A DNA stretch of 64,000 nt from a virus (lineage: Duplodnaviria > Caudoviricetes): positions 68,755 through 132,754 of IMG/VR virus record IMGVR_UViG_3300043432_000484. One strand, written 5' to 3'. Shown here in pieces: positions 1-64,000 of this stretch. The stretch's first letter is position 1; each line of letters opens with the position of its first letter. Position numbers and translations under genes: made by a program. A model generated the notes under the pieces. That model worked only from the letters and a program-made list of their open reading frames with translations, had not been told where the DNA came from and ran no database searches.

Positions 1-147
1 AATGAAAGACGACTGCTGGATACGGAGATGGATCGCATGTCCACGATATATATTACCATCTCCGGGCACGTATCCCCCAGTACGCTCAGCACGATACATC
101 AGGCCATCATCTCTCTAGACGCAGAGATCAGCGCTATCGATGACCGA

Positions 148-345
148 CTAGAGATCCGCAGATGGGTAGACTACAGAGGCTGGTGACCAGCTAGGATCCG
201 GTTCCAGCAAAGGGCCTGGACAGTACTTTCCGTCCTCTCCTTTGCGCTCCCCGGCGTGACGATGCTCACACCAGTGACAGAACGGCTCCTCCCCATTTCT
301 GGGGGTACCGCCCGGGGCCTTCACTGTTCCTGTGTTCTCCATCAC
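148..345 (-). CDS. small hypothetical protein
   Basis: 65-aa ORF overlapping the upstream HNH stop by 4 nt; CHWC motif. Confidence 0.4.
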   Translation of the reverse strand: MMENTGTVKAPGGTPRNGEEPFCHWCEHRHAGERKGEDGKYCPGPLLEPDPSWSPASVVYPSADL

Positions 346-887
346 CCGAACATCAATTCAAGGTGGGGCACATTCTGCAGCCAGTACCTCCACGATTCAG
401 GCACCGTACGGATGGGCACGGCTGGCATTTGCAGAGGCAAATGCGTCGGGCGGACTGGCTGCTTCAGCAACCTCATCTTGGCTTGCTCCGGGGTCCTGCC
501 ACCCTTCCGAGAGTTGCACGGGATGCAGGAGCTTACGACGTTGGTCCAGACCGTCTTGCCTCCCTGAGTGCGCGGGATGACGTGGTCGTAGTTCAACTGA
601 CGCCTTGGGAACTTGTTCCCGCAGTACTGGCAGGTGAACTTGTCACGTGTGAGAACGTTGACGCGGCTGAACTTGACACCCTTCTTGTTCGCGGGGATCG
701 CCGTCTTGATGCGCGCCACGGAGGGGATCTGAAACGAGACGCTCGGGCTCGACACCTTAGCGTCTGGAGACTCGTGAGACTCCAGGACCTCGATCTCGCC
801 CTCCACCAGCTTGCAGATCGCCTCCTGCCACCCAACTATGCGGTGGGGTTCCATCCAGGGCGTGAGTAGGAGTGTGTGAAATTGCAT
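342..887 (-). CDS. HNH endonuclease
   Basis: RDKFTCQYCG...DHVIPR..GG...WTNVVSSCIPCNSRK. Confidence 0.9.
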   Translation of the reverse strand: MQFHTLLLTPWMEPHRIVGWQEAICKLVEGEIEVLESHESPDAKVSSPSVSFQIPSVARIKTAIPANKKGVKFSRVNVLTRDKFTCQYCGNKFPRRQLNYDHVIPRTQGGKTVWTNVVSSCIPCNSRKGGRTPEQAKMRLLKQPVRPTHLPLQMPAVPIRTVPESWRYWLQNVPHLELMFG

Positions 888-904
888 GGCGTTCTCTCAA
901 TCAG

Positions 905-992
905 TACTCGGGGAAGGGATCGAACCTTCATGCCTCTCGGCAACAGGGCGTATACCCCATCGTGTCTACCTAGGATTTTTCACCACCCGAGC
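905..992 (-). tRNA. class II (Leu/Tyr-like) tRNA-like gene with a degenerate anticodon arm (loop GTATACG)
   Basis: acceptor GCTCGGG/CCCGAGT+A, T-arm GAAGG-TTCGATC-CCTTC, variable hairpin TGCC-GAGA-GGCA. Confidence 0.6.
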
Positions 993-1051
993 ATAGATGC
1001 AGCGTTGTAGCAGATTCCCTTTTGGCCCGCCACCACTATGGAGGGCTACCA

Positions 1052-1228
1052 ATGGATCATAAGAAAGCGCAGTGTCCAGTCTGTCACGGGGCTCGTACCC
1101 GCGTCGATCGAGACGTGGAGAAGCTCTGTTTCCTATGCAACGGGGCCGGGACTATTTCCTCCCACATCGCGCATGTGATCGAACGCCGGCTAAGGCAGCG
1201 GCGGGCATCAAAACCTAGTTCGAGCTGA
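1052..1228 (+). CDS. small zinc-finger protein (CxxCxG repeats)
   Basis: CPVCHG...CFLCNG. Confidence 0.5.
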   Translation: MDHKKAQCPVCHGARTRVDRDVEKLCFLCNGAGTISSHIAHVIERRLRQRRASKPSSS

Positions 1229-1457
1229 CCCTCCGCGCCTCCAAGAGGGCTTCCTTGCTCACTGCCTTCACCAGGCCTTGGGAGTCAAGCTTCAAGGAGG
1301 ATGAGGGCAGGAGAATCGCTCGTTTGGCGCAGCTCGCCCCCCACCCCTTGGTGAGCACAAAAATGCCCATACGATCACACGACCGCCTACCACAGCCCAG
1401 GCACACGTAAACGAGCAACGGGGAGCGCTCGTTAGACTCAAGTGTAGTCTCCATCAC
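1215..1457 (-). CDS. hypothetical protein
   Basis: 80-aa ORF with the GGTGTA motif 9 nt upstream. Confidence 0.5.
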   Translation of the reverse strand: MMETTLESNERSPLLVYVCLGCGRRSCDRMGIFVLTKGWGASCAKRAILLPSSSLKLDSQGLVKAVSKEALLEARRVSSN

Positions 1458-1487
1458 TCTAGGAGGTACACCAGAAGATTCGTGAGC

Positions 1488-2114
1488 TTACGGTAAAATC
1501 GACAAAGTCAGGATTTGTTCGTGCACGTCCAGGGTGCGAACCTGCAGGGCTTCCCGATTGTTGTCGTTGAAGATCACGTAATCAGCCACGTCCAGCTTCT
1601 TGGCCAACGGGTACTGGGAGGCGATCCGGCTGCGCGCTTCCTCCTCGGTGATCCCGTTGCGCTTCATGACTCGCGTGGTTTGCAGATCGGGGCTCGCGGC
1701 CACCACGATCAGCTTGTCCATCCCAGCATACAACCCCAACTCAACCAGCAGGGCCGCTTCGTAGAGGATGTATGGGGTAGTGGTATTGCGAGCCTCCTGG
1801 ACGCGCTCCTCATAGAGCTGCCGGATTCGAGGGTGCGTGATGGCTTCCAGGGCCTTGCGCGCCGACGGCTCACGAAAGACCAGCGCCCCCAGCTTGGCCC
1901 GATCCAAGATGCCTTCGGGGGTAAGGTACTCGGACCCAAATAGCCCAACCAGCTCCGCCAAACCAGAGGTCCCTGGAGCCACGGCATCCCGAGATAGCTG
2001 ATCAGCGTCGATTACCGTCACCCCCAAGGAGGTGAAAATCTTGGCGGTGGCGCTCTTACCTGACGCTATACCTCCGGTGAGCCCAATAACTAGTTTGTGG
2101 GATTGGTTAGACAT
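1488..2114 (-). CDS. coaE: dephospho-CoA kinase
   Basis: IGLTGGIASGKS P-loop, IDAD, LDRAKLG, LEAITHPRI. Confidence 0.95.
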   Translation of the reverse strand: MSNQSHKLVIGLTGGIASGKSATAKIFTSLGVTVIDADQLSRDAVAPGTSGLAELVGLFGSEYLTPEGILDRAKLGALVFREPSARKALEAITHPRIRQLYEERVQEARNTTTPYILYEAALLVELGLYAGMDKLIVVAASPDLQTTRVMKRNGITEEEARSRIASQYPLAKKLDVADYVIFNDNNREALQVRTLDVHEQILTLSILP

Positions 2115-2925
2115 GAATACCTACATTTACGCCATACTGTACAATGGTTTGCCGGTTTATGTCGGGAAGACCAAGCAAAAGATACACCGTAGACTGGTAA
2201 CCCACTGGAGCGACGCAAAGCGAGGAAAAACCCACACGCCCTTTGGGAGATGGCTAGAAAAGCAAACAGTCAAGCCCGAAATCATTTCCTTAGAGGAAGT
2301 GCTGGATGTCTCTGAGTGGCAAGAGCGCGAAAGATTTTGGATCAAGAGCCTCACTAAACAAGGGCTCAAGCTATTCAATACTCACCCAGGAGGTAATGGA
2401 AGCCACACTATTAGTCACCGCTTTCCTGCAGAAGCTATTGAGTTGTTAGGTAAAATTTCAGATTCCAGAATCGCGGAAATGATCGGGCTCACTCGTGAAG
2501 CGGTCCGATATCACCGTACGCAACTTGGGGTTGTTGCCTCGGATGACAGATCCAGAATCAAACCACCAGCACCAAGGCCCAAAGGGTACCGTCACGTCAA
2601 ACGGGTGGAGCTTCCTGAGGAAGCTGTGAAACTTTTGGGGAGAATCAGTGATCAAAAGATAGCAGAGCAATTCGGGCTAAGTCGGCACATTGTCAAGACG
2701 CGCAGAAACGAAATGGGAATCCCAAGGGCGTCAGCCATACACGGGAGCGCCCATCATTCCTCAAAGCTAAGTGCAGAAGCCATTCTAGATATCCAAGCTA
2801 ACTACATCAAGGGTTCGGCGGGACATAGATCCAGCAACAGTCTAGGGCACTTTGCCAGGAAATACTCAGTCCACCCCACTTCCGTTTGGACCGTCGTCAG
2901 GAGCTACTTGGAGTCCAAAGAGTAA
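2113..2925 (+). CDS. GIY-YIG homing endonuclease with repeated DNA-binding modules
   Basis: YIY...YVGKT, W.ERERFWI, FN; repeated LLG.ISD..IAE. Confidence 0.8.
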   Translation: MNTYIYAILYNGLPVYVGKTKQKIHRRLVTHWSDAKRGKTHTPFGRWLEKQTVKPEIISLEEVLDVSEWQERERFWIKSLTKQGLKLFNTHPGGNGSHTISHRFPAEAIELLGKISDSRIAEMIGLTREAVRYHRTQLGVVASDDRSRIKPPAPRPKGYRHVKRVELPEEAVKLLGRISDQKIAEQFGLSRHIVKTRRNEMGIPRASAIHGSAHHSSKLSAEAILDIQANYIKGSAGHRSSNSLGHFARKYSVHPTSVWTVVRSYLESKE

Positions 2926-3272
2926 AATTGCTGTACGCATAATGCAGCAATCACCGATGTCTTGACCCTGACCCTTTTGTTTCTGGGTAACTTCTCCCCG
3001 GTCATCTTGGTGCAGATGGCTAGCTTGAGGATGGCTATGTCCAGCTCAGCCATGTTTGAGAACTTAAGAGCCGCGGGGAGAGGCTGCTCATTATATACAG
3101 CAAGGAGGAAATCCGAGATGGTAGCTAACTCATTGTTTCGACTGGCATCAAGCCACTCCTGGATTGCCGAATGGTGCAAGGTTCCCTGGGTGTGCTTCCA
3201 GGCGTCATCATCTGCGGCAGCCAGACTGGGCAACAGTAGGGACAAAATAATGATGGAAATCAGCTTCTTCAT
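2904..3272 (-). CDS. secreted hypothetical protein
   Basis: signal-peptide-like N-terminus MKKLISIIILSLLLPSLAAA. Confidence 0.55.
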   Translation of the reverse strand: MKKLISIIILSLLLPSLAAADDDAWKHTQGTLHHSAIQEWLDASRNNELATISDFLLAVYNEQPLPAALKFSNMAELDIAILKLAICTKMTGEKLPRNKRVRVKTSVIAALCVQQFYSLDSK

Positions 3273-3274
3273 CG

Positions 3275-3724
3275 CTACCCTTTTGGTTCTGACTTTTGGG
3301 CGAGCAGTTCGATCAGGTGATCGATGCGCCGGTTCTGAGAGTCTAGCATCCTTCGTAGTTCCTGCACGTCCAGTTCGGTTTTGGCACTCACGAAGTAGGA
3401 GCTTTTGGACACATACCGGTCTTTGTAGGACTCACGATTCTGCGCCATCATGATCATGGGGGCAGTGTAGGCGGCCTGCAAAGACAGGAACAAATTCATC
3501 AAGATGAATGGGTAAGGATCCCAATGTGGCCCCCACGGCAACGCGTTGAATACCAGCCACCCGAGCAGGAACAAAGATTGGGCGATGATGAAGCGCCAAG
3601 AGCCCACCACATGGGCGACCTTCTCGGCGGCGCGCTGACCAAAAGAGGGGGTTTCGTAGCCCGGCACCCTGAGCGAGGGTAGACTGCTGGGTAGGTGAGG
3701 TGCGGACTCGGGATCAATCTCCAT
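3275..3724 (-). CDS. DUF1003 family membrane protein
   Basis: VGSWRFI...DPYPFILMNLFLSLQAAYTAPMIMMAQNR. Confidence 0.9.
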   Translation of the reverse strand: MEIDPESAPHLPSSLPSLRVPGYETPSFGQRAAEKVAHVVGSWRFIIAQSLFLLGWLVFNALPWGPHWDPYPFILMNLFLSLQAAYTAPMIMMAQNRESYKDRYVSKSSYFVSAKTELDVQELRRMLDSQNRRIDHLIELLAQKSEPKG

Positions 3725-3766
3725 GATGGCCTCCTACAAAGGCTCACCATAGGTGCGCTATTCTTG

Positions 3767-3847
3767 CGTTCCCGGCTGGACTCGAACCAGCATTTGTCTT
3801 TCGACCCGGCTTAGGAAGCCGACGCCCATCCTTTGGACCACGGGAAC
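3767..3847 (-). tRNA. tRNA-Arg(CCT) with an enlarged variable arm
   Basis: full cloverleaf; loop TT-CCT-AA; variable hairpin GTC-GAAA-GAC. Confidence 0.85.
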
Positions 3848-3852
3848 AGAAC

Positions 3853-4026
3853 TCAGTCGGGTACCACCCTTATAAGGGCCGGCACACATACTTTCGTGGA
3901 CTCGCCACCGTTCACCGACTCCAACTCCTTGTAGACCCCGCCGCGGGCTTCACAGGACGTGGATGGCTGGAGTGCCAGAGCGGTAAGCCCCGTGACGATC
4001 AAGGCGATTACAATCAAGAGCTTCAT
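3853..4026 (-). CDS. small secreted/membrane protein (57 aa)
   Basis: translated by hand: MKLLIVIALIVTGLTALALQ...; start overlaps the E1 stop. Confidence 0.5.
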   Translation of the reverse strand: MKLLIVIALIVTGLTALALQPSTSCEARGGVYKELESVNGGESTKVCVPALIRVVPD

Positions 4027-4598
4027 CATGTTCTCATCACTCCGCCCGGGTGGATTGCGTAGTCAAGCTTCTTGCCCCGGAGCAAGAAATCCTGTGCCGC
4101 CTTGGCGATCATGGACGACGCCACAGCGATGAACGGAAGGTGCTCTCCTCCCTCGCACGTGGCTTGCCCGGCCACGTTCTCTGAGTCGATCACGAAGTTT
4201 TCGTCCCAGACCACCCGCCCATATGATCCATCTGCAGCCAAGGCCCCATGCAAGCACGGAGTCTTGGTGTGCCGCGCAAACGCCTGGACGACCTCCCGGG
4301 CCGGCGCGTTGTCGAGGCAATCCAGAAGCAGGTCAGCCCCCGAAAGGAGCTGGGTAGCATTGTCCGTGGTCAGCCGGTGAGGCACCGCCGTAGGCTTGAG
4401 CCCGAACAAGAACCCCATCGACTGCTGCAGCGACTGGGCCTTGTTCTTGCCCACCCCGGGCTTGCTGTGGAACTGGGCGAGCACGTTCTTTTGCTCAATT
4501 CGATCCATGTCGATGAGCTTGAGGTCGGCCTCATTCCTAAGAAACAAAGCCACATGCGAGCCCAGAGCCCCTACGCCTATGATGGTGACCTTTTTCAT
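4026..4598 (-). CDS. ThiF/MoeB-family E1-like adenylyltransferase
   Basis: IIGVGALGS, IDMDRIEQKN..Q, GKNKA, DCLDN...R, candidate catalytic Cys in ATCE. Confidence 0.9.
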   Translation of the reverse strand: MKKVTIIGVGALGSHVALFLRNEADLKLIDMDRIEQKNVLAQFHSKPGVGKNKAQSLQQSMGFLFGLKPTAVPHRLTTDNATQLLSGADLLLDCLDNAPAREVVQAFARHTKTPCLHGALAADGSYGRVVWDENFVIDSENVAGQATCEGGEHLPFIAVASSMIAKAAQDFLLRGKKLDYAIHPGGVMRT

Positions 4599-4756
4599 GT
4601 TCCCGAACCCGTCTCCTCCTTCTTATCACAGTTTGGACAGAGAGGGGGAGGATTCCACTCATCATTGGAAGCCGTCTCGCATTCAACCACCGCGCCACAG
4701 CGCTTGCACTTGTAGCGCAGCAGTTGAACCCAGTGCTTCCAACCGGTGAAGTACAT
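4595..4756 (-). CDS. 53-aa zinc-ribbon protein (not in the ORF track)
   Basis: translated by hand: MYFTGWKHWVQLLRYKCKRCG...CPNCDKKEETGSGT; TGATG and ATGA overlaps on both sides. Confidence 0.7.
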   Translation of the reverse strand: MYFTGWKHWVQLLRYKCKRCGAVVECETASNDEWNPPPLCPNCDKKEETGSGT

Positions 4757-5010
4757 CAGCCGTCCAGCTGGCCGCCGAATGGCGTCTTGGGGCGCACCGC
4801 GACACGGTTCGGGAGGTCATCCTTTGCCGGGAAGCGATCGACCACGTAATCCGAGAAGTCAGCCGTCTGGGCATCGATACCCGGGACGTTGCCGTTGAGC
4901 ACTGCCTCCGCGGCCCAACGCTTGATCTCAGCATCGGTAGCGTCGAATGGGATCGGGTCGGTCAAGTCCCCGTTGGACCCCGCGAATGTGACGTTCAGGT
5001 TTGCTTCCAT
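4756..5010 (-). CDS. ubiquitin-like (beta-grasp) protein with C-terminal GG plus a short extension
   Basis: 84 aa ending RPKTPFGG-QLDG; lies between JAB and E1 genes. Confidence 0.75.
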   Translation of the reverse strand: MEANLNVTFAGSNGDLTDPIPFDATDAEIKRWAAEAVLNGNVPGIDAQTADFSDYVVDRFPAKDDLPNRVAVRPKTPFGGQLDG

Positions 5011-5465
5011 GTCTCTTCTCCTTGATTGTCAGAACCCTCAGGCTCTGCGATTGCCTCTACGCTGGACTGCCAACGTCGAACCATGTGATGGTTGTAGTAG
5101 GACTTGCCCCGCAGCTCTCCCATCCACGTGGGCTCATATAGCGCAGGACCCTTGGCGTAGTCAAGCTTCCCTGGCCCAACCCAGCACAGTTCGATGAACT
5201 GATCCTCGCTCGTGATCCACCAGACCAACCGGCGGCCCAATCCAGACTCGACGGCCGCGAAAGTGGTCAGGTCCGTGTCCGAAGGGCCGGGCTCTCCTGA
5301 CCCCGGATGACTATGAGCAAAGCCCAGAATGTTGGCGCGGTTCTCCCAGATGACTTCCCAAAGCTCTCGGGAGTCAGGGAGCGCACCACCACTGCGATCC
5401 ACCGGCAGATGCCAGTAGATCGGCTCGCAGCCCATTCCAACCAAAACTCCAGCTTCAATGCTCAT
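4995..5465 (-). CDS. JAB/MPN+ metallopeptidase
   Basis: N-terminal E plus HSHP-x7-S-x2-D (GFAHSHPGSGEPGPSDTD). Confidence 0.9.
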   Translation of the reverse strand: MSIEAGVLVGMGCEPIYWHLPVDRSGGALPDSRELWEVIWENRANILGFAHSHPGSGEPGPSDTDLTTFAAVESGLGRRLVWWITSEDQFIELCWVGPGKLDYAKGPALYEPTWMGELRGKSYYNHHMVRRWQSSVEAIAEPEGSDNQGEETWKQT

Positions 5466-5698
5466 GGCGTTTCTTCTTCCCTAACCGGATACCGATCACC
5501 GAAGATCTTGATACACAGTTGCCCAATCTCTTCGTAGGTCAAATCTCCTGCATTGGTTTTGAGGATAGCCCCCATCACATCTTCGCGTTCGTGAATAGCT
5601 AAGCGATACAGAGCCTCAGAAAGGGACTTACGCTCCTTCTCGGTGAGCTGCTTCGCACGCTCGGCCTCGAAAGCTTCATGCATACCTGGGTGGCTCAT
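5462..5698 (-). CDS. hypothetical protein
   Basis: 78 aa, 4-nt overlaps with neighbours. Confidence 0.55.
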   Translation of the reverse strand: MSHPGMHEAFEAERAKQLTEKERKSLSEALYRLAIHEREDVMGAILKTNAGDLTYEEIGQLCIKIFGDRYPVREEETP

Positions 5699-5994
5699 GG
5701 TTCCTCCAACTCGCTGATGACATCCGACAGATCCAACCCAAAGCGTTCTCCAGTTCTCCGCAGATCCTCAGCAAATCGTGCTTTGGAATGCAAATTGCCC
5801 CATTGATCGCTGTACCAACCGGGATGAGCGTTGTCCGCTGGAGCCGAACCCTCGGAACGATCGTAATCTGAGTCCTCGGACCACCCGCAGCTGGGGCACC
5901 CCCACGGGCCATAGATGATCCCCACCCCGACATCCACGGAGTCCTGTGTGCAATGATCATTGCACTTGGGGCAGTTCAATCTGCCCTCACGCAA
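5695..5994 (-). CDS. zinc-ribbon hypothetical protein
   Basis: CPKC...CPSC. Confidence 0.6.
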   Translation of the reverse strand: MREGRLNCPKCNDHCTQDSVDVGVGIIYGPWGCPSCGWSEDSDYDRSEGSAPADNAHPGWYSDQWGNLHSKARFAEDLRRTGERFGLDLSDVISELEEP

Positions 5995-6200
5995 TGGAAG
6001 AGAACGTCCCGGTCCTCTTCATGAGTGACGAAGCGTCCGTGGCAATGCTCCGCCATCAGTTCCCGGGCCTCTTCCATGGCCGGGACGTATGCCCCGGACA
6101 GGTGAACCAAACCCCCAAAAGAATCGGTTCGAACGGGGCTGGCTCCGGAGCTGCACGCCCCAAGGACTAGGGCCAAAATGAGTGCTGTGATGGTTTTCAT
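5976..6200 (-). CDS. small lipoprotein
   Basis: MKTITALILALVLGAC lipobox. Confidence 0.55.
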   Translation of the reverse strand: MKTITALILALVLGACSSGASPVRTDSFGGLVHLSGAYVPAMEEARELMAEHCHGRFVTHEEDRDVLFHCVRAD

Positions 6201-6210
6201 AGGTAGCTCC

Positions 6211-7173
6211 TCAATCCACGTGCCTGTACACAACCAACTTCCCATCGCGATCGGCTTCCATGATCACCGAGGGCAGGCTTTCCAGAGTGAACCACGTGTC
6301 CCCTTTGGTGCCATACGCGAAATCGTCATCATCCCCGTGTGCGGAGAGGCAGATCCCAGAATCGATGATCCTTAGCGTGTTCTTGTCACACGTGCACTCG
6401 AAACGGCGACGCAGGACCCGGAATCTCACCACCATCTCGTTCCCGCGATGAGCGGCCCGATGATCCAGGTACTCAGCACCCCCTAGCGCCAACGCGGCGC
6501 GAGCTGCCGCTTCAAAGTCCACAGCGGCAATGGCGCGACGCCCGGCGCCGTCACCTAGGCGACCCATCATTTCTCGGCGAAGCTCTTCCTTGCGGCGTGC
6601 TTCCTCCTCCAAGCGCAGCTGTTCGGTTAGCTCCGCTCGGCGACGATCCGCTTCGATCCTCTGCCAGCGCGCCATCCGGAATGCAGCGTCCAATGCTGGG
6701 ACCACACCCTTTACGTGACGAACAGAATCCAGCGCGTCCAAATAGGCCGTCAGTACCCCATCCTCGGCCCCCAGAGGCATCTCCTGCTGGATAAACACCA
6801 AGGACCCATCCTCACTGCAACGCCCGGCTGAAACCAGCACAAAGCGATCCAGCCCCGGATCAATCAGATTCACGCGCTCCGACTGAAACGCAATCTTGAT
6901 CGGGTCCGGGTTCACGTCCACATCGCTCGCAATGATGCGATCCCCTACCAGGTAGCCCACCATCTTGTGGCGCAGGTTGGCTGGCTCCGGATCGCTGGCT
7001 TCCAGATATCGTGCCTTGCGGCCGTCAAGAGTGAACTTGGCCCAACCGTGCTCCGCCGGAAGGGGTCCTTCGAGCGTCCACCCTCTGGGACCAGATCGAA
7101 GAGACCTACCTCCAAGCCACGGCAGCACGATCGTGCTGGGCTCACGGTTCTGAAGTAGGCCTCTCCAATCCAT
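6211..7173 (-). CDS. unknown 320-aa protein in the Ubl operon
   Basis: AGGAG RBS before MDWRG; central coiled coil; C-terminal CTC...DSGICL. Confidence 0.75.
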   Translation of the reverse strand: MDWRGLLQNREPSTIVLPWLGGRSLRSGPRGWTLEGPLPAEHGWAKFTLDGRKARYLEASDPEPANLRHKMVGYLVGDRIIASDVDVNPDPIKIAFQSERVNLIDPGLDRFVLVSAGRCSEDGSLVFIQQEMPLGAEDGVLTAYLDALDSVRHVKGVVPALDAAFRMARWQRIEADRRRAELTEQLRLEEEARRKEELRREMMGRLGDGAGRRAIAAVDFEAAARAALALGGAEYLDHRAAHRGNEMVVRFRVLRRRFECTCDKNTLRIIDSGICLSAHGDDDDFAYGTKGDTWFTLESLPSVIMEADRDGKLVVYRHVD

Positions 7174-7876
7174 TGTCGCTCCTGTCCAAACGCTCAAGCC
7201 TAGCATGCCATGATTCAAGAGTCTCGCGTGGCAAACGTCTACGAGCCATCTTCAGTCGAACTTCAGCACTAATCCCAGCCTTTTGCCGTTTGATTCTCTC
7301 TTCTCGCTCTTCCTCAGAATATTTAGACCATGCAGCTTTCAACGCCACTCTAGTCTTCTCCCTAATCTCTGGGTCTGAATGCTGAATCAAGGCCCTGGCC
7401 TTGCGACGTTCTCTCTCCACTGTAGAGTTGAAAGCAATCTTCGTAGCCCTCTTGTGTCGGGCCTTCACATCAGGTTTAGCCATAGCAGTTTTGACACTGG
7501 AACTGTTTCTGGCCTTCACCTCAGGCCGATTCTGAGCAACTACCCCAGAATTAGATATCTTGCGCTTAGTGTCTTCCGATGGCCGTCCAGCAGCGCCCCC
7601 ACTTTTCAAGTTGTAGCCCACAGGGAACAAAGAGGTTGCCACCCATCGTATCTCCAAAGAGTCCAGCTCCTCTTTGGAAGAAGCCCCTTCCACAACCTCG
7701 AACTGGAAGTTGTCTTTCCCGTACTTGGCTATGGCATTACGCAATGCGTGACAATGACTATCCGAACGAAAATGGTGAACCCACCTCTCCGATGGGTTCA
7801 CCGTCTGCCCGTGATATAATTTGTCATTCACAAGGCATCGTATTCTGTACACAATTCCGTAAGTCACACCGCCCAA
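7142..7876 (-). CDS. GIY-YIG homing endonuclease with NUMOD3-like repeats
   Basis: GIVY...YHGQT, AIAKYG.DNF, GYNL..GG; lower GC than its neighbours. Confidence 0.85.
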   Translation of the reverse strand: MGGVTYGIVYRIRCLVNDKLYHGQTVNPSERWVHHFRSDSHCHALRNAIAKYGKDNFQFEVVEGASSKEELDSLEIRWVATSLFPVGYNLKSGGAAGRPSEDTKRKISNSGVVAQNRPEVKARNSSSVKTAMAKPDVKARHKRATKIAFNSTVERERRKARALIQHSDPEIREKTRVALKAAWSKYSEEEREERIKRQKAGISAEVRLKMARRRLPRETLESWHARLERLDRSDNGLERPTSEP

Positions 7877-9777
7877 GCTGGTTTGGAGAGGAGCTTGGTG
7901 CCCATGATGGTGTCGATCAACGTGACCCGCGGGGTAGCCATGAACTTAGCTGTGGTGGTGCCCACCGGTGTCGATGCGATCAACGCACTGATGGTGCGGG
8001 GGATCGCATAAGGGTCTTGGAAGATGCGCTCATCGATCATGAAGCAGGGGATTCCCAGCTCCGCTGCCGTAGTTGTGACCGCAGTGTGCGCGTGCCCCAT
8101 GTTGCCAGGCACGTAGAGGAACCCGAATGCGATCGGGTTGAGACCCGACTCACGGACGGCTGCCGTGAACGGTGCGTCTTGCTCGTCACCCACGATGATG
8201 AAGATCGCATCCTCACCTTCCTTGGGCTTGTACTTCTTCAGAGCCTTTACACCCTGAGCGTGGCTCGTCCCACCACCGGCATTGATGCCCTTGAAGGCTT
8301 GTTCGATGCCAGCTGCCGACTGATGCTTGATCACGACCTCACGCCCTGTCTGGCTGAACACCGAGACGTGGAGCTGATCCGCCGGGAACCCCTGCAGGAA
8401 CTTCGCCAAGTACTCCTTGGCCTTCACGATCGCCCCGTCCATCGAGCCCGAGATGTCGACCATGAAGTAGATGCGAAGGTTCTTGACAACCTCTGCGACA
8501 GCCGTCTTGATGGCGTTGTCCGCGGCATCCTTGAGCTGTTCCTGAGTGGCCTTGGAGCGCACGCGAGTCGCGATGTTCGCAGCACGCATGTCCTCAGCTG
8601 TCGCGATAGCCCGGTCCCACCGGTGCTTGATCTCTTGCACCTCCAAGAGCCCAAGGTCCTCCAACGTCGGAGTCGCGATGATCAGGTCCTTGTCCGACAA
8701 CGAACCAGCATCGATGGCCACGGCCACGATCGCCCGCGTCAGACCCACGCCCTTGGGCAGCAAGCCCACGATGCGCTTGAAGTTCGGCTTGTCCCTTTGG
8801 ATGAGCTGGCAGATCTGCTCCTCCGAGAGACCTTCCCACGATTCGGCGGCTTTCACGGCCTCACCGATCGCCATCTGCCGATGCCCGTCATCCGCTTGGA
8901 TTTGCGGCCAACGAAGTGTCTCGAAGAACTTTTGCGTGTTGGGCTTGTAGCCCACGCGACGCGCCAGCTCGATCACGGTGCGGCGGAAGCCGGCCTTGAC
9001 GAGACCCTCCAACATCCGGGGGTTCTCCTCCCGGTAACGCAGCCACTTGTCCACGGCCTTGGTCCAACGACCCAAGAACGGGTTGCGCGCCGACTTGCCG
9101 AACCCGAGCTGGCGATTGATCTCAGCCACTCCCGGCAAGCGCAGCACGTCGTGCACCCGAAGCAGGAGCTTTGGGTTGAAGTCGGTAGCCTTGGAACCAG
9201 CGGCCTTCGCCCCCGGCTTCTCCAGGTCCTTGCGACCAAGCAACAGCATGGCCTCACCGACGTCGCGGTAGTCCTCATCGTGAAACACGAGCTTCCCACC
9301 GTCGATGACCGGATCACCCTTGCGCGACTGAACAAGCAAGAATGCAGCGAGGATCACCTTCAAGTCTCGGTGCTCCAAGCCAAACGCGTAGCTGGCCCAC
9401 TTGGCGGCGAACTCGTTGTCGAGCTTCCACACTTCCGCGACCTGCTTGTACATCCACACCGCGACTTCCGGGTAGATGCCAGCGGGCTGGTAGCGACCGA
9501 TCACGCGATTGCCTTCCTTGACGCGACCGTCGTCCTTCAGCTTGCCGAGCTTGATCTTGGTGGATTGCTTGCCGGTCTTGCGCAGCTCGTAGACAACCTT
9601 GTCTCCCTCTTCGAGCACGTGAGTGACAGGGAGCCACTTCACTCCGATCGTGGAGCCGGCGTCGGGGACCACGATGCCGGCTCTCCCATGATGAGCATGG
9701 TCCGAATACGCCAGAACTGTCTGAAGTATTCTCTCCGCCGGCCCAAGATTTTCATTCACATTTGCCATAGTCGCCAT
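7864..9777 (-). CDS. divergent TROVE(Ro60)-like plus vWA domain protein
   Basis: C-terminal vWA MIDAS (DISGSM, GGT, GDE); N-terminal EFAAKWASYA..HRD, GRWTKAVDKWL, ELARRVGYKP and ESWE resemble TROVE motifs. Confidence 0.7.
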   Translation of the reverse strand: MATMANVNENLGPAERILQTVLAYSDHAHHGRAGIVVPDAGSTIGVKWLPVTHVLEEGDKVVYELRKTGKQSTKIKLGKLKDDGRVKEGNRVIGRYQPAGIYPEVAVWMYKQVAEVWKLDNEFAAKWASYAFGLEHRDLKVILAAFLLVQSRKGDPVIDGGKLVFHDEDYRDVGEAMLLLGRKDLEKPGAKAAGSKATDFNPKLLLRVHDVLRLPGVAEINRQLGFGKSARNPFLGRWTKAVDKWLRYREENPRMLEGLVKAGFRRTVIELARRVGYKPNTQKFFETLRWPQIQADDGHRQMAIGEAVKAAESWEGLSEEQICQLIQRDKPNFKRIVGLLPKGVGLTRAIVAVAIDAGSLSDKDLIIATPTLEDLGLLEVQEIKHRWDRAIATAEDMRAANIATRVRSKATQEQLKDAADNAIKTAVAEVVKNLRIYFMVDISGSMDGAIVKAKEYLAKFLQGFPADQLHVSVFSQTGREVVIKHQSAAGIEQAFKGINAGGGTSHAQGVKALKKYKPKEGEDAIFIIVGDEQDAPFTAAVRESGLNPIAFGFLYVPGNMGHAHTAVTTTAAELGIPCFMIDERIFQDPYAIPRTISALIASTPVGTTTAKFMATPRVTLIDTIMGTKLLSKPAWAV

Positions 9778-10261
9778 CCATTTGCTGCTGTGTTACTGAA
9801 CGACACATCTCCAAGAAATCCTGTAGTTTCCAGTCATTAAGGGATGCGTTCACAATCCATGCCACTAACCGTACATTGTCCCGCACGTAACCCATTGCAG
9901 GGTCGATCCGATCAATGGAGGGCCTCCAGGGTTGTTCCTCACCGCGCTCACTCACCCCATCGTCCACCAACATGGGCACCCCTGAAAGAGCGCACAAACC
10001 ATTCTGTGTTGACCATAGATTGAGCACGAAGTCAAGGTCAATCTCAAAAGCCAGCCCAAACTTCTTGGACCTTATCCTAGCTGACCTTACTCGATGGGCC
10101 AACTGCCCCTCAACCGTACGGTATTTGCCTCTTTGGTAGACTTTGGAACATTCTTTGCACCAAGAGTACACACCGCTGCGAGTGCGGTTAGTTGTCGTAA
10201 AATGGGAGATTTCAAGTTCCGTTTTACAGTTACTGCAGCACTTATGGGTGATGACCGTCAC
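9752..10261 (-). CDS. HNH-like homing endonuclease
   Basis: Zn-finger N-terminus; QNGLCALSG, SIDRIDP..GY..DNVRLV...N. Confidence 0.85.
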   Translation of the reverse strand: MTVITHKCCSNCKTELEISHFTTTNRTRSGVYSWCKECSKVYQRGKYRTVEGQLAHRVRSARIRSKKFGLAFEIDLDFVLNLWSTQNGLCALSGVPMLVDDGVSERGEEQPWRPSIDRIDPAMGYVRDNVRLVAWIVNASLNDWKLQDFLEMCRSVTQQQMDGDYGKCE

Positions 10262-10271
10262 CTACTCCTAC

Positions 10272-10277
10272 TACACC
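10272..10277 (-). promoter_or_regulatory. GGTGTA putative phage extended -10 element heading the TROVE/Ubl operon
   Basis: 10 nt upstream of the GTG start; 9-12 nt spacing recurs at 10 other genes. Confidence 0.55.
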
Positions 10278-10388
10278 GGAACCGATGCTACTTCAAGTAG
10301 CGATAGCATTTTGATTGAGTTACGTGTGGGCGTGTGTGGAGGATGTTGCGCATTGGCACGCGACAGAGCCCTGTATTACCGTAGGGTT

Positions 10389-10778
10389 ATGAGATACCCA
10401 TGCCGTGGATGTGGTTGCGCCACATCATCTGAAAAACCTTACGTACACGAGATCGTGATCGATGGCATCCCCACACGGAGCACCCCAAAGCTGAAAATGC
10501 AGTGCGATGGGTGTGGCGAGTTGACCCTGACCATGAACGAGTTGCAAGAGTACGAGCGAGCCGCAGCCGCCGCAGTGCTCTGCACCATGGTTCCTGGTTC
10601 GGGCGCCATGGTCCGTTATGCACGCCGCGCTTTGGGACTATCCAAAGAAGGGCTGGCGGACGCAATCTACTGCAACTCGATCGACGTGATCACACGATGG
10701 GAGGACGGGCAGGAAGCCATCGACCTCTGCAGCCAAATGGCGATCGTGGCCTTGCTGATGCCAAGCGAAGTTGGCTAG
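10389..10778 (+). CDS. MqsA-like antitoxin (Zn-finger plus XRE HTH), orphan
   Basis: CRGCG...CDGCGE, then VRYARRALGLSKEGLA...ITRWEDG. Confidence 0.75.
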   Translation: MRYPCRGCGCATSSEKPYVHEIVIDGIPTRSTPKLKMQCDGCGELTLTMNELQEYERAAAAAVLCTMVPGSGAMVRYARRALGLSKEGLADAIYCNSIDVITRWEDGQEAIDLCSQMAIVALLMPSEVG

Positions 10779-11008
10779 CCCTTATCTGGGAGATGGTCAA
10801 TCAGGAACGTCTTCCGAGCCGTCGAAATGTAGTCGAGATGCCTGCGCAAGGGTGGCGCCTTGGCCTCACCTCGCATGACCTCCTCGGTGTGATGGCGACA
10901 CAGCACCATCTCACCTTTTTCTGGGTGGATCCAACGGGAGTCACCGCAGTACTCACGCATGCAGATACCGGGTTTGTAGACAGGACGTTCACCGTCGTAG
11001 GGATTCAT
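10775..11008 (-). CDS. hypothetical protein
   Basis: Cys/His-containing ORF. Confidence 0.4.
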   Translation of the reverse strand: MNPYDGERPVYKPGICMREYCGDSRWIHPEKGEMVLCRHHTEEVMRGEAKAPPLRRHLDYISTARKTFLIDHLPDKG

Positions 11009-11018
11009 AGGATCACCA

Positions 11019-11186
11019 TCAGCGCGGCTTCGGCCCGCCCTGCTTTTGCAACTCTTGGGCCACCGCAGCTGCAAGCTTGCCAGGGGCTGGGTGCTCACCA
11101 AGCTTCAACCCAAGCACCTTGGCCAGGCGCATCAGGTTCTCGTACTCGCACTTCTGGAGGTCATTCTTGGTGAAGTGCAGAGCCAT
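11019..11186 (-). CDS. small hypothetical protein (55 aa)
   Basis: translated by hand: MALHFTKNDLQKCEYENLMRLAKVLGL... Confidence 0.4.
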   Translation of the reverse strand: MALHFTKNDLQKCEYENLMRLAKVLGLKLGEHPAPGKLAAAVAQELQKQGGPKPR

Positions 11187-11190
11187 GGCC

Positions 11191-11466
11191 TCAGTCTAAC
11201 GCAGCCGAAAGGATTGCGCCACGCTGACACAACTGAGCGCGCCCGGGGATGGTGCGGATCAACTTCGTTATGCGCCGATGCTTTGAGCTGCCATTCGAGA
11301 ATCTGGGGGATTCCATTACTGTGGTAAGGGCGATCTCCCATACTTCGAAGGGGCCAGTGAACCCGATAACGCGTCGCATGGGATCGTCGCTCGATACAAC
11401 CACGTCACCAGCCAAGACATGCTTCTGCATGTCCTCGATCATCTCGAACAAATTGTTCCACATCAT
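11191..11466 (-). CDS. hypothetical protein
   Basis: 91-aa ORF in a minus-strand gene run. Confidence 0.5.
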   Translation of the reverse strand: MMWNNLFEMIEDMQKHVLAGDVVVSSDDPMRRVIGFTGPFEVWEIALTTVMESPRFSNGSSKHRRITKLIRTIPGRAQLCQRGAILSAALD

Positions 11467-11578
11467 GGCGTGCTCGCCGCTGGCGCTCCATCGTGTTCTT
11501 CCGTAGCAGGAGCTGGACGCGGGATGTCGATCGTCGGAACCACAACTTCGCCGTAATCTGAAACCTACTCATTTCTAC

Positions 11579-12766
11579 TCACGCTGAAATGATGTTCAGT
11601 TCCTGCTTCACCGAGGACTGCTTGGCCAAAAGGTCAAGTCTGACGTTCTCTCCACAGGCAGACGCCGTGTCACTCACGGCCATACGCTTTAGGTTGCGAG
11701 CGGCATTTACATCGCGGTCGTGCACGCAGCCACATTCCTGGCACGTCCACTCACGCTCCGACAGGCTAAGCTCCGGCTTGACCGCGTCGCATTCCGAGCA
11801 TGTCTTGGAGCTGGGGAACCACTGGCTGGCCCATACGACCTTGCAGCCGTATAGCGCCGCTTTGTAGGTGAGCTGGCGCTTGAACTCGTAGAAGCCCACG
11901 TCCGCAATCGCTCTGGAGAGCTTGCGGTTCTTGAGCATGCCTTTGACGTTCAGGGTCTCGGCCCCGATGACGCCATAGGTCTTGCACAGGAACGTGGTGA
12001 GCTTGTGGAGTGCGTCGTGTCGGATGCACCTGATTCGGTAGTGCAACCTCGCAACCTTCATACGCGCCTTCATGCGGTTCGCGGAACCTTTCCGCTTCCT
12101 GGACAACGACCGCTGTAGACGCTTCAACTTAGTGAGATTCCTCCGGAGTGCTTTCGGGTTCTCAAACACCGTCCCGTCCGACAGGGTGGCGAGACGCTTC
12201 AGCCCAAGGTCACAGCCTACCGCCGCTTGGTTTTCGCGGATGGGCGGGATGTGGTTTACCTCGACCTGAAAGCTAGCGAACCACCGGTCGGCAGTGCGGC
12301 TAACGACACACGAAACGATGCGACCTTGCAGGCGCAGCGCCTCTTTCATTCTTACGGTTCCGAGCCGGGGCAAGGTGACGGTCTGACCGTTCACCTCCAC
12401 CGCGTGGCTCAGCTTGTCCTTGGGGCCGTTGTCGGCTCGGAAGCTGTCATGACGGCCCTTCTTGTGCGGCTTCGGATACTTGGCGGTGCCTTTGAAGAAG
12501 CGCTTGAACGCTTGGCCAAGATTCTTGATGGCTTGCTGCGGTGCGCACTTCGTGACTTCGGCCATCCAGGGCCACTCGGATCCTTTGGCCGCGTTCAGCT
12601 GGCGGCGTAGTGCTGCCTCGCTGGGCTTCTCGCCCGCTTTATACTGGCGGCGCCACTCGGACAAGGCCCAGTTGTAGGCAAACCTTGCCGTCCCGGCAGC
12701 GCGAGCACAGTACGTGCGCTGCTTGTCCGTTAGGTCAAGCTCCACCTTGTGGGCCAGCTGAATCAC
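11579..12766 (-). CDS. tnpB: TnpB RNA-guided endonuclease (IS607 type)
   Basis: RuvC motifs GCDLG, ETLNV, DRDVNAARN; Zn finger CSEC...CQEC. Confidence 0.95.
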   Translation of the reverse strand: MIQLAHKVELDLTDKQRTYCARAAGTARFAYNWALSEWRRQYKAGEKPSEAALRRQLNAAKGSEWPWMAEVTKCAPQQAIKNLGQAFKRFFKGTAKYPKPHKKGRHDSFRADNGPKDKLSHAVEVNGQTVTLPRLGTVRMKEALRLQGRIVSCVVSRTADRWFASFQVEVNHIPPIRENQAAVGCDLGLKRLATLSDGTVFENPKALRRNLTKLKRLQRSLSRKRKGSANRMKARMKVARLHYRIRCIRHDALHKLTTFLCKTYGVIGAETLNVKGMLKNRKLSRAIADVGFYEFKRQLTYKAALYGCKVVWASQWFPSSKTCSECDAVKPELSLSEREWTCQECGCVHDRDVNAARNLKRMAVSDTASACGENVRLDLLAKQSSVKQELNIISA

Positions 12767-13392
12767 TCGGCGGCCTCCACGGTGTCCAGCTTCTTCTTGC
12801 GTCGCCCAGCCGACCTACGTCCGTAGACTTTGGCCGAGAAGCTGGCGATGAGGCTCATCATGTCCTCAACGATTTCCGCCTCGTAGCTCTTGGGCAGCAC
12901 GTCCTCCATCCACTCGACTTCCACGCCGTGGCTCTGAAGGAACTTGACGAAGATGGTTGAGTTGAAGCGTGTGAACCTGTCCTTGTGCTCGATGACCACA
13001 CGGCCAATCTCGCCCGCGATGGCAAGGTCGAACAGACGGTGGAGCTTGGGCCGGTTGTCGTTCATCCCGGATCCGACTTCCTCCAGGATGTGCTGGACGT
13101 GGTAGCCACGCTTCACGCAATACTCAAGGACGCGGCCTTTCTGGCGCTCCAGGTCGCCTTTCTGCTTCTGTTCGTTGGAGCTGACTCGACAGTAGGCAGC
13201 CACCACAGTGGACTTGGCGGCAAGCTTCCGGGCCTTGCCTTGGAATGCCTCCAAAGCCTCGACCAGGTAGCGCCGCTTGCCGCCCGGAGTCCGGACAGCT
13301 ACAAGCTTACCACCTTCGTCCCAACGGCGAAGCGTAGTGACCGAACAGCCAAGCATTTCAGCAGCTTTCGATATTGAGACCAAGCCAGTCAT
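12763..13392 (-). CDS. tnpA: IS607 serine-recombinase transposase
   Basis: MerR-like HTH, YCRVSS, EHKDR, FSAKVYGRRS. Confidence 0.95.
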   Translation of the reverse strand: MTGLVSISKAAEMLGCSVTTLRRWDEGGKLVAVRTPGGKRRYLVEALEAFQGKARKLAAKSTVVAAYCRVSSNEQKQKGDLERQKGRVLEYCVKRGYHVQHILEEVGSGMNDNRPKLHRLFDLAIAGEIGRVVIEHKDRFTRFNSTIFVKFLQSHGVEVEWMEDVLPKSYEAEIVEDMMSLIASFSAKVYGRRSAGRRKKKLDTVEAAE

Positions 13393-13558
13393 TCACAGCA
13401 AATCTTTCCGCCACCCGGTCGTAAATACGCTGGAACTCCTGGGGTGAAGGCACCACGTCCAGCTCGACTGGGTGTTGGTAGACTCGGCCGTCAGACAGCT
13501 CAAACTCCTGAGCAGTCACCCGCACTACCTTGACTCTATGTGTCTTCGCTCCCAGCAT
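13358..13558 (-). CDS. small ORF inside the IS607 left end
   Basis: MLGAKTHRVKVVRVTAQEFELSDG...; GGTGTA 11 nt upstream. Confidence 0.55.
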   Translation of the reverse strand: MLGAKTHRVKVVRVTAQEFELSDGRVYQHPVELDVVPSPQEFQRIYDRVAERFAVNDWLGLNIESC

Positions 13559-13721
13559 CTGGTACCTACTACACCAGTCCCATAAGTAGAAACGGGTAGG
13601 AATGGACATAAAAGAGTAGGTTTCAGCTCAACTGTTCGAACCCGCTACGCGCTCGGCAATGATGGCGGCCTCGAATGCTTTGCGTGGGTCCTGAGCCATA
13701 CCTAGCCCTTCACACAAATGG

Positions 13722-14018
13722 TTATTCGTTGGCTATCCGGGCCAGCACATCCCCGTGGCAGGCCTTGTCTGGTTTGCACCAGCACCCAAGGACTTTACCG
13801 CGCAATTCTTGGCGCACCAACCGAACCAACCCAGGCTGGGCCAGCAACCACTCTTCGTACCGGGCGATCGCCTCAGCGCGGGTGGCCACCTTGAACTTGG
13901 CGGTTGTTCCCTCCCGGTGGCTGAACGGATTGCCCCAGATGGTTGGCCGCGTGATGCAGACGTCGAAACGACTCGTTCGCAGATGAACAACCAACCCACT
14001 TATATCCACACTTGGCAT
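13722..14018 (-). CDS. DUF4326 family protein
   Basis: DVCITRPTIWGNPF...ELRGKVLGCWCKP..CHGDVL. Confidence 0.9.
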   Translation of the reverse strand: MPSVDISGLVVHLRTSRFDVCITRPTIWGNPFSHREGTTAKFKVATRAEAIARYEEWLLAQPGLVRLVRQELRGKVLGCWCKPDKACHGDVLARIANE

Positions 14019-14559
14019 GCCCAGAACACCTGAGTTGAAGAAAGAGAAAAACCAAGCGAGGAGACTAGCCAGAATAGCAGCCGGACTGTGCTCTCGCTGT
14101 GGAAAGGGTACACCACCCGATGGAAGACGAACTTGTGATAGCTGCAAAACGTACGCCAAAAATTTCGCCTCTAAGGAATGGAAAACTGAAGCCGGTAAAG
14201 AGAAGAGAAGAAAGAGGCAAAGAGAATGGCAAGCTTCCAACCCTGAAGTGCTTAGGGCAAGGTCCAAAGCCGCCTACCATAGAGCGAGGAACTTAGTGTT
14301 TGAACACTACGGATGGAAGTGTGCCTGTTGCGGAGAAACTGAGCCAGGATTCCTAACCATAGACCACATCAACAATGATGGAGGGCAGGATCGAAAGGCC
14401 AACTTCTACAACAGAATAGTCCGAAAAGGTTACCCTGAAGATCTTCAGACACTATGCTATAACTGTAACATCTCAAAAGCCCACTACGGGCAGTGTCCTC
14501 ACATAATGCGGAAGGCAGACGGCTCGAACGCCATACCCTTTCGGGTACCACCCGATTAG
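14017..14559 (+). CDS. HNH endonuclease
   Basis: CACCGE...LTIDHINNDG...LCYNCN. Confidence 0.85.
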   Translation: MPRTPELKKEKNQARRLARIAAGLCSRCGKGTPPDGRRTCDSCKTYAKNFASKEWKTEAGKEKRRKRQREWQASNPEVLRARSKAAYHRARNLVFEHYGWKCACCGETEPGFLTIDHINNDGGQDRKANFYNRIVRKGYPEDLQTLCYNCNISKAHYGQCPHIMRKADGSNAIPFRVPPD

Positions 14560-14597
14560 CAATCGGGGCCGGGCTCCATCAGCCCAGTTTACCTTCC
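14509..14597 (-). tRNA. tRNA-Ser(GCT), 8/4 fold
   Basis: 8-bp acceptor GGAAGGTA/TGCCTTCC, 4-bp T-stem, long D-stem and variable arm, G73. Confidence 0.8.
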
Positions 14598-14794
14598 AAA
14601 AACTTAGCCCGCACCTTCGCGATCAGCAGAGGCACTTGCTCTTCAGTGACCTCGTACACCTTGAGGTTGGGTGTCGGGGCCAGCAACCAGGACTCGGTTG
14701 GGAACCGGTGAGCCAGAAAGCGATCCCCGCCCAAAGCAGCCTGCAAGATCACACAACCAGGACGCATCAGCTCAACATCGAATGCAATCTTCAT
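14579..14794 (-). CDS. hypothetical protein
   Basis: 71-aa ORF. Confidence 0.5.
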   Translation of the reverse strand: MKIAFDVELMRPGCVILQAALGGDRFLAHRFPTESWLLAPTPNLKVYEVTEEQVPLLIAKVRAKFLEGKLG

Positions 14795-14948
14795 AGCCTA
14801 CCCTTGATGCGATTCAGATGCTTCTTGAAGACCGTGGCCATGTGCCTTGGCCCCCTTAGAGGAGACCAATACAACTCCCAACCTTCTTTGAATCCATCTA
14901 CGAATGCGTGCCAGAGTATCTTCATGTTCGCCACCCTAGCACACTTTG

Positions 14949-15033
14949 CGGAAGATCGAGGTCCCGACCCCCACAGACTTTCGCCTGCCCACCGCTTTCA
15001 AGGCGGGTCCCGCACCTTGCGAGTTGATCTTCC
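14949..15033 (-). tRNA. tRNA-Ser(TGA), 8/4 fold
   Basis: GGAAGATC/GATCTTCC, loop CT-TGA-AA. Confidence 0.8.
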
Positions 15034-15040
15034 AATGATT

Positions 15041-15334
15041 TCACATATCCAATTCAAAACAAGGGTGCTGATCATCCCCAAAGTAGAACATCAACACCTG
15101 AGATACCCGACGCTTCATTTGTTCACCCGGTATCTCCCATGTCTCGTCATTTTTGACGAAACTAGAGTGCTGGAAAGCCGTGTACTCACTTCCAACATCC
15201 AAATAACTTGCAAACAGGTTGACCGCATTCACACGCACGCGAACACGTAGAGGATCCTCCTCTATCAGCTCCAATACCTCCCACTCATCCCCGTGATCGG
15301 AGGCGATCTGCCCAACTTTCAACCTTGTTCTCAT
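15041..15334 (-). CDS. hypothetical protein
   Basis: 97-aa ORF between tRNAs. Confidence 0.5.
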   Translation of the reverse strand: MRTRLKVGQIASDHGDEWEVLELIEEDPLRVRVRVNAVNLFASYLDVGSEYTAFQHSSFVKNDETWEIPGEQMKRRVSQVLMFYFGDDQHPCFELDM

Positions 15335-15336
15335 AG

Positions 15337-15426
15337 CGGAAACCGGAGGTATTGATCCCCACAGACGGTCTTAGCGCCTGCACACTGTTTTCGAAACAGG
15401 TCCGGCCCCCGGCCGGTTCAGCTTCC
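15337..15426 (-). tRNA. tRNA-Ser(CGA), 8/4 fold
   Basis: GGAAGCTG/CGGTTTCC, loop TT-CGA-AA. Confidence 0.8.
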
Positions 15427-15427
15427 A

Positions 15428-15499
15428 TGGTGGCGGTAAGAGGAATCGAACCTCACCCGAAGGCCTTATGAGAGCCCCGTCCCGCCTTGGGATACCGCC
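15428..15499 (-). tRNA. tRNA-Met/Ile2(CAT)
   Basis: loop CT-CAT-AA, encoded CCA, short D-arm. Confidence 0.75.
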
Positions 15500-15502
15500 A
15501 TG

Positions 15503-15970
15503 TTACTCTTCTTTGGGTAGATGCGGAGGAAACGCTGCCTCGCACTCCTTGTTGAACTCTTCCATCCCAACCTGAGGCCTGGGGTTGTCCAGCATAGCCT
15601 CAATCTGCCGAGGAGTCAGGTGTGTTGGCGTTGGATTGCTGTAGTGATCCCGCTTGGAGAGCTTGTTGATCAATGCCTCAGACTCTTCAGCGGTCTGGTA
15701 TATGATCGGGAACCCAGGGAATGCACGCTTGGCTTCTCGCTTGGCTGGAGGGGCCAAAGGGTCCACCAGGAGGCCTTCCCTCACAGCTGTGTCTACGCTC
15801 ACTCGTTCCAAGAATCCCGCGTGCCATGCCGCGCCGCCGGGCAGCAACCAAATGATCGATCCCTTGTCAATCTTGGTCAACCCGAGCCAGAACGGCGCAG
15901 GAGCGACTACCCTCTGGCAACGCAGGAGGAGCAACAGGGTAGAGAAAAAATGGCGTAGGTAGCGGAGCAT
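15503..15970 (-). CDS. hypothetical protein
   Basis: 155 aa; GGTGTA 9 nt upstream. Confidence 0.55.
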   Translation of the reverse strand: MLRYLRHFFSTLLLLLRCQRVVAPAPFWLGLTKIDKGSIIWLLPGGAAWHAGFLERVSVDTAVREGLLVDPLAPPAKREAKRAFPGFPIIYQTAEESEALINKLSKRDHYSNPTPTHLTPRQIEAMLDNPRPQVGMEEFNKECEAAFPPHLPKEE

Positions 15971-15988
15971 GACGTTATTTACACCGAT

Positions 15989-16417
15989 TCAGCGAAGCCC
16001 GTACAGGTACAAAAAGGCGGCCCACCCAGATGGGAGCAAATCGGTTGGCTCATCCAACTGATTGCCATACTGCACCGCCATCTCAAGCATGTACTTGGCA
16101 TGCATGAACGCCTCCACGATCGGGCGAGTCTCCTGCAACCAGTTGGCATTGGTGGTACCATGGTTGAAATGGCGCCCGGTGCCGTCCTGGATGATCCGCA
16201 TGAACCACTCGTTCAGCCTCACCTCTGGCATCAGCGCTTGCAACGCGTCCACCATCGCGGAAGTGCTGTGCTGCATGTAGAAGACCTTGAAGCTCTGGTG
16301 GTAGAACCTGTACACGTAGTCCTCGTAGCACCAGTGATCCGAAATCTCCCCCAACAGCTTGGTGAGCTGCGGGAGGTCCCTCTTCAGTGCTGCCAGCAAA
16401 TCGCGATCGGTTCCCAT
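15989..16417 (-). CDS. hypothetical protein
   Basis: 142 aa, strong codon bias; GGTGTA 10 nt upstream. Confidence 0.7.
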   Translation of the reverse strand: MGTDRDLLAALKRDLPQLTKLLGEISDHWCYEDYVYRFYHQSFKVFYMQHSTSAMVDALQALMPEVRLNEWFMRIIQDGTGRHFNHGTTNANWLQETRPIVEAFMHAKYMLEMAVQYGNQLDEPTDLLPSGWAAFLYLYGLR

Positions 16418-16440
16418 GGCTCTTTACTACACCGGTTGGG

Positions 16441-16512
16441 CGCTCCTGGAAGGAATCGAACCTACGTAAACGGCGTTCGAAGCGCCGCGCCTGTCCTCTA
16501 GGCTACAGGAGC
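16441..16512 (-). tRNA. tRNA-Arg(TCG)
   Basis: cloverleaf, loop CT-TCG-AA. Confidence 0.9.
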
Positions 16513-16515
16513 ATG

Positions 16516-16586
16516 CGTTCCCGGAAGGAATCGAACCTTCGTGGCAGCCTTCGCAAAGCTGTGCCTATCCTCTAGGCTACGGGAAC
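16516..16586 (-). tRNA. tRNA-Arg(GCG)
   Basis: cloverleaf, loop TT-GCG-AA. Confidence 0.9.
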
Positions 16587-16592
16587 ATTGAA

Positions 16593-17405
16593 CTATTCTA
16601 CTGTGTCTAGAATGTCTTCGATTGTGAGCTTGTCCAGCTCCTTCGAGACACGAGCGGCCACCAACTGGGCGTAGATCTCCATGGGGTCCATCTCCTCTCC
16701 GCCCTCTTCCTTGGCGCGCTTGAGGAAAAACTTGAACAGGACCTTCGCCGTGTATTTGCCGGCCGTGATGATGTCCCTGACGTCTTCCATGTCCCCCTGG
16801 ACATCCCCGATCCCGTCGGCGGTGATCGCATTGATGCTGATCTTCTTGGCGATGCCCGTCACAAAACCGTAGATGGACTTGCTGGCGAGCCCTCCGCCCC
16901 CGAGCAGAGCTACGACCGCTATCTGGACCGCCACATCCCGGGCAACCGTCTGCATAGCCTTGGACTGCTCTGGGGTGACCTTCTTGCCGGTCAGGAGGGC
17001 CTTGACTCCGGTGCCGCAAGCCTTGAACTCCGCGATCTCATCCTTCGAGTGCTTCAGCGCATTCCTGGCAAACGTGCCGGGCGCCTTCTTGATCTCTTCA
17101 GCGGCCGTGCTGAGGGCCTTCTTCCGGTGCTCAGGGTCGGTCAGAAACTTGTGGGCTTCCTTGGGGAGCTTCTTGATGGCCGCCGCAATTCTCTTGTCCA
17201 GCTTGGCTGGGAGGAGGGGGACCTTGGGCTCGTTACCACTCTCCTCGGGCTCCTTTTTGGGTTCCGGGTGCTTGGCCGCGGGGGCCACCGAGTGGTTCGC
17301 CTTGTCGGCCTTAGGATGCTCCTTCAGGTAGTCCTGAAGGGCCTTGTCCGATGGGAACTCTTTTGCCTGCAGGTAGCGGCGGGCAACGCGGTGAGCCGAA
17401 TCCAT
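16593..17405 (-). CDS. hypothetical protein, possibly virion-associated
   Basis: starts MDSAHRVARRY; strong GC3 bias. Confidence 0.7.
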   Translation of the reverse strand: MDSAHRVARRYLQAKEFPSDKALQDYLKEHPKADKANHSVAPAAKHPEPKKEPEESGNEPKVPLLPAKLDKRIAAAIKKLPKEAHKFLTDPEHRKKALSTAAEEIKKAPGTFARNALKHSKDEIAEFKACGTGVKALLTGKKVTPEQSKAMQTVARDVAVQIAVVALLGGGGLASKSIYGFVTGIAKKISINAITADGIGDVQGDMEDVRDIITAGKYTAKVLFKFFLKRAKEEGGEEMDPMEIYAQLVAARVSKELDKLTIEDILDTVE

Positions 17406-17556
17406 ACCACAGGCAGGGCACAAGAAGGATCGCGTGACGGTGGCCGGCTTTCCACCTGGCTCTTGCATGGCACCATTAGGTTTACAGCCCCCGGCCCCAT
17501 GCGGCCTCAGGCGTCCGTTGGTGCTGGCCTCTTACGCCAGCCGCACCATCACACGG

Positions 17557-17627
17557 CGTCCCTAGAAGGAATCGAACCTTCACCGCTGGTTTCGGAAACC
17601 AGTACTCGTCCGTCGAGCTGCAGGGAC
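17557..17627 (-). tRNA. tRNA-Arg(CCG)
   Basis: cloverleaf, loop TT-CCG-AA. Confidence 0.9.
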
Positions 17628-17689
17628 ATTCTTCCGATTCGAACCAAACACTTTGTGCAACTGCTGATCTATTCATACACCACCCAGAT

Positions 17690-18217
17690 ATGCACCCGTG
17701 TGACCATTGCCAGACAGAAACCAGTAACCCTCGTTTCTGCTCCAAGTCTTGTTCAGCTAAGCATACCAACAAAGAGGCCCCAAAACGAAAAAGGGTGAAC
17801 TTCTGCTCTTGCGGAAGCCCCCGTAGGAGTGGTGTGGCATTCTGCTCAAGTTGTGTCAAGGCTAGGGCTGCCAGCATCAAAACTCGAACTCTGGGAGAGT
17901 ATCGCCAGATGCTATCTGTAAGGGGTAAGCACAGCTCATGGACACATGCCCATATCCGAGCGCTTAATCGGGATTGGAATCGAGACTTGACCAGTCTACC
18001 GTGCTTAGCATGCGGGTACTCAAAGCATGTAGAGCTATGCCACATCAAACCGGTATCTGAGTTTCATGATGGCGCTACTTTAGGAGAGGTCAATGCACCG
18101 AAAAACTTGTTGGTGCTTTGCAGGAATCATCACTGGGAGTTTGATCACGGTCATATTACACTGGCATGCTTGCTTGCGCCTTCGGCTGGACTCGAACCAG
18201 CATGTAAAACGGCTTAG
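17690..18217 (+). CDS. HNH endonuclease
   Basis: CLACGY...CHIKP...NLLVLCRNHHWEFD. Confidence 0.85.
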   Translation: MHPCDHCQTETSNPRFCSKSCSAKHTNKEAPKRKRVNFCSCGSPRRSGVAFCSSCVKARAASIKTRTLGEYRQMLSVRGKHSSWTHAHIRALNRDWNRDLTSLPCLACGYSKHVELCHIKPVSEFHDGATLGEVNAPKNLLVLCRNHHWEFDHGHITLACLLAPSAGLEPACKTA

Positions 18218-18250
18218 AAGACCGCTGCCCATCCTTTGGACCACGAAGGC
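18177..18250 (-). tRNA. tRNA-Arg(TCT)
   Basis: cloverleaf, loop CT-TCT-AA. Confidence 0.9.
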
Positions 18251-18300
18251 ATTGAGGCAGCTGGGTTGTTCATCCCCTTGAGGCACGCTGCTATGCCAGG

Positions 18301-18372
18301 AGGCGTGGGTCAGATTCGAACTGACGAATAACGGGGTTGCAATCCGCTCCCTTTCCTCTTGGGTACCACGCC
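18301..18372 (-). tRNA. tRNA-Cys(GCA)
   Basis: cloverleaf, U73. Confidence 0.9.
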
Positions 18373-18384
18373 AAAAATTCACAA

Positions 18385-18816
18385 TCACAACACCCCACCG
18401 TTCCTAACGTAAGTCCTAAGACGATGGCATACAGCACACACTAAATCACACTTGGAGATCTCATCCATCACCTTCTCCCAAGAATTCCCAAAAGTACCAG
18501 CCATCCAAGAAACATTCCCGGATTTAGTCGTTCCTTCTCGGTGATCGAAATCCATGGCATATGGGTGAAAATAACACCCACAATCCACGCAGGGGCGTCC
18601 CGTCTTATACTCTTGGAGTTTGCTCGCGATCCTAGTGCGTCTGGATTTGGCGTTATCGAGGTACGTGTCACGGTTAGACACGTAATGCTCCCTATGGCTG
18701 ATCTTCTTGCAGGATTTACAGTACGACTGATACCTAATGGACCCGTCCTGATACGTGCCCCTTCTAGTAAAAGCACTCTCTGGTTTAAACTCCCTACATT
18801 TACTGCACGCCAACAT
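18385..18816 (-). CDS. HNH-like endonuclease (paralogue group A)
   Basis: CVDCG...MDFDH...EISKCDLVCAVCHR. Confidence 0.8.
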   Translation of the reverse strand: MLACSKCREFKPESAFTRRGTYQDGSIRYQSYCKSCKKISHREHYVSNRDTYLDNAKSRRTRIASKLQEYKTGRPCVDCGCYFHPYAMDFDHREGTTKSGNVSWMAGTFGNSWEKVMDEISKCDLVCAVCHRLRTYVRNGGVL

Positions 18817-18829
18817 GCATCCCCACCGA

Positions 18830-19348
18830 TCATTCTGCCAAATACTGCACTACCGCATGATGGTTGCTCTTGATCATCCTAACGATCAACCCCACCAACC
18901 GATTGCTCTGATCATACACCGGGCCGCCAGAATCTCCGATGCACATGGGAACGTCGTACATGAGGTCCCTGCCATCAATCGACACAACGCGACCCACACT
19001 CTCGATCTGTCGGTAATGCCCAAGAGGGCATCCCCACCCCAACAGCCTCGAAGTGTCTCCCACCTTAGGCTTGTGATCGGCCCACACCACATCTTTGATC
19101 CCCTTCAATCCCGGGACATGCAACATGGCCATATCCCATTCCGGGTTCGGAACAATCGGTAGATCAACTTTGAGCCCGTTGACCCACATCGGGCCTGGAC
19201 CCATGCAGTGAGCGGCAGTCAGGACCCAATGATTGTGGATCGGGACTCCGCTACATTGCATCCGATCCTTCTTGATGATCGTCACCTTCACCGAGGCGGG
19301 GGCCTGGCAACCAGCCAACAGGCACAGGAGAAGGAATCTGACTATCAT
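18830..19348 (-). CDS. trypsin-like serine protease, probable lipoprotein
   Basis: LLAGC lipobox; WVLTAAHC, DMAML, GDSGGP. Confidence 0.9.
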   Translation of the reverse strand: MIVRFLLLCLLAGCQAPASVKVTIIKKDRMQCSGVPIHNHWVLTAAHCMGPGPMWVNGLKVDLPIVPNPEWDMAMLHVPGLKGIKDVVWADHKPKVGDTSRLLGWGCPLGHYRQIESVGRVVSIDGRDLMYDVPMCIGDSGGPVYDQSNRLVGLIVRMIKSNHHAVVQYLAE

Positions 19349-19421
19349 GGAGCGACCGACAGGAATTGAACCCGCGTGTTCAGCTTGGAAGGCTGATGCC
19401 CTGCCACTAGGCCACGATCGC
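19348..19421 (-). tRNA. tRNA-Gly(TCC)
   Basis: cloverleaf, encoded CCA. Confidence 0.9.
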
Positions 19422-19433
19422 ATTATTCACTAG

Positions 19434-19520
19434 CGGAAGACAGAGCATTCGAAGCCCATACCCTTTCAGGTACGCATCCCTTTCCAGGGGAGCCCGGCGA
19501 GCCTTTCCGGTTTATCTTCC
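19434..19520 (-). tRNA. tRNA-Ser(GGA), 8/4 fold
   Basis: GGAAGATA/TGTCTTCC, loop CT-GGA-AA. Confidence 0.8.
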
Positions 19521-20078
19521 TCTATACCGCCACACCCCAAACAGCCCTGCTTCTCGAACCTCTTTCAAAACGAAAGACAGCATCTTCCATGCCTCATAAG
19601 GCATGTCTCCACGTAACAAATTACACCGAATGCAGCTAGGCAAGCAATTTTCATTAGTGTGTCCCAACTCATTGTCTTTTCGATCCAATGTCATGAGATT
19701 GGAGACGTCGCCGCAATACGTGCACGGCAAACTCAGAGACGCCTCAACAAAATCTCGCGTCAAATCAAACGTTCTCCCATAGCGACGATCAGACTTTCTA
19801 GCGTCGTCAAAAACGTACCAACCCCGGTTCTCCGGCTTTAGACGACGGCGTTTTTGCCGTTCGTTGATTGACTGTCGACTCTCTGTGGAGTAAACGTAGT
19901 TTTCGTGCCTTATGAAGTGTGAGATATCAAGACCATAGGCTTTGACTCGTTTGGCCACACTCATTTGAGCGCCACCACCCTGTTTCAAACCTAACTCACG
20001 CAACACCCCAGACATAGACGTGCTATTGGACACCGCCGAGGCTAAAAGTTCGCGAGAGTATTTGATCCTGATCGCCAT
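19512..20078 (-). CDS. HNH-like endonuclease
   Basis: CTYCG...LDRKDN..GH...NCLPSCIRCN. Confidence 0.8.
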   Translation of the reverse strand: MAIRIKYSRELLASAVSNSTSMSGVLRELGLKQGGGAQMSVAKRVKAYGLDISHFIRHENYVYSTESRQSINERQKRRRLKPENRGWYVFDDARKSDRRYGRTFDLTRDFVEASLSLPCTYCGDVSNLMTLDRKDNELGHTNENCLPSCIRCNLLRGDMPYEAWKMLSFVLKEVREAGLFGVWRYRGR

Positions 20079-20091
20079 CAGATATGGAAAA

Positions 20092-20706
20092 TCATAAGTA
20101 CATTTTCCAATTGGTAGGTAGAAGGTCTTTAGACAGCACCCAAGTAATGCCGCTCGGCTCCAAAACTAGCACATCAGTGCTCCCGCCAACCAATCCTGGT
20201 TTACCGATGCACTCCAGCAACCAAGACGTGGTGCCAACAAACCGAACAGCGAATCTCACGCCCATCCTCGTAGTTTGGATCATGGGCCGCAAGCCGTTCA
20301 TCACGTCTACCACACACCCCATCGTAAGAAAATAACTAACACCTTGGGGGATGACCTTCTCTTGACCTCCCCCGAACACTAAATGCCGGGCGTGATCTAT
20401 CCCGGCCCAATACCCCACGACTGTAAGCTCTAGGTCACAAGCTGATTGAAATCTCTGCCTCAAATCCCCACACACAGACTCTATTTCTGGTTTAGAGACC
20501 CAAGATTCCGAGATATCACGCAAATGGAACCCTATAGTAGCGCCCTCAAACTGAACGTCCCCCGCTACCGCGACTACAATGTCATGGCGCAAGACATGAA
20601 TTTTTTCAGCGGTGTAGTAGGATCCAGACCCGTCGGTGGAAATACTGCAACTATCCGCGGCTATTACCACTGATTCCAAAGTGCGTACTGTCACTATACA
20701 GGTCAT
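20092..20706 (-). CDS. Ntn-hydrolase (proteasome-beta/HslV-like) protein
   Basis: MTCIV...VIAADS...EKI...VAVAG; C-terminal VGG. Confidence 0.6.
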   Translation of the reverse strand: MTCIVTVRTLESVVIAADSCSISTDGSGSYYTAEKIHVLRHDIVVAVAGDVQFEGATIGFHLRDISESWVSKPEIESVCGDLRQRFQSACDLELTVVGYWAGIDHARHLVFGGGQEKVIPQGVSYFLTMGCVVDVMNGLRPMIQTTRMGVRFAVRFVGTTSWLLECIGKPGLVGGSTDVLVLEPSGITWVLSKDLLPTNWKMYL

Positions 20707-20711
20707 GAGTT

Positions 20712-20789
20712 TGGTAGGCCGTGAGGGAATCGAACCCTCCTGTGACCCGCTTATAAGACGGGCGCCTTCTCCAGATGTGCTAACGGCCC
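20712..20789 (-). tRNA. tRNA-Ile(TAT)
   Basis: loop CT-TAT-AA, A73, CCA. Confidence 0.85.
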
Positions 20790-20792
20790 AAA

Positions 20793-21008
20793 TCAGTTCT
20801 CGCTTCTCACTACACCGGGAGGGTCCTGCCACTCTATCTCCGTGGGAGACTTTGCGACCAAGATCTGCCCGGCACGCGGGGGCGTGGTGGTCAGTGCAAG
20901 CACATACTCCCCACGTTGGCTCTTCCTCGATGTGATGTGGATCTCGAAAGGGACCCTGCACACGTTGCATTCGTGGTACCCATGCCTGCATGTCTGATCG
21001 TTACTCAT
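20793..21008 (-). CDS. small hypothetical protein
   Basis: MSNDQTCRHGYHECNVC...; start overlaps the tRNA CCA. Confidence 0.45.
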   Translation of the reverse strand: MSNDQTCRHGYHECNVCRVPFEIHITSRKSQRGEYVLALTTTPPRAGQILVAKSPTEIEWQDPPGVVRSEN

Positions 21009-21083
21009 GGAGCCGTCGATGGGAGTCGAACCCACAAACTCCAACATACCAAGTTGGCGCTCGGCCACCCGAGCAACGACGGC
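21008..21083 (-). tRNA. tRNA-Thr(GGT)
   Basis: cloverleaf, CCA. Confidence 0.9.
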
Positions 21084-21093
21084 AAAATCTCTG

Positions 21094-21167
21094 TACCCAC
21101 CGAGGGAGTCGAACCCTCACCGTTGCGCGTTTTAAGTGCGCTGCCTCTGCCTTTGGGCTACGTGGGC
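21094..21167 (-). tRNA. tRNA-Leu(TAA), short variable loop
   Basis: loop CT-TAA-AA; variable AACGGT. Confidence 0.8.
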
Positions 21168-21175
21168 AAATCTAG

Positions 21176-21250
21176 TAGCGGCGGAGGGAGTCGAACCCTC
21201 ACTGAATGGGATTTGAAGCCATTGCCTCCTGCCAATTGGGCTACGCCGCC
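21176..21250 (-). tRNA. tRNA-Leu(CAA), short variable loop
   Basis: loop TT-CAA-AT; variable TCAGT. Confidence 0.75.
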
Positions 21251-21284
21251 ATGTGACACTAACCAGATCCTACAAATACACCAG

Positions 21285-21358
21285 GGGGGGGCCGACGGGA
21301 ATCGAACCCGCTACACATGATCCACAATCATGCCGCTAACCAATTGCGTTCGGTCCCC
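21285..21358 (-). tRNA. tRNA-His(GTG)
   Basis: G-1/C73, loop TT-GTG-GA. Confidence 0.85.
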
Positions 21359-21360
21359 AG

Positions 21361-21434
21361 TGCGGATGGAGGGAGTTGAACCCTCACTTGACGGCTTCTC
21401 GAACCGTTGCCTCTGCCAGTTGGGCTACATCCGC
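21361..21434 (-). tRNA. tRNA-Leu(GAG), short variable loop
   Basis: loop TC-GAG-AA; variable CAAGT. Confidence 0.8.
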
Positions 21435-21435
21435 A

Positions 21436-21521
21436 TGGTGCACGAGAGAGGAGTCGAACCTCCACGATCAAATGATCACCGGCTTCTGAGACCGGGGCGT
21501 CTGCCGTTTCGCCACTCGTGC
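21436..21521 (-). tRNA. tRNA-Leu(CAG), class II
   Basis: long variable arm, CCA. Confidence 0.9.
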
Positions 21522-21523
21522 AT

Positions 21524-21598
21524 TGGTACCGCGGGAGGGACTCGAACCCACCTAGTTCTCCGTGTAAAAGAGATGCCCTCCCCGAGGACGACCGCGGC
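21524..21598 (-). tRNA. tRNA-Val(TAC)
   Basis: cloverleaf, CCA. Confidence 0.9.
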
Positions 21599-21605
21599 AT
21601 GAAAA

Positions 21606-22199
21606 TCAGTCGATGCGTTGTAGCAGCTTCTTGACCAAACGCATCATTGTCAACCCCGCAAGCTCGGGATTGGTGGCGATCGCTTGCTCGTGGATCGCCT
21701 TCGAGAAATCAGACCCTCCCTGGAGCTTGGTTGGAATGTACCCAACCCAAACCAATGGGTACCCACCATGGATCCCTAGAGTCAGAGCAATCGTCTCTAG
21801 GGCGGGGTAACCGGAGAAATAGTAGTAGAGCTTGAGCCGCTGCTGAGTGGCTCTCATGTAGAACTTATCGTGAAACTTTTTGCTCAGTTGGTTCTGGAAG
21901 CTAGGGAGCATTACCTCCATAGAGAGCTTGGCATCGTCGAACACCAGCTGCTTGGCATCCTTCACCACTTCGGGCGACTCATGCAGCTTGGGGTTGAGAA
22001 TCGGAGGAGGCTCATTCCGCAGCTCACGCTGGCGCTCTGGCGTCATCGGGCGAGCCGGAAGCACTGGAAACAGCCCTCTGGCTACCTTCAGCTGACCCTC
22101 AACCCAGCCCACCACTTCCGGGCTGGGCTCCGGGCCACCGGTGGCGGCCTGAACCGCCCAACGGGCGGCAACGCGGAGAGTCCTCTTGTCCATCATCAT
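21606..22199 (-). CDS. hypothetical protein
   Basis: starts MMMDKRTLRVAARW. Confidence 0.6.
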   Translation of the reverse strand: MMMDKRTLRVAARWAVQAATGGPEPSPEVVGWVEGQLKVARGLFPVLPARPMTPERQRELRNEPPPILNPKLHESPEVVKDAKQLVFDDAKLSMEVMLPSFQNQLSKKFHDKFYMRATQQRLKLYYYFSGYPALETIALTLGIHGGYPLVWVGYIPTKLQGGSDFSKAIHEQAIATNPELAGLTMMRLVKKLLQRID

Positions 22200-22220
22200 T
22201 GCGCCTGGATAAGAAGACTG

Positions 22221-22293
22221 TGGAGCCTGCGGGCTCTGCCCCCGCCACCTCAACCATGCCATGGTCGCGCTCTCCTGAATGAGCTAAGGCCCC
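22221..22293 (-). tRNA. tRNA-Ala(GGC) with a non-canonical T-loop
   Basis: G3:U70, loop AT-GGC-AT, T-loop GGCAGAG. Confidence 0.75.
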
Positions 22294-22362
22294 AGAACAT
22301 CGAGGGCGGGCGCCGAGCTTTCACAAGCACTGCTACTTGCTCGGCACCCGATGCTTACCCAG

Positions 22363-22434
22363 TGGAGAGTACGGGAATCGAACCCGTCAACTGCTGTGTG
22401 CGAGACAGCACCGGCCCCTTGCCTGTCACTCCCC
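22363..22434 (-). tRNA. tRNA-Ala(CGC)
   Basis: G3:U70, loop CT-CGC-AC. Confidence 0.85.
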
Positions 22435-22974
22435 GTTCGTATCTACCGAATTATGAGCGGCAACCGCTAAGCAAAACTCGACCAAGCTCTCGTCTGAATA
22501 GGTGTTCCGAGCAAGATTGGCCATGACGCTAACGAATCTGACATTACCCTCCACATAGCCTAAAGAGCAATCGATCCTGTCAAGGCTAGCATTCCTGGGA
22601 GATGGGGTTTCCCAACCTGAAGTGCATGAAGGTAGAATCAACTTCCACCCCGTAATAGGGCACACACCTTCCTGCGAATTCCATACACTAGACAGATACA
22701 CCAGGGTCAAACTGGTAGCACCCCGATGGCGTCTATCCTTAGCCTTAGCCCTCAAAAGGAACCAACGAAACGGAGCGTGCTCGTCTCTGCTTCGAGGACG
22801 CAAGTTAGTTAGGTTGCCAGGTCCTGGATGAGTCTTATTGCGTTCGGTCATTGCACAAGAATGACCGCAAAAGAATCGGGTTCTGCCTTGTTTGACCCAA
22901 CGATTATGCTCCCTTGTCAATTTCAAAAAGGGGGATGAGCAGTTGGCACACAGTAGTTCGATCTTGTTAGGCAT
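22426..22974 (-). CDS. HNH-like endonuclease
   Basis: QEGVCPITG...ASLDRID..GY.EGNVRFV...N. Confidence 0.85.
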   Translation of the reverse strand: MPNKIELLCANCSSPFLKLTREHNRWVKQGRTRFFCGHSCAMTERNKTHPGPGNLTNLRPRSRDEHAPFRWFLLRAKAKDRRHRGATSLTLVYLSSVWNSQEGVCPITGWKLILPSCTSGWETPSPRNASLDRIDCSLGYVEGNVRFVSVMANLARNTYSDESLVEFCLAVAAHNSVDTNGE

Positions 22975-23330
22975 GGTGGAAACGGGTGGAGTCGAACCAC
23001 CGTCCAGAAACGATCCGAGACGAGTACTACGAACGTATCCTCTTGTTGCTACGTGGCTCGGTTCACCAAGAGGCGGCTACCCGGCCACGTTCCGACTGTT
23101 TCTAGTGAGTGTCGGTCGGAAACACCTGACTCACCGAACCCTTGTACTTTCTCAGCCCTCCGAGCCGCGTCCCCCAAGGGTAGGGAAGCTCGAAGTTTAG
23201 CGCCTCAGGCCGCTACGGCAAAACCGTTGTCGTTGGCTTTTGTATCGTCCAGACAGGATTTACGTGGTCACCTGGACCCACGGTTCGCACTCCATCACTT
23301 CAGCGTCCCTGTCGAAACCGGGGCGTTCCC
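22974..23330 (-). ncRNA. ssrA: tmRNA, tag peptide ANDNGFAVAA*
   Basis: 5' GGGAACG...TTCGAC; 3' T-arm plus CGTTTCC-A-CCA with G3:U70; tag ORF 23237-23205. Confidence 0.92.
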
Positions 23331-23342
23331 AAACTTCACTAG

Positions 23343-23415
23343 AGCCCTAGATCGGGATCGAACCGACCAAAACCTGAGTACAAAACAGGGGCCTCACCAT
23401 TGAGGCGACTAGGGC
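23343..23415 (-). tRNA. tRNA-Thr(TGT)
   Basis: cloverleaf. Confidence 0.88.
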
Positions 23416-23420
23416 AAAAC

Positions 23421-23696
23421 TCACTTCAAGCTCAACCTCGCGCCGTCCCTCTTCAGAAAGGTGGCTGTGCTGAGCACGATCTTCATGTCCACGTCTGACG
23501 GTTGGAAGTCCCCGCCGCAATACTCGCAGGCCTCTTGGAGCAACTCTTCTTCTGTGAAGGAGCCTTCTGGGTCCTTGGTCAGGGTGATCGCGGCTAGCTC
23601 AAGGAGCGTCACGATCGCTTCGAGATCTTCTGGGTCCCATGGTGTGATCTCCACCTTGGGAGGAGACTTGTCGGAGCCTTCAAAGTCGTAGCTCAT
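23421..23696 (-). CDS. acidic hypothetical protein
   Basis: 91 aa, coupled to the upstream ORF. Confidence 0.6.
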   Translation of the reverse strand: MSYDFEGSDKSPPKVEITPWDPEDLEAIVTLLELAAITLTKDPEGSFTEEELLQEACEYCGGDFQPSDVDMKIVLSTATFLKRDGARLSLK

Positions 23697-24082
23697 TCGT
23701 CCTCGTCTTCCGGGTCACCATCGGGGAAGCACACTCGGCACCTTCCACCGCACCGGCTCCCTCTTTCCTCATTGTAGAGGGCATGCTTCTCTGGGTCCAC
23801 ATCCGTGTCAAGGATCGCAGAGTCCAGGAATGCTGAGAGGTACTGCTGCACCTTCTCACGACCCATGCACTCGGTGTCGACGAAGACACCTTTCTGGGTT
23901 TGCACGATCGTGATCTCACCGAATCCGAACCCCGTCTCGGAGAACTGAAACACCACCACAACCTCTTCGGGTGGTATCTCCAGCGGGTGAAGCCCTTCTT
24001 GCGGAGCCCCCGCTTTGTGTGACCCGTAGCTCAACGTTACCTTCGTTGGGATCCCGGCCATGATTTCTTTAAGGGTCTTCAT
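23693..24082 (-). CDS. hypothetical protein
   Basis: 129 aa. Confidence 0.6.
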   Translation of the reverse strand: MKTLKEIMAGIPTKVTLSYGSHKAGAPQEGLHPLEIPPEEVVVVFQFSETGFGFGEITIVQTQKGVFVDTECMGREKVQQYLSAFLDSAILDTDVDPEKHALYNEERGSRCGGRCRVCFPDGDPEDEDE

Positions 24083-24084
24083 AC

Positions 24085-24552
24085 CTATTCCCTGGACCGA
24101 TTACCGAATGTAGGAGTTTGCCAATGACAATTAGGGCATAGAAAACGTAGGTTGCTCAATCGATTGTCTTTCCAATTTCCATCAACGTGGTCGACAGGGA
24201 GGTATAGAGCTTTTCCGTTCCACTCAGGACCTAACCCACACTCAGCACATTTATGAGGTATACCTACCTCCAGAAGAGCCCGACGCAGTTGGTGTCCAGG
24301 TACCCTTTTTGAGTACCCGTCCCGCAGTATAACTTCAGATGACTTACGATTCTTAGGGGGTTCCCCCAGATTATGGCGTAAACCTAGGAAATGAGATGTG
24401 TCTATACCGAGTGACAGCACCCTTTCCTTGATGTGGCGAGTCAGACCGCCAGATCGATCATTTGCCCCTAACTCTCTCATCATCCCCATCCAGGTTGTGG
24501 ATCTGGAAGCAGCCGTACTTAGGTCCTCGTTTGTATATTTGACATGACTCAT
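24085..24552 (-). CDS. HNH endonuclease
   Basis: CAECG...VDHVDG...NR..NLRFLCPNCH. Confidence 0.9.
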   Translation of the reverse strand: MSHVKYTNEDLSTAASRSTTWMGMMRELGANDRSGGLTRHIKERVLSLGIDTSHFLGLRHNLGEPPKNRKSSEVILRDGYSKRVPGHQLRRALLEVGIPHKCAECGLGPEWNGKALYLPVDHVDGNWKDNRLSNLRFLCPNCHWQTPTFGNRSRE

Positions 24553-24555
24553 TCG

Positions 24556-24627
24556 TCGCTCCATCGGGAATCGAACCCGCAGAGTATCGGCTTATGAAAC
24601 CGACCCACCCACCTTGAGCGTGGAGCG
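24556..24627 (-). tRNA. tRNA-Met(CAT), somewhat degenerate
   Basis: loop TT-CAT-AA; weak D-arm. Confidence 0.65.
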
Positions 24628-24746
24628 ATTGTGAGCCGATAGCCCGCTCAGCCTTCCTGGCAGCCGCTACAAACCTGCAGCCCTAGCCAGTATCTCTGAA
24701 CGGACACCTTGGGTTTGTCCTCACTCGGCTCTCGATGAGGCAAGGT

Positions 24747-24823
24747 TGGTAGCGCCGGAGAGATTTGAACTCTCACTGATCCGCCTCTAAAACGGATGCC
24801 TCTGCCAGTTGGGCTACGGCGCC
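24747..24823 (-). tRNA. tRNA-Leu(TAG), short variable loop
   Basis: loop TT-TAG-AG; variable TCAGT; CCA. Confidence 0.8.
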
Positions 24824-25228
24824 ATGTTTTCTAACGTAAGTGCGTAACCTGTGACAGTTGGAGCACACCAATTCACACTTGGCTATCTCCCTGAGCAGGG
24901 ATTCCCTAGATAGGTCCTTCCTACGGGCTATCGTAAACTTCTTGTCTGACAAGTGATCAAAATCCATCTGTACAGGATGGTATGTTCCCTTGCAATCGGT
25001 ACAAGGCCCTGATTTCAACTCATTCAACCAAGCCGATGTAATAGGTACAACCCTCTTACGCCTGCTGGTAGCCTTGTCCACATACCTCTGCTTGTTATCG
25101 GCATAATGGGATTTTGCGTACTCCTTAGCGCACTTCTTGCAGTATGGTTGAAGAGTGCCCTTGGCCTTGCGTTCCCCGAATGCGTTTGAAGGCAAGTCCC
25201 TCTTGCATTTACCAGCACATATTGGCAT
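24773..25228 (-). CDS. HNH-like endonuclease (paralogue group A)
   Basis: CTDC...MDFDH...EIAKCELVCSNCHR; runs into the tRNA. Confidence 0.8.
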   Translation of the reverse strand: MPICAGKCKRDLPSNAFGERKAKGTLQPYCKKCAKEYAKSHYADNKQRYVDKATSRRKRVVPITSAWLNELKSGPCTDCKGTYHPVQMDFDHLSDKKFTIARRKDLSRESLLREIAKCELVCSNCHRLRTYVRKHGAVAQLAEASVLEADQ

Positions 25229-25235
25229 GACTTTT

Positions 25236-25310
25236 GGGTATCATACGGGAATCGAACCCGCCAAGGTCGCTTTCACAGAGCGCCCGGTTCACCAGCTCCA
25301 TCATGACACC
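25236..25310 (-). tRNA. tRNA-His(GTG), second copy
   Basis: loop CT-GTG-AA; GGTGTCAT/ATGATACC. Confidence 0.75.
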
Positions 25311-25316
25311 ATATGT

Positions 25317-25649
25317 TCAGTTTACACCCGTGGGCTCATTCATCCCTCGGGCAAAATGTGATTGGTACTCCAACAGCGTCTGCGTAGCGAAACGCCGGTT
25401 GCGCTGGAAGTACACCCTCAGTTGACAGTTGAGCCCCATGATAGTGGCCTCTGTGATCGCGAGGGTAATCATGTTCAGAACCCGACCTTGCAGGTCAACG
25501 GCCGGGCACGCCACCAGCACCCCATCAGAGCACAGACCGACTGAGAGCTTGAACCCGGGCTTTGGTATGAACCCAGCCCGTCCGAACTCCACTGACAGGA
25601 TCGCTTGGATGTCATCCAGCACTTGATCGCTGTAGGGTTCCGCAGTCAT
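25317..25649 (-). CDS. hypothetical protein
   Basis: 110 aa; ATG immediately after the CCA of the ncRNA. Confidence 0.5.
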   Translation of the reverse strand: MTAEPYSDQVLDDIQAILSVEFGRAGFIPKPGFKLSVGLCSDGVLVACPAVDLQGRVLNMITLAITEATIMGLNCQLRVYFQRNRRFATQTLLEYQSHFARGMNEPTGVN

Positions 25650-25792
25650 TGGCGCCGTTTCCTGGAGTCGAACCAGAATGTCTTGTGAGGAACTGCTGGG
25701 TGCGCCCTTACGGGTGCGAGATGCTGATCCTGGGATAGAGCTTTCGCTCCAGCTTGAAAGGCTGGTGGGGAACCGGTCCCCTGTAAAACGGC
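25650..25792 (-). ncRNA. tRNA-like RNA carrying the conserved motif in the variable-arm position (element A1)
   Basis: acceptor GCCGTTT/AAACGGC+G+CCA, T-arm, TTC anticodon-like arm, insert ATCTC-G[hairpin]C-ACC...CACAAG. Confidence 0.7.
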
Positions 25793-25800
25793 AAAGTCTT

Positions 25801-25872
25801 GCCCGCGTTCGAGATGAGAGACCTGTGTTTGCATTACCTTAGCGTGTAAGGTCTCTCTTGGTGAACGTGAGC
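25801..25872 (-). ncRNA. stand-alone motif RNA (element B)
   Basis: GCTCACGTTC-ACC-AA-GAGAGACCT-TACACG...AGGTCTCTC-ATCTC-GAACGCGGGC. Confidence 0.7.
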
Positions 25873-25987
25873 GGTGGGCCTTTCCGGAGTCGAACCGAAA
25901 AGATCTTGTGTGCACCACTGGGTGGGTCAATCTCTGACCCGAGGTGATTGGTGCAGTACTAGTTGGCAGCCACCTGCCAAAAGGCCC
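25873..25987 (-). ncRNA. tRNA-like motif RNA (element A2)
   Basis: acceptor GGGCCTT/AAGGCCC, T-arm, insert TGCACCA..CCTC-G[hairpin]C-ACC..TGGTGCA-CACAAG. Confidence 0.7.
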
Positions 25988-26055
25988 ATTGAGACATCAG
26001 TGTAGAAACCTACTTCTTCTCCGAGGAGAAAGGTAGTGATGCCGGACTACCTTAG

Positions 26056-26186
26056 TGGGGAACCTTGGACTCGAACCAAGTTTGCTTGTAAGCGTCGCTA
26101 GGTGCTCCCTTGCGGGTGCGAGGTACGATGCTGGTATCGTGCTTTCGATTTACCGTCGAAGTGGAGGCCAACCCCCCGTATTCCCC
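26056..26186 (-). ncRNA. tRNA-like motif RNA (element A3)
   Basis: acceptor GGGGAAT/GTTCCCC, T-arm, insert AGCATCG..CCTC-G[hairpin]C-ACC..CGACGCT-TACAAG. Confidence 0.7.
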
Positions 26187-26219
26187 ATAGTGCTCGTCTT
26201 TCCGAGCCGTCAAAATTTT

Positions 26220-26360
26220 GCCCACTTCCGAGTTGAGAGACCTGGTTGCTTTTTGCCTGTTCCTAAAACGGGTGCCTTGCCAGTCGGCCACATCGGGTTT
26301 CCCCAACGGATGGATTCGAACCACCATGATGCGTGTAAGGACTCTAGGGTGAAAGCGAGC
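26220..26360 (-). ncRNA. circularly permuted tRNA-like RNA with YrlA-like topology (element C)
   Basis: motif 5' strand, T-arm, acceptor CGTTGGG-GAAA-CCCGATG closed by a tetraloop, D-arm, motif 3' strand. Confidence 0.7.
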
Positions 26361-26361
26361 A

Positions 26362-26418
26362 GCGGACTCCAGGGAGTTGAACCCTGACCAACGGTGGCGG
26401 CCTAACCCGCCGAGTCCA
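26362..26418 (-). ncRNA. miniature tRNA-like RNA with a truncated anticodon arm
   Basis: GGACTC/GAGTCC, GGCGG-GTTAGG-CCGCC, ACC-GTT-GGT, CAGGG-TTCAACT-CCCTG. Confidence 0.55.
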
Positions 26419-26481
26419 AGTAACCGTGACGTAGGAGTACGACCGACACAACTAAACCGGAGACACAGACAAGACACCCTG

Positions 26482-26510
26482 TATGTACACCGAGATGTGG
26501 GAGCCGTCAA
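26482..26510 (-). promoter_or_regulatory. promoter upstream of the ncRNA cluster
   Basis: TTGACG-N17-TACATA with GGTG directly before the TA. Confidence 0.6.
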
Positions 26511-26549
26511 CAGCTACTGGCCAAAAATCGACATCTGGTGTCGAATCGG

Positions 26550-26621
26550 TGCGGGTAGGGAGAATCGAACTCCCGAGATCTTCGTTGGCAACGAAGCGCT
26601 CTACCACTGAGCGATACCCGC
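26550..26621 (-). tRNA. tRNA-Gly(GCC)
   Basis: cloverleaf; A73. Confidence 0.88.
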
Positions 26622-26646
26622 ATTGAACTTTTTTAGTAGGGATGTA

Positions 26647-26991
26647 TCAGGTCTCCAGGGAGACCAAGGTGGCTCCCATATCGCCTAGGGCCGCCGACAC
26701 GTACACGTTCCCCTCATGGTCCTTACGCTTCATCAGGGTCACTTTGGCCATTGGATGGGGTTTGCTCCCGTTCCCGGGCAGCAAGGACACAGTCTCCCCG
26801 TACCGGCCCTTCCCGCGGCGGCCCACAATGTACTCGGTGGGGGTGCCATTCTCTGCGTCTCCATGACCCATGACAGCCCTGATCGCCGCTTTGACCCTCT
26901 GCTTGGGGCGGAGGGAGTCAAAAACCTGGATCAGCTTCTCTTGTTCCATTTTCGCCGTAAGTAGGCGTGAGATTCGGAAATCGTAGGTCAT
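26647..26991 (-). CDS. hypothetical protein
   Basis: 114 aa. Confidence 0.6.
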   Translation of the reverse strand: MTYDFRISRLLTAKMEQEKLIQVFDSLRPKQRVKAAIRAVMGHGDAENGTPTEYIVGRRGKGRYGETVSLLPGNGSKPHPMAKVTLMKRKDHEGNVYVSAALGDMGATLVSLET

Positions 26992-27021
26992 GGCCTAGCT
27001 CCGGCACAAAAGGAACCACAG

Positions 27022-27095
27022 TCAGCGTAGGGGGATTTGAACCCCCAACCTCACCCACCCCAAGGGTGCGCGCTACCAGATTGCGCTACACGCTG
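27022..27095 (-). tRNA. tRNA-Pro(GGG)
   Basis: cloverleaf. Confidence 0.9.
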
Positions 27096-27187
27096 ATGAA
27101 AAGCGCTAGGATACCCGTCACACCCCCTAGCGGGTGCCTGTTACAAGGACGGCTATGCTGTCTGCCAGCTGGTTTGCACAACGGCAT

Positions 27188-27263
27188 TGGTGGCCGGAAG
27201 AGGAGTCGAACCTCTGACGCCCTGCTCTTCAGGCAAGCGCTCTACCACCTGAGCTATCCGGCC
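27188..27263 (-). tRNA. tRNA-Phe(GAA)
   Basis: cloverleaf, CCA. Confidence 0.92.
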
Positions 27264-27310
27264 ATTGATGCTCGATGACCCGCGGCACAAGGCCTGAGAC
27301 CACCGAGCGG

Positions 27311-27384
27311 CACCTCCACGGGGCGACGATCCCCGTTTCCTGCGCTGAGAACGCAGTGTCCTAACCTACGTAGACGATGGAGGC
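27311..27384 (-). tRNA. tRNA-Glu(CTC)
   Basis: loop TT-CTC-AG; atypical T-loop. Confidence 0.8.
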
Positions 27385-27388
27385 ATAG

Positions 27389-27460
27389 TGCTCTGTACGG
27401 GTATCGATCCCGTTCATTGACCTTGAAAGGGTCACGTCCTAGCCAGTAGACGAACAGAGC
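27389..27460 (-). tRNA. tRNA-Glu(TTC)
   Basis: loop CT-TTC-AA; T-loop ATCGATA. Confidence 0.85.
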
Positions 27461-27637
27461 ATTGAAGGCACTAAGACGGCGGCAGTCGAACCCAGCAGCT
27501 ACTGGATTCTCTTCGTAAGCTTTTCGCGACGCGCTACCGTCACTACTTTGCCGAGTGCTGACCTCCTTTCGAGGGGAGCGTCACTCTACAGCGTCAGGGG
27601 CTGCCACGGGAGGACAAAGCCTATGTCTCAGAGCCAG

Positions 27638-27710
27638 AGCCCTAGATCGGGATCGAACCGACCAATCCCGCATTACGAAAGCGGTTCCTCACCATTGAGG
27701 AGACTAGGGC
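27638..27710 (-). tRNA. tRNA-Thr(CGT)
   Basis: cloverleaf; near-paralogue of Thr(TGT). Confidence 0.88.
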
Positions 27711-27714
27711 ACAG

Positions 27715-27785
27715 CACGGCAGTAGGGAATCGAACCCTCTCGACGCGAGATTTGGAGTTTCGCCGGCTACCTTAGCCTCCGCCGT
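27715..27785 (-). tRNA. tRNA-Trp(CCA)
   Basis: loop CT-CCA-AA, G73. Confidence 0.8.
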
Positions 27786-27856
27786 ATATTGACCAGCCGT
27801 CTCTCCGACCTGTCACGTTCCCCGCTTGGGTCCGGCCGAACGTTCACCGGTTGATT

Positions 27857-28108
27857 TCAGATGTCCGAGGCTTCCCTCTGGTGTTTGTAGTCCCTCTCGT
27901 GCTCCAAGAGGTATTGGCCCGAGATTGCCGGATCCGATACTCCCGTCACCGTCCACAGACGGTCCGGAGTGGCCGTCTGCTTCCCGAAGTAGACTACCCG
28001 GCCTAGCCCGGCAAGCGTGGCCGGAATCCATGCCGTCTGCACCGATTCCCCTTGTTCAGTGGGAGAGCGAAGCACGCATTGCTTGTACATGACGTCTTTC
28101 TTAGACAT
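27857..28108 (-). CDS. hypothetical protein
   Basis: 83 aa with GGAGG RBS. Confidence 0.65.
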   Translation of the reverse strand: MSKKDVMYKQCVLRSPTEQGESVQTAWIPATLAGLGRVVYFGKQTATPDRLWTVTGVSDPAISGQYLLEHERDYKHQREASDI

Positions 28109-28225
28109 GAGTTCCTCCTTAGATGTGTCCGCCTGTGCCTACCGGAGCGTCCTGTGGACGACTTACCGAAACGGTTGACCGCAACATCCATGAAGGACGC
28201 CTTACGCGGTTGGCACTACAGCGGT

Positions 28226-28300
28226 TGGTCGAGATGGCGAGAATCGAACTCGCTGCCTTCTGTTCCCGAAACAGACGTCCCACCATTGGACTACATCTCG
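28226..28300 (-). tRNA. tRNA-Pro(CGG)
   Basis: cloverleaf, CCA. Confidence 0.9.
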
Positions 28301-28311
28301 TTGAACTCTAG

Positions 28312-28842
28312 TTACTCTGAAGACGATGTGCTTTTCTTCTTCGCCCAATACCCTCTCGGGGGCGTGTCGATTCCCAACACCTCACACCGCTTCTTGATGG
28401 CTGTTGACGTGACTCCTATGTCCCGCGCCACATGCGTAGCAGGCTTCGACCAGATTAGGACCCTCAGTTCCTCCTCTCCTGGCCATTCGATCTTGGTCCG
28501 ACGCTTGCGGCGTACGTACCGCCTTCTCTTGGCTGTCTTCCATCTAACCGGACAAACGATGTCTCGCTGAACCCTTTCGGCCTTGCTGCCCGCATATCCG
28601 AGAGTCTGCGTGTGACAGTTGGGACAGCGAAGCTCCAAGTTACAGGCCCGATCGTCCCGCCAGTTGCGATTCACATGGTCCACTTGAAGAATCAGCACCT
28701 TGCCATTCCATTCGTCACCTAGACCGCAATCCGCACATCGGTAGGGCACCCCGGATTCGATGAGGGCTCTACGCAACATGTAGGAAGGGGTTCTTTTTCC
28801 CGAATCCCTTAGGACCAGTACCTCTGCTGCTGTCTTTTTCAC
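28312..28842 (-). CDS. HNH endonuclease with C-terminal HTH
   Basis: CADCG...VDHVN...NLELRCPNCH; PPRGYW. Confidence 0.88.
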   Translation of the reverse strand: MKKTAAEVLVLRDSGKRTPSYMLRRALIESGVPYRCADCGLGDEWNGKVLILQVDHVNRNWRDDRACNLELRCPNCHTQTLGYAGSKAERVQRDIVCPVRWKTAKRRRYVRRKRRTKIEWPGEEELRVLIWSKPATHVARDIGVTSTAIKKRCEVLGIDTPPRGYWAKKKSTSSSE

Positions 28843-28918
28843 GGTCTAGCTGGAGGGACTTGAACCCCCGATCTCACCGCCCCAAACGGTGCGCGATACC
28901 AAACTTCGCTACAGCTAG
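28843..28918 (-). tRNA. tRNA-Pro(TGG)
   Basis: cloverleaf. Confidence 0.9.
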
Positions 28919-28922
28919 ATAG

Positions 28923-29003
28923 CTACCCCAGTTGGACTTGAACCAACGACCTCCTGACTTCGCGAAAAGCCAGGTGCTCTGATCTCTACTGAGCTACAGG
29001 GTA
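28923..29003 (-). ncRNA. tRNA-like RNA with an extended anticodon arm and no defined anticodon
   Basis: normal acceptor, D and T arms; CCTGGCTT-TTCGCG-AAGTCAGG. Confidence 0.6.
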
Positions 29004-29009
29004 ATGATT

Positions 29010-29131
29010 GAGAACGTTCGAGGAACCAGGCAGGATGTTTGCAGTTGGACTTGAACCAACACACAACTGTTTGCTTACAGTTTGCTCTACCAATGAGCTT
29101 TGCTTGTATGCCAGGTATGGTGAACGCTCTC
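29010..29131 (-). ncRNA. motif RNA in which the motif extends or replaces the acceptor stem (element D1)
   Basis: GAGAGCGTTC-ACC-AT-ACCTGGCA-TACAAG-[D, anticodon-like, T arms]-TGCCTGGT-TCCTC-GAACGTTCTC. Confidence 0.7.
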
Positions 29132-29133
29132 AG

Positions 29134-29206
29134 TCGGCCGTAGTGGAGTCGAGCCACTTTCTCCCGCGTATCAGACGGACAAACTAAAACCCTAGTTATA
29201 ACGGCC
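29134..29206 (-). tRNA. tRNA-Ile(GAT), degenerate
   Basis: loop CT-GAT-AC; atypical D-arm and T-loop. Confidence 0.6.
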
Positions 29207-29342
29207 GTTGCTTTCCCGATGGTGACTCACGTACACCGCGGACGTCGGGAGCGCCCCTTGTTTGCAACCAAGTCTTGCTAGGCCCGCCTCTTGCGACACG
29301 GACCCGTTACTCCTTCCACGCATGGTGGATGAGCTGAAAAGT

Positions 29343-29470
29343 GAGAGAGCGTTCGAGGAATCAGGCAGGATAACCGCTTGCGCGGGCGATTGGACTTGAA
29401 CCAACTACTTTCTGTTTAATAGACAGATGCTCTACCGAATGAGCTACGCTTGTATGCCAATGAGACTGGT
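29343..29470 (-). ncRNA. motif RNA (element D2), 5' end overlapped by an HNH gene
   Basis: GGCA-TACAAG-[D, ATT anticodon arm, T]-TGCC-TGA-TTCCTC-GAACGCTCTC; paralogue of D1. Confidence 0.65.
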
Positions 29471-29908
29471 ACGGGACCAGTCAGAACTTACACCACTACC
29501 ATCTATCAACCCAGCATGGATCTTCCGGTGACAATTGGAACACACCAATAAGCATTTGAGAATCTCTTTAATCACCTGTGGTTTTGAGTACGAGCGAAAG
29601 CGACCAATAACAAAATCCTTGTCCCCTTGATTGTGGTGGAAGTCAAGAGCTACAGGCTCAGTTTCTGAGCAAAAGGTGCACCCTAACTCACGTTTGAGTT
29701 GTGTAAGCCAACCTCTCAATTCTTGGTTCCGAGACTTTCGAGATGAGTAGATCTGCTTGCGCATCACCTCAGCGTTGGCTTCGTAGTAGACTTTTGCTCT
29801 GGCTTTACTACATTCAGTGCAGAATGATTGGAGCCCATCTTTACGCCCATTGTGTTTACCGAACTCAGCTTCCGGTTTGGCCACCTTGCATCTGGAACAC
29901 CGTTTCAT
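29444..29908 (-). CDS. HNH-like endonuclease (paralogue group A)
   Basis: CTFC...LDFHH...EILKCLLVCSNCHR. Confidence 0.8.
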   Translation of the reverse strand: MKRCSRCKVAKPEAEFGKHNGRKDGLQSFCTECSKARAKVYYEANAEVMRKQIYSSRKSRNQELRGWLTQLKRELGCTFCSETEPVALDFHHNQGDKDFVIGRFRSYSKPQVIKEILKCLLVCSNCHRKIHAGLIDGSGVSSDWSRTSLIGIQA

Positions 29909-29942
29909 AAGGAAACGAACTCATCAAAGGATTAACAGTCGG

Positions 29943-30028
29943 CTGGCACGGCAGGACTCGAACCTGCAGACGCCCTTTCGGGACACGCCGTTAACAGCGG
30001 CGCGGGATTACCATTCCCCCACATGCCA
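29943..30028 (-). tRNA. tRNA-Asn(GTT) with a long variable arm
   Basis: loop CT-GTT-AA, G73; variable TGTCCC-GAAA-GGGCG. Confidence 0.85.
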
Positions 30029-30041
30029 AAAAACGCAATCT

Positions 30042-30098
30042 AACCCTCAATCCCCGAGTCGAACGGGGTCCTCGCGAGCAGTTCCACACCTTGAGGGC
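30042..30098 (-). ncRNA. miniature tRNA-like RNA
   Basis: GCCCTCAA/TTGAGGGT plus CCCCG-TTCGACT-CGGGG; no proper anticodon arm. Confidence 0.45.
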
Positions 30099-30130
30099 TC
30101 AGACGATCACGTCAACGTAACGCGTCACGT

Positions 30131-30202
30131 TGGCGCCGTATTGGGACTCGAACCCATTGGAGTGTCCGGACTGGCTAATGCCTCCAAGTACCAATATACG
30201 GC
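30131..30202 (-). ncRNA. tRNA-like RNA lacking a D-stem
   Basis: GCCGTAT/ATACGGC+G+CCA, T-loop TTCGAGT, central TTGGAG/CTCCAA stem. Confidence 0.5.
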
Positions 30203-30208
30203 GATGAG

Positions 30209-30281
30209 CGTTCCCGGCAGGACTCGAACCTGCAGTCTCCGGATTCGTAATCCGGTGCCCTTCCAATTGGACTACGGGAAC
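30209..30281 (-). tRNA. tRNA-Arg(ACG)
   Basis: cloverleaf. Confidence 0.92.
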
Positions 30282-30282
30282 A

Positions 30283-30358
30283 TGGTGGAGAGTACGGGGA
30301 TCGAACCCGCCAATGTCTGCTTGCAAGGCAAACCCGGCCCCATTGCCTGTCACTCCCC
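30283..30358 (-). tRNA. tRNA-Ala(TGC)
   Basis: G3:U70, CCA. Confidence 0.88.
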
Positions 30359-30412
30359 ATGTCCGAGTCTCTCCTCAGTGTCAAGCCTGGATAATTGGCG
30401 GCTTTCCCTCCG

Positions 30413-30485
30413 TGGTTGGTGTCGGGATCGAACCGACTGCCTATGGACTTTCAGACCACCGCTCTACCATTTGAGCTAACCAACC
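30413..30485 (-). tRNA. tRNA-Phe(GAA), second copy
   Basis: loop CT-GAA-AG. Confidence 0.85.
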
Positions 30486-30604
30486 ATGTTCGCTGTTTGC
30501 CGCTTCCTGCGGAAGGCTCGCGACCTCCTACTACCAGACACCGCATTGCGAGGCGCGTCACCGGTAGCCCTGGACATGACCTCAACCCCTTGCTACACCA
30601 AAAG

Positions 30605-30675
30605 CGGAGCTGACGGGACTCGAACCCGCCTCAATCGATCGACAATCGATCCGCATCCCCGATGCGCACAGCTCC
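30605..30675 (-). tRNA. tRNA-Asp(GTC)
   Basis: loop TT-GTC-GA, G73. Confidence 0.85.
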
Positions 30676-30889
30676 AAACGTAGAGATGGGGCGCTAAACC
30701 TTAGGAGCCGAACGCCCCATCTCTTCACACACGTAACAACATTCAGCTCTCCGACCCTCCACCTGGGGATCCGCCCATTCGTGGCCCATCGGCGCTGAAC
30801 GTTCAAAATGCTATTCAGTTGTCAACGAACTACAGAGTCACAATCGTCATCCACGGTGATCCCACATAGGGGCCGTTTCACTCTGTCGG

Positions 30890-30960
30890 TACCGCGCAAG
30901 GGAGTCGAACCCTTTAATTCCGGTTAAGAGCCGGATGCCTGACCGTTTAGCTCGCGCGGC
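30890..30960 (-). tRNA. tRNA-Lys(CTT)
   Basis: cloverleaf. Confidence 0.88.
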
Positions 30961-31373
30961 AAAAATTCAGTATCATGAAGCTTTCTATGACAATTCGCGC
31001 AAAGAATGACACACTTTTGGATTTCATCCACTAAGCGAGTCCAAGACATCCCTTGACTCACTGCTCGTGCGATTGAGAACTCCTTGTTGTCATCCGGGTG
31101 GTGAAAGTCCAACGCTATCGGTGTCCTTTCTGGGCATGAGCTGCACCCATGCTCCTCTTTCCATTCCCGCACTCGTGAGAGGTTACCTTTCCTTCGTTGT
31201 TTGGAAGCAGCGTGTATTTGCCGCCTCATTCGGGCCTTGTTTTCTTCGTAGTATCCGCGAGCGTGTGTTTTTGAGCAGTCCCTACATTTCGTTTGCAAGC
31301 CGTCATTGCGTTTCCGATTGACGTTGAACTCAGATATTTCCTTAATTTGCTTGCAAGTTGTGCACTTCTTCAT
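30924..31373 (-). CDS. HNH-like endonuclease (paralogue group A)
   Basis: CSSC...LDFHH...EIQKCVILCANCHR. Confidence 0.8.
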   Translation of the reverse strand: MKKCTTCKQIKEISEFNVNRKRNDGLQTKCRDCSKTHARGYYEENKARMRRQIHAASKQRRKGNLSRVREWKEEHGCSSCPERTPIALDFHHPDDNKEFSIARAVSQGMSWTRLVDEIQKCVILCANCHRKLHDTEFLPRELNGQASGS

Positions 31374-31411
31374 ACCGACTCTTACCTATAAGTGAAAAGT
31401 AAGAGTCAAAG

Positions 31412-31495
31412 TCGGCCCGGCAGGATTCGAACCCGCGATGGGCTTGCGCCTTCTGGTTAAAAGCCAGCTGCCTTCGTCCACTCAGCGACGGGCCG
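31412..31495 (-). tRNA. tRNA-Lys(TTT) with an enlarged variable arm
   Basis: loop CT-TTT-AA; variable GGC-GCAA-GCC. Confidence 0.85.
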
Positions 31496-31565
31496 GTAAA
31501 GCGTTACCGTCTCCGTCGTGCGTTTGAGTTCCTTCATGTATACCTCGTGTTCCATGGTTGCTTAG

Positions 31566-31646
31566 TGGTGGGGGGCGGTATGCGCGCCGCCACAAAATTA
31601 ATGGCTGATTTACAGTCAGTTGGGTTCACTCGTACCCAGCCCCACC
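31566..31646 (-). tRNA. tRNA-Tyr(GTA) with a non-canonical T-loop
   Basis: GGTGGGG/CCCCACC+A, loop CT-GTA-AA, T-loop CGCGCATA. Confidence 0.7.
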
Positions 31647-32099
31647 AGAATGGTATCCGTGGCGACTGAGCGTCGATAGCTTTCGTGCTGTGGCTTGATG
31701 GGGGTGAACATGGTTGATTCTCTGGGTCCAGAAACGTTTGAAGCCCGCGTCGGAGGTTCCGAGGCGGGCTTCAGGGCACACGTGAGTGTTGCTGAATTCC
31801 GCCTAACTATCTGCCTCGGGGTTGCGTGGATTGCGAGTGGTAAACTCCGAGGCCTGGTCATGGTTTGAGATCACAGTTGCCTTGCTACCGAGATAGCTCA
31901 GGTTGATGGATCCCGTGCCTACCAAGATGGCCCAATCGACTCCATCGGCACACAACGGCATCCCACCGGTTTTACCGGAGGCCGTGATCTGCTGTGTGGA
32001 TTGGAGCGACATTGTCTGGAACTTCTTGGTTGAGGACTCGTGTCTAGGAAAACTTCGTTGCGCAGGACCTGGGGCGACAAGCCCACAGGCTAGAACCGT

Positions 32100-32128
32100 T
32101 ATCTACTTCGCTGCGCCTGATTGTGCAA
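32100..32128 (-). promoter_or_regulatory. sigma70-like promoter at the head of the tRNA array
   Basis: TTGCAC-N17-TAGATA. Confidence 0.5.
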
Positions 32129-32205
32129 GCGTTTTTATAAGGAAAAGCGCAAGGGTTTCGAAAGAAAGTTGTAACTCACTGAAAAGACGAAGGTTTTTGT
32201 GTCCT

Positions 32206-33033
32206 TCAAGGACCCGTTACGGTCGCGTTTGCAGAGAACGAGGCACTTCCTGCCATCGTATCGGACGCCGCATACGCGACTTTAGCGGTTGCGCCCATGC
32301 TAGCAGAGCCCGCTATGATTGCAAACTCCACAATGCTCTCAGCAACGTCAGACCCGGCCGGAGGAGCTACCGGTTGCGTTCCGAGCTGAACAATCCCAAT
32401 GGTTCCGGTGAAGTCGCTGAGCCCCAGCCCACCCAAAGACGTCCCTACGTACAAAGACTGCGGAGTGAGCCAGTCCCATGCCGACACCGGACTTGTGGTC
32501 CAGTCAGCCACTTCATTCCCGATCATCATGGAGGCGAACCGGCCTCCGAACACCACGCCTTGGGAGTTCCAGGACAGGGTGAGGGTGAGCGGGACGCCCG
32601 CACCGAGCGCGCCGCCAATGACCTTGGACTGACCAACCGTGGTCCCGTAACGATCCTTGAGAATCGCGTAAGGGCGGTTGCTCGAATCGAGTGCAAGTCC
32701 CAACATAGCGGTGGACGATAGAACAATGAAAACAACCGCTTGGGCAGATCCAGAGGCGCCCGTGGTCAGCGTGACTTTCAAAGCTCCTGAGCGACCAGAA
32801 ATCGACTGGTTGGTGAGGTCAAATACCCCCGTGCCGCGAGTATGAAACGCGCCGCCCGGCAACGCGGGAGCCACGAAATGCTGGCCCATGGTTCCTGTAC
32901 CGTTCACGGGCGCCACCAACCCCACATCCATGATGTAGCCAGTCGGGAATAGAATGGACGCGGACTCTTGCATCGGGGTACCTCGTAGGTACCCAATCAC
33001 AAGATCTTTAGCAAAGTTCTTGTGGTAAACCAT
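32206..33033 (-). CDS. probable virion structural protein (beta-rich, LamG-like)
   Basis: Gly/Thr/Ser-rich composition; LYVG...FTGTI. Confidence 0.55.
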   Translation of the reverse strand: MVYHKNFAKDLVIGYLRGTPMQESASILFPTGYIMDVGLVAPVNGTGTMGQHFVAPALPGGAFHTRGTGVFDLTNQSISGRSGALKVTLTTGASGSAQAVVFIVLSSTAMLGLALDSSNRPYAILKDRYGTTVGQSKVIGGALGAGVPLTLTLSWNSQGVVFGGRFASMMIGNEVADWTTSPVSAWDWLTPQSLYVGTSLGGLGLSDFTGTIGIVQLGTQPVAPPAGSDVAESIVEFAIIAGSASMGATAKVAYAASDTMAGSASFSANATVTGP

Positions 33034-33038
33034 ACTCG

Positions 33039-33653
33039 ATGACCTCCACTTTACCTACCGGCGTCAAAGAGATGCTCCGCCAAGCCTCAAATGCTCCTGT
33101 GGGTCAAGCCTTCACTTGCCAGGTATTCGGAGCGCCTTGGGACGACTTCGTAGAGTTGTGGGCGCCGCGAATTCATGCGTTCGTGCGTGAAGCTCTCGGG
33201 CCGTACGCGGTTAACCCGCTGCCTCTCATCCTACCCATCTCGGATGGCTTCCACGCCTCGGGGGCCAACGCAAGCTTTGCCATGAATGGTCAGATCTGCT
33301 TGGCGACCCACATGAACGGTGACCCGGGGGTGACCCTCGAAAAGCTCACGCATGAGATGGTGCATGCAAGCTTGGCAGCATTCCCCGAAGGCGACCCCTT
33401 CTACGAAGAAGGCATGGCCGCGGATTACGGCACATGGGTGCTCTCTCACGCGCCGTGCTGGGAACCATACCGAGAAGCGATGATCAAAGCCGCGGAGGAC
33501 AACATCCGCAATCGTCGCGAGCGCGCTATGCGAACCCAGACCGATTATGATCGTAAACGGTGGGCAGGTGGGCTCTACGCTTCCGTGGCTTTCGGGCCGT
33601 ACATCATTGCTCGTCTGCGACAGAAGAAACAGGAGGGGGATCTGACTTGGTGA
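33039..33653 (+). CDS. HExxH zinc-metallopeptidase-like protein
   Basis: THEMVH...YEEG. Confidence 0.65.
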   Translation: MTSTLPTGVKEMLRQASNAPVGQAFTCQVFGAPWDDFVELWAPRIHAFVREALGPYAVNPLPLILPISDGFHASGANASFAMNGQICLATHMNGDPGVTLEKLTHEMVHASLAAFPEGDPFYEEGMAADYGTWVLSHAPCWEPYREAMIKAAEDNIRNRRERAMRTQTDYDRKRWAGGLYASVAFGPYIIARLRQKKQEGDLTW

Positions 33654-34260
33654 CCGAGTGCTCGGGCGCCTCATTCCCCCAAACCGCCCATCCGGGCCAT
33701 GCCTCCCTGGCAAACAGCTCCACTCTCGGACGATCTCCCAACAGCTCCACGATCAGGTCCCTGAAGATCGGGGGCTTCCTTGAGTGCTTGGACTGCTTGG
33801 GAGCCAGCACTACTTCAACGGGCCACTCCGGTGGCTGCACTACATGACCATCCCAGTCATGTTCGAACACATGCTGTACCTGGCTCTCTGAAAGCAACGG
33901 GAACACCCTCTCGTTGGGATGGGTAGAGAACACCAGGACCAGCTCGTCTAGGGGCTTGACGAATCTGGGGCGAGGTCCACTCGCCTTGATCGGAGTCCCA
34001 TCCTTCTTGGTTTTGACCCAGATGTAGGAGATCCCTTGGTAGTGGAGCCCATGCCGAACGCGCCACTGCTCCGCGCAACGAAGGGCCAGATCCAACTTGG
34101 GACCGGTGACCCAGCAGAATACCGCGCAGCGCTTGCTCATGAACTGAGACCAATCGAACTCAGAGATTTGCTGCTCGGTCATCTGCTCGTAGGTGAGCTT
34201 CGCTGTTCCGAATGATGTGTACGGCCAAGGGAAGTCCGCGTAGATGATCTCGTACTTCAT
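33604..34260 (-). CDS. MT-A70 family adenine methyltransferase
   Basis: IIYADFPW (DPPW variant), HSRKP, VELFAR, GWAVWGNE. Confidence 0.9.
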   Translation of the reverse strand: MKYEIIYADFPWPYTSFGTAKLTYEQMTEQQISEFDWSQFMSKRCAVFCWVTGPKLDLALRCAEQWRVRHGLHYQGISYIWVKTKKDGTPIKASGPRPRFVKPLDELVLVFSTHPNERVFPLLSESQVQHVFEHDWDGHVVQPPEWPVEVVLAPKQSKHSRKPPIFRDLIVELLGDRPRVELFAREAWPGWAVWGNEAPEHSVTKSDPPPVSSVADEQ

Positions 34261-34262
34261 AG

Positions 34263-34589
34263 TCAGCGCCCCCTCCATGGGATCTCAACATCCAGGCAGG
34301 GGTCATCTTTCAACGCCTCAAGCCGGGTGATCACCTCATCTCTGTACTTCTCCCCGAAGGAGTCTTGCAAGGCTGAGGAAATCTGGGAGATGATCCTTGA
34401 GTGCTTCTTCCCTGCCCGCTTGGACTCACGATACAGAGAAATCCAGCAAGGCGTGATCCCCTTCTCATCTAGCAGCATCAGCAGAACATCCAGAGGGAGC
34501 CCGTTCGTCTCATACTCTCTGTACACGCCGATCACTACGTCCCGCCCATCGGACGTTCGCCCAACCTGACTGATCATCTTCCTGCTCAC
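34263..34589 (-). CDS. hypothetical protein with an AlaRS-like YxTxGxPLD motif
   Basis: VYREYETNGLPLDVL. Confidence 0.6.
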   Translation of the reverse strand: MSRKMISQVGRTSDGRDVVIGVYREYETNGLPLDVLLMLLDEKGITPCWISLYRESKRAGKKHSRIISQISSALQDSFGEKYRDEVITRLEALKDDPCLDVEIPWRGR

Positions 34590-35398
34590 AGATACCTCGC
34601 GAGGCGCTGACGGCAGATCTCGATCGCCTCTGGGTTGTTGTCGATGAGCACGAACTGGCGGCCGTTGCTGGCCGCGGCCTCTCCAGTGGTACCTGAACCG
34701 CAGAAGAAGTCTAGGACTGTGTCTCCGGGATTTGAGTGAACCTTGATGATCCGATTGAGCACACCAAGGGGCTTCTGAGTTGGGTACCCAGTCTTCTCCT
34801 TACCGTTGGTTGGGACGATAGTGTGCCACCAAACATCCGTGGGTGTTTTGCCCCGCTCCGCTTTCTCCTTGGTGACCAACCCAGGAGCCATGTATGGGAT
34901 CCGGTCCATTTCATCGAAGTTGAAGCAGTAGGCCTTAGGATCCATGCAGTACCACAGAATGGTGTCGTGCTTGGCTGGCCATCTGGATTTGGAGCGGGCT
35001 CCGTAATCGTAAGCCCAGATGATCTCGTTCATGAAGTGGTCGCGTCCGAGCAGACGATCGAGCGCTACCTTGATGTAGTGGACCTCTCTGGCATCTAGAT
35101 GAACGAACAGCGAGCCATCCGCGGTGAGACAGGGAAGGGCCGCACTGATTCGTGGGATCAGAAATCCCTCGAAGTCCTCGAATGAGTCCTGGTAGGATCC
35201 GCTGGGAACCTCTTTGGAAAGGTACTGGTGCCCACCGAAACCTTGACGACCCCCTTCCGGGCTCATCTCTACCTTGATCCGGTCCCGCTTCTGGGTGCGT
35301 CCAGTGTTGAACGGGGGATCGATGTAGATCAGCCGAGCCGACGCAGGAGTGAGCTGCGGCAAGATCTCCGCGTTGTCACCAAGGATGATCTGGTTCAC
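34586..35398 (-). CDS. N6/N4 DNA methyltransferase (beta class)
   Basis: DPPF, YPTQKP, DFFCGSGTT. Confidence 0.95.
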   Translation of the reverse strand: MNQIILGDNAEILPQLTPASARLIYIDPPFNTGRTQKRDRIKVEMSPEGGRQGFGGHQYLSKEVPSGSYQDSFEDFEGFLIPRISAALPCLTADGSLFVHLDAREVHYIKVALDRLLGRDHFMNEIIWAYDYGARSKSRWPAKHDTILWYCMDPKAYCFNFDEMDRIPYMAPGLVTKEKAERGKTPTDVWWHTIVPTNGKEKTGYPTQKPLGVLNRIIKVHSNPGDTVLDFFCGSGTTGEAAASNGRQFVLIDNNPEAIEICRQRLARYL

Positions 35399-35415
35399 CC
35401 AGAGAGCTACACCGA

Positions 35416-36222
35416 CTAGCGCAGATCCTGGAAGTTGTCCTTCAGCACCTTGAAGATCTTGGGCTTGATGTGGGAGTTCCAGTTGCGCTCGGTCATCCCC
35501 TGTGCATGGTCCAGCATAGTTGGTATGCCATGCTCCGGGTCACCTACGATCTCCCGATCCTTGTAGCCTTCCAGCAATGACAGCCGAACGTAGCGCTCCG
35601 CATCCGGATGAATGGCATTCAGCTTTGAGCGGACCTTGGGGAGCATGCGCTCGTTGAAGAGCTTCTCGGCCGACGCCTCATCGAAGCTCGGAGTCACATC
35701 GTAGATCGAATGGCTCTCCTCTTCGTCACCCGGACGACCCAACACATCACTCACTTCATGCTTGAGCCGTAGCCGATTGAGTGCTCGATTCTGCATCGCG
35801 CGCAGCACGTAGTTCTGAGCGTGGGTCAGGTCCCAACCCGGCTTCATGTGCTTGGCTTCCTCTTCCAAGAACTTGAGGGCGAAGTCTTGCATCAGTTCTT
35901 CGACCGTTTCCGGGTTGTGGAGCCGTCCCATCAGGATCAGGAAGACCTTCTTTCCAAAGTCGCGCCCGTATCCGTTCGGCAGCCGGTTGGCGATCGGCTT
36001 TCGAGCCAGATCGAACTCGGAGGCAGGCTTGCCGTTGATGTCCGGCATATCGGTGACTCCGCTGTTCAAGAACGCGGCATACATGACCTTGCCGAAAGCA
36101 TCCGTGGTCGAGCTGGCCAGGCGGGACATGAACTCCGCGAGCCGGACCCCAAAGGGCAAAGAGGCCCAGATTTTCCTCCGGGCCTCTGCGGCGGCTAGCA
36201 CCAACTTCGCAATACGTTCCAT
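35416..36222 (-). CDS. ECF-type sigma-factor-like protein
   Basis: VEELMQDFALKFL...YVLRAMQNRALNRLR (region 2); RYVRLSLLEGYKDREIV (region 4). Confidence 0.55.
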   Translation of the reverse strand: MERIAKLVLAAAEARRKIWASLPFGVRLAEFMSRLASSTTDAFGKVMYAAFLNSGVTDMPDINGKPASEFDLARKPIANRLPNGYGRDFGKKVFLILMGRLHNPETVEELMQDFALKFLEEEAKHMKPGWDLTHAQNYVLRAMQNRALNRLRLKHEVSDVLGRPGDEEESHSIYDVTPSFDEASAEKLFNERMLPKVRSKLNAIHPDAERYVRLSLLEGYKDREIVGDPEHGIPTMLDHAQGMTERNWNSHIKPKIFKVLKDNFQDLR

Positions 36223-36253
36223 CACTCCGAGCGGAATGACAAAAGCACTAGTG

Positions 36254-37225
36254 CTAGAAGTCCATCCTGAGTGTCGATAGGACCGCCTTGCGCACGCGGG
36301 GCGGGAGCGCGGCATCCTTGAGGGCTTGGATCAGGCTCTGCCCCTCTTGGAGCTTCCCGAAGATCTCGGCCTCATGTTCTTGGGCGGGCCGGCAATCCGG
36401 CACATCCTCCAGACAGTCAGCCAGGGTTTCTTGGAGGAGTTGGCGAGCCTCGGTCAGCTCCACCATCGTGTCCTGAGAGGACTGGGAGGTGTCCGGGAGG
36501 GTGGCCTCCCAGTGCGTGGTGTCCTCTTGCTGCGCATGAGGAGTATGCGGGCGCTCCTTGTGACGACGCTTCATGGTCCGGCAGAAGTTGGCGTAATGAT
36601 TCAGAACTGCCATCGTGAGGTAGTTTCGGAACTGAGATTGGGTCACCCTAACCTCTGGGATCTTCACATCCCCTTCCGGGCGGTTCTCTGCAACCACCAT
36701 ACCTTCCGAGTCGATCATTCTGCCCATGACCTTGAACGGCTTGCGAAGCACTCCGTTCACCCTCTCCTCCAAAGTGAGCTGAATCACGTCGAAGAAGGAG
36801 AACAAGGCCTGCTTGGAGGCGTACCCTTCAATCCCCCGAGCGCGGAACTCTTCGAGGTTGATCGGGGTCGGCATCCAGCGCCCCCGGCGCCGTTCCACGA
36901 CCTGACCGTCCTCATCGAGCTTCGCTGGGACACCCTTGTGATACGTGCACATCGCGGTGCTCCACTGCTTCCAAGAGATCCCGAGCACATCGCACGCTTC
37001 GATCGCGTTGAGGACCTTTGGTACCTGACGGGCGACGTAATCCTCAAACCTTTCGAGGACTCGGGCTTCGAGAATCTTGACCCAGATGTGACTGTGGAGG
37101 TCCTCGAAATTTCGCTCTACCTTGTTAGATCTATTCAGGAGTTTGTGGATATAGGTGCCGTACTGGCGCTGTAATTCGGTGTAAGTCCTCGGAACAACGA
37201 AACCTTCAGAAGATGATGGCGCCAT
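36254..37225 (-). CDS. sigma-factor-like protein with a large insertion in region 2
   Basis: FEDLHSHIWVKIL ...~145 aa... QFRNYLTMAVLNHYANFCR. Confidence 0.5.
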   Translation of the reverse strand: MAPSSSEGFVVPRTYTELQRQYGTYIHKLLNRSNKVERNFEDLHSHIWVKILEARVLERFEDYVARQVPKVLNAIEACDVLGISWKQWSTAMCTYHKGVPAKLDEDGQVVERRRGRWMPTPINLEEFRARGIEGYASKQALFSFFDVIQLTLEERVNGVLRKPFKVMGRMIDSEGMVVAENRPEGDVKIPEVRVTQSQFRNYLTMAVLNHYANFCRTMKRRHKERPHTPHAQQEDTTHWEATLPDTSQSSQDTMVELTEARQLLQETLADCLEDVPDCRPAQEHEAEIFGKLQEGQSLIQALKDAALPPRVRKAVLSTLRMDF

Positions 37226-37598
37226 ACAATCCTTTGTCAGGGGTTGAAAGCCAGGGTCCTGTAACCGCTGAGCTTTTTGGAGGAAGGGATCCCTACAACA
37301 TAAGTCAGCTAGTTGTCAAATGGAAGTCAGGATACTCTGGAATGTTTTTGCCGGGAGCCGATTATTTCAAGAAGAAGACCAAGAGGGCTCTGGAGTTTCA
37401 CACTTACACCGGCCTCTTAGCTGAACGTGATGACAAGGCGTCGATGTGACAAGGGGATTTCTGCTTTTTTGTCAAACGAAGCTGGGATTCCGGGAGCTGG
37501 GAGACTCGTTACACTCACAGTGGGGGTTTCGTCTACTTGGAGGAAAGTGATCGGTATCGGAGGTACAAGGAGAGCTTCTAGGATCGTGAAAGGAAAAT

Positions 37599-37640
37599 TG
37601 AGAAGAGGTAAACTGAGAGGTAAAGTACTGAGAAGAGGTA
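37599..37640 (+). repeat. short direct repeats TGAG(AAG)AGGTA x3
   Basis: 37599-37610, 37614-37622 and 37629-37640, in a purine-rich divergent intergenic region. Confidence 0.6.
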
Positions 37641-38001
37641 TCTTTTGGGTATTGGAGTCTCTAATTTCAGTCTCTCTGGAGGGGATCCAGGGAAGGTCTT
37701 GTCTTCTCCGAAGAGGGACTCTGTCTCGACCTTTCACGGGCTTACTTCGCCAAGCGCTCTTTTTCCAGGGAGGCAGATCCCCTGAGCGCCCTCCATCACC
37801 ACCTCCCAGTGCTTCTCTGGTTCAATCGGCGGTCACAGCATCCCGCTTGCGCAGGTTAGAGCAGTTGGTTTTTTCATCAGCGGATCCGAGTAAGCTCTCG
37901 GGGCTGTGGACTTTCGTCACGGAACCTGAGTACCGAGGCCAAATTGATGGCCACCGGGACGCTACACCCGAAAACCTGGAGTTGGTGTAGGTAATCGACA
38001 T

Positions 38002-38316
38002 ATGGCCACAACTTTTTTGACCCTCGCCGATGTGCCCGACTCCCCTCGGGTACGAATTGAGCTTCCAGAGCTACGGATCGGCGACCGGCTGGCGCTCCGC
38101 TTCCAGCTCACCAGACAGCATAATGGCCGGCGGGAGGTACTGGACGTTCAGGGGGAGTACCGAGTCACTGGCACGCTGGCAGACACCTCCCATGGGGCTC
38201 CACGCCAAATCCTCCACGTTGAGGCCACCGGCTTGACTCCTTCTTGGAGGGCGGTCAAGAATCAGGTGGCCAAACGTTTAGGTACATGTAGGTTCCCAAG
38301 GACCCCTATTGGCTGA
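38002..38316 (+). CDS. hypothetical protein
   Basis: 104 aa; GGTGTA 12 nt upstream. Confidence 0.6.
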   Translation: MATTFLTLADVPDSPRVRIELPELRIGDRLALRFQLTRQHNGRREVLDVQGEYRVTGTLADTSHGAPRQILHVEATGLTPSWRAVKNQVAKRLGTCRFPRTPIG

Positions 38317-38363
38317 GCAAAATACTGCTTGATTGGTGGAAAGTTCCCGGGTATGAGAGATTC

Positions 38364-38876
38364 ATGACCAATAGTCCGTTGCCCTTCAAACAAGACGTGG
38401 CCAAGCAGTTGCTCCGCAAGGGGTCCCTGTTCATCCACCTCGACCCACGTGTGTCTGATGTGGTGGTACCACCGTGGCTGAGGCATCAAGCTCAGTTGGT
38501 CCTACAAGTCGGTCTGGATATGCAGATTCCCATCTCTGACCTGAGAGTCGACGGGAATGGGATCTTTGGCACGCTTTCGTTCAGCCGAACCCCGTTTGCC
38601 TGCAACATCCCATGGAACTCCATATTCGCCCTCGTAGGTGATGAAGGCCGCGGTATGGTCTATCCGGAGAGCATGCCGCCGGAGATCGTCGCTGAAGTCG
38701 AGCGTGAGGCTGCTCGGTCCAAGATCTCTGGGTTGACCCCCGAGGGAGAACGAGAGGCTCACCGTGCCTCCCCTGCTACCCAGAAGGTCACCGAGCTGAG
38801 CGCAGCGCGCAAGCCGGCAAAGACCAAGACGAAGACAGGGAAGACGATCCCGCCCTGGCTGCGCGTCGTGAAATGA
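38364..38876 (+). CDS. sspB: ClpXP adaptor SspB
   Basis: HLDPR...VVVP...DLRVD...GTLSF...IPW..IFAL; C-terminal LRVVK ClpX-binding motif. Confidence 0.88.
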   Translation: MTNSPLPFKQDVAKQLLRKGSLFIHLDPRVSDVVVPPWLRHQAQLVLQVGLDMQIPISDLRVDGNGIFGTLSFSRTPFACNIPWNSIFALVGDEGRGMVYPESMPPEIVAEVEREAARSKISGLTPEGEREAHRASPATQKVTELSAARKPAKTKTKTGKTIPPWLRVVK

Positions 38877-39103
38877 TCCAAGCCTTCCTTCAAAAGCGCT
38901 GGGGTGGTTTCATCCTTACCACCCGAGAGCGCAAGTACGGACAGACCGTAGCGTGTGGTAGTTGGGAGGCCATGTACGCTGCCCTCCGGTTGTTCAACCC
39001 GCCCAAGAAAGGTGCATGGGCCAACTACCGCCTACAGCTATCTACTCATCCCGCTCCGCTAGAAACCGAAGCACCACCGATTCACTCGCCACCAAAGGGG
39101 TGA
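38873..39103 (+). CDS. hypothetical protein
   Basis: 76 aa, ATGA overlap. Confidence 0.45.
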   Translation: MIQAFLQKRWGGFILTTRERKYGQTVACGSWEAMYAALRLFNPPKKGAWANYRLQLSTHPAPLETEAPPIHSPPKG

Positions 39104-39488
39104 ATTTCTTCAGTTTTTTCCAACGCCTCTGGGGGCTAGGCTCTGGAACCTTCATCTTGGGGACGTCCTTGACCTCTACCACAGGCTTGGCGGGCTTCAC
39201 GAGCTTCTTGGGATCTTGGGGGCGCACCGGTGCTGGAGGAGGATCCCTAGGGACCTCAGGCTTCTGGGGTCGGGCGGGGCGCTTGGGTGGTTTGGGCTTC
39301 CCACGCCAGCGCGGGTCACCGGCGTGGTCCGGCTGAATCTTCTGGAACTGCCCGGGATCATTCTCTAGTGTCTCGGGGTTGACATACACGGTCCTACCGG
39401 TGTCACTCTCGGTGTTCTTGACAGGTACCCCCTTGGTCCGGGGTTTGTATGCCTGGTTCTCCACCCTTAGGGTTTTTGATAGGAGCAA
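39042..39488 (-). CDS. Pro/Lys-rich hypothetical protein
   Basis: low-complexity PK-rich ORF; start uncertain. Confidence 0.5.
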   Translation of the reverse strand: MLLSKTLRVENQAYKPRTKGVPVKNTESDTGRTVYVNPETLENDPGQFQKIQPDHAGDPRWRGKPKPPKRPARPQKPEVPRDPPPAPVRPQDPKKLVKPAKPVVEVKDVPKMKVPEPSPQRRWKKLKKFTPLVASESVVLRFLAERDE

Positions 39489-39513
39489 GAACTACTCATG
39501 CTCGAACAGGAGT

Positions 39514-40041
39514 GTGGCAAACAGCTTCTTCCCGGCTCTGCAGAAAGTCCTACAGAACCCTCTGGTGAGGTGGTTGAATCGCGGGCTTCTGGTAGCGGCG
39601 ACCGTGGTCATCACCAAAGTGATCTGGCCGATCGGCACGGAATGGATCGCAACTCGCGCCAGCGTAGACGCTGTGGAGAAGATCACCAAGGGCAACAAGG
39701 ATGGGATCCTAAAGGTCACCACTCGGGTAGATGCCTTGGAGCAGAGCCACACCATCAACTACGACAACCTGAATGCAGCCGGAAACGACACTGGCCACCT
39801 GAATGAGGGTGAGCAGGTTCAATGGGCTGTAGCTCACGTCAAGCAGCTTCAGCAGCGCATGATCATGGAGACACGAGCCCGAGTAGGGTTCGAGGTCCTG
39901 ATGCAGATGCCTAACCCGAAGTCCGCTAGAGCGCGGCGTGCAGCCACTCTGGTTCGGATCAAGTTCGACGAACTCATTCAAAAAGGCGAAGAGCCAGAGA
40001 TCGCGGCACAGAAATCCCTGGACTACATCTGGGGCGGCTAA
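39514..40041 (+). CDS. membrane-anchored coiled-coil protein
   Basis: one TM segment then a helical region; start uncertain. Confidence 0.55.
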   Translation: MANSFFPALQKVLQNPLVRWLNRGLLVAATVVITKVIWPIGTEWIATRASVDAVEKITKGNKDGILKVTTRVDALEQSHTINYDNLNAAGNDTGHLNEGEQVQWAVAHVKQLQQRMIMETRARVGFEVLMQMPNPKSARARRAATLVRIKFDELIQKGEEPEIAAQKSLDYIWGG

Positions 40042-40598
40042 CCTGGGTCCTCTTCGTGTAGATGCTTCCAGATGTCCATGACTTTGGTATTGGGGTTGAG
40101 ATCCAGGCGTAACTCATCTAGGACTTTGGCCGCCTGTCTCTCTGTGATGCCCCGGACAGTCAGATCGAACAAGGAAGGATCTTTCCCATTGGGATTCAGC
40201 TCCATCGGAGGCAAACCTTTCGTGCCACCACTTTGGCGCTTGATCTGTCCCCAAATCGAGTTCAGCCTCTGCCTACCGCGAGCAGCTTCACCACGGCGTT
40301 CCGCTTCTTCTCCTACGATGTGGACCGCATAATCCGCCACGTGTTCGATCATGAACCACCCTTGGCTGGTTTCCTTGAACACGCGAGGCTTGGTGTTCAA
40401 AGTCTGAACGATCAGGTTGTGGCGTCCGGTGTCGCGCACTGCACGCATCCGAAATGCGCACCAATCCAAACCAATGTTGAGTGTGCGGCCGTAGAAGATC
40501 TCATGGCCGTCATCTTCGTATAGGCACAGATACCGGGTGCGTATCTGGATCGCATCACGGATTGCATCCTCTAGGGCTTTGGTGCGGCTCAGATCCAT
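40038..40598 (-). CDS. hypothetical protein
   Basis: 186 aa. Confidence 0.6.
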   Translation of the reverse strand: MDLSRTKALEDAIRDAIQIRTRYLCLYEDDGHEIFYGRTLNIGLDWCAFRMRAVRDTGRHNLIVQTLNTKPRVFKETSQGWFMIEHVADYAVHIVGEEAERRGEAARGRQRLNSIWGQIKRQSGGTKGLPPMELNPNGKDPSLFDLTVRGITERQAAKVLDELRLDLNPNTKVMDIWKHLHEEDPG

Positions 40599-40613
40599 GG
40601 CCGCCCTTCTGGA

Positions 40614-43600
40614 TCAGATAGCTGCGCGTGCCTCATCCCGTTCATAGTCAGAGCCCGAGAGCATAGCCCACAACTGTTTGCCAATGCTCAGCCCAGTCAT
40701 GAACTCATCAGGGCCTACACCAGATGCGAGGAGCGCCGACTCAGGGTCCAATCCATCGGTAGCAGTGCTTACCGCTACCTTGGACATCAGGAGGTCATGC
40801 AGATTCTCTTGGAGCGTTCCCTCATACACGGGAAACAAGATCCTTGTATCGAGGTTTTGCCCGATGCGATCCACGCGTCCCGTTGCTTGCCTGTAGATGA
40901 TGGGGTTACAAGCAGGGTTCTCCATCCAGATCTCAGTTGCGAAGTGCACCAGATTGTTGAGACCCGTCTGAATCGCCACGGGGTTGGTGACCATCACACG
41001 CGCATTTTTCTTCACAACTTGCTTGGTGATCCAGTCTTGGCGCTTCGAGGTAGAGACCTTGTTCGCATAGAGGATCGGTACTTTGCCCCCGATCTCACGT
41101 TCGATCATGGATGCCAGACGCGGCAGTAAGCTCACGTGCCAGCTGAACACCATCACGTTCCGCCCCTCGGCAACTTCTTGCACGATCCGATCGAGCATCC
41201 AGCGCTCTTTTGGCATGATGGTATCCGCCGAGAAGGCGTCTTGAGAACCCACCAGATCACCGCCGACAGATTCTGGGTAGCGGATCTCGTAATCCCCATC
41301 TTCGGTGTTGCCGGTGTCCGCTGTAGAGCGATCAAGGTAGCTCGGAAGCTCTGCCAGCTGGCCAAACAGCTTCCCGGCCAGCCCTTCCTTGAACATGTCC
41401 TTCTTGATCCGATTCACCAGCGTTTGCTGCAAGCGCAAGAAACGCTTCTTCAGCTCTGGGGTAGGGGCAACCTTGTGCCTCTCTTGGATGCAGGGAGGAA
41501 GGTCCAAAGCAAGGTCAGTCTTGTGCAGGGTCACCGAGATTGGAAGCAGGTGGCGCAGCAAGAACAGAGGAAGGACTCCCGGAGCGTTCCCGATCACTCG
41601 CTCGGAGCGCTGGACGCGATCCGATACGGCTCCGAACGCGATCACGTTGTCGAGCTGCTTTTCTTCATTCTCGGTCACGAGACGCTTGCGGTACCCATAG
41701 CGATCGTTGAAGCGCTGCTTGTCCCCGCGGTTGAACTCCCTGCGGAACTCAGGGCTCACTGCCCACATGATGCTGAAAAGACTTTCGGCATACCCATTCA
41801 TGACCGATCCAGTCATCACGATGGTGGGCAGTCGCAGCCCGGTAAGTCGGTTGGCACTGATGGTTTGGGCTGCATTCTCGTTCGAGTATTCGTGAGCCTC
41901 ATCCAGGATCAGGAAGTCGAACACGTTGGGGTGCCGGCGCTGAATGTGCTGCGCGAGCGCGATCCGCCGCGGCTCGGGGACTGCTTGGAATAGGAACCCT
42001 CCGCACGGCTTTCCCCACTTGAGATTGGAGCAGCGGATCAAGTACTTCAGGGCTGACCTGGCTGCATCGAGGCTCCCGCCCTCTTTGCCGCTCACGGTTA
42101 GGGTACCGTTGACCCAAGAGATCGGTTGCTCAAAGATCTTGACGTGAGTCTTACCCTCTAAGGCATCGACCACGTTGTGCTCGAAACTATCCCATGGACT
42201 GTAGTAAGAGTGGTTCGGCTTGGCTCGTTCGGCTTTCACCATTCGGCGTTGTCGAGCCCCATTGGGAGTCAACAACAGCATCAAGTCCCGCCCGAACTCC
42301 TTCTCATAGTACCCGGGCATGTCCAGGTAATACTGTGCCGTCTGAGCAATTTGTTCTTGATCGTCGATTGCGAGCAAGCACCACAGAACCGCCTTGAAGA
42401 CTGGCGCCACTCCGCCCCCGCCCATAGCTTTCAACGCTGTGAGGGTTTCATCGAAGTAGTCCAACGGGAGCCCGGGGTAGGACCTAGGTTCTAGCTTGGC
42501 CAAGTAATGAGCAGCCGCTTTCCGACTCATCCGCCCATTCAGCAAACCTGACACAGACTCATCTTGCGGAGCGAACTCCATCAACCGGTGAGCCAGGCTC
42601 AAGGAGATCTGAGCCATCAGCCCTGAACCGAGTAAAGGCTTGGCCTCGCACTTCATGCGCCGCTTGGCCAAATCGTCAGGTGCGCACGGTGTCACCCCGC
42701 CGCATTTGGGGCACGGTCCTGTCACACCTTCCCATCCATGTGAGAGCTTGGCTACTTCGCGTGAAAGAACGGACACGATCGTCCGCCCCGAAGTGTCCCG
42801 CGCCACCTCCTCCAGGTCCGTGATCGAGGAGATGACCCGGACATCAGCGTCAGGGAGCACTGCACGTACCTCGTTACCCCAGCTTGTGAGCAGATGTGGG
42901 GGACATACCACCAAAGGGCGCCGAGCACCGATCGTTTTGCCCACCACCAACGATACCGTAGACTTGCCTGACCCAATCTCCCCCAACAAGATCGCCGCCT
43001 TACCCTCGCGTTTGGCCAACGGGATCCCCGGTCCTCCCAATAGGCTCACCAACGCTCTGGCGGCGTGCTGCTGGGCGGTAAAAGGTTTGCGGGATGTCTC
43101 GGCCAGGGAGATAGAGTCGGCGTCACGGCGCGGGTCGTAGAGGATCGGGCACTGCTGGCGCATCACGTCCATGAGGCTTTCCCCGTAGTGATGGAGCAAC
43201 CCGCTGACCGTGAGATTCTCGATCTTGGTGTCCTTCCCGCCCTCAGTAGCCAATGTGTGGTACTTGTGGGTAGCTAGATCCAAGACGGTGACAACCAACT
43301 TGGGTTGCTGAATCTGCACAGTCGACTTGAGATTCCCATCCTTGTCGTGCTTTTCTTCAACGGTGCGGTACTCTTGGTTGAAGACCCCCTTCACCAGCAG
43401 TGGAGGCAGCTTGCTCTTGGGGTTGGTGGGTTGCACCCGAGAGCCGTTGAAGATTCCGGACGCGATGCCTGACGCGATATGCGCGGGCCGCGGCGGCGTG
43501 GCGACGGGGTACTTGCGGAGCAGTAGGTCATGCAAGGGGATCTCGGGCATCACCCCGCGGACCGCTTGATACGACCCACCGCGAGTAGTTTGCACCCAGG

Positions 43601-44396
43601 GTTGGACTTTCCGGAGCAGCGCCGACACATCGGTAGGGCGTAGCATCCACTCGGACAATCCCTCATGGTAGTGCTTGGAAGCCACAATCTGAGCCAGAGG
43701 CTTCGATGTGATGTTAGGTAGCTCTTTGAAGCCCTTGCCTTCCGCGTAGCGCTCAACCTTGGCGAGGAGCTTTTCGTCAGGGGTACTCCGGCTATCCGCT
43801 TTCTGCGCGAATAGGACGACCTGCTTGAAGACCTCGAAATCCCCATCCGGGAACTTGAAGCAGTGGATGTTTTCGTACTCCGTAGCCAAGAAGCTGGCCG
43901 ACGCCTTCAGTGCGTAGAAGGGAACCACGAACAGGAGCGCGCCACCCTGCATGAGCGCCGGAGTGAAACGGTTGAGGAACTTCTGCTCAAGGCGCCCGTG
44001 CTGCCGATCGATATCGTAGGGAGGGTTCAGGAACAGTACCGAAACTCCCTCTTTTTCACCGCGCTCGAAGGTGACCTTGAATGCGTCTCCGTGGAGCAGG
44101 TTCCGCCCCAGGCTTGGAACCTGATCTTCACAAGTCTTTTTGAGAGCTTCGAACCGGCCACCCTCCATCTCAGAAGCGTATAGAACCGGGTGGGTGTTCT
44201 TGACCAGCAGCTTCATGAGGGCAAGGATCGCCTCACCCTCACCCGCGCACGGGTCCATGAACACTACCTCTTGTTCCTCCAGGTAGGTTTCGAGGAGAGG
44301 TGCGATCCGTGGTATCAAATGTCGCGGCGTCGGGTAGTAGCCCCCGACTGCCACTGAGCAAATTCGTGCTATTTGGATACCCTCTTTCTGGCCCAA
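40614..44396 (-). CDS. DUF6094-like methyltransferase fused to an SNF2-like helicase
   Basis: GYYPTP, DPCAGEG, NPPY; GEIGSGKS, DEAH, MTGS, TGLN, QATGRVDRIGQ. Confidence 0.88.
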   Translation of the reverse strand: MGQKEGIQIARICSVAVGGYYPTPRHLIPRIAPLLETYLEEQEVVFMDPCAGEGEAILALMKLLVKNTHPVLYASEMEGGRFEALKKTCEDQVPSLGRNLLHGDAFKVTFERGEKEGVSVLFLNPPYDIDRQHGRLEQKFLNRFTPALMQGGALLFVVPFYALKASASFLATEYENIHCFKFPDGDFEVFKQVVLFAQKADSRSTPDEKLLAKVERYAEGKGFKELPNITSKPLAQIVASKHYHEGLSEWMLRPTDVSALLRKVQPWVQTTRGGSYQAVRGVMPEIPLHDLLLRKYPVATPPRPAHIASGIASGIFNGSRVQPTNPKSKLPPLLVKGVFNQEYRTVEEKHDKDGNLKSTVQIQQPKLVVTVLDLATHKYHTLATEGGKDTKIENLTVSGLLHHYGESLMDVMRQQCPILYDPRRDADSISLAETSRKPFTAQQHAARALVSLLGGPGIPLAKREGKAAILLGEIGSGKSTVSLVVGKTIGARRPLVVCPPHLLTSWGNEVRAVLPDADVRVISSITDLEEVARDTSGRTIVSVLSREVAKLSHGWEGVTGPCPKCGGVTPCAPDDLAKRRMKCEAKPLLGSGLMAQISLSLAHRLMEFAPQDESVSGLLNGRMSRKAAAHYLAKLEPRSYPGLPLDYFDETLTALKAMGGGGVAPVFKAVLWCLLAIDDQEQIAQTAQYYLDMPGYYEKEFGRDLMLLLTPNGARQRRMVKAERAKPNHSYYSPWDSFEHNVVDALEGKTHVKIFEQPISWVNGTLTVSGKEGGSLDAARSALKYLIRCSNLKWGKPCGGFLFQAVPEPRRIALAQHIQRRHPNVFDFLILDEAHEYSNENAAQTISANRLTGLRLPTIVMTGSVMNGYAESLFSIMWAVSPEFRREFNRGDKQRFNDRYGYRKRLVTENEEKQLDNVIAFGAVSDRVQRSERVIGNAPGVLPLFLLRHLLPISVTLHKTDLALDLPPCIQERHKVAPTPELKKRFLRLQQTLVNRIKKDMFKEGLAGKLFGQLAELPSYLDRSTADTGNTEDGDYEIRYPESVGGDLVGSQDAFSADTIMPKERWMLDRIVQEVAEGRNVMVFSWHVSLLPRLASMIEREIGGKVPILYANKVSTSKRQDWITKQVVKKNARVMVTNPVAIQTGLNNLVHFATEIWMENPACNPIIYRQATGRVDRIGQNLDTRILFPVYEGTLQENLHDLLMSKVAVSTATDGLDPESALLASGVGPDEFMTGLSIGKQLWAMLSGSDYERDEARAAI

Positions 44397-45100
44397 TATG
44401 CCCGTCTAGCTTCCGCCATTTTCTGCTTAGTCTCCTCAGACTTCTTCTTTCCCAGTTGACCTTTGGCGAACTGTTCTCGCCATTCCTGTGGCCTCTTCCG
44501 GGCTGCCTCCGCCCATTTCTCCCTCAAATGAGTTGGAGGATTTGTGTGGGATTCCGACAACTTCTTTCTGGTCTCTGCTGAAGCTTTCTTACCCAACTGT
44601 GCTTTGGACATGCGCTCGATAGTCTCTTGAGATCTGGGGGGACGCTTCTTCTGTATCCCAAGCTCTTTCCTCAGTTTAGCAGCTTCTTTTTGCGCCGCAC
44701 TCATGTTGTTTCTAGTTGCCTGTGAGTGCTTGAATCCAGTTAGCGTACGTTTCGTGGCCTCGGAGATTTTTGCCTTCTGTTCCTCATTAGGTCTCCAACC
44801 AAGAGTCCCTTCCCCACCTAGGGTATGGTTGGTGAGAGAGTAGCCACAATCCCGGAACACCTTTATCCAGTGTCTCTCACGTTCGGCCCACGAACCTCCA
44901 ATACCTTCCTCGATTATGTCCATGACCGGTTTCAGATCCAACTTCAGTAAAGACTTGATCCAACTTGCTGTATGAGTCCGAGCGCGCTTGACGGAATATA
45001 GATGCTGGGAGAGCCTGGATTTCCCATGTGTCATACCCACGTATCTGATCTCATCAGTCCGAGGGTCTTTCAACACATAAATCTTCCAGGATCTACTCAT
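44369..45100 (-). CDS. GIY-YIG homing endonuclease with NUMOD3 repeats
   Basis: IYVLKDPR..IRYVG, ERERHWI, LTN...GGEG, (H/S)SxETxxK repeats. Confidence 0.9.
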   Translation of the reverse strand: MSRSWKIYVLKDPRTDEIRYVGMTHGKSRLSQHLYSVKRARTHTASWIKSLLKLDLKPVMDIIEEGIGGSWAERERHWIKVFRDCGYSLTNHTLGGEGTLGWRPNEEQKAKISEATKRTLTGFKHSQATRNNMSAAQKEAAKLRKELGIQKKRPPRSQETIERMSKAQLGKKASAETRKKLSESHTNPPTHLREKWAEAARKRPQEWREQFAKGQLGKKKSEETKQKMAEARRAYWARKRVSK

Positions 45101-45107
45101 TAACCGT

Positions 45108-45911
45108 TTACCGGGTCAGTTTGAAAAACAAGGCAACTTCTTGCGCCAGCAGCTCCTCAAAGCTGGTGTGCCCCGCGTGGAAAGCGATCCCCGGAAGCAG
45201 CCCCACATCTGCGGTGTTGCGTTCATAGTACTGCCGATGTGGGTGCACTCCGAACGGCTCTTCTCTGTTGTAGCTGTAATCTGATGTGGCTGCAAACGTG
45301 GCCGCCCCCGACTTCAAGCAGCCGAGCATGAGCTGCATGTAGAAGCGCCCATCCGCAACAAGCGGGCAGCGCGTGCGCCGGTCCAGATAGGCCGAGAACA
45401 AGAACGAGGTCGCGGCCAGCTCAGCGATCCGCTCGGGAGGCAGAGTGTACCCACACTTTTTGGCGTGCTTGATCAGTGGCGCGGCATCGATCTCTTGCTT
45501 CTTGTGCCATCCTTGTGTAGGCAGCAACACGAAGCGGATCACTTCTTGGTCCACCATCCCTGGGTCCATCTGGAATAGCTCGGGGAGGAAGACGGTGACC
45601 AATGAACCCTCTTCCTCTCTTTGCCATATTGTCTGAAAGCCTGAGGATTTCAAGAACTCAACTCGATCCTCTTTGCCCCGACGGTAGTAACCAGCGCGCT
45701 GCAGATTGGCTTTACGCCCCATCTGTAGGTTGGCTACGAACGCCCGAAGCTCTTGATCGGAGCCCGCAAACATCGCCCATACAGGTCGGATGTTGTCTGT
45801 AGAGGTGTTGCCTCCAGCCCAAAGCTGATCTGCCTCGACAGACGCGAGCAGCACCGCGTGGAACGCCCGCCCCTTACCCTCTACCGCTGGCTCGATCACC
45901 GCATCCTGCAT
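45108..45911 (-). CDS. hypothetical protein upstream of the MTase-helicase
   Basis: 267 aa. Confidence 0.7.
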   Translation of the reverse strand: MQDAVIEPAVEGKGRAFHAVLLASVEADQLWAGGNTSTDNIRPVWAMFAGSDQELRAFVANLQMGRKANLQRAGYYRRGKEDRVEFLKSSGFQTIWQREEEGSLVTVFLPELFQMDPGMVDQEVIRFVLLPTQGWHKKQEIDAAPLIKHAKKCGYTLPPERIAELAATSFLFSAYLDRRTRCPLVADGRFYMQLMLGCLKSGAATFAATSDYSYNREEPFGVHPHRQYYERNTADVGLLPGIAFHAGHTSFEELLAQEVALFFKLTR

Positions 45912-45914
45912 AGG

Positions 45915-46772
45915 TCACCCGATCTTCACCAAGAGAACACCTACCACACTCAGGACTGCAAGAAGCACCTTTTTTCGCGTAAACGCCTCGTTGAACAACA
46001 AGGACCCGAGAAAGCCTGAGATCAGGATGTAGCTCGGATGGATGGCATACACGCCGGACATCGGACCCCTATGTAGCGCTTGAACGATGGCCGCGCCACC
46101 GATGGCGGTGAACAAACCAATGAGCCCAGATCCCCGGAGGTATTGCTCCACATGCAGGATTTCCTTGAATCTCTTTCTCTCGAAGTAAACGGAGAGCAAC
46201 AACGCGAAGCCCGCGGACGCTATCAGCTGCCACAGCAGAAATTGGGTCGGTGGGTCTTTCATTACCCCCTGTCTCTGCCAATACTTACCGAAGGTGGATA
46301 GCGTGACTATGCTTCCGGTCAGCAGCGCGGTCCGGGCATTCACCGGGAACGGTCCGCCCTTCCGGGTGAACATGTAGGTGGACAGCAGAATGGTCACCAC
46401 CCCTACCGTCTGCACCAGAGATAGCCGTTCATCCAAGATGACCAGCCCGGTTCCGATCGTGCCCACAGCACTCAGCGCTGAGGTAACCGGGAACACTACC
46501 CCAACATCGATGTTCTTCATCAGGGTCTTTGTGAGCGCCATGATGGAAGCAAAGGACGCACCAACGAACAGCGCGTACCAGGTGCTGGGAAACGCTATCT
46601 GCGCGCTCTCCCCGCATACGAGGAGCCCGCAGCAGACGGCCAGCGCCGCGAACGCGTTCGCCCAGAACGTAGAGAAGAGGCTGCTGTGCCCGAGATTCGA
46701 GGGAATCTTGTACAGCGCAGCAGCCGTCCCCAGTGAGATGGTGGCTACGATTGAGTATGTAACCCAGTGCAT
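45915..46772 (-). CDS. EamA/DMT family membrane transporter
   Basis: about 10 hydrophobic segments; ERLSLVQTVG and EAFTRKK repeats. Confidence 0.8.
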   Translation of the reverse strand: MHWVTYSIVATISLGTAAALYKIPSNLGHSSLFSTFWANAFAALAVCCGLLVCGESAQIAFPSTWYALFVGASFASIMALTKTLMKNIDVGVVFPVTSALSAVGTIGTGLVILDERLSLVQTVGVVTILLSTYMFTRKGGPFPVNARTALLTGSIVTLSTFGKYWQRQGVMKDPPTQFLLWQLIASAGFALLLSVYFERKRFKEILHVEQYLRGSGLIGLFTAIGGAAIVQALHRGPMSGVYAIHPSYILISGFLGSLLFNEAFTRKKVLLAVLSVVGVLLVKIG

Positions 46773-46777
46773 TTTAG

Positions 46778-47387
46778 CTACCGGTGGTAGAATGCGCTCG
46801 TGTAGTACTGCTCGTGAGCCTGGACTTGGGAGAACCCTTGCACCCGGCCGTCTACCACGATCGCCGCCGTTAGCCGGCCTCCAAAGCATGCCCCGGTGTC
46901 GATTCCGTAGCAAGCGCCACCTTCGAAGGCGTCGATCCTTGGGTCCTCGAAGGAATGCACCGCGTGCCCGTAGATGACCGATTCCGGTCCGCGGCTCCAA
47001 GCCAGCGTGGACGACCAACAAGTTGTGGGCAATTTCCATGATTGTAGGTAAGTCGGTCAGCCAAGCCAGGTCCTCATCGGACAAGGCCATGCTCTGCGCC
47101 GCCCGGACGTCCGAGAAGGGCTTCATTGGGTTCTTCTTGCCCGTCGCGAGCCGCTTGGCTTCGTGTATGCGGTAACGGAGGTGCTGCTCTTCGTGGTTAC
47201 CCAAGACCCCTTCCGCTTCCAGCTCGCGGGCAAACCGCACGCAGCCGACCGGGTCGGGGCCTCGGTCCATCAAGTCACCCACCAGAACCAGGCGATCGGT
47301 GCCGCGCACAAAGGACACCTGATGCAGCAATTCCTTGAATTCCCGCAGGCACCCATGCACGTCACCGATCACGATTGTTCTAGACAT
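46778..47387 (-). pseudogene. calcineurin-like metallophosphoesterase broken by a deletion/frameshift near 46995
   Basis: GDVHG, GDLMDRG, GNHE and HAG in one frame; VIYGH and GIDTGAC in another. Confidence 0.7.
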
Positions 47388-47432
47388 TCTGTCTAGCATA
47401 GCACCCTTTTGCTTGGGGTGCCACCCTTCACG

Positions 47433-48884
47433 TCATGCGCCAGTGAAGCCTTGGATGTAGTTGAGAGATCTCCACACCCCTGTAGAATCGAGCTGCCATT
47501 CCGCGTAGCCCCCAACCCCAAACGCCAAGTTCGTGGTGGGGTTTTCAACCTGGTAGCTGTTGTTTGGGTTCTCCATAGTCTGGTCAATGGGTAGGGTAAC
47601 CGTAACTACCACAAGGGACAGGGCTCCAGACCCCACCTTGATTGCCAGACGTTCGCCGATGATAGCTTGGAAACTCGCGGGAGTGACTAGGGTCATGGCC
47701 AACGGTCCTCCACCTGAGGTGTCGATCATGTTTGTCTTGCCAACCAGCAGTTTGTCATTGGTATGAGCATGCGTTCCACCTCCTGTCCCATCTAGGAGGG
47801 TCCCATCGTAAGGCCACACCTGGCATGGGGCGGGCTCCAAAAGGTAGTCAACACCAGGGTTCGGAGGACTACCCACGTTGTTGGTGTGGAACTTGCGAGC
47901 CCCGTACGCTTCGCCCAAGGTAATGCGATACTCTGTGGCATTGACTGGGTTGGCTCCCGGGGACTCAATCATCTCCCACTTCCAGTCCACACCGCCCGTG
48001 GGGGCTACGACCCGATAAAGTCCCGGCCAATTCGTTTCGAAAGGAGCCAGGACCAGCTCTCCGACGTTGTAAGCTCCCGTGTCATCCTTCACAGGAGTTG
48101 CTGGGGTTGTACCCGTTCCTGAGATGTACCAGCCACCTGTGGCACTGATAGGGGTTTGCACATACCCAGCAGGGAAGTCCCCTTCTAAGCAATGAGTAGT
48201 GTCCCCAGACTTTCGTCCGTACGCTCCAGCCAAGCGCCGGATGGACCACAGAACCAACCCCGGACCCGCAGCCGAGAAATCGATAGAGCGGAATTCATAC
48301 ACACCGGGGTCGACTGAGGCCTGCTCCGTTGTGAGCACGTACTGCCCCGTCTCATTGACAAACAGATTGCAGTTCGTCGGACTAGGAGGCCCTCCAAGGT
48401 AAGGATTCGTCAGAAGAATTCTACCTCCTGGTTGACCAAGAGTGACCGATAGACGCTTTCCAAGGTTGGCATTACCGTCTGGGAGGGTGATAGTTGTAAA
48501 CGGCGAGAAACAGTACGTGCTGGTATCTGCCGCTGGAGACACACTAGTTGCTAGCGATGTTACAGTTGTGTCGGTACCACCGCCACTCACGACATTGATG
48601 GCACCGTTGTTGGTGATCTGGACTTCCTGTCCTTGATCATCCAACACGAAGAACTCGGAGATGCCAGCTACGTCCTTGGAGTAAATGCGGACCTTGTTGG
48701 CCAACGTTGGAGGCGCGGACGGCTGCTCATTCAACGTCACGAAGTTGGACTGGGACAGCTCGGTGATAGTGGCTGTGTCGTCCTTGATCTTGGGCTGTCC
48801 ATCGCTGTCCATGAACAATTGGACATGGGTAGATGCCGGGGTTTGTACCGTCGATGCTGCTTGTTTCTTGAGTTTGATTGCCAT
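47433..48884 (-). CDS. tail-fibre/virion protein
   Basis: Gly/Thr/Pro-rich; N-terminus resembles that of 49925..50716. Confidence 0.65.
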   Translation of the reverse strand: MAIKLKKQAASTVQTPASTHVQLFMDSDGQPKIKDDTATITELSQSNFVTLNEQPSAPPTLANKVRIYSKDVAGISEFFVLDDQGQEVQITNNGAINVVSGGGTDTTVTSLATSVSPAADTSTYCFSPFTTITLPDGNANLGKRLSVTLGQPGGRILLTNPYLGGPPSPTNCNLFVNETGQYVLTTEQASVDPGVYEFRSIDFSAAGPGLVLWSIRRLAGAYGRKSGDTTHCLEGDFPAGYVQTPISATGGWYISGTGTTPATPVKDDTGAYNVGELVLAPFETNWPGLYRVVAPTGGVDWKWEMIESPGANPVNATEYRITLGEAYGARKFHTNNVGSPPNPGVDYLLEPAPCQVWPYDGTLLDGTGGGTHAHTNDKLLVGKTNMIDTSGGGPLAMTLVTPASFQAIIGERLAIKVGSGALSLVVVTVTLPIDQTMENPNNSYQVENPTTNLAFGVGGYAEWQLDSTGVWRSLNYIQGFTGA

Positions 48885-48955
48885 GATTTGAGTTCCCTCC
48901 GCCTAGGGTTTCAGTTCCAAACAGCCGGCGGACTCACTGTCTGGAAGAGGAGACA

Positions 48956-49906
48956 TCAGAACGGATACGCCAACCACACGTGACCTGAGGAGCCTGGCTC
49001 GATGACTGTAGTGCCGGCAGAGCGCTGCGCTCGTAGGGTGAGCACACCACCACCAGAACACTCCAATACACCGGTGAGGGTCGTTTGGAAAGGACCGCCC
49101 GTGGAGCGCGCTGTGGAGTCCACGATCGCTGTGTTGTTGGTAGTGTTGCTACCAGCAGAGGCAGTGATCGCACCCGAGGCCCTAACCAACACAGCATGCT
49201 GAAGCAAGTGATTCACCGTCCCAGTGAAGTTGACTGACACACCTACGATGCCCGAGCTTGAAGACTGGGTGATCCCGAGTTGAAACTCGAAGGCATACGT
49301 ACCGGTGCCTCCAGGGATTGTGAAGTCCATCCCTGTCACATCAGACAGGCCTGTGCCCGGGACCGTGAACGGTCCAGCTCCACCACTACCAACGGTTGCG
49401 ATGGCTCGGGAGTTGTTATACAAATACTGGACTGGTCCACCACCCTGTCTTCCGATCAACGAGTCATTGCCTAGAATGATCTGACCGTTGGCGAATCCAG
49501 CTGAGTCTGTGGCAATAATCGCGTTTGGGAGAGGGCTCGGGTTGTTCCCGAACATGATGTTCACGTCGTTGGAGATGCTGGTCCAGCGGTTATCGGCGTT
49601 GGAGAAAGCCAGTAGCACATGGAGTCCGGCGGAGTTGATGGTCCAAGGGAGAGAAAAGTTGAACCCGTTCCAGTTAATGGCGTTACCGTTAGGGTCGATA
49701 GTGATGTCGGTGCTACCGTTTCCGATGCAGGTGATCTCGATCTTGTCCCCGTCCAATGGAAAGGCAGGAAGCAACACGGTGATAGGTCCACCCATGTTGT
49801 TGACCCAGTGGGAGTTGTTGAGCACCGCAGTGAAATTGGTGGCGTGCACCACCGGATCTTGGTGAAGACCAGCCAGACTTGAGATGAGTGATGTTTGTAC
49901 GCCCAT
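48956..49906 (-). CDS. tail-fibre/baseplate-associated protein
   Basis: ITVLLP...DGDKIEI module. Confidence 0.65.
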   Translation of the reverse strand: MGVQTSLISSLAGLHQDPVVHATNFTAVLNNSHWVNNMGGPITVLLPAFPLDGDKIEITCIGNGSTDITIDPNGNAINWNGFNFSLPWTINSAGLHVLLAFSNADNRWTSISNDVNIMFGNNPSPLPNAIIATDSAGFANGQIILGNDSLIGRQGGGPVQYLYNNSRAIATVGSGGAGPFTVPGTGLSDVTGMDFTIPGGTGTYAFEFQLGITQSSSSGIVGVSVNFTGTVNHLLQHAVLVRASGAITASAGSNTTNNTAIVDSTARSTGGPFQTTLTGVLECSGGGVLTLRAQRSAGTTVIEPGSSGHVWLAYPF

Positions 49907-49924
49907 GATTGATGCTCCTAAGGG

Positions 49925-50716
49925 TTAGCCGATCTGGTACCAAGAGAGTCCGCCGCCTGCGAATATCAGGATGGCCCACTCGAAGTTCGTGTTCAGCACC
50001 AGGGATGGCGCTGCATCAATGGTATCGGCTCCATTGGGAACTATGGTGATGCTGTTGAGAGCGGCTCCAAAGTTCTTGATACCGATCTGATTCCCCGCAA
50101 CCGCTCCGGCTGGGAGATTGATGGTTGCGGCACCCGCTGTGACATCCACCATCACTAGGTCTCCCACCGCAGCATTGTAGGTACCTGTTTGAAGTGCCGT
50201 TGGAGTGAGGCCAGTCGCTGGAGCCGCGCCCCAAGCAGCTGTAGTTGCGGTGAGTGCAGTCAGAATCTCGCCAGCCACAGGAGGCGCAGAACCTGAGATC
50301 ACCACCGGGGCTCCTGTGGTGGCTAGACTAGGTGCGGCCGGGGGAGCAGCCCACGCCGCTACAGTGGCGCTTGTTGCAACCGGGACTTGACCAGCGGTGG
50401 GAGGGGCGGATCCTGAGATCACCACCGGTGCACCCGTGGTCGCCAGCCTGGCCGCCGCGGGAGGAATGGTCCAAGTCGCTGATGTCGCGTTGGCGGCAAC
50501 CAGTACATCTCCAGCAACCGGGGGTGTAGAGAACGACACGTCAACTGGCGCCCCGGTTGTCGCTAGCTCATCGGCGGTTGCGACGCCAACCGGACGCACG
50601 TTTCCGAGGTCATCCTTGGTGCTCAGGATACCCGTACCAGAGTCGACGTATACCCGCACCTGACCCAAAGGCGGTGTGGCCGGCTCCCCTTGCTTTTTCA
50701 GTGAAATGGTTCCCAT
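49925..50716 (-). CDS. tail-fibre-like protein with tandem repeats
   Basis: 3x LATTGAPVxxSxSxPPxAG; C-terminal VDVTAGAATINLP module. Confidence 0.65.
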   Translation of the reverse strand: MGTISLKKQGEPATPPLGQVRVYVDSGTGILSTKDDLGNVRPVGVATADELATTGAPVDVSFSTPPVAGDVLVAANATSATWTIPPAAARLATTGAPVVISGSAPPTAGQVPVATSATVAAWAAPPAAPSLATTGAPVVISGSAPPVAGEILTALTATTAAWGAAPATGLTPTALQTGTYNAAVGDLVMVDVTAGAATINLPAGAVAGNQIGIKNFGAALNSITIVPNGADTIDAAPSLVLNTNFEWAILIFAGGGLSWYQIG

Positions 50717-50732
50717 GTCTTCTCCTAGTATC

Positions 50733-53700
50733 CTAACAAATCCAAGTGCCAGTCATGCCAGATTGAACTCTAAGTGGGGTGCCGTTGTCTCCGTACCAAG
50801 TAGTGGTTCCGGTGGCGTCACTGATCTCTAACCAGGCCACAAAGTGGCGCCCGATTGTCACTTGCGTGGAGTACTCACCCCCGTGTGCCACAACCGCACT
50901 GGCAGTGTTGGGGTTGACGTAGTCCACCAGTCCCCCAAAAGCAGTAGTGGAGTCCAAAGTTCCTGGGGCGGCCTGTCTTGCCACTGAAGCGCTGGTGTTG
51001 AGTGAAGCAGCCCTAACTCGGGCTCTCAGATAGCCCTCTTGGAGCCCCGCCACCACATCAACCTGATAGTTAGTGGAGGCTTGAGCTTGACGCACGGTAG
51101 CTGTTGTGTATGTCCACGTATCGGTGGTGGCTTTGACCTGCCAGTCAACCCCTAGCCGATTATTGACATTCCAAAGGTCAAACTTGGCCGGCGCGTCACT
51201 TCCAGACGTAACCCAGTGGTATGTGGTAGCGGAACGCGGGCGACAAGTCCCAACGTATCGTCTGGTTGTATCACCGCTCTTGGTCCACACACCACTTGAG
51301 GACGAGATAGCAGTTGCTCTTGCGGTAGCGGTGGACCAGTTCAAGAACTCCAAAGTTGGAGACCCACTGTTATATGCGACGAAAATGTCGAACGGAAGGT
51401 CGGTGGTTCTTCCCGTGACCGCTAGAGACAGCTCTCCCATCTGTACCGGCCTGAAGCGAACACCATCCCACAATCCAATCACATCCCCAGTGTATGGGGT
51501 GAGATAGATTGTGCTCAGTGATGTGGAGTCACTGGTCATCACGGGAGTCCCAGAGACCCCTGTGAGTCTGAATCCGTTGGTCGCCCTATTGAACACTTCC
51601 CGGTGATAGGAAGAAGAGATCATTCTCCAGGTAGATGTGGCAGCCTCCCACTTGTACTTCAGGTCAATCCCTACAGTGGTCAGGGATACACTAACTGCTG
51701 AACTCTCTTGATACAGAGTGTCAATCTGAGTGGTGCCAGCCGCTGTGGTTAGGGTCACCAAGTTCGCGCTGTTCCCAACCTCTTTGATCGATACCTCTTC
51801 ACCATCATAGGCGGATCCAGGTAGCCACAGGTTCATCGCAGCGTTTGCGCTGTTGTTGAACCTGTTGATCTTGCCACTCACGAGAGTGAAAGGTCCCGCA
51901 CCCGTCAGAGTGGAGGTGTTCCACTCGTTCTGGAACATCAGCTTGGATATGAGTCTCCAAAGGCTGTTGGTATTGTCCCATCGGTATACCAACCTGAGAT
52001 ACGGTTCAAACAGACTTACAGAGGTCGCAGTGGTTCCTGTCAGAGTTTGAATGTTAGTGGTGCCACCAGAAGTTGTGAGGACAGCCGCAGTGGTGGTGCC
52101 CCCGACCTCAACCAGGTCGACTTCATCCCCATCCTTGGGGTTGTTGGGTAGCTGTAAAATTGGACTTCCGGAGTAGGGATTGATCATCCCTGATCGAACA
52201 GTGACTGTCCCTGTGGCGAGGGGTCCTGTGCCCCTTTCAGGGACTTTACGGCTCACTATCTTCCAAAGCCCAAAGGAGGCGTAGAACTTGTAACGTACTT
52301 CCAGCCCATACTGATTCAGGGTGTCAGAGGTAGACGACACAATGAGCCCAGAAGGAGACAAAGTCTCCAGAAGGTTAGCTCCACTGCGTTGAATCGTGAC
52401 AGGGTCATGGGTGCCTATCTCCAACCCGGAATAAACCTCCTTTATGTCTACCTCATCCCCGTCAACTCCCACAGGCAAGATAAGGGTTATCCCAGAACCA
52501 GAGAACCCTTGGTACAGGTTGATGAACCCCGTGCTGAGTCCATATGCCCCAGGACTGGATATAATGGACCCGGTATAGGGCCGAAGCTTTCCAATCGTGT
52601 AAGCACCAAGCTGACCGGCCCCAAATGGAAAGGATACGATCTCTCCTTGGGCGACCGGAATCTCCTGGATGTTACCCCCAGCAACTCGGCCGGCTAAACT
52701 GTCACCTCCAGCAAGTTGAGTGAAGCTGATATCCGTGAAGCCAGGGTTGGTCACGAAAGAGTGGTTGGGGATCTGAGTGGGAAGGGTCAGCCCAGGGAAG
52801 TTGTTAGAGGAGGTGAGGATCGCACTTCCAACGGGACTTCCAAAGCCTCCAAACTTCTGCTGTACCCCGTCTCCGATGCTCATCCACAGCTCTATATCCC
52901 CTGTGGCAAGAGCGCTGCGATACACGAGCAGGACACGAAACCCTGTCCCATAGAACTGCCAGGGGAAACCGGGACCTGAGCCTCCAATCCCGTATTGGGC
53001 AGTGATGGTCCCATTGTCGATCGTGAAGACGTCGTCCCCGTACCCCAACCCAGTAATTTCTACCCGGTCACCATCCACAGGGGTTGCCGGCAAAGTGATC
53101 GTCTTGTTGGAGCCGTCAGAAGCCCATACATAGTAAGAGTGATTGGCTAAAGCGGTGAAGCTCGTGTGTTTCACCGCTGGATCAATAGTCAGCACTCCCC
53201 CGCCTTGTATCATGGCGGTCACTTGCGGGTTGGACGGCACGTCCATCACGGTGCGAGCCTGTGCAGGAGTCAAGAACCCAACAGGAGAGTTCACTCCGAG
53301 GATCGAGGGAGTGTTAGGCGCAATCGCGGTCAGGGCGGACAGGATGTCATTACCATCATAGGGAGTGGCATCTACGATCTGCCCATCCACGGTGAGCTGC
53401 CCATCCACCACCATGTCATCGGTGTAGAGCATCTCATCGTTGTCATGGACTGTTCTCTGACTACGAGGAGGGATGTAGAGGACCGAAAAGTTCTCCTCGT
53501 CCTCTGCAGATATGACGTCCCCTTCAACGATCAGATCTCCACCGGTGTCTATCACCACGTCATCCACGAAGAGCATCTGCTGCCCCTCAGGGACGGTCTG
53601 TGAGTCCGTGACATTGGATAGGGAGTAGTTGTTGTCCCCTCCCCCGCTTCCCGAGCGGATCAACGGATTGAGCTTCGTGGCCCATCCGAAGCTCTGATCA

Positions 53701-54074
53701 CCCTCACGAGTCTCGGTTACGAAACCAACCCGCGTGCCGAAGGTGGTGAGACCGTAGACACCAAAGGTGGTGACGATCGGACCTCCGGTCCCGGTGACCG
53801 TGCTTCTAAAGCCTATGGCTCGCCCGTCGCCAACCAACCCAGGGAACGTGAAGGTTACAGTGGACCCAGGGGTGGTTACCTGGTGAGTCAAACCGTTGAC
53901 ATTCGTCAGGACTGGAGGAGATGTGGTCTCATCTAGGCCGGCGATCTCAAGGAACCACGCCATCCCCGGTGTGAACGGATCCAACAGCGTGATGCTGACC
54001 GTGCTCCCGGGCGTCACATCGACGCCATTAGTCGTGGGGACGGCGTTTACGAGGCATACAGGGCTTAACGGCAT
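50733..54074 (-). CDS. large tail-fibre-like protein
   Basis: 1113 aa; 4x LP...DGD/E-V-I module. Confidence 0.7.
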   Translation of the reverse strand: MPLSPVCLVNAVPTTNGVDVTPGSTVSITLLDPFTPGMAWFLEIAGLDETTSPPVLTNVNGLTHQVTTPGSTVTFTFPGLVGDGRAIGFRSTVTGTGGPIVTTFGVYGLTTFGTRVGFVTETREGDQSFGWATKLNPLIRSGSGGGDNNYSLSNVTDSQTVPEGQQMLFVDDVVIDTGGDLIVEGDVISAEDEENFSVLYIPPRSQRTVHDNDEMLYTDDMVVDGQLTVDGQIVDATPYDGNDILSALTAIAPNTPSILGVNSPVGFLTPAQARTVMDVPSNPQVTAMIQGGGVLTIDPAVKHTSFTALANHSYYVWASDGSNKTITLPATPVDGDRVEITGLGYGDDVFTIDNGTITAQYGIGGSGPGFPWQFYGTGFRVLLVYRSALATGDIELWMSIGDGVQQKFGGFGSPVGSAILTSSNNFPGLTLPTQIPNHSFVTNPGFTDISFTQLAGGDSLAGRVAGGNIQEIPVAQGEIVSFPFGAGQLGAYTIGKLRPYTGSIISSPGAYGLSTGFINLYQGFSGSGITLILPVGVDGDEVDIKEVYSGLEIGTHDPVTIQRSGANLLETLSPSGLIVSSTSDTLNQYGLEVRYKFYASFGLWKIVSRKVPERGTGPLATGTVTVRSGMINPYSGSPILQLPNNPKDGDEVDLVEVGGTTTAAVLTTSGGTTNIQTLTGTTATSVSLFEPYLRLVYRWDNTNSLWRLISKLMFQNEWNTSTLTGAGPFTLVSGKINRFNNSANAAMNLWLPGSAYDGEEVSIKEVGNSANLVTLTTAAGTTQIDTLYQESSAVSVSLTTVGIDLKYKWEAATSTWRMISSSYHREVFNRATNGFRLTGVSGTPVMTSDSTSLSTIYLTPYTGDVIGLWDGVRFRPVQMGELSLAVTGRTTDLPFDIFVAYNSGSPTLEFLNWSTATARATAISSSSGVWTKSGDTTRRYVGTCRPRSATTYHWVTSGSDAPAKFDLWNVNNRLGVDWQVKATTDTWTYTTATVRQAQASTNYQVDVVAGLQEGYLRARVRAASLNTSASVARQAAPGTLDSTTAFGGLVDYVNPNTASAVVAHGGEYSTQVTIGRHFVAWLEISDATGTTTWYGDNGTPLRVQSGMTGTWIC

Positions 54075-54243
54075 GTGACTTTACCTTCACATGTACGGGT
54101 TGTAGACGGCTCTCTCATCTGTTCACAAGTTGCCAACCCATAAGGAAAAAACCCCCAGAGAAGCTCTCAGAGCCTCTTTCAGCACATTGCAGCTACCGTC
54201 ACAATTTCCCTGGAGTTCCCCGGCCCTCATGTGTAGTAAGGGC

Positions 54244-54852
54244 ATGAGCAACCCAAGTAAAACCCTGGTTCCCGCCTCCTCGCCGATCGAGATCGGTACT
54301 ACCGTGGAAAACGGAAGCCTCCGCATCCATCGCTACCGCGATCACCTGGTCCTTTGGGACCTGACCAATGCCGGCAAGCGTGGCAAGACCGTGGAGCGCG
54401 CAACCGTGTGCCTAGGCTTCAGCGGCTCCTACAGCCGTGCCTTGGAGTTCCTGGACGGGTTCAGCGCCGTGCTGCGGGGCTTCTCTAACTACGCTTCAGC
54501 GCTCTCCGAGATCAGCGACATGGTGGCGGATCGTCCGGACTCCCTGGACGTCACCACGTCGGAGGAAGCCTCTTACGGGGTGCAGCCGGCGGGCTTCGAG
54601 ACCCTCACGCTGGTCACCGAGAACATCAGCGTCGAAGCTGGCTACAAGTCCTTTTGTATCAAGGACTTGAAGGATAAGAACAACGAGCCCACCGCAATCC
54701 CCGCGATCAAGGGTGGCAAGCGGGCGGTCCAGGCTTTCTACCATTTCCTGAACAGCAATCGCCTCGCCATCGCGGGGATGACGTACCAGGAGCTGCTCCA
54801 GACGATGAGCCGCCGCGGGCTGAGCTATCACGACTACTGCGCGATGGACTGA
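54244..54852 (+). CDS. hypothetical protein
   Basis: strong codon bias from MSNPSK. Confidence 0.65.
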   Translation: MSNPSKTLVPASSPIEIGTTVENGSLRIHRYRDHLVLWDLTNAGKRGKTVERATVCLGFSGSYSRALEFLDGFSAVLRGFSNYASALSEISDMVADRPDSLDVTTSEEASYGVQPAGFETLTLVTENISVEAGYKSFCIKDLKDKNNEPTAIPAIKGGKRAVQAFYHFLNSNRLAIAGMTYQELLQTMSRRGLSYHDYCAMD

Positions 54853-54873
54853 CCGGTGGTGTAGTAGGAGCCC

Positions 54874-55494
54874 ATGAACGGCATCCTCAGTGACATGGCA
54901 ATCAGAGCCGCGGTAGACTCAGGGGACATTGAAATTGACCCATTCGTACCTGAGCACGTGAACGTCACCAGCTATGACCTGACCCTCGGTGACGAGGTTC
55001 GGGTCTACGCCAATTGGGTGATGAACACACCGCAGCAGTACTTCAATGGCCCGGAAAGTGCCCAAGATGGGAGCGCCCTCCAGCCACGCAACTTCTCCAT
55101 GCTGGATGCTAAGGATGAGCCGGTCACGCACGCCTGGAAGTTTGACGAGAAGGGCTTCGTGCTCAAACCGGGGATCGGCTACCTGATGCACACTCGGGAA
55201 CGAGTGTGCACAAAAAAGTACAACCCCGTGCTAGACGGCAAGTCGTCGATCGGCCGCCTATTCATCCAAATTCACGCTACTGCTGGTTACATCGACCCTG
55301 CCTTCTCAGGCCAATATACCTTGGAGGTTATCGTACAACATCCTGTGCGTGTGTACGCCGGGATGCGCATAGCGCAAGTTCGTTTTCACACAATAGCGGG
55401 GCAGTTGGGCCAGACGTACGATCAGGTGGGTCATTATGTAGGTCGAGCGGCAACTGGAGCTGTCGGATCTCAAGCTTGGAAACAATTCCTTTAG
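54874..55494 (+). CDS. dcd: dCTP deaminase
   Basis: SYDLTLG, GKSSIGRL, TAGYIDPAFSG..TLE, GMRIAQ. Confidence 0.93.
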   Translation: MNGILSDMAIRAAVDSGDIEIDPFVPEHVNVTSYDLTLGDEVRVYANWVMNTPQQYFNGPESAQDGSALQPRNFSMLDAKDEPVTHAWKFDEKGFVLKPGIGYLMHTRERVCTKKYNPVLDGKSSIGRLFIQIHATAGYIDPAFSGQYTLEVIVQHPVRVYAGMRIAQVRFHTIAGQLGQTYDQVGHYVGRAATGAVGSQAWKQFL

Positions 55495-55544
55495 CCAGCA
55501 CATTTCGACGCTGGTACTTGGCACGTGCCTGACAGAAAATCAGT

Positions 55545-55784
55545 TCAAGTCCTGAGCGCTCGCCCGGACAGGTACGCAATCGCGAGGCAAGGCAACCCGC
55601 GCAGAGCGTACAAGGCCGCCCCAGAGAACAACACCCGAGCCTGGTGCGCTGACCCGTCGTCCACCATGAATTCGGTGGCCCCCAGAAACAGATGGCCGAC
55701 ACAGTAGAAGCTGTACCAAAGGGTGCCAAGTACCCCCAAGGTAAGGGCTAACCCGGCCGCTATCTGTTTGGTGCGCAACTTCAT
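55545..55784 (-). CDS. small membrane protein
   Basis: two hydrophobic segments. Confidence 0.45.
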   Translation of the reverse strand: MKLRTKQIAAGLALTLGVLGTLWYSFYCVGHLFLGATEFMVDDGSAHQARVLFSGAALYALRGLPCLAIAYLSGRALRT

Positions 55785-55847
55785 GCACTAGGATCCTAAC
55801 TCAAAACTAAGCGAGTCACCAGCTGAAATTCGGTGTACGTCCTCCGA

Positions 55848-56273
55848 ATGGCAAACGTACCAACCGCCGAACAACTACAGTTCCTCAACTCCGTCCGAGA
55901 TGACATCGCCGCGAACGCAACCGAGAAGGGCTTTCGCGATCAAATGCGAGACGGGCTTTCTGATGAACAGTGGGATGGCAAGCCCGGTCAGCTCATCCGC
56001 GCCGCCGTGTTCTCCATGAATCAGGTTGGTGAGCAGAGTGAGTTCTGGGAAGCCTTTCGGGCGGGAACACTCGATGCTCCGTGTGACAAGGCGCACAAGA
56101 TGGAAGCTCTGGGCTTACCAGGCCTCACATGCGCCGAAGAGGAGATCGCCGACGGAATCATCCGACTTTTTGACATGGCTCATCAGTTCGAAGTTGACAT
56201 CGCCCGAGCGATCAGCGCCAAAATGTCCTATAATGCACGTAGACCTGCACTACATGGTGGCAAAAAGGCATGA
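55848..56273 (+). CDS. MazG-like nucleotide pyrophosphohydrolase
   Basis: E.SE..EA.R...EEEIADGIIRLFD...KM.YN..R...HG. Confidence 0.8.
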   Translation: MANVPTAEQLQFLNSVRDDIAANATEKGFRDQMRDGLSDEQWDGKPGQLIRAAVFSMNQVGEQSEFWEAFRAGTLDAPCDKAHKMEALGLPGLTCAEEEIADGIIRLFDMAHQFEVDIARAISAKMSYNARRPALHGGKKA

Positions 56274-56287
56274 GTACTTGAGGCCGC

Positions 56288-56671
56288 CTAGAACATTTGA
56301 CGGCGGACTTTGAGGTAGGTTCCCAACCCATCACGCAAAGACGGGCGCGGCATATCGGGGACCACCTCGCTTTCATCATCCTCGTCCACTCGGACAAGGC
56401 GCTTGAAGCGCTCCTCCAGTCTAGGGTATGTGGTTTCTATTACCACATCCCAGATTTCTTTGGCAATCCCTTCGTCCAAGACCATCATGTGCCCCGGGCG
56501 CCACTCAAGCGGCAGCCAATCAAGGGCCTTCTCCTTGTCGAAGCGGCCCACCACCGTCCCGTTTGTGACCAGCCAGTCCTCCCTGTACACCCGGATCTTG
56601 TACGGGCCATCCGGTGAGTGTAGGATGGTGGGACCTAAAGCTAGGTAGTATCCAGGTCGAATTGTGGTCAA
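56288..56671 (-). CDS. hypothetical protein
   Basis: 127 aa. Confidence 0.5.
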   Translation of the reverse strand: MTTIRPGYYLALGPTILHSPDGPYKIRVYREDWLVTNGTVVGRFDKEKALDWLPLEWRPGHMMVLDEGIAKEIWDVVIETTYPRLEERFKRLVRVDEDDESEVVPDMPRPSLRDGLGTYLKVRRQMF

Positions 56672-56702
56672 AGGCCCTCAGAACAAGACGAGCATCAATG
56701 CT

Positions 56703-57122
56703 CTATTGAGAGGACCAGTGGGCTAGGTACTGAACGAATAAGTGTAAATTTGTCTTCTCAATGAAGCCTAGTCGTACATTGCACGGTAAACAAAGCACCC
56801 CACGCGGAGCTTTCCGTACGTGGTCATGATCTGCGACCGCACGGTACTCTCCAAAAGGATTCCTACAAATGGCGCATTTGTGCTCTTGTTTGTCCAGTTG
56901 AGCTTGAAAGTACTCCGGAGTGTGCCCGGTCACCCGAAACCTCTCATTGTCTTGTTTTCTACGCCGATAATCTGGGTCTCCAGCAACGGCTTCATATCGT
57001 ATACGACTTGCCTTCAGAATGGCTTCTTTGTTTGCCTGGTAATATCCTTTGTGCCGCTTTTTTCGTATACAAGCATCACACTCTACCTCGGTACACGTGC
57101 ACGGAGTCTTCTTACGTCTCAT
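56703..57122 (-). CDS. endonuclease VII-type HNH protein
   Basis: CAIC...DHDH...RGVLC..CN..LG. Confidence 0.85.
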   Translation of the reverse strand: MRRKKTPCTCTEVECDACIRKKRHKGYYQANKEAILKASRIRYEAVAGDPDYRRRKQDNERFRVTGHTPEYFQAQLDKQEHKCAICRNPFGEYRAVADHDHVRKAPRGVLCLPCNVRLGFIEKTNLHLFVQYLAHWSSQ

Positions 57123-57175
57123 GCGGGGAACTACACCATTTGCAAAGTGGCGTCTCCCTATGGTATGATCCGAGT

Positions 57176-57565
57176 ATGGACAGCCACATCGTCGATGACT
57201 TCCTGGCCGAAGAAGAACAGAACCGACTCGCCGCGGATGAGAACGTTCGCCCGGAGCAGCTCTTGAAGGCTGGGGACTTCTTCCTACGTCTCGCACATGG
57301 GATCCGTATCTATGGAAAAATCCTAGATGTGGGTGAACTCTACCTCGACGGGCGCACTGTGGACGCCCTGGATGAGGATGAGCGCGAAGAGTACGATGAA
57401 GAGGTTGCTCAGTACAAGCAACCCCACATGCGCTTCTACCGGTTCACCAAGTGCTACAGCCAAGCGTGTCCGGAGGGTGAGCTGGGTGACATCCATCTCT
57501 CCACCGTCTCTCGTAAGCTGACTGCCGGTGAGTTCGAGGCGGCCAAAAAGACAAGCTGGCGCTAG
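57176..57565 (+). CDS. hypothetical protein
   Basis: acidic 129-aa ORF. Confidence 0.65.
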   Translation: MDSHIVDDFLAEEEQNRLAADENVRPEQLLKAGDFFLRLAHGIRIYGKILDVGELYLDGRTVDALDEDEREEYDEEVAQYKQPHMRFYRFTKCYSQACPEGELGDIHLSTVSRKLTAGEFEAAKKTSWR

Positions 57566-57598
57566 ATTCCCGTTCTTTCACTTTTGCCTAGCCCAAGT

Positions 57599-57937
57599 AT
57601 GGGCTTGGACCTGTCCGGCTACCCTCCAACCGAAAGTGGTGCGCAAAGTATGATCGAGGCTCTCACGCCTCGCATTGTGCGCATGTGGAAGTCGGAACGC
57701 GCAGATTTGCGCACAGATGATCTGGTGGCCATGGTCAACGCTTCCGCCAATCAGGTCACCATTGATCCCCGGGCCACCGTCTACCAGCGAGTCAAGAAGC
57801 ACGATCCCACACTTGAGTTGCTGGAGCACATCACCCGGCAACCGGCCCAAGTGAATGGAACGGTTACCATCTGGGCGATCATCGGCTTCCCTAAGGGTCA
57901 GCTGTGCGTGCTGCCTTTGGTGGTGGCCTACAGCTGA
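57599..57937 (+). CDS. hypothetical protein
   Basis: about 112 aa. Confidence 0.55.
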   Translation: MGLDLSGYPPTESGAQSMIEALTPRIVRMWKSERADLRTDDLVAMVNASANQVTIDPRATVYQRVKKHDPTLELLEHITRQPAQVNGTVTIWAIIGFPKGQLCVLPLVVAYS

Positions 57938-58533
57938 AGGTCGTCGGAGGGCGGGTTATTGCCCCAGGCGGAACTTGGGTGTGTTCGGATCACATCGAAG
58001 TAGTCCTCTCGCCCGTGATCACAGGAGATCACCCAAGGGACCAGATCGACAAGCAGTGCATGATTGACCATCAACACGCGCCCCATCTTTCCGTTGCAGG
58101 AGTCGAAGGGGCGAATGTTCATCAGTTCGCAGTGCAGGCCCCAGATCTCAGCGCGCTTCTGCTCCGCCGGGATGCTGTTGTCGTCGGTACGCAGAAGATC
58201 GATCGCCTGCTGTAGCCGGCGGTTCCACTTCCAGAATTCCTTTTTCACCATCCCGGCGGGCAACACGTCGTTGATCCCAATTCTGAATGGTTGGGTGCGT
58301 AGCTCGTAGGGCTCGTCTTTGCCCAGCAGCAACCGGTGGACCTCTCGGGGAAGGGCGTAACGATCATCCAACCCTGCACGGATCGCGTAGAGGAGGGCGT
58401 CTCGGTGGCGAGCGTAGGCATCAGACCCGGGGCCGTCGTCAGGCTGTGGGTCGATCTTGTTGGACTCCGTGATGAACTCATGGAGCCAGTCAGCGGTGAG
58501 CCCGGCTTTGCGAAGCAATTCTGATTCGTTCAT
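57928..58533 (-). CDS. Fic/DOC family protein with a degenerate motif
   Basis: ESNKID, EVHRLL, IRPFDSCNGKMGR. Confidence 0.75.
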   Translation of the reverse strand: MNESELLRKAGLTADWLHEFITESNKIDPQPDDGPGSDAYARHRDALLYAIRAGLDDRYALPREVHRLLLGKDEPYELRTQPFRIGINDVLPAGMVKKEFWKWNRRLQQAIDLLRTDDNSIPAEQKRAEIWGLHCELMNIRPFDSCNGKMGRVLMVNHALLVDLVPWVISCDHGREDYFDVIRTHPSSAWGNNPPSDDLQL

Positions 58534-58578
58534 TGGGTTACCTGTGCGCTCAAGCATACCAGGCCTGGATTCCCAACG

Positions 58579-58836
58579 CTAGGGCTTTCCGCCCAGCTTG
58601 CGTACCGCCGAGCGCAGCCGGGCTGAGGACTTCCGGGTGACCTCTGCTGTCGTCTTCTTGTCCATCCCCAAGGCCTCAGCTAGCAGGTCCTTGAGCACCG
58701 TCTGCCACGGCTGACCGCGCCGCTCTGCCTCCTCCTTGATCGCCTCTTCCAGCTCGTAGGGCAAACGTAACGTGGTGATCCGGCTATCCGCGCCACGCGT
58801 CGTAAGCTCTTGCTCTGGTTTACGTCGGTGGTGCAT
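58579..58836 (-). CDS. RHH/CopG (BrnA-like) protein
   Basis: TLRLPYELEEAIKEEAERRGQPWQTVLKDLL. Confidence 0.7.
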   Translation of the reverse strand: MHHRRKPEQELTTRGADSRITTLRLPYELEEAIKEEAERRGQPWQTVLKDLLAEALGMDKKTTAEVTRKSSARLRSAVRKLGGKP

Positions 58837-59200
58837 CAGAAGGGGTCTTTGCTTTCTCACGAAGTTCAGCAGCTTTACGTACACGCCTTTCGGCCTTGCG
58901 TTGCAGACGCACAATGTCTCGGCGCTCTTCCTTCGAGGGGGTGTAGTCTGGACCTAGGACCCGAGCTTTGATTGGCTCCCACCCGTAGTAGCGTATCTCC
59001 TCTTTGAGGATTTGCTCAACTAACCACTGCATGTAGACCTGGTATCGCACCCCGTGGTATTCCGCCCCCAATCTGAGCATCTCCACTACCCAGCTCTTCA
59101 TCTTGATCGTAATTTGCTCTCTCGGCACCCTCTTGGGAGCGGGAGCCTCGCGCTTCACCCTTGCCTCACCGGCGATGTACTCGCCCTTCCTACGTGACAT
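58820..59200 (-). CDS. RHH (BrnA-antitoxin-like) protein
   Basis: QITIKMKSWVVEMLR..A...GVRYQVYM; GGTGTA 9 nt upstream. Confidence 0.6.
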   Translation of the reverse strand: MSRRKGEYIAGEARVKREAPAPKRVPREQITIKMKSWVVEMLRLGAEYHGVRYQVYMQWLVEQILKEEIRYYGWEPIKARVLGPDYTPSKEERRDIVRLQRKAERRVRKAAELREKAKTPSDAPPT

Positions 59201-59819
59201 GGCCAAACATACACCGATCATAGAAAACGGGCAGCTGACCGTGGAGGCCATTGGGAAGGCGGAGCCCAGGATCCAGCGCTTCTTGGAGAGCTTGTTCGAG
59301 CATCTGCGGGCTCTTGAGGTAGAGATCACCACCACAACCACTTACCTGCTCAACTCTACTCAGCACCTGATCGAGGTCCCGTCTGCGGTGAATCATGTCC
59401 CAGTACGGGTGGAGTTCGCTGCCAGCGTGCCAGAAGTTGGGCGGCCCCGGATTCGCCTGCAGCTTCAGTTCAACGGAGGCAAGCGCCGGTGGTTCTTCGA
59501 GTCGACACGGCACGGACAAGGGTTCCCGTCGAGGCGAATCATGAAGGTGTTCATAGCCGAAATCCAAGCCGGCCAGACAGCTATGGTGGAATTTCAGGAT
59601 CAGAAGAGAAAAGCCGATAAAGCAAAAGCAAGATTTTCTGGACTAGCTGAAAACTTAGGGGTTAGGTTAGATCCCACAGATCCTGGCAACTTGAGACTCG
59701 GCGCTCTGCGCATCCGACGGCTGCTGGACACTCCATCCAAAGTGGTGGTTGCGCTCGTAGTGACACACGAGCAAGCCTTAGAGATCTCTAGGAAATATGG
59801 TAACCATCAAGACTCCTGA
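59199..59819 (+). CDS. hypothetical protein
   Basis: 206 aa. Confidence 0.6.
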   Translation: MAKHTPIIENGQLTVEAIGKAEPRIQRFLESLFEHLRALEVEITTTTTYLLNSTQHLIEVPSAVNHVPVRVEFAASVPEVGRPRIRLQLQFNGGKRRWFFESTRHGQGFPSRRIMKVFIAEIQAGQTAMVEFQDQKRKADKAKARFSGLAENLGVRLDPTDPGNLRLGALRIRRLLDTPSKVVVALVVTHEQALEISRKYGNHQDS

Positions 59820-59876
59820 GAAAACTCTGGAGTTTCGCTGCGCTCATGTGTAATATGATCGGTGTAGTAAACCACC

Positions 59877-60272
59877 ATGAGAAGGCTCCACATCCTAGTG
59901 ATCGATGATGAGGACGACCCACGTCTGATTTGGTTCCGCCAAACCTTGGGGGACATGGGTCATCGAGTTCACACGGCGCAAACCGCTGATGCAGCCCTGG
60001 ATCTGTTCCGGGAGTTCCAGTTCGACCTTGCGTTCTTCGATCACGATTTGGGTGGGCGCTACGGTGGCAGCGACATCGCGAGCAGGGTGCTGAACGACCC
60101 GGACACGTACCAGTGCCCCAAGTCTGTTTGGGTGCACAGCATGAACACCCAAGGTGCTCAGAACATTGCTTCCAAGTTCCGTTCGGCTGGCATCCCGGTC
60201 ATTGTCGAGTGGTTCATGGATCTGCAAGACAAGTCCGACCTGCAAGGGTTGCTAGAGAGCTGGGTGCCATGA
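59877..60272 (+). CDS. receiver-domain protein (cyclic-phosphate-processing cREC type)
   Basis: IDDE...FDHDLG...VHSMN. Confidence 0.75.
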   Translation: MRRLHILVIDDEDDPRLIWFRQTLGDMGHRVHTAQTADAALDLFREFQFDLAFFDHDLGGRYGGSDIASRVLNDPDTYQCPKSVWVHSMNTQGAQNIASKFRSAGIPVIVEWFMDLQDKSDLQGLLESWVP

Positions 60273-60871
60273 CCGATATGCCCGAGAGAGCACATGATCG
60301 TGTCTTCCTGTTCGACATGGACAGCAGCCTGGCTGACTTCGAGCACAGCTTGACCGAGAAGCTGGCCAAGATGATGTCCCCCATAGAGCAGCAGGGGATT
60401 GACTGGTCCCAGTTCACCCCTGACGACTCTACGCGCCCTGACTGGTTGAAGGCCCGGGAGAGAGCCATCAAGAAAGAACCAGGCTTCTGGTCCGAGCTTC
60501 CAACGATCGAGTTCGGGATGCAGCTCTTCGAGCTGGCGGGGACTCTCAACTACCGCCGCATGATCCTGACCAAGGGTCCGCGCAAGAACTCACTTGCGTG
60601 GAAGGAAAAGATCGACTGGTGCATGACTCACATCCCGGACGTTGAGGATCTCGCGATCTGCACCGACAAGGGCCTCGTCTACGGCAAAGTCTTGTACGAT
60701 GACTACCCTCCGTACGTGATGAGTTGGCTGGCGTGGCGCCCTCGCGGCAGGGTGCTGATGCTTGATGCCACGCACAACCAAGGTTTCGAACACCCCCGAG
60801 TGTTCCGGTGCTATAGACGCCCGCTCTCAGAACAGCTAGAACCCATACTCGAATTCCTAGGAGATCTGTGA
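60269..60871 (+). CDS. HAD-family 5'(3')-deoxyribonucleotidase-like protein
   Basis: FDMDSSLADF, ILT, EKIDW, LYDD. Confidence 0.85.
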   Translation: MTDMPERAHDRVFLFDMDSSLADFEHSLTEKLAKMMSPIEQQGIDWSQFTPDDSTRPDWLKARERAIKKEPGFWSELPTIEFGMQLFELAGTLNYRRMILTKGPRKNSLAWKEKIDWCMTHIPDVEDLAICTDKGLVYGKVLYDDYPPYVMSWLAWRPRGRVLMLDATHNQGFEHPRVFRCYRRPLSEQLEPILEFLGDL

Positions 60872-61293
60872 CCATGTCTGACGAAACTCCGATCATCGTC
60901 ATGTTCAGTGACATCGTGGAAGCCAACGGACGAACCATCCGCGAGAACAACCTGGATATCCAGCACAAGTACCCACTTGGCTCGATTGTGCAAGTCGACC
61001 TCGACTTGTCTCAACCCGGCATTGAAGAGGGCATCGAGATCAACCTGAAGGGCACCTGCACACTCTTCGTGGTCGGACACAACCGTGACTGCGACGGCAG
61101 CCCGCTCTACATCCTCTCAGACATCCCGGTGGAATACCCTCTGGACTCCCCGTCCTTCTCACAAGAGCGTTTGGTGTACCGGACGCTTGCCAAGTTGGTG
61201 GAACACGGGTATGGAGAGGAGTCGCTGAAGCCCACGGGCCAGCAGCTTCCGATCCGTAAGAACGCGCGTGCTTGGCTGATGCCAGAAGGATAG
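60868..61293 (+). CDS. hypothetical protein
   Basis: 141 aa, coupled overlap. Confidence 0.65.
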   Translation: MTMSDETPIIVMFSDIVEANGRTIRENNLDIQHKYPLGSIVQVDLDLSQPGIEEGIEINLKGTCTLFVVGHNRDCDGSPLYILSDIPVEYPLDSPSFSQERLVYRTLAKLVEHGYGEESLKPTGQQLPIRKNARAWLMPEG

Positions 61294-61708
61294 GGGATGC
61301 ATATGAGTCGCAAGAAGAGAACGAGTTCCGGCGTGCGCATGAATGCCGTCAACCTCGCCGAGCACGCGATCGTTGAAGCAGCGCAGGACCGGGTTTTCCG
61401 CATCGCGGTCGTGCCTGACCGGAGAGACGCGCGACTTCTGTTCGGGGCCTTACAACTGAGGCCAACACCGTGCTCAAGCTCGGTTGGTTCTCGATCGAAC
61501 CGTTCAAGGCTGGGTACTCGGAGCACCCGGCAGTGATGGGTCTCGGGTTCGTGCTCGGATGGGATGTCTTCGGCTCCAGCAGGCGGCGCTCAAAGTTCGA
61601 CTACACCCTAGCCGAATTGGCTATCTATCACACGGCTCTGCTGGATGTGAAGAATCTCTTCTCCCTCCCGGCCGAGCCCAAAAGCTACTCTCAAGTATAC
61701 GCGTCCTG

Positions 61709-62023
61709 ATGTACACCTATCGCAAAGTCCAAGTCGAATCCACCCAAGTGTCGAGTATCACCTGCAACAAATGCGGGAGGGTGGTCCAATTCGGGGAGTT
61801 CGACTTTCAAGTGGAGGTCTCCTTCACAGAGATCAAGCACGTGTACGGGTACGGCTCCCCTAAGGACGGGGACAAGTATCTGTCCCATGTCTGCGAAGCA
61901 TGCATGGACGCCTTCTACGCCACCTTCGCGACTCCGCCTCAAATAGCCGGTATGGTGGTCTGGGGTGAAGAGCCAGCTGACCCGATTGTGCTCGCTGGAG
62001 AAAGTTCTGATACCCCGGCCTAG
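61709..62023 (+). CDS. zinc-binding hypothetical protein
   Basis: CNKCG...CEAC. Confidence 0.6.
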   Translation: MYTYRKVQVESTQVSSITCNKCGRVVQFGEFDFQVEVSFTEIKHVYGYGSPKDGDKYLSHVCEACMDAFYATFATPPQIAGMVVWGEEPADPIVLAGESSDTPA

Positions 62024-62246
62024 TATGGACCGTTTTTGCCCCATCCAAGTTCCCCTCACGAGCGCGCCGGTAGCGCCGGTTTGGAGGAACTATGCATCAC
62101 AAGAGGAAACGGTCCAAGAATCGCCGTGCGGGTTGTTTACTATGCAAGCCGCACAAGGGGAACGGGTCTAGCAACAAATTCTGTAATCAGACACGTCAAG
62201 AACAAAAAGCCCGCATCTCAGAGCGCGAGCAGAAACAGGGTACATC

Positions 62247-62864
62247 ATGATCGAGAAGTTTCTCAAGAAGTGGCAGCTCTGGCTGGGTGCCGGGTTCACG
62301 GTAATCGTCATCGGGTTGATCGTTTTTGGCGTCTTGACCCACAGTGAAGCGGGGCTCACTCGCCCAACGGTAACTTGGCAGAAGTCCAGGTTCCCTCTCA
62401 CGGTGAGTGCTGTCGCGTATGCAGGTCCGAGTGATGAGGCGGTCGGGGCTGCGCAGTCTGCGATCAAGGCTGTGAACTCGCGTCTTGGGTTTCAGGCGCT
62501 CACCTTGGTGGACGGTCCAGCTGATATCTACGTAGCCGTTGGCGTCCCTCAAGAGTCACGGAACAGCTCTCCCATCGCCTATGAGACGGTGGCGCTCAAG
62601 GATGCCGGCGGATTCTATCGTGTCAATGCGGCGGTGGGTGCAGGCGGTCTGCACTGGAATGACTGCCACATAATGACGTCGAACACCGGCACTTCGGTGA
62701 TCCTGCACCAGGTTCTTCAGCATGAGTTCGGGCACTGCCTCGGTCTCGCACATGATGATTTCACTCAGTCGATCATGTACCCGGTGCAGAAGGAGTACGA
62801 AGGATTCCCTCCGACGTTCACCGATTCAGACCGCAAGCTGTTGCGCAAGTTGTACGCTCCGTGA
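62247..62864 (+). CDS. matrixin-family (metzincin) metalloprotease, membrane-anchored
   Basis: HEFGHCLGLAH and SIMYP Met-turn. Confidence 0.88.
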   Translation: MIEKFLKKWQLWLGAGFTVIVIGLIVFGVLTHSEAGLTRPTVTWQKSRFPLTVSAVAYAGPSDEAVGAAQSAIKAVNSRLGFQALTLVDGPADIYVAVGVPQESRNSSPIAYETVALKDAGGFYRVNAAVGAGGLHWNDCHIMTSNTGTSVILHQVLQHEFGHCLGLAHDDFTQSIMYPVQKEYEGFPPTFTDSDRKLLRKLYAP

Positions 62865-62913
62865 TAGACTCTCGGGGCTGTCAGAAAACCACAGCCCCAG
62901 GTGTCTATCCAGC

Positions 62914-63492
62914 ATGCAAATCATCGCCTCCAACATCTGCTCCGCATACGCCTCCACAGGGGTGATCGGTAGCAAGGTCGAAAACTTCTCCGAGTTCAAT
63001 CGCGTCTTGAGGGAAGCGATTGCAGCTCACGACTTCTCCACGGATCGCATTCCTGGACAAGCCGTTCTGTCAATCCCAGATGCCATCCCGTACGTGTCAT
63101 CTGGCGTTGGACGGCCGGTACCGGACCCGGATGCCTACGTGCTTCGGCTCTATCGGAGCCGTGTGTCTGCGTTCCTGAAGCGCGCTTGGGCGGCTCCTGT
63201 CGAAAGCTGCTCGGCTGTCGTTTACACAACGCGCGCTTACCTGGACGACCCTGACATCACCCACGAAGAAGCAGCTCGGGTAGCCGCTCACAGCGTTGTG
63301 GTTCCGGTCACTCACGTATTGGTGGCCCTGCTCGCGTCCTCAGGCCCATCCAGCCAACTCGGGCCGTATCGATTCACCGCCAACTTGGCGGGCGGGAATC
63401 ATGAGGCCCAAGTGTGGACCGCGGACGAGATTCGCGCGAAGGCCAGAGCCATCATGGACTACGACCAGAACTGGACCACGGTCGCAGACTGA
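62914..63492 (+). CDS. hypothetical protein (DUF3228-like)
   Basis: 192 aa; family assignment from memory only. Confidence 0.6.
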   Translation: MQIIASNICSAYASTGVIGSKVENFSEFNRVLREAIAAHDFSTDRIPGQAVLSIPDAIPYVSSGVGRPVPDPDAYVLRLYRSRVSAFLKRAWAAPVESCSAVVYTTRAYLDDPDITHEEAARVAAHSVVVPVTHVLVALLASSGPSSQLGPYRFTANLAGGNHEAQVWTADEIRAKARAIMDYDQNWTTVAD

Positions 63493-63502
63493 TGGTGGAA
63501 TC

Positions 63503-64000
63503 TCAAGGCTTGGGACTCCAAACCGACGGCCCCTTGATCGCCTCATAGCCCTTTACCGGGCATTCTTCGGGTGCTCGAAACTCGACTTCGGAGGAATCTT
63601 CCCGCATGTAAGAACTACGTAGATACTTTTGTACCTCGTTCCAATACGGGATGAGATGCTTTTCTAGGTGTCCTAGTCCCTTGTTGTGCGCTGGGCAAAG
63701 CAGCCCGCGTATGTTCCCAGTCGCGTGATCATGATCGATGCAAAGGGAGTCACGTTTACCTTTGGTTTCTACCAAGGGTATCTTACAGATCGCACACACA
63801 GGGTCTGCAAGTAATCTCACTTGATCCTCAGAGCTGAGCCCATATCTGACCGTTCGATCGTACCTGCGATTGCGGGCGCGTAAGAGGGCACGGATTTCGG
63901 GGTCACGTTTAGACGCCTCTATCTCGTGTTCACTACAATACCAGCGTCCGATGTAGGGGTGCTTAGAACACCCCAATGCAAAACATTTGGGCCGAGACAC
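63503..64000 (-). CDS. endonuclease VII-type HNH protein (may extend beyond the window)
   Basis: CAIC...IDHDH.TG.IRGLLC..HN.GLG. Confidence 0.85.
   Translation of the reverse strand: MSRPKCFALGCSKHPYIGRWYCSEHEIEASKRDPEIRALLRARNRRYDRTVRYGLSSEDQVRLLADPVCAICKIPLVETKGKRDSLCIDHDHATGNIRGLLCPAHNKGLGHLEKHLIPYWNEVQKYLRSSYMREDSSEVEFRAPEECPVKGYEAIKGPSVWSPKP

What the first reader, a model, noticed from the sequence alone, without database searches (positions are those of the whole stretch)
4026..29470. Candidate integrated system: Ro60-like protein, Y-like tRNA-mimic RNAs and Ubl machinery
Seen: the 637-aa protein has TROVE-like segments and a vWA MIDAS, and the same window encodes a YrlA-topology RNA plus six relatives sharing one handle. 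Established: bacterial Ro60 (Rsr) binds Y RNAs by a conserved stem, and the tRNA-like module tethers or gates effectors. Inference: the conserved handle is the binding site of this divergent Ro60. The RNPs would present tRNA decoys to host tRNA-binding proteins such as anticodon nucleases, and the co-operonic Ubl system might tag what is captured. The two loci are about 16 kb apart, so the link is hypothetical.
Basis: inference. Interest (0 to 1): 0.85.

Follow-up and report, generated by a model that had tools for sequence, protein, structure and literature searches.

The report
Divergent Ro60, Y-like RNAs, ubiquitin-like cassette
A huge phage carries a very divergent look-alike of the RNA-binding ring protein Ro60, a family of tRNA-shaped small RNAs that share one conserved stem "handle", and a small ubiquitin-like tagging kit; the same set occurs in dozens of huge phages and in Myxococcus chromosomes, which points to a Ro60/Y-RNA particle wired to ubiquitin-like chemistry that I found described in none of the papers I searched.

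Summary
The 637-aa protein (7864-9777, minus strand) has an invariant vWA MIDAS site. Its helical domain matches no TROVE sequence model, yet its predicted fold is closest to Ro60 structures (the top 3 of 48,161 chains). Seven minus-strand RNAs (25650-29482) share one module: helix 1, a CUC/ACC internal loop, helix 2, then YACAAG. The module sits on tRNA-like bodies in four topologies, one of them YrlA-like.

- An RNA-only pattern hits 19 contigs among 2.9 million viral contigs, and all 19 encode the protein.
- An RNA model hits all 32 protein-encoding phage records tested. Hits lie within 2.5 kb of the operon, on its strand, in 26 of 28 mapped genomes.
- In Myxococcus and Pyxidicoccus genomes with no canonical TROVE gene, the genome-wide best Rfam YrlA match lies about 0.3 kb upstream of the homologue. 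No tRNA array is nearby.

The gene set Ro-like, p335, JAB, Ubl, E1 is conserved. A complex model places the Ubl on p335.

The decoy-and-tagging mechanism remains untested.

This scan has already noted the same cassette on other DNA. I rate it a new variant of the Ro60/Y-RNA kind.

The parts
7864..9777 (-). Ro60-like protein, 637 aa: N-terminal beta domain (about residues 30-100), helical-repeat TROVE-like domain (about 100-430), C-terminal vWA with MIDAS
   Evidence: Pfam vWA only. AF2 model pLDDT 77. Foldseek top 12 all Ro60, E 5e-8 to 4e-6, TM only 0.2-0.3. The family has at least 1456 clusters at 90% identity.
8482..9486 (-). helical (TROVE-like) domain, residues 98-432
   Evidence: Folded alone, pLDDT 79. 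VIA-align over 48,161 chains: 2nvo_A Z 8.9 (250 aligned, rmsd 14.3), 1yvp_A Z 8.7 (265 aligned, rmsd 14.7), 9l5y_B Z 8.4 (254 aligned, rmsd 13.4); the next match has Z 6.7.
7978..8487 (-). vWA domain with MIDAS (D441-x-S443-x-S445, T504, D531)
6211..7173 (-). p335 (true start at M16 of the ORF): conserved N domain, charged coiled coil, C domain with conserved C275, C277, C290 and H333; predicted Ubl-binding partner
   Evidence: Follows the Ro-like gene in 56 of 61 phage loci, often within 35 nt or less. Alignment. No Pfam, PADLOC, PDB or Atlas lead. Complex model.
4995..5465 (-). JAB/JAMM peptidase, 156 aa
   Evidence: Pfam Prok-JAB 24.7 bits against a cut-off of 25. H-S-H...S-D-T-D motif in the translation. 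Conserved in 55 of 61 loci.
4756..5010 (-). ubiquitin-like protein precursor, 84 aa; the family ends ..RPKTPFG plus 0-12 variable residues
4026..4598 (-). E1-like adenylating enzyme (ThiF domain only), 190 aa
   Evidence: Pfam ThiF 3.9e-21. Matches the E1 part of PADLOC E1-E2 models. Present in 51 of 61 loci.
25650..25792 (-). RNA-A: tRNA-like body (anticodon loop CUUUCAA, encoded CCA) with the module in a roughly 70-nt variable arm
   Evidence: model R1 73.5 bits; homologues in G001 and G003
25801..25872 (-). RNA-B: minimal module (helix 1, ACC loop, helix 2, UACACG, short cap, helix 2', AUCUC, helix 1')
25873..25987 (-). RNA-C: tRNA-like with the module, no clear anticodon arm
   Evidence: R1 52 bits
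26055..26186 (-). RNA-D: tRNA-like with the module in the variable arm
   Evidence: R1 75.9 bits; 84% identical homologue in G002
26221..26359 (-). RNA-E: circularly permuted tRNA-like domain (T arm, GAAA-closed 7-bp acceptor, D arm, anticodon-like arm) enclosed by helix 2 and helix 1; YrlA-like topology
   Evidence: Relatives with compensatory changes in L027, L040, L026 and G005.
29010..29131 (-). RNA-F: tRNA-like domain with a shortened acceptor, enclosed by helix 2 and helix 1
   Evidence: In relatives a full 7-bp acceptor starts at the G of YACAAG.
29345..29482 (-). RNA-G: paralogue of F (ARAGORN calls it tRNA-Asn att). It has helix 2 and the 3' CCUCG plus helix 1' strand, but no 5' helix-1 strand of its own.

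Best explanation
The window holds a phage copy of a conserved six-part module. The parts are:
1. a very divergent Ro60-like protein (helical TROVE-like domain plus vWA/MIDAS);
2. p335, a partner protein of no known family;
3. a JAB peptidase;
4. a small Ubl that ends in a conserved glycine;
5. a minimal E1-like adenylating enzyme;
6. several small RNAs that graft one conserved stem handle (helix 1, CUC/ACC internal loop, helix 2, 3'-flanking YACAAG) onto tRNA-like bodies.

Most likely the RNAs are this protein's Y RNAs. In that reading, the handle takes the place of the Ro-binding stem of YrlA, and the tRNA-like body is the exposed effector-binding part.

The Ubl would be trimmed by JAB, adenylated by the E1 and handed to or held by the C-terminal domain of p335. 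That would couple the particle to Ubl conjugation or Ubl-thiocarboxylate chemistry.

Shown here: the parts, their conservation, their co-occurrence and their adjacency.
Inferred: that the protein binds the handle, and what the Ubl arm does.
For: Fold:
- All top-12 Foldseek hits for the full model are Ro60, with about 540 aligned columns.
- The helical domain alone has three Ro60s as its top 3 of 48,161 chains: Z 8.9, 8.7, 8.4, with 250-265 residues aligned; the next match has Z 6.7.
- A diverse profile weakly hits human Ro60 (E 0.0013) and phage phiLo Ro60 (E 0.17-0.21), reaching into the TROVE part.

RNA family is real:
- 6 descriptor hits in the window against 0.35 in shuffles.
- Of 23 matches chosen by the 3'-side sequence alone, 17 have CUCG plus both helices upstream, against 0.22 in shuffled controls.
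- Covariation: 81% of cells paired against 61% in shuffles; 16 of 19 pairs change on both sides; 0 of 500 shuffles reach the observed score.

Co-distribution:
- The RNA pattern hits 19 of 2.9 million viral contigs. All 19 encode the protein.
- Model R1 hits 32 of 32 protein-encoding records, and 20 of 20 of those at least 90% complete.
- 22 of 28 genomes have an R1 hit of 30 bits or more within 2 kb downstream of ThiF; 26 of 28 have one flanking the operon. All 82 hits lie on the operon strand.

Independent lineage:
- Myxococcaceae chromosomes hold homologues at 37-41% identity together with p335, JAB, Ubl and E1, and with no tRNA array.
- R1 hits lie 0.2-1.2 kb upstream of those homologues.
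- Rfam YrlA gives full-length matches of 42.6-44.9 bits (E 3e-8 to 2e-7 per genome). They are the genome-wide best hits in 4 of 5 genomes and lie at most about 0.3 kb upstream on the same strand.
- These genomes have no canonical TROVE gene.
- The Myxococcus YrlA-like RNA is closed by the same helix 1, CACUC-G loop and helix 2, followed by AACACG.

Ubl arm:
- The five-gene order is conserved in 51-56 of 61 phage loci and 57-60 of 80 genome loci.
- The complex model supports binding of the Ubl to p335 residues 222-329, including Ubl tail residues 71-79, but does not show it. Score 0.64, best of 3 controls 0.00. That mark was reached by 58 of 80 solved complexes and 2 of 110 mismatched pairs. 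The runs agree in at least 88% of contacts, and partner pLDDT is at least 86.
Against: - No sequence-level TROVE membership. Pfam TROVE gives nothing. hhalign against a canonical Ro60 alignment gives only 18-22% probability.
- The structural matches have rmsd 13-15 A and TM 0.2-0.3, and Z below 13 can arise between unrelated helical repeats. I did not verify a closed ring.
- The window's RNAs do not match Rfam YrlA even at E<=10. The canonical GNCGAAN0-1G motif is absent from the handle.
- The phage co-occurrence is within one clade, so those genomes are not independent observations.
- In phages the operon sits inside the tRNA array, which by itself could explain the adjacency there.
- No E2 was recognised.
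- No tool here tests protein-RNA binding.
Confidence: 0.6

Rival explanations
1. The handle is not a Ro-like binding site. It is a processing or stabilising element of phage tRNA-array transcripts (leader-trailer stems, expanded variable arms), or the docking site of another protein such as p335. The Ro-like protein then acts on other RNAs, for example misfolded or cleaved tRNAs.
For: - In phages the RNAs lie in same-strand tRNA arrays.
- In F-type RNAs the acceptor stem starts exactly at the G of YACAAG, as at an RNase P site.
- Helix 1 with its G-C closing pair and 3' ACC looks like an acceptor end.
- Several A-type RNAs have complete cloverleaves and an encoded CCA.
Against: - The same handle closes RNAs with no tRNA body at all (RNA-B; the 86-89-nt RNAs of L028, L030 and L031).
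- It persists next to the operon in Myxococcaceae, where no tRNA array is present.
- Anticodon loops differ between homologous RNAs: UUC, ACG, CCA.
Confidence: 0.2
2. The Ubl, E1 and JAB trio is a sulfur-carrier relay like TtuB/TtuC or SAMP/UbaA, not a protein-tagging system. The Ubl thiocarboxylate, held by the cysteine-bearing C domain of p335, would thiolate the tRNA-like RNAs or the phage tRNAs.
For: - The E1 is a bare ThiF adenylation domain and no E2 is recognised.
- The Ubl ends in a single conserved Gly with a removable tail.
- p335 has three conserved cysteines, near which the Ubl tail is placed in the complex model.
- The set always travels with tRNA-like RNAs.
- E2-less Ubl systems that serve tRNA thiolation are established (Urm1/Uba4; TtuB/TtuC), from my own knowledge.
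Against: - I saw no PP-loop ATPase motif (SGGxDS) in the p335 translation, and Pfam found no such domain nor a rhodanese in the five proteins.
- This reading does not explain the Ro-like/vWA protein.
Confidence: 0.2
3. The 637-aa protein is not a Ro60 relative. It is an unrelated helical-repeat plus vWA scaffold of the Ubl pathway, for example a substrate receptor, and the resemblance to Ro60 is convergent or an artefact of aligning helical repeats.
For: - No TROVE sequence signal.
- hhalign probability of 18-22%.
- Z 8.4-8.9 with rmsd 13-15 A.
- An extra N-terminal beta domain that Ro60 lacks.
Against: - Ro60s are the top hits of two different aligners, ahead of all other helical repeats.
- The domain order is collinear.
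- The genome-wide best YrlA matches lie directly upstream in Myxococcus genomes that lack any canonical TROVE gene.
Confidence: 0.2

Closest known systems
Ro60/Rsr with YrlA-type Y RNAs in bacteria and phages (Chen et al. 2014, PMC4201824; Bxz1 gp220; Thermus phage phiLo phiRo60 with Yrl1/Yrl2, PMC12135203)
   Same: - Helical domain plus C-terminal vWA/MIDAS.
- Small RNAs encoded close by on the same strand.
- RNAs built as a terminal stem plus a tRNA-like domain.
- RNA-E and its relatives have the order T arm, closed acceptor, D arm.
- Myxococcus members score on the Rfam YrlA model.
   Different: - No Pfam TROVE or PF25045 signal, and an extra N-terminal beta domain.
- The handle has CUC/ACC loops and YACAAG instead of GNCGAAN0-1G.
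- The same handle is also placed in the variable arm of otherwise normal cloverleaves.
- 1-12 R1-detected copies per genome (the model detects mainly the variable-arm type).
- Fixed association with p335, JAB, Ubl and E1, which I did not find described for canonical Ro60.
E2-less prokaryotic Ubl systems (archaeal SAMP/UbaA/HvJAMM1; Thermus TtuB/TtuC; ThiS/MoaD-JAB-E1 clusters of Iyer et al. 2006, PMC1779556)
   Same: Small Ubl with a C-terminal glycine and a cleavable tail, a JAB peptidase, a ThiF-type E1, and no recognisable E2.
   Different: Always joined to a Ro60-like/vWA protein, to p335 and to tRNA-like RNAs. No sulfur-metabolism genes were recognised among the five operon genes.
Bil and Bub bacterial ubiquitination-like operons and type II CBASS Cap2/Cap3 (PMC10557695, PMC11601596)
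   Same: Ubl, E1 and JAB genes in one operon. The E1 matches the E1 part of the PADLOC E1-E2 models.
   Different: No E2 domain and no DUF6527. PADLOC finds nothing for the Ubl, p335 or the Ro-like protein. The set is carried by phages as well as by cells.

Membership tests
Ro60 / TROVE (Pfam PF05731) | Sequence match to the TROVE domain model | tested here: not met
   No TROVE hit at E<=10 for the protein or for the whole 132-kb record in six frames. None in distant relatives or in Myxococcaceae homologues. hhalign against a canonical Ro60 alignment gives 18-22% probability.
Ro60 / TROVE (Pfam PF05731) | HEAT-repeat toroid fold | tested here: inconclusive
   Ro60 structures are the best matches: Foldseek top 12, and VIA-align top 3 of 48,161 chains with Z 8.4-8.9 over 250-265 residues. 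But rmsd is 13-15 A, TM 0.2-0.3 and pTM about 0.5. Ring closure was not verified.
Ro60 / TROVE (Pfam PF05731) | C-terminal vWA domain with a MIDAS site, following the helical domain | tested here: met
   Pfam vWA at residues 431-560. Z 13-14.6 to vWA structures. D441, S443 and S445 invariant; T504 and D531 invariant among close relatives, nearly invariant in the distant set.
Ro60 / TROVE (Pfam PF05731) | Y RNA gene within about 4 kb on the same strand (criterion of PMC4201824) | tested here: met
   Met for the family. The genome-wide best Rfam YrlA hit lies at most about 0.3 kb upstream in 4 of 5 Myxococcaceae genomes. Module RNAs flank the operon in 26 of 28 phage genomes. In this window itself the RNAs are 16-19 kb away.
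Ro60 / TROVE (Pfam PF05731) | Binds Y RNA and misfolded RNA | not testable with these tools
   No protein-RNA prediction or assay is available.
YrlA (Rfam RF02553) | Match to the covariance model at the gathering score (69 bits) | tested here: not met
   No YrlA hit for the window's RNAs at E<=1 over 13.5-32 kb or at E<=10 over RNA-E alone. Myxococcus and Pyxidicoccus relatives score 42.6-44.9 bits, significant but below the gathering score.
YrlA (Rfam RF02553) | tRNA-like domain in the order T arm, closed acceptor-like stem-loop, D arm, enclosed by a stem formed by the 5' and 3' ends | tested here: met
   RNA-E. Relatives in four other phages carry compensatory changes.
YrlA (Rfam RF02553) | GNCGAAN0-1G motif near the 5' end (proposed Rsr site) | tested here: not met
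   The position 3' of the stem's 5' strand holds YACA(A/C)G instead. CUCGAACG occurs only in B, F and G, on the opposite strand.
Ubl conjugation or sulfur-carrier triad (Ubl + E1 + JAB) | ThiF-type adenylation domain | tested here: met
   Pfam ThiF 3.9e-21, 75.7 bits; GxGxxG visible in the translation.
Ubl conjugation or sulfur-carrier triad (Ubl + E1 + JAB) | JAMM metalloprotease motif | tested here: met
   HSHPGSGEPGPSDTD in the translation. Pfam Prok-JAB 24.7 bits, just under the 25-bit cut-off.
Ubl conjugation or sulfur-carrier triad (Ubl + E1 + JAB) | Small protein ending in a conserved glycine, with or without a cleavable tail; beta-grasp fold | tested here: inconclusive
   The C terminus ..RPKTPFG plus 0-12 residues is conserved in 21 sequences. 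No Pfam match. The fold was not predicted on its own; partner pLDDT was at least 86 in the complex model.
Bil / Bub / CBASS-type ubiquitination-like operons | E2 (UBC-like) protein or domain | tested here: not met
   No UBC or Prok-E2 Pfam hit and no PADLOC hit for p335 or any operon protein other than the E1 and JAB. The fold of p335 was not tested.

The most novel reading that the evidence does not exclude
A Ro60-like/Y-RNA particle is hard-wired to an E2-less ubiquitin-like pathway, in Myxococcus-type bacteria and in the huge phages that probably infect Myxococcota. The tRNA-shaped RNAs, held by their common handle, would act as baits or sensors for tRNA-binding proteins or for tRNA damage. 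p335 would then deliver the activated Ubl to whatever is captured, or to the RNA itself. That would be an RNA-guided protein-tagging or RNA-modifying system, which phages could use against tRNA-targeting defences.
Probability: 0.2. Interest if true: 0.9.

Novelty: new variant of a known kind. Interest (0 to 1): 0.8.

Why it matters
- The role of the vWA/MIDAS domain of Ro60 and the purpose of tRNA mimicry by bacterial Y RNAs are both open questions. Here a Ro60-like family is locked to a Ubl, its protease, its E1 and a Ubl-binding partner across more than 100 loci. That suggests a concrete downstream chemistry for a Ro/Y-RNA particle.
- The family is large: at least 1456 clusters at 90% identity. 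Pfam does not recognise it as TROVE, so current annotation calls it hypothetical.
- The RNAs show one protein-sized handle moved between four RNA topologies. That is a natural experiment in modular RNA design.
- Homologous loci exist in cultured Myxococcus, Corallococcus and Pyxidicoccus strains, so the idea can be tested genetically in a tractable host.

Tried and rejected
Protein, sequence level:
- Megablast of 4026-12000 against phage records: no match.
- phmmer and a close-family profile against PDB sequences: only vWA proteins.
- Foldseek with the helical domain alone: nothing at E<=0.001; best Ro60 is 9l5y_A at E 0.23, probability 0.87.
- pdb_via re-ranking of the full model was filled by vWA domains.
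- Pfam on ten distant relatives: no TROVE.

p335:
- PHROGs, PADLOC and the ESM Atlas (whole protein and C domain) gave no lead.
- PDB profile search gave nothing.

Complex job:
- It was also set up to see whether the Ubl docks on the vWA/MIDAS domain. The modelled interface was on p335 only, and the score fell to 0.00 when p335 was replaced. So I make no claim of a vWA-Ubl contact, and none against one.

RNAs:
- Rfam YrlA on the window's RNAs: no hit.
- CGAA motif: CUCGAACG in B, F and G looked like the Y-RNA CGAA motif. It is on the wrong strand and is not conserved in other phages.
- 11-nt GAAA tetraloop receptor: considered and rejected, because no UAUGG strand is present.
- K-turn, BHB splice motif and small self-cleaving ribozymes: considered from memory only and rejected, because the loops do not fit their consensus.

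Other:
- Pfam on ten ORFs inside the tRNA array found no RNA-repair enzyme.
- The search for related loci with the diverse alignment A9 failed for lack of conserved stretches.

Full report
**Setting.** The window is bases 68755-132754 of a 132.7-kb IMG/VR phage fragment that CheckV rates 28% complete. All relevant genes are on the minus strand. ARAGORN and Rfam find about 40 tRNAs and a tmRNA between 3.7 and 31.5 kb.

**The protein.**
- The 637-aa ORF (7864-9777) has only vWA hits in Pfam, at residues 431-560.
- Pfam TROVE finds nothing in the protein or in the whole record, even at E<=10, although the same search detects Deinococcus Rsr.
- The family is large and well conserved: at least 1456 clusters at 90% identity, 60-83% identical among the best 120, on contigs up to 659 kb. 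It has 568 representatives at 50% identity with E<=0.001.
- An AF2 model (pLDDT 77) shows an N-terminal beta domain, a helical domain (about residues 100-430) and the vWA domain.
- Foldseek's 12 best PDB hits are all Ro60 proteins: 9kop and 9l5y from phage phiLo, Deinococcus 2nvo, Xenopus 1yvp/1yvr/2i91, and human 9nen. E is 5e-8 to 4e-6 over about 540 columns, but TM is only 0.2-0.3.
- The helical domain folded alone (pLDDT 79) was aligned to 48,161 representative chains. Three Ro60s rank first: 2nvo_A Z 8.9, 1yvp_A Z 8.7, 9l5y_B Z 8.4, with 250-265 residues aligned and rmsd 13-15 A. The next match has Z 6.7.
- A profile that includes distant members weakly hits human Ro60 (E 0.0013) and phiLo Ro60 (E 0.17-0.21). 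The phiLo alignments run from the TROVE part into the vWA start.
- hhalign against a canonical Ro60 alignment, built from Bxz1 gp220 and relatives, is collinear over 299 columns but reaches only 18-22% probability.
- I read this as a probable, very divergent Ro60 relative. It is not a demonstrated member.

**The operon.**
- tblastn of the window's proteins against 61 related phage loci shows a fixed order: Ro-like, p335, JAB, an 84-aa protein, ThiF. Each is present in 51-56 loci.
- The GIY-YIG gene (7142-7876) and the HNH gene (9752-10261) that flank the Ro-like gene here are sporadic insertions.
- The 84-aa protein is a Ubl precursor. The family ends ..RPKTPFG followed by 0-12 variable residues.
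- p335 starts at M16 of its ORF. It has a conserved N domain, a charged coiled coil and a C domain with conserved C275, C277, C290 and H333. No library explains it.
- A three-chain complex job (vWA domain, p335, and the Ubl as partner) supports binding but does not show it. Score 0.64, best of 3 controls 0.00. That mark was reached by 58 of 80 solved complexes and 2 of 110 mismatched pairs. The runs agree in at least 88% of contacts, and partner pLDDT is at least 86.
- In that model the interface is p335 residues 222-329 against the Ubl, including its tail residues 71-79. Replacing p335 abolished the score. My own alignments and a three-chain design differ from the tool's calibration, so the counts hold only roughly.

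**The RNAs.**
- Seven YACA(A/C)G sites on the minus strand anchor one module. One strand reads: helix 1, C-ACC-N(1-5), helix 2, YACA(A/C)G. The other reads: helix 2', N, YCUC, G, helix 1'.
- A descriptor for the module finds six copies in the window. All are on the minus strand between 25.6 and 29.2 kb. Shuffles give 0.35 per window.
- The window holds four topologies:
  - A, C and D carry the module, with helix 1 capped by a tetraloop, as a giant variable arm of a tRNA-like body.
  - E is a circularly permuted tRNA-like domain (T arm, acceptor closed by GAAA, D arm, anticodon-like arm) enclosed by helices 2 and 1.
  - F and G enclose a non-permuted tRNA-like domain.
  - B is the bare module.
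- Relatives in other phages repeat all four types with different helix sequences.
- In full F-type relatives the acceptor stem begins at the G of YACAAG.
- Anticodon loops differ between homologous A-type RNAs.
- Covariation on 13 variable-arm RNAs: 81% of cells paired against 61% in shuffles and 33-52% when the partner columns are slid. Sixteen of 19 pairs change on both sides, and 0 of 500 shuffles reach the observed score.
- Those 13 RNAs were chosen with a pairing filter, so I added an unbiased test. Among 23 matches to a pattern that specifies only CACC, YACAAG and the T loop, 17 have CUCG and both helices upstream. After shuffling the upstream 120 nt the count is 0.22.

**Co-distribution in phages.**
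- That pattern matches 19 contigs among 2.9 million IMG/VR contigs. Fifteen were already on the protein list, and the other four also encode the protein.
- Covariance model R1 scores D, A and C at 52-76 bits and plain T arms at 15.5 bits or less.
- R1 finds matches in 32 of 32 protein-encoding records, and in 20 of 20 of those at least 90% complete. Thirty of the 32 have a best E of 1e-7 or lower. Copy number is 1-12 per record.
- I mapped hits of 30 bits or more onto 28 genomes of 190-620 kb. Twenty-two have one within 2 kb downstream of ThiF, often 100-700 nt away. Twenty-six have one flanking the operon. All 82 hits are on the operon's strand.
- This window, like G001 and G003, is an exception: its RNAs lie 16-19 kb upstream of the Ro-like gene.
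- One confound applies to phages. The operon is embedded in the tRNA array, and all these phages form one clade.

**An independent lineage.** A note from this scan (e1-5376868) said that the cassette also sits in myxobacterial chromosomes. I tested that.
- The genome collection holds 122 relatives.
  - One tier, at 51-61% identity, is mostly in Myxococcota MAGs. These are probably phage contigs or prophages, and they hint at the host.
  - A second tier, at 37-41% identity, is in cultured Myxococcus, Corallococcus, Pyxidicoccus and Citreicoccus, including complete chromosomes. It also occurs in Verrucomicrobiota MAGs and a Leptonemataceae chromosome.
- p335, JAB, Ubl and ThiF accompany the gene in 57-60 of the 80 loci kept.
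- The Myxococcaceae isolate loci I inspected (L146-L169) have no tRNA genes within 10 kb.
- R1 still finds same-strand matches 0.2-1.2 kb upstream of the gene there, at 22-33 bits.
- Rfam's YrlA model gives full-length matches of 42.6-44.9 bits about 0.3 kb upstream of the gene in Myxococcus sp. CA023, M. xanthus AM003 and Pyxidicoccus sp. 3LFB2. It gives a partial 30-bit match in M. vastator.
- In whole-genome searches these are the best YrlA matches in 4 of 5 genomes of 9-11.5 Mb. None of the five genomes has a canonical TROVE gene, and their homologues also lack a Pfam TROVE hit.
- The Myxococcus YrlA-like RNA is closed by the same architecture: GCGCCC / GGGCGC as helix 1, CACUC-G, an 8-bp helix 2, then AACACG.
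- In the Rfam alignment, helix 2 corresponds to the terminal stem of YrlA. The YACAAG position falls where canonical YrlA carries the proposed Rsr motif GNCGAAN0-1G (PMC4201824). That correspondence is my inference.

**Reading.**
- Proximity of the best YrlA match to the gene on the same strand is the criterion by which YrlA RNAs were first assigned to Ro60 (PMC4201824). It is met by this divergent family in genomes that have no other Ro60.
- Together with the fold evidence, this makes a Ro60-like/Y-RNA pairing the best explanation. I put it at about 0.6.
- What the particle does is open.
- A sulfur-carrier role for the Ubl (as with TtuB or Urm1) is a serious alternative, given the bare E1, the absence of an E2 and the cysteines of p335.

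**Prior knowledge.**
- Phage Ro60 homologues with nearby Y-like RNAs are known: Bxz1, CcrColossus, phage G and phiLo (PMC4201824, PMC12135203).
- A review of jumbo phages mentions TROVE proteins in a subset (PMC7824862).
- My searches found no paper that links TROVE/Ro60 with JAB, ThiF and Ubl genes or that describes the handle RNAs.
- The one annotated GenBank relative, Virus Rctr197k, labels the gene 'similar to conserved hypothetical protein'.
- This scan has reported the same cassette from other genomes.

Noticed in passing
window 11579-13392 (-): IS607-like pair between the Ro-like operon and the tRNA array: a TnpB (OrfB_IS605 plus Cas12f-like TNB domain, 395 aa) and a serine-recombinase TnpA with a MerR-type HTH (209 aa). 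It may explain why the RNA cluster is displaced in this phage.
   Followed up: partly
window 7142-7876 (-) and 9752-10261 (-): A GIY-YIG and an HNH/EndoVII-type homing endonuclease gene flank the Ro-like gene. Each is found at that place in only a few of the 61 related loci, so they are mobile insertions into the operon.
   Followed up: yes
window 26363-26417 (-): A 55-nt anticodon-less mini-tRNA (acceptor plus T arm) ends just before RNA-E. It resembles the mascRNA model (26 bits, E 0.0023 in a small search). ARAGORN calls it a tRNA with a 2-nt anticodon.
   Followed up: partly
window 29112-29385 (-): A roughly 270-nt GC-rich structured stretch between RNA-G and RNA-F (MFE -98.7 kcal/mol). 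It has a T-arm-like hairpin and ends ...GAGAGCGUUCACCA. The GAGAGCGUU strand can pair either with the AACGCUCUC of G upstream or with the AACGUUCUC of F downstream, so G and F may share one helix-1 strand.
   Followed up: no
window 3766-3847 (-): tRNA-Arg(CCU) directly downstream of ThiF has a 15-nt variable arm with a GAAA-capped mini-hairpin. A tRNA-Arg follows ThiF in several related phages too.
   Followed up: no
window 27638-27710 (-): A tRNA missed by ARAGORN but found by Rfam (36.8 bits). It is 86% identical to tRNA-Thr(UGU) at 23341-23416, and I read it as Thr(CGU) with a U-U mismatch closing the anticodon stem.
   Followed up: no
window 22974-23330 (-): Phage-encoded tmRNA (Rfam 134.8 bits) with tag peptide ANDNGFAVAA, inside the tRNA array.
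   Followed up: no
window 18830-19423 (-): A trypsin-like serine protease ORF (197 aa, Pfam 1e-11) sits inside the tRNA array and overlaps the call for tRNA-Gly(UCC).
   Followed up: no
alignment A4, columns 21 and 32 (helix 1, third pair): The third position of helix 1 is a non-standard pair (mostly A-A or A-C) in 9 of 13 RNAs. This conserved mismatch may be part of the recognition surface.
   Followed up: no
G007 (IMGVR_UViG_3300032782_000001) 97.9-100.4 kb: This complete 436-kb phage has one module RNA 3.6 kb downstream of the Ro-like gene and a second cluster of about seven copies 232 kb away. So RNA clusters can also sit far from the operon.
   Followed up: no
L107-L136 (genome contigs): Relatives at 51-61% protein identity are binned mostly in Myxococcota MAGs (Kofleriaceae, Polyangia, Sandaracinaceae, Haliangiales). 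That suggests Myxococcota as hosts of this huge-phage clade.
   Followed up: no
G039 (Pyxidicoccus sp. 3LFB2) C1656:2472-2586 and C710:8948-9060: Two further YrlA-model matches (40.9 and 31.2 bits) lie elsewhere in this genome. They may mark extra copies of the system.
   Followed up: no
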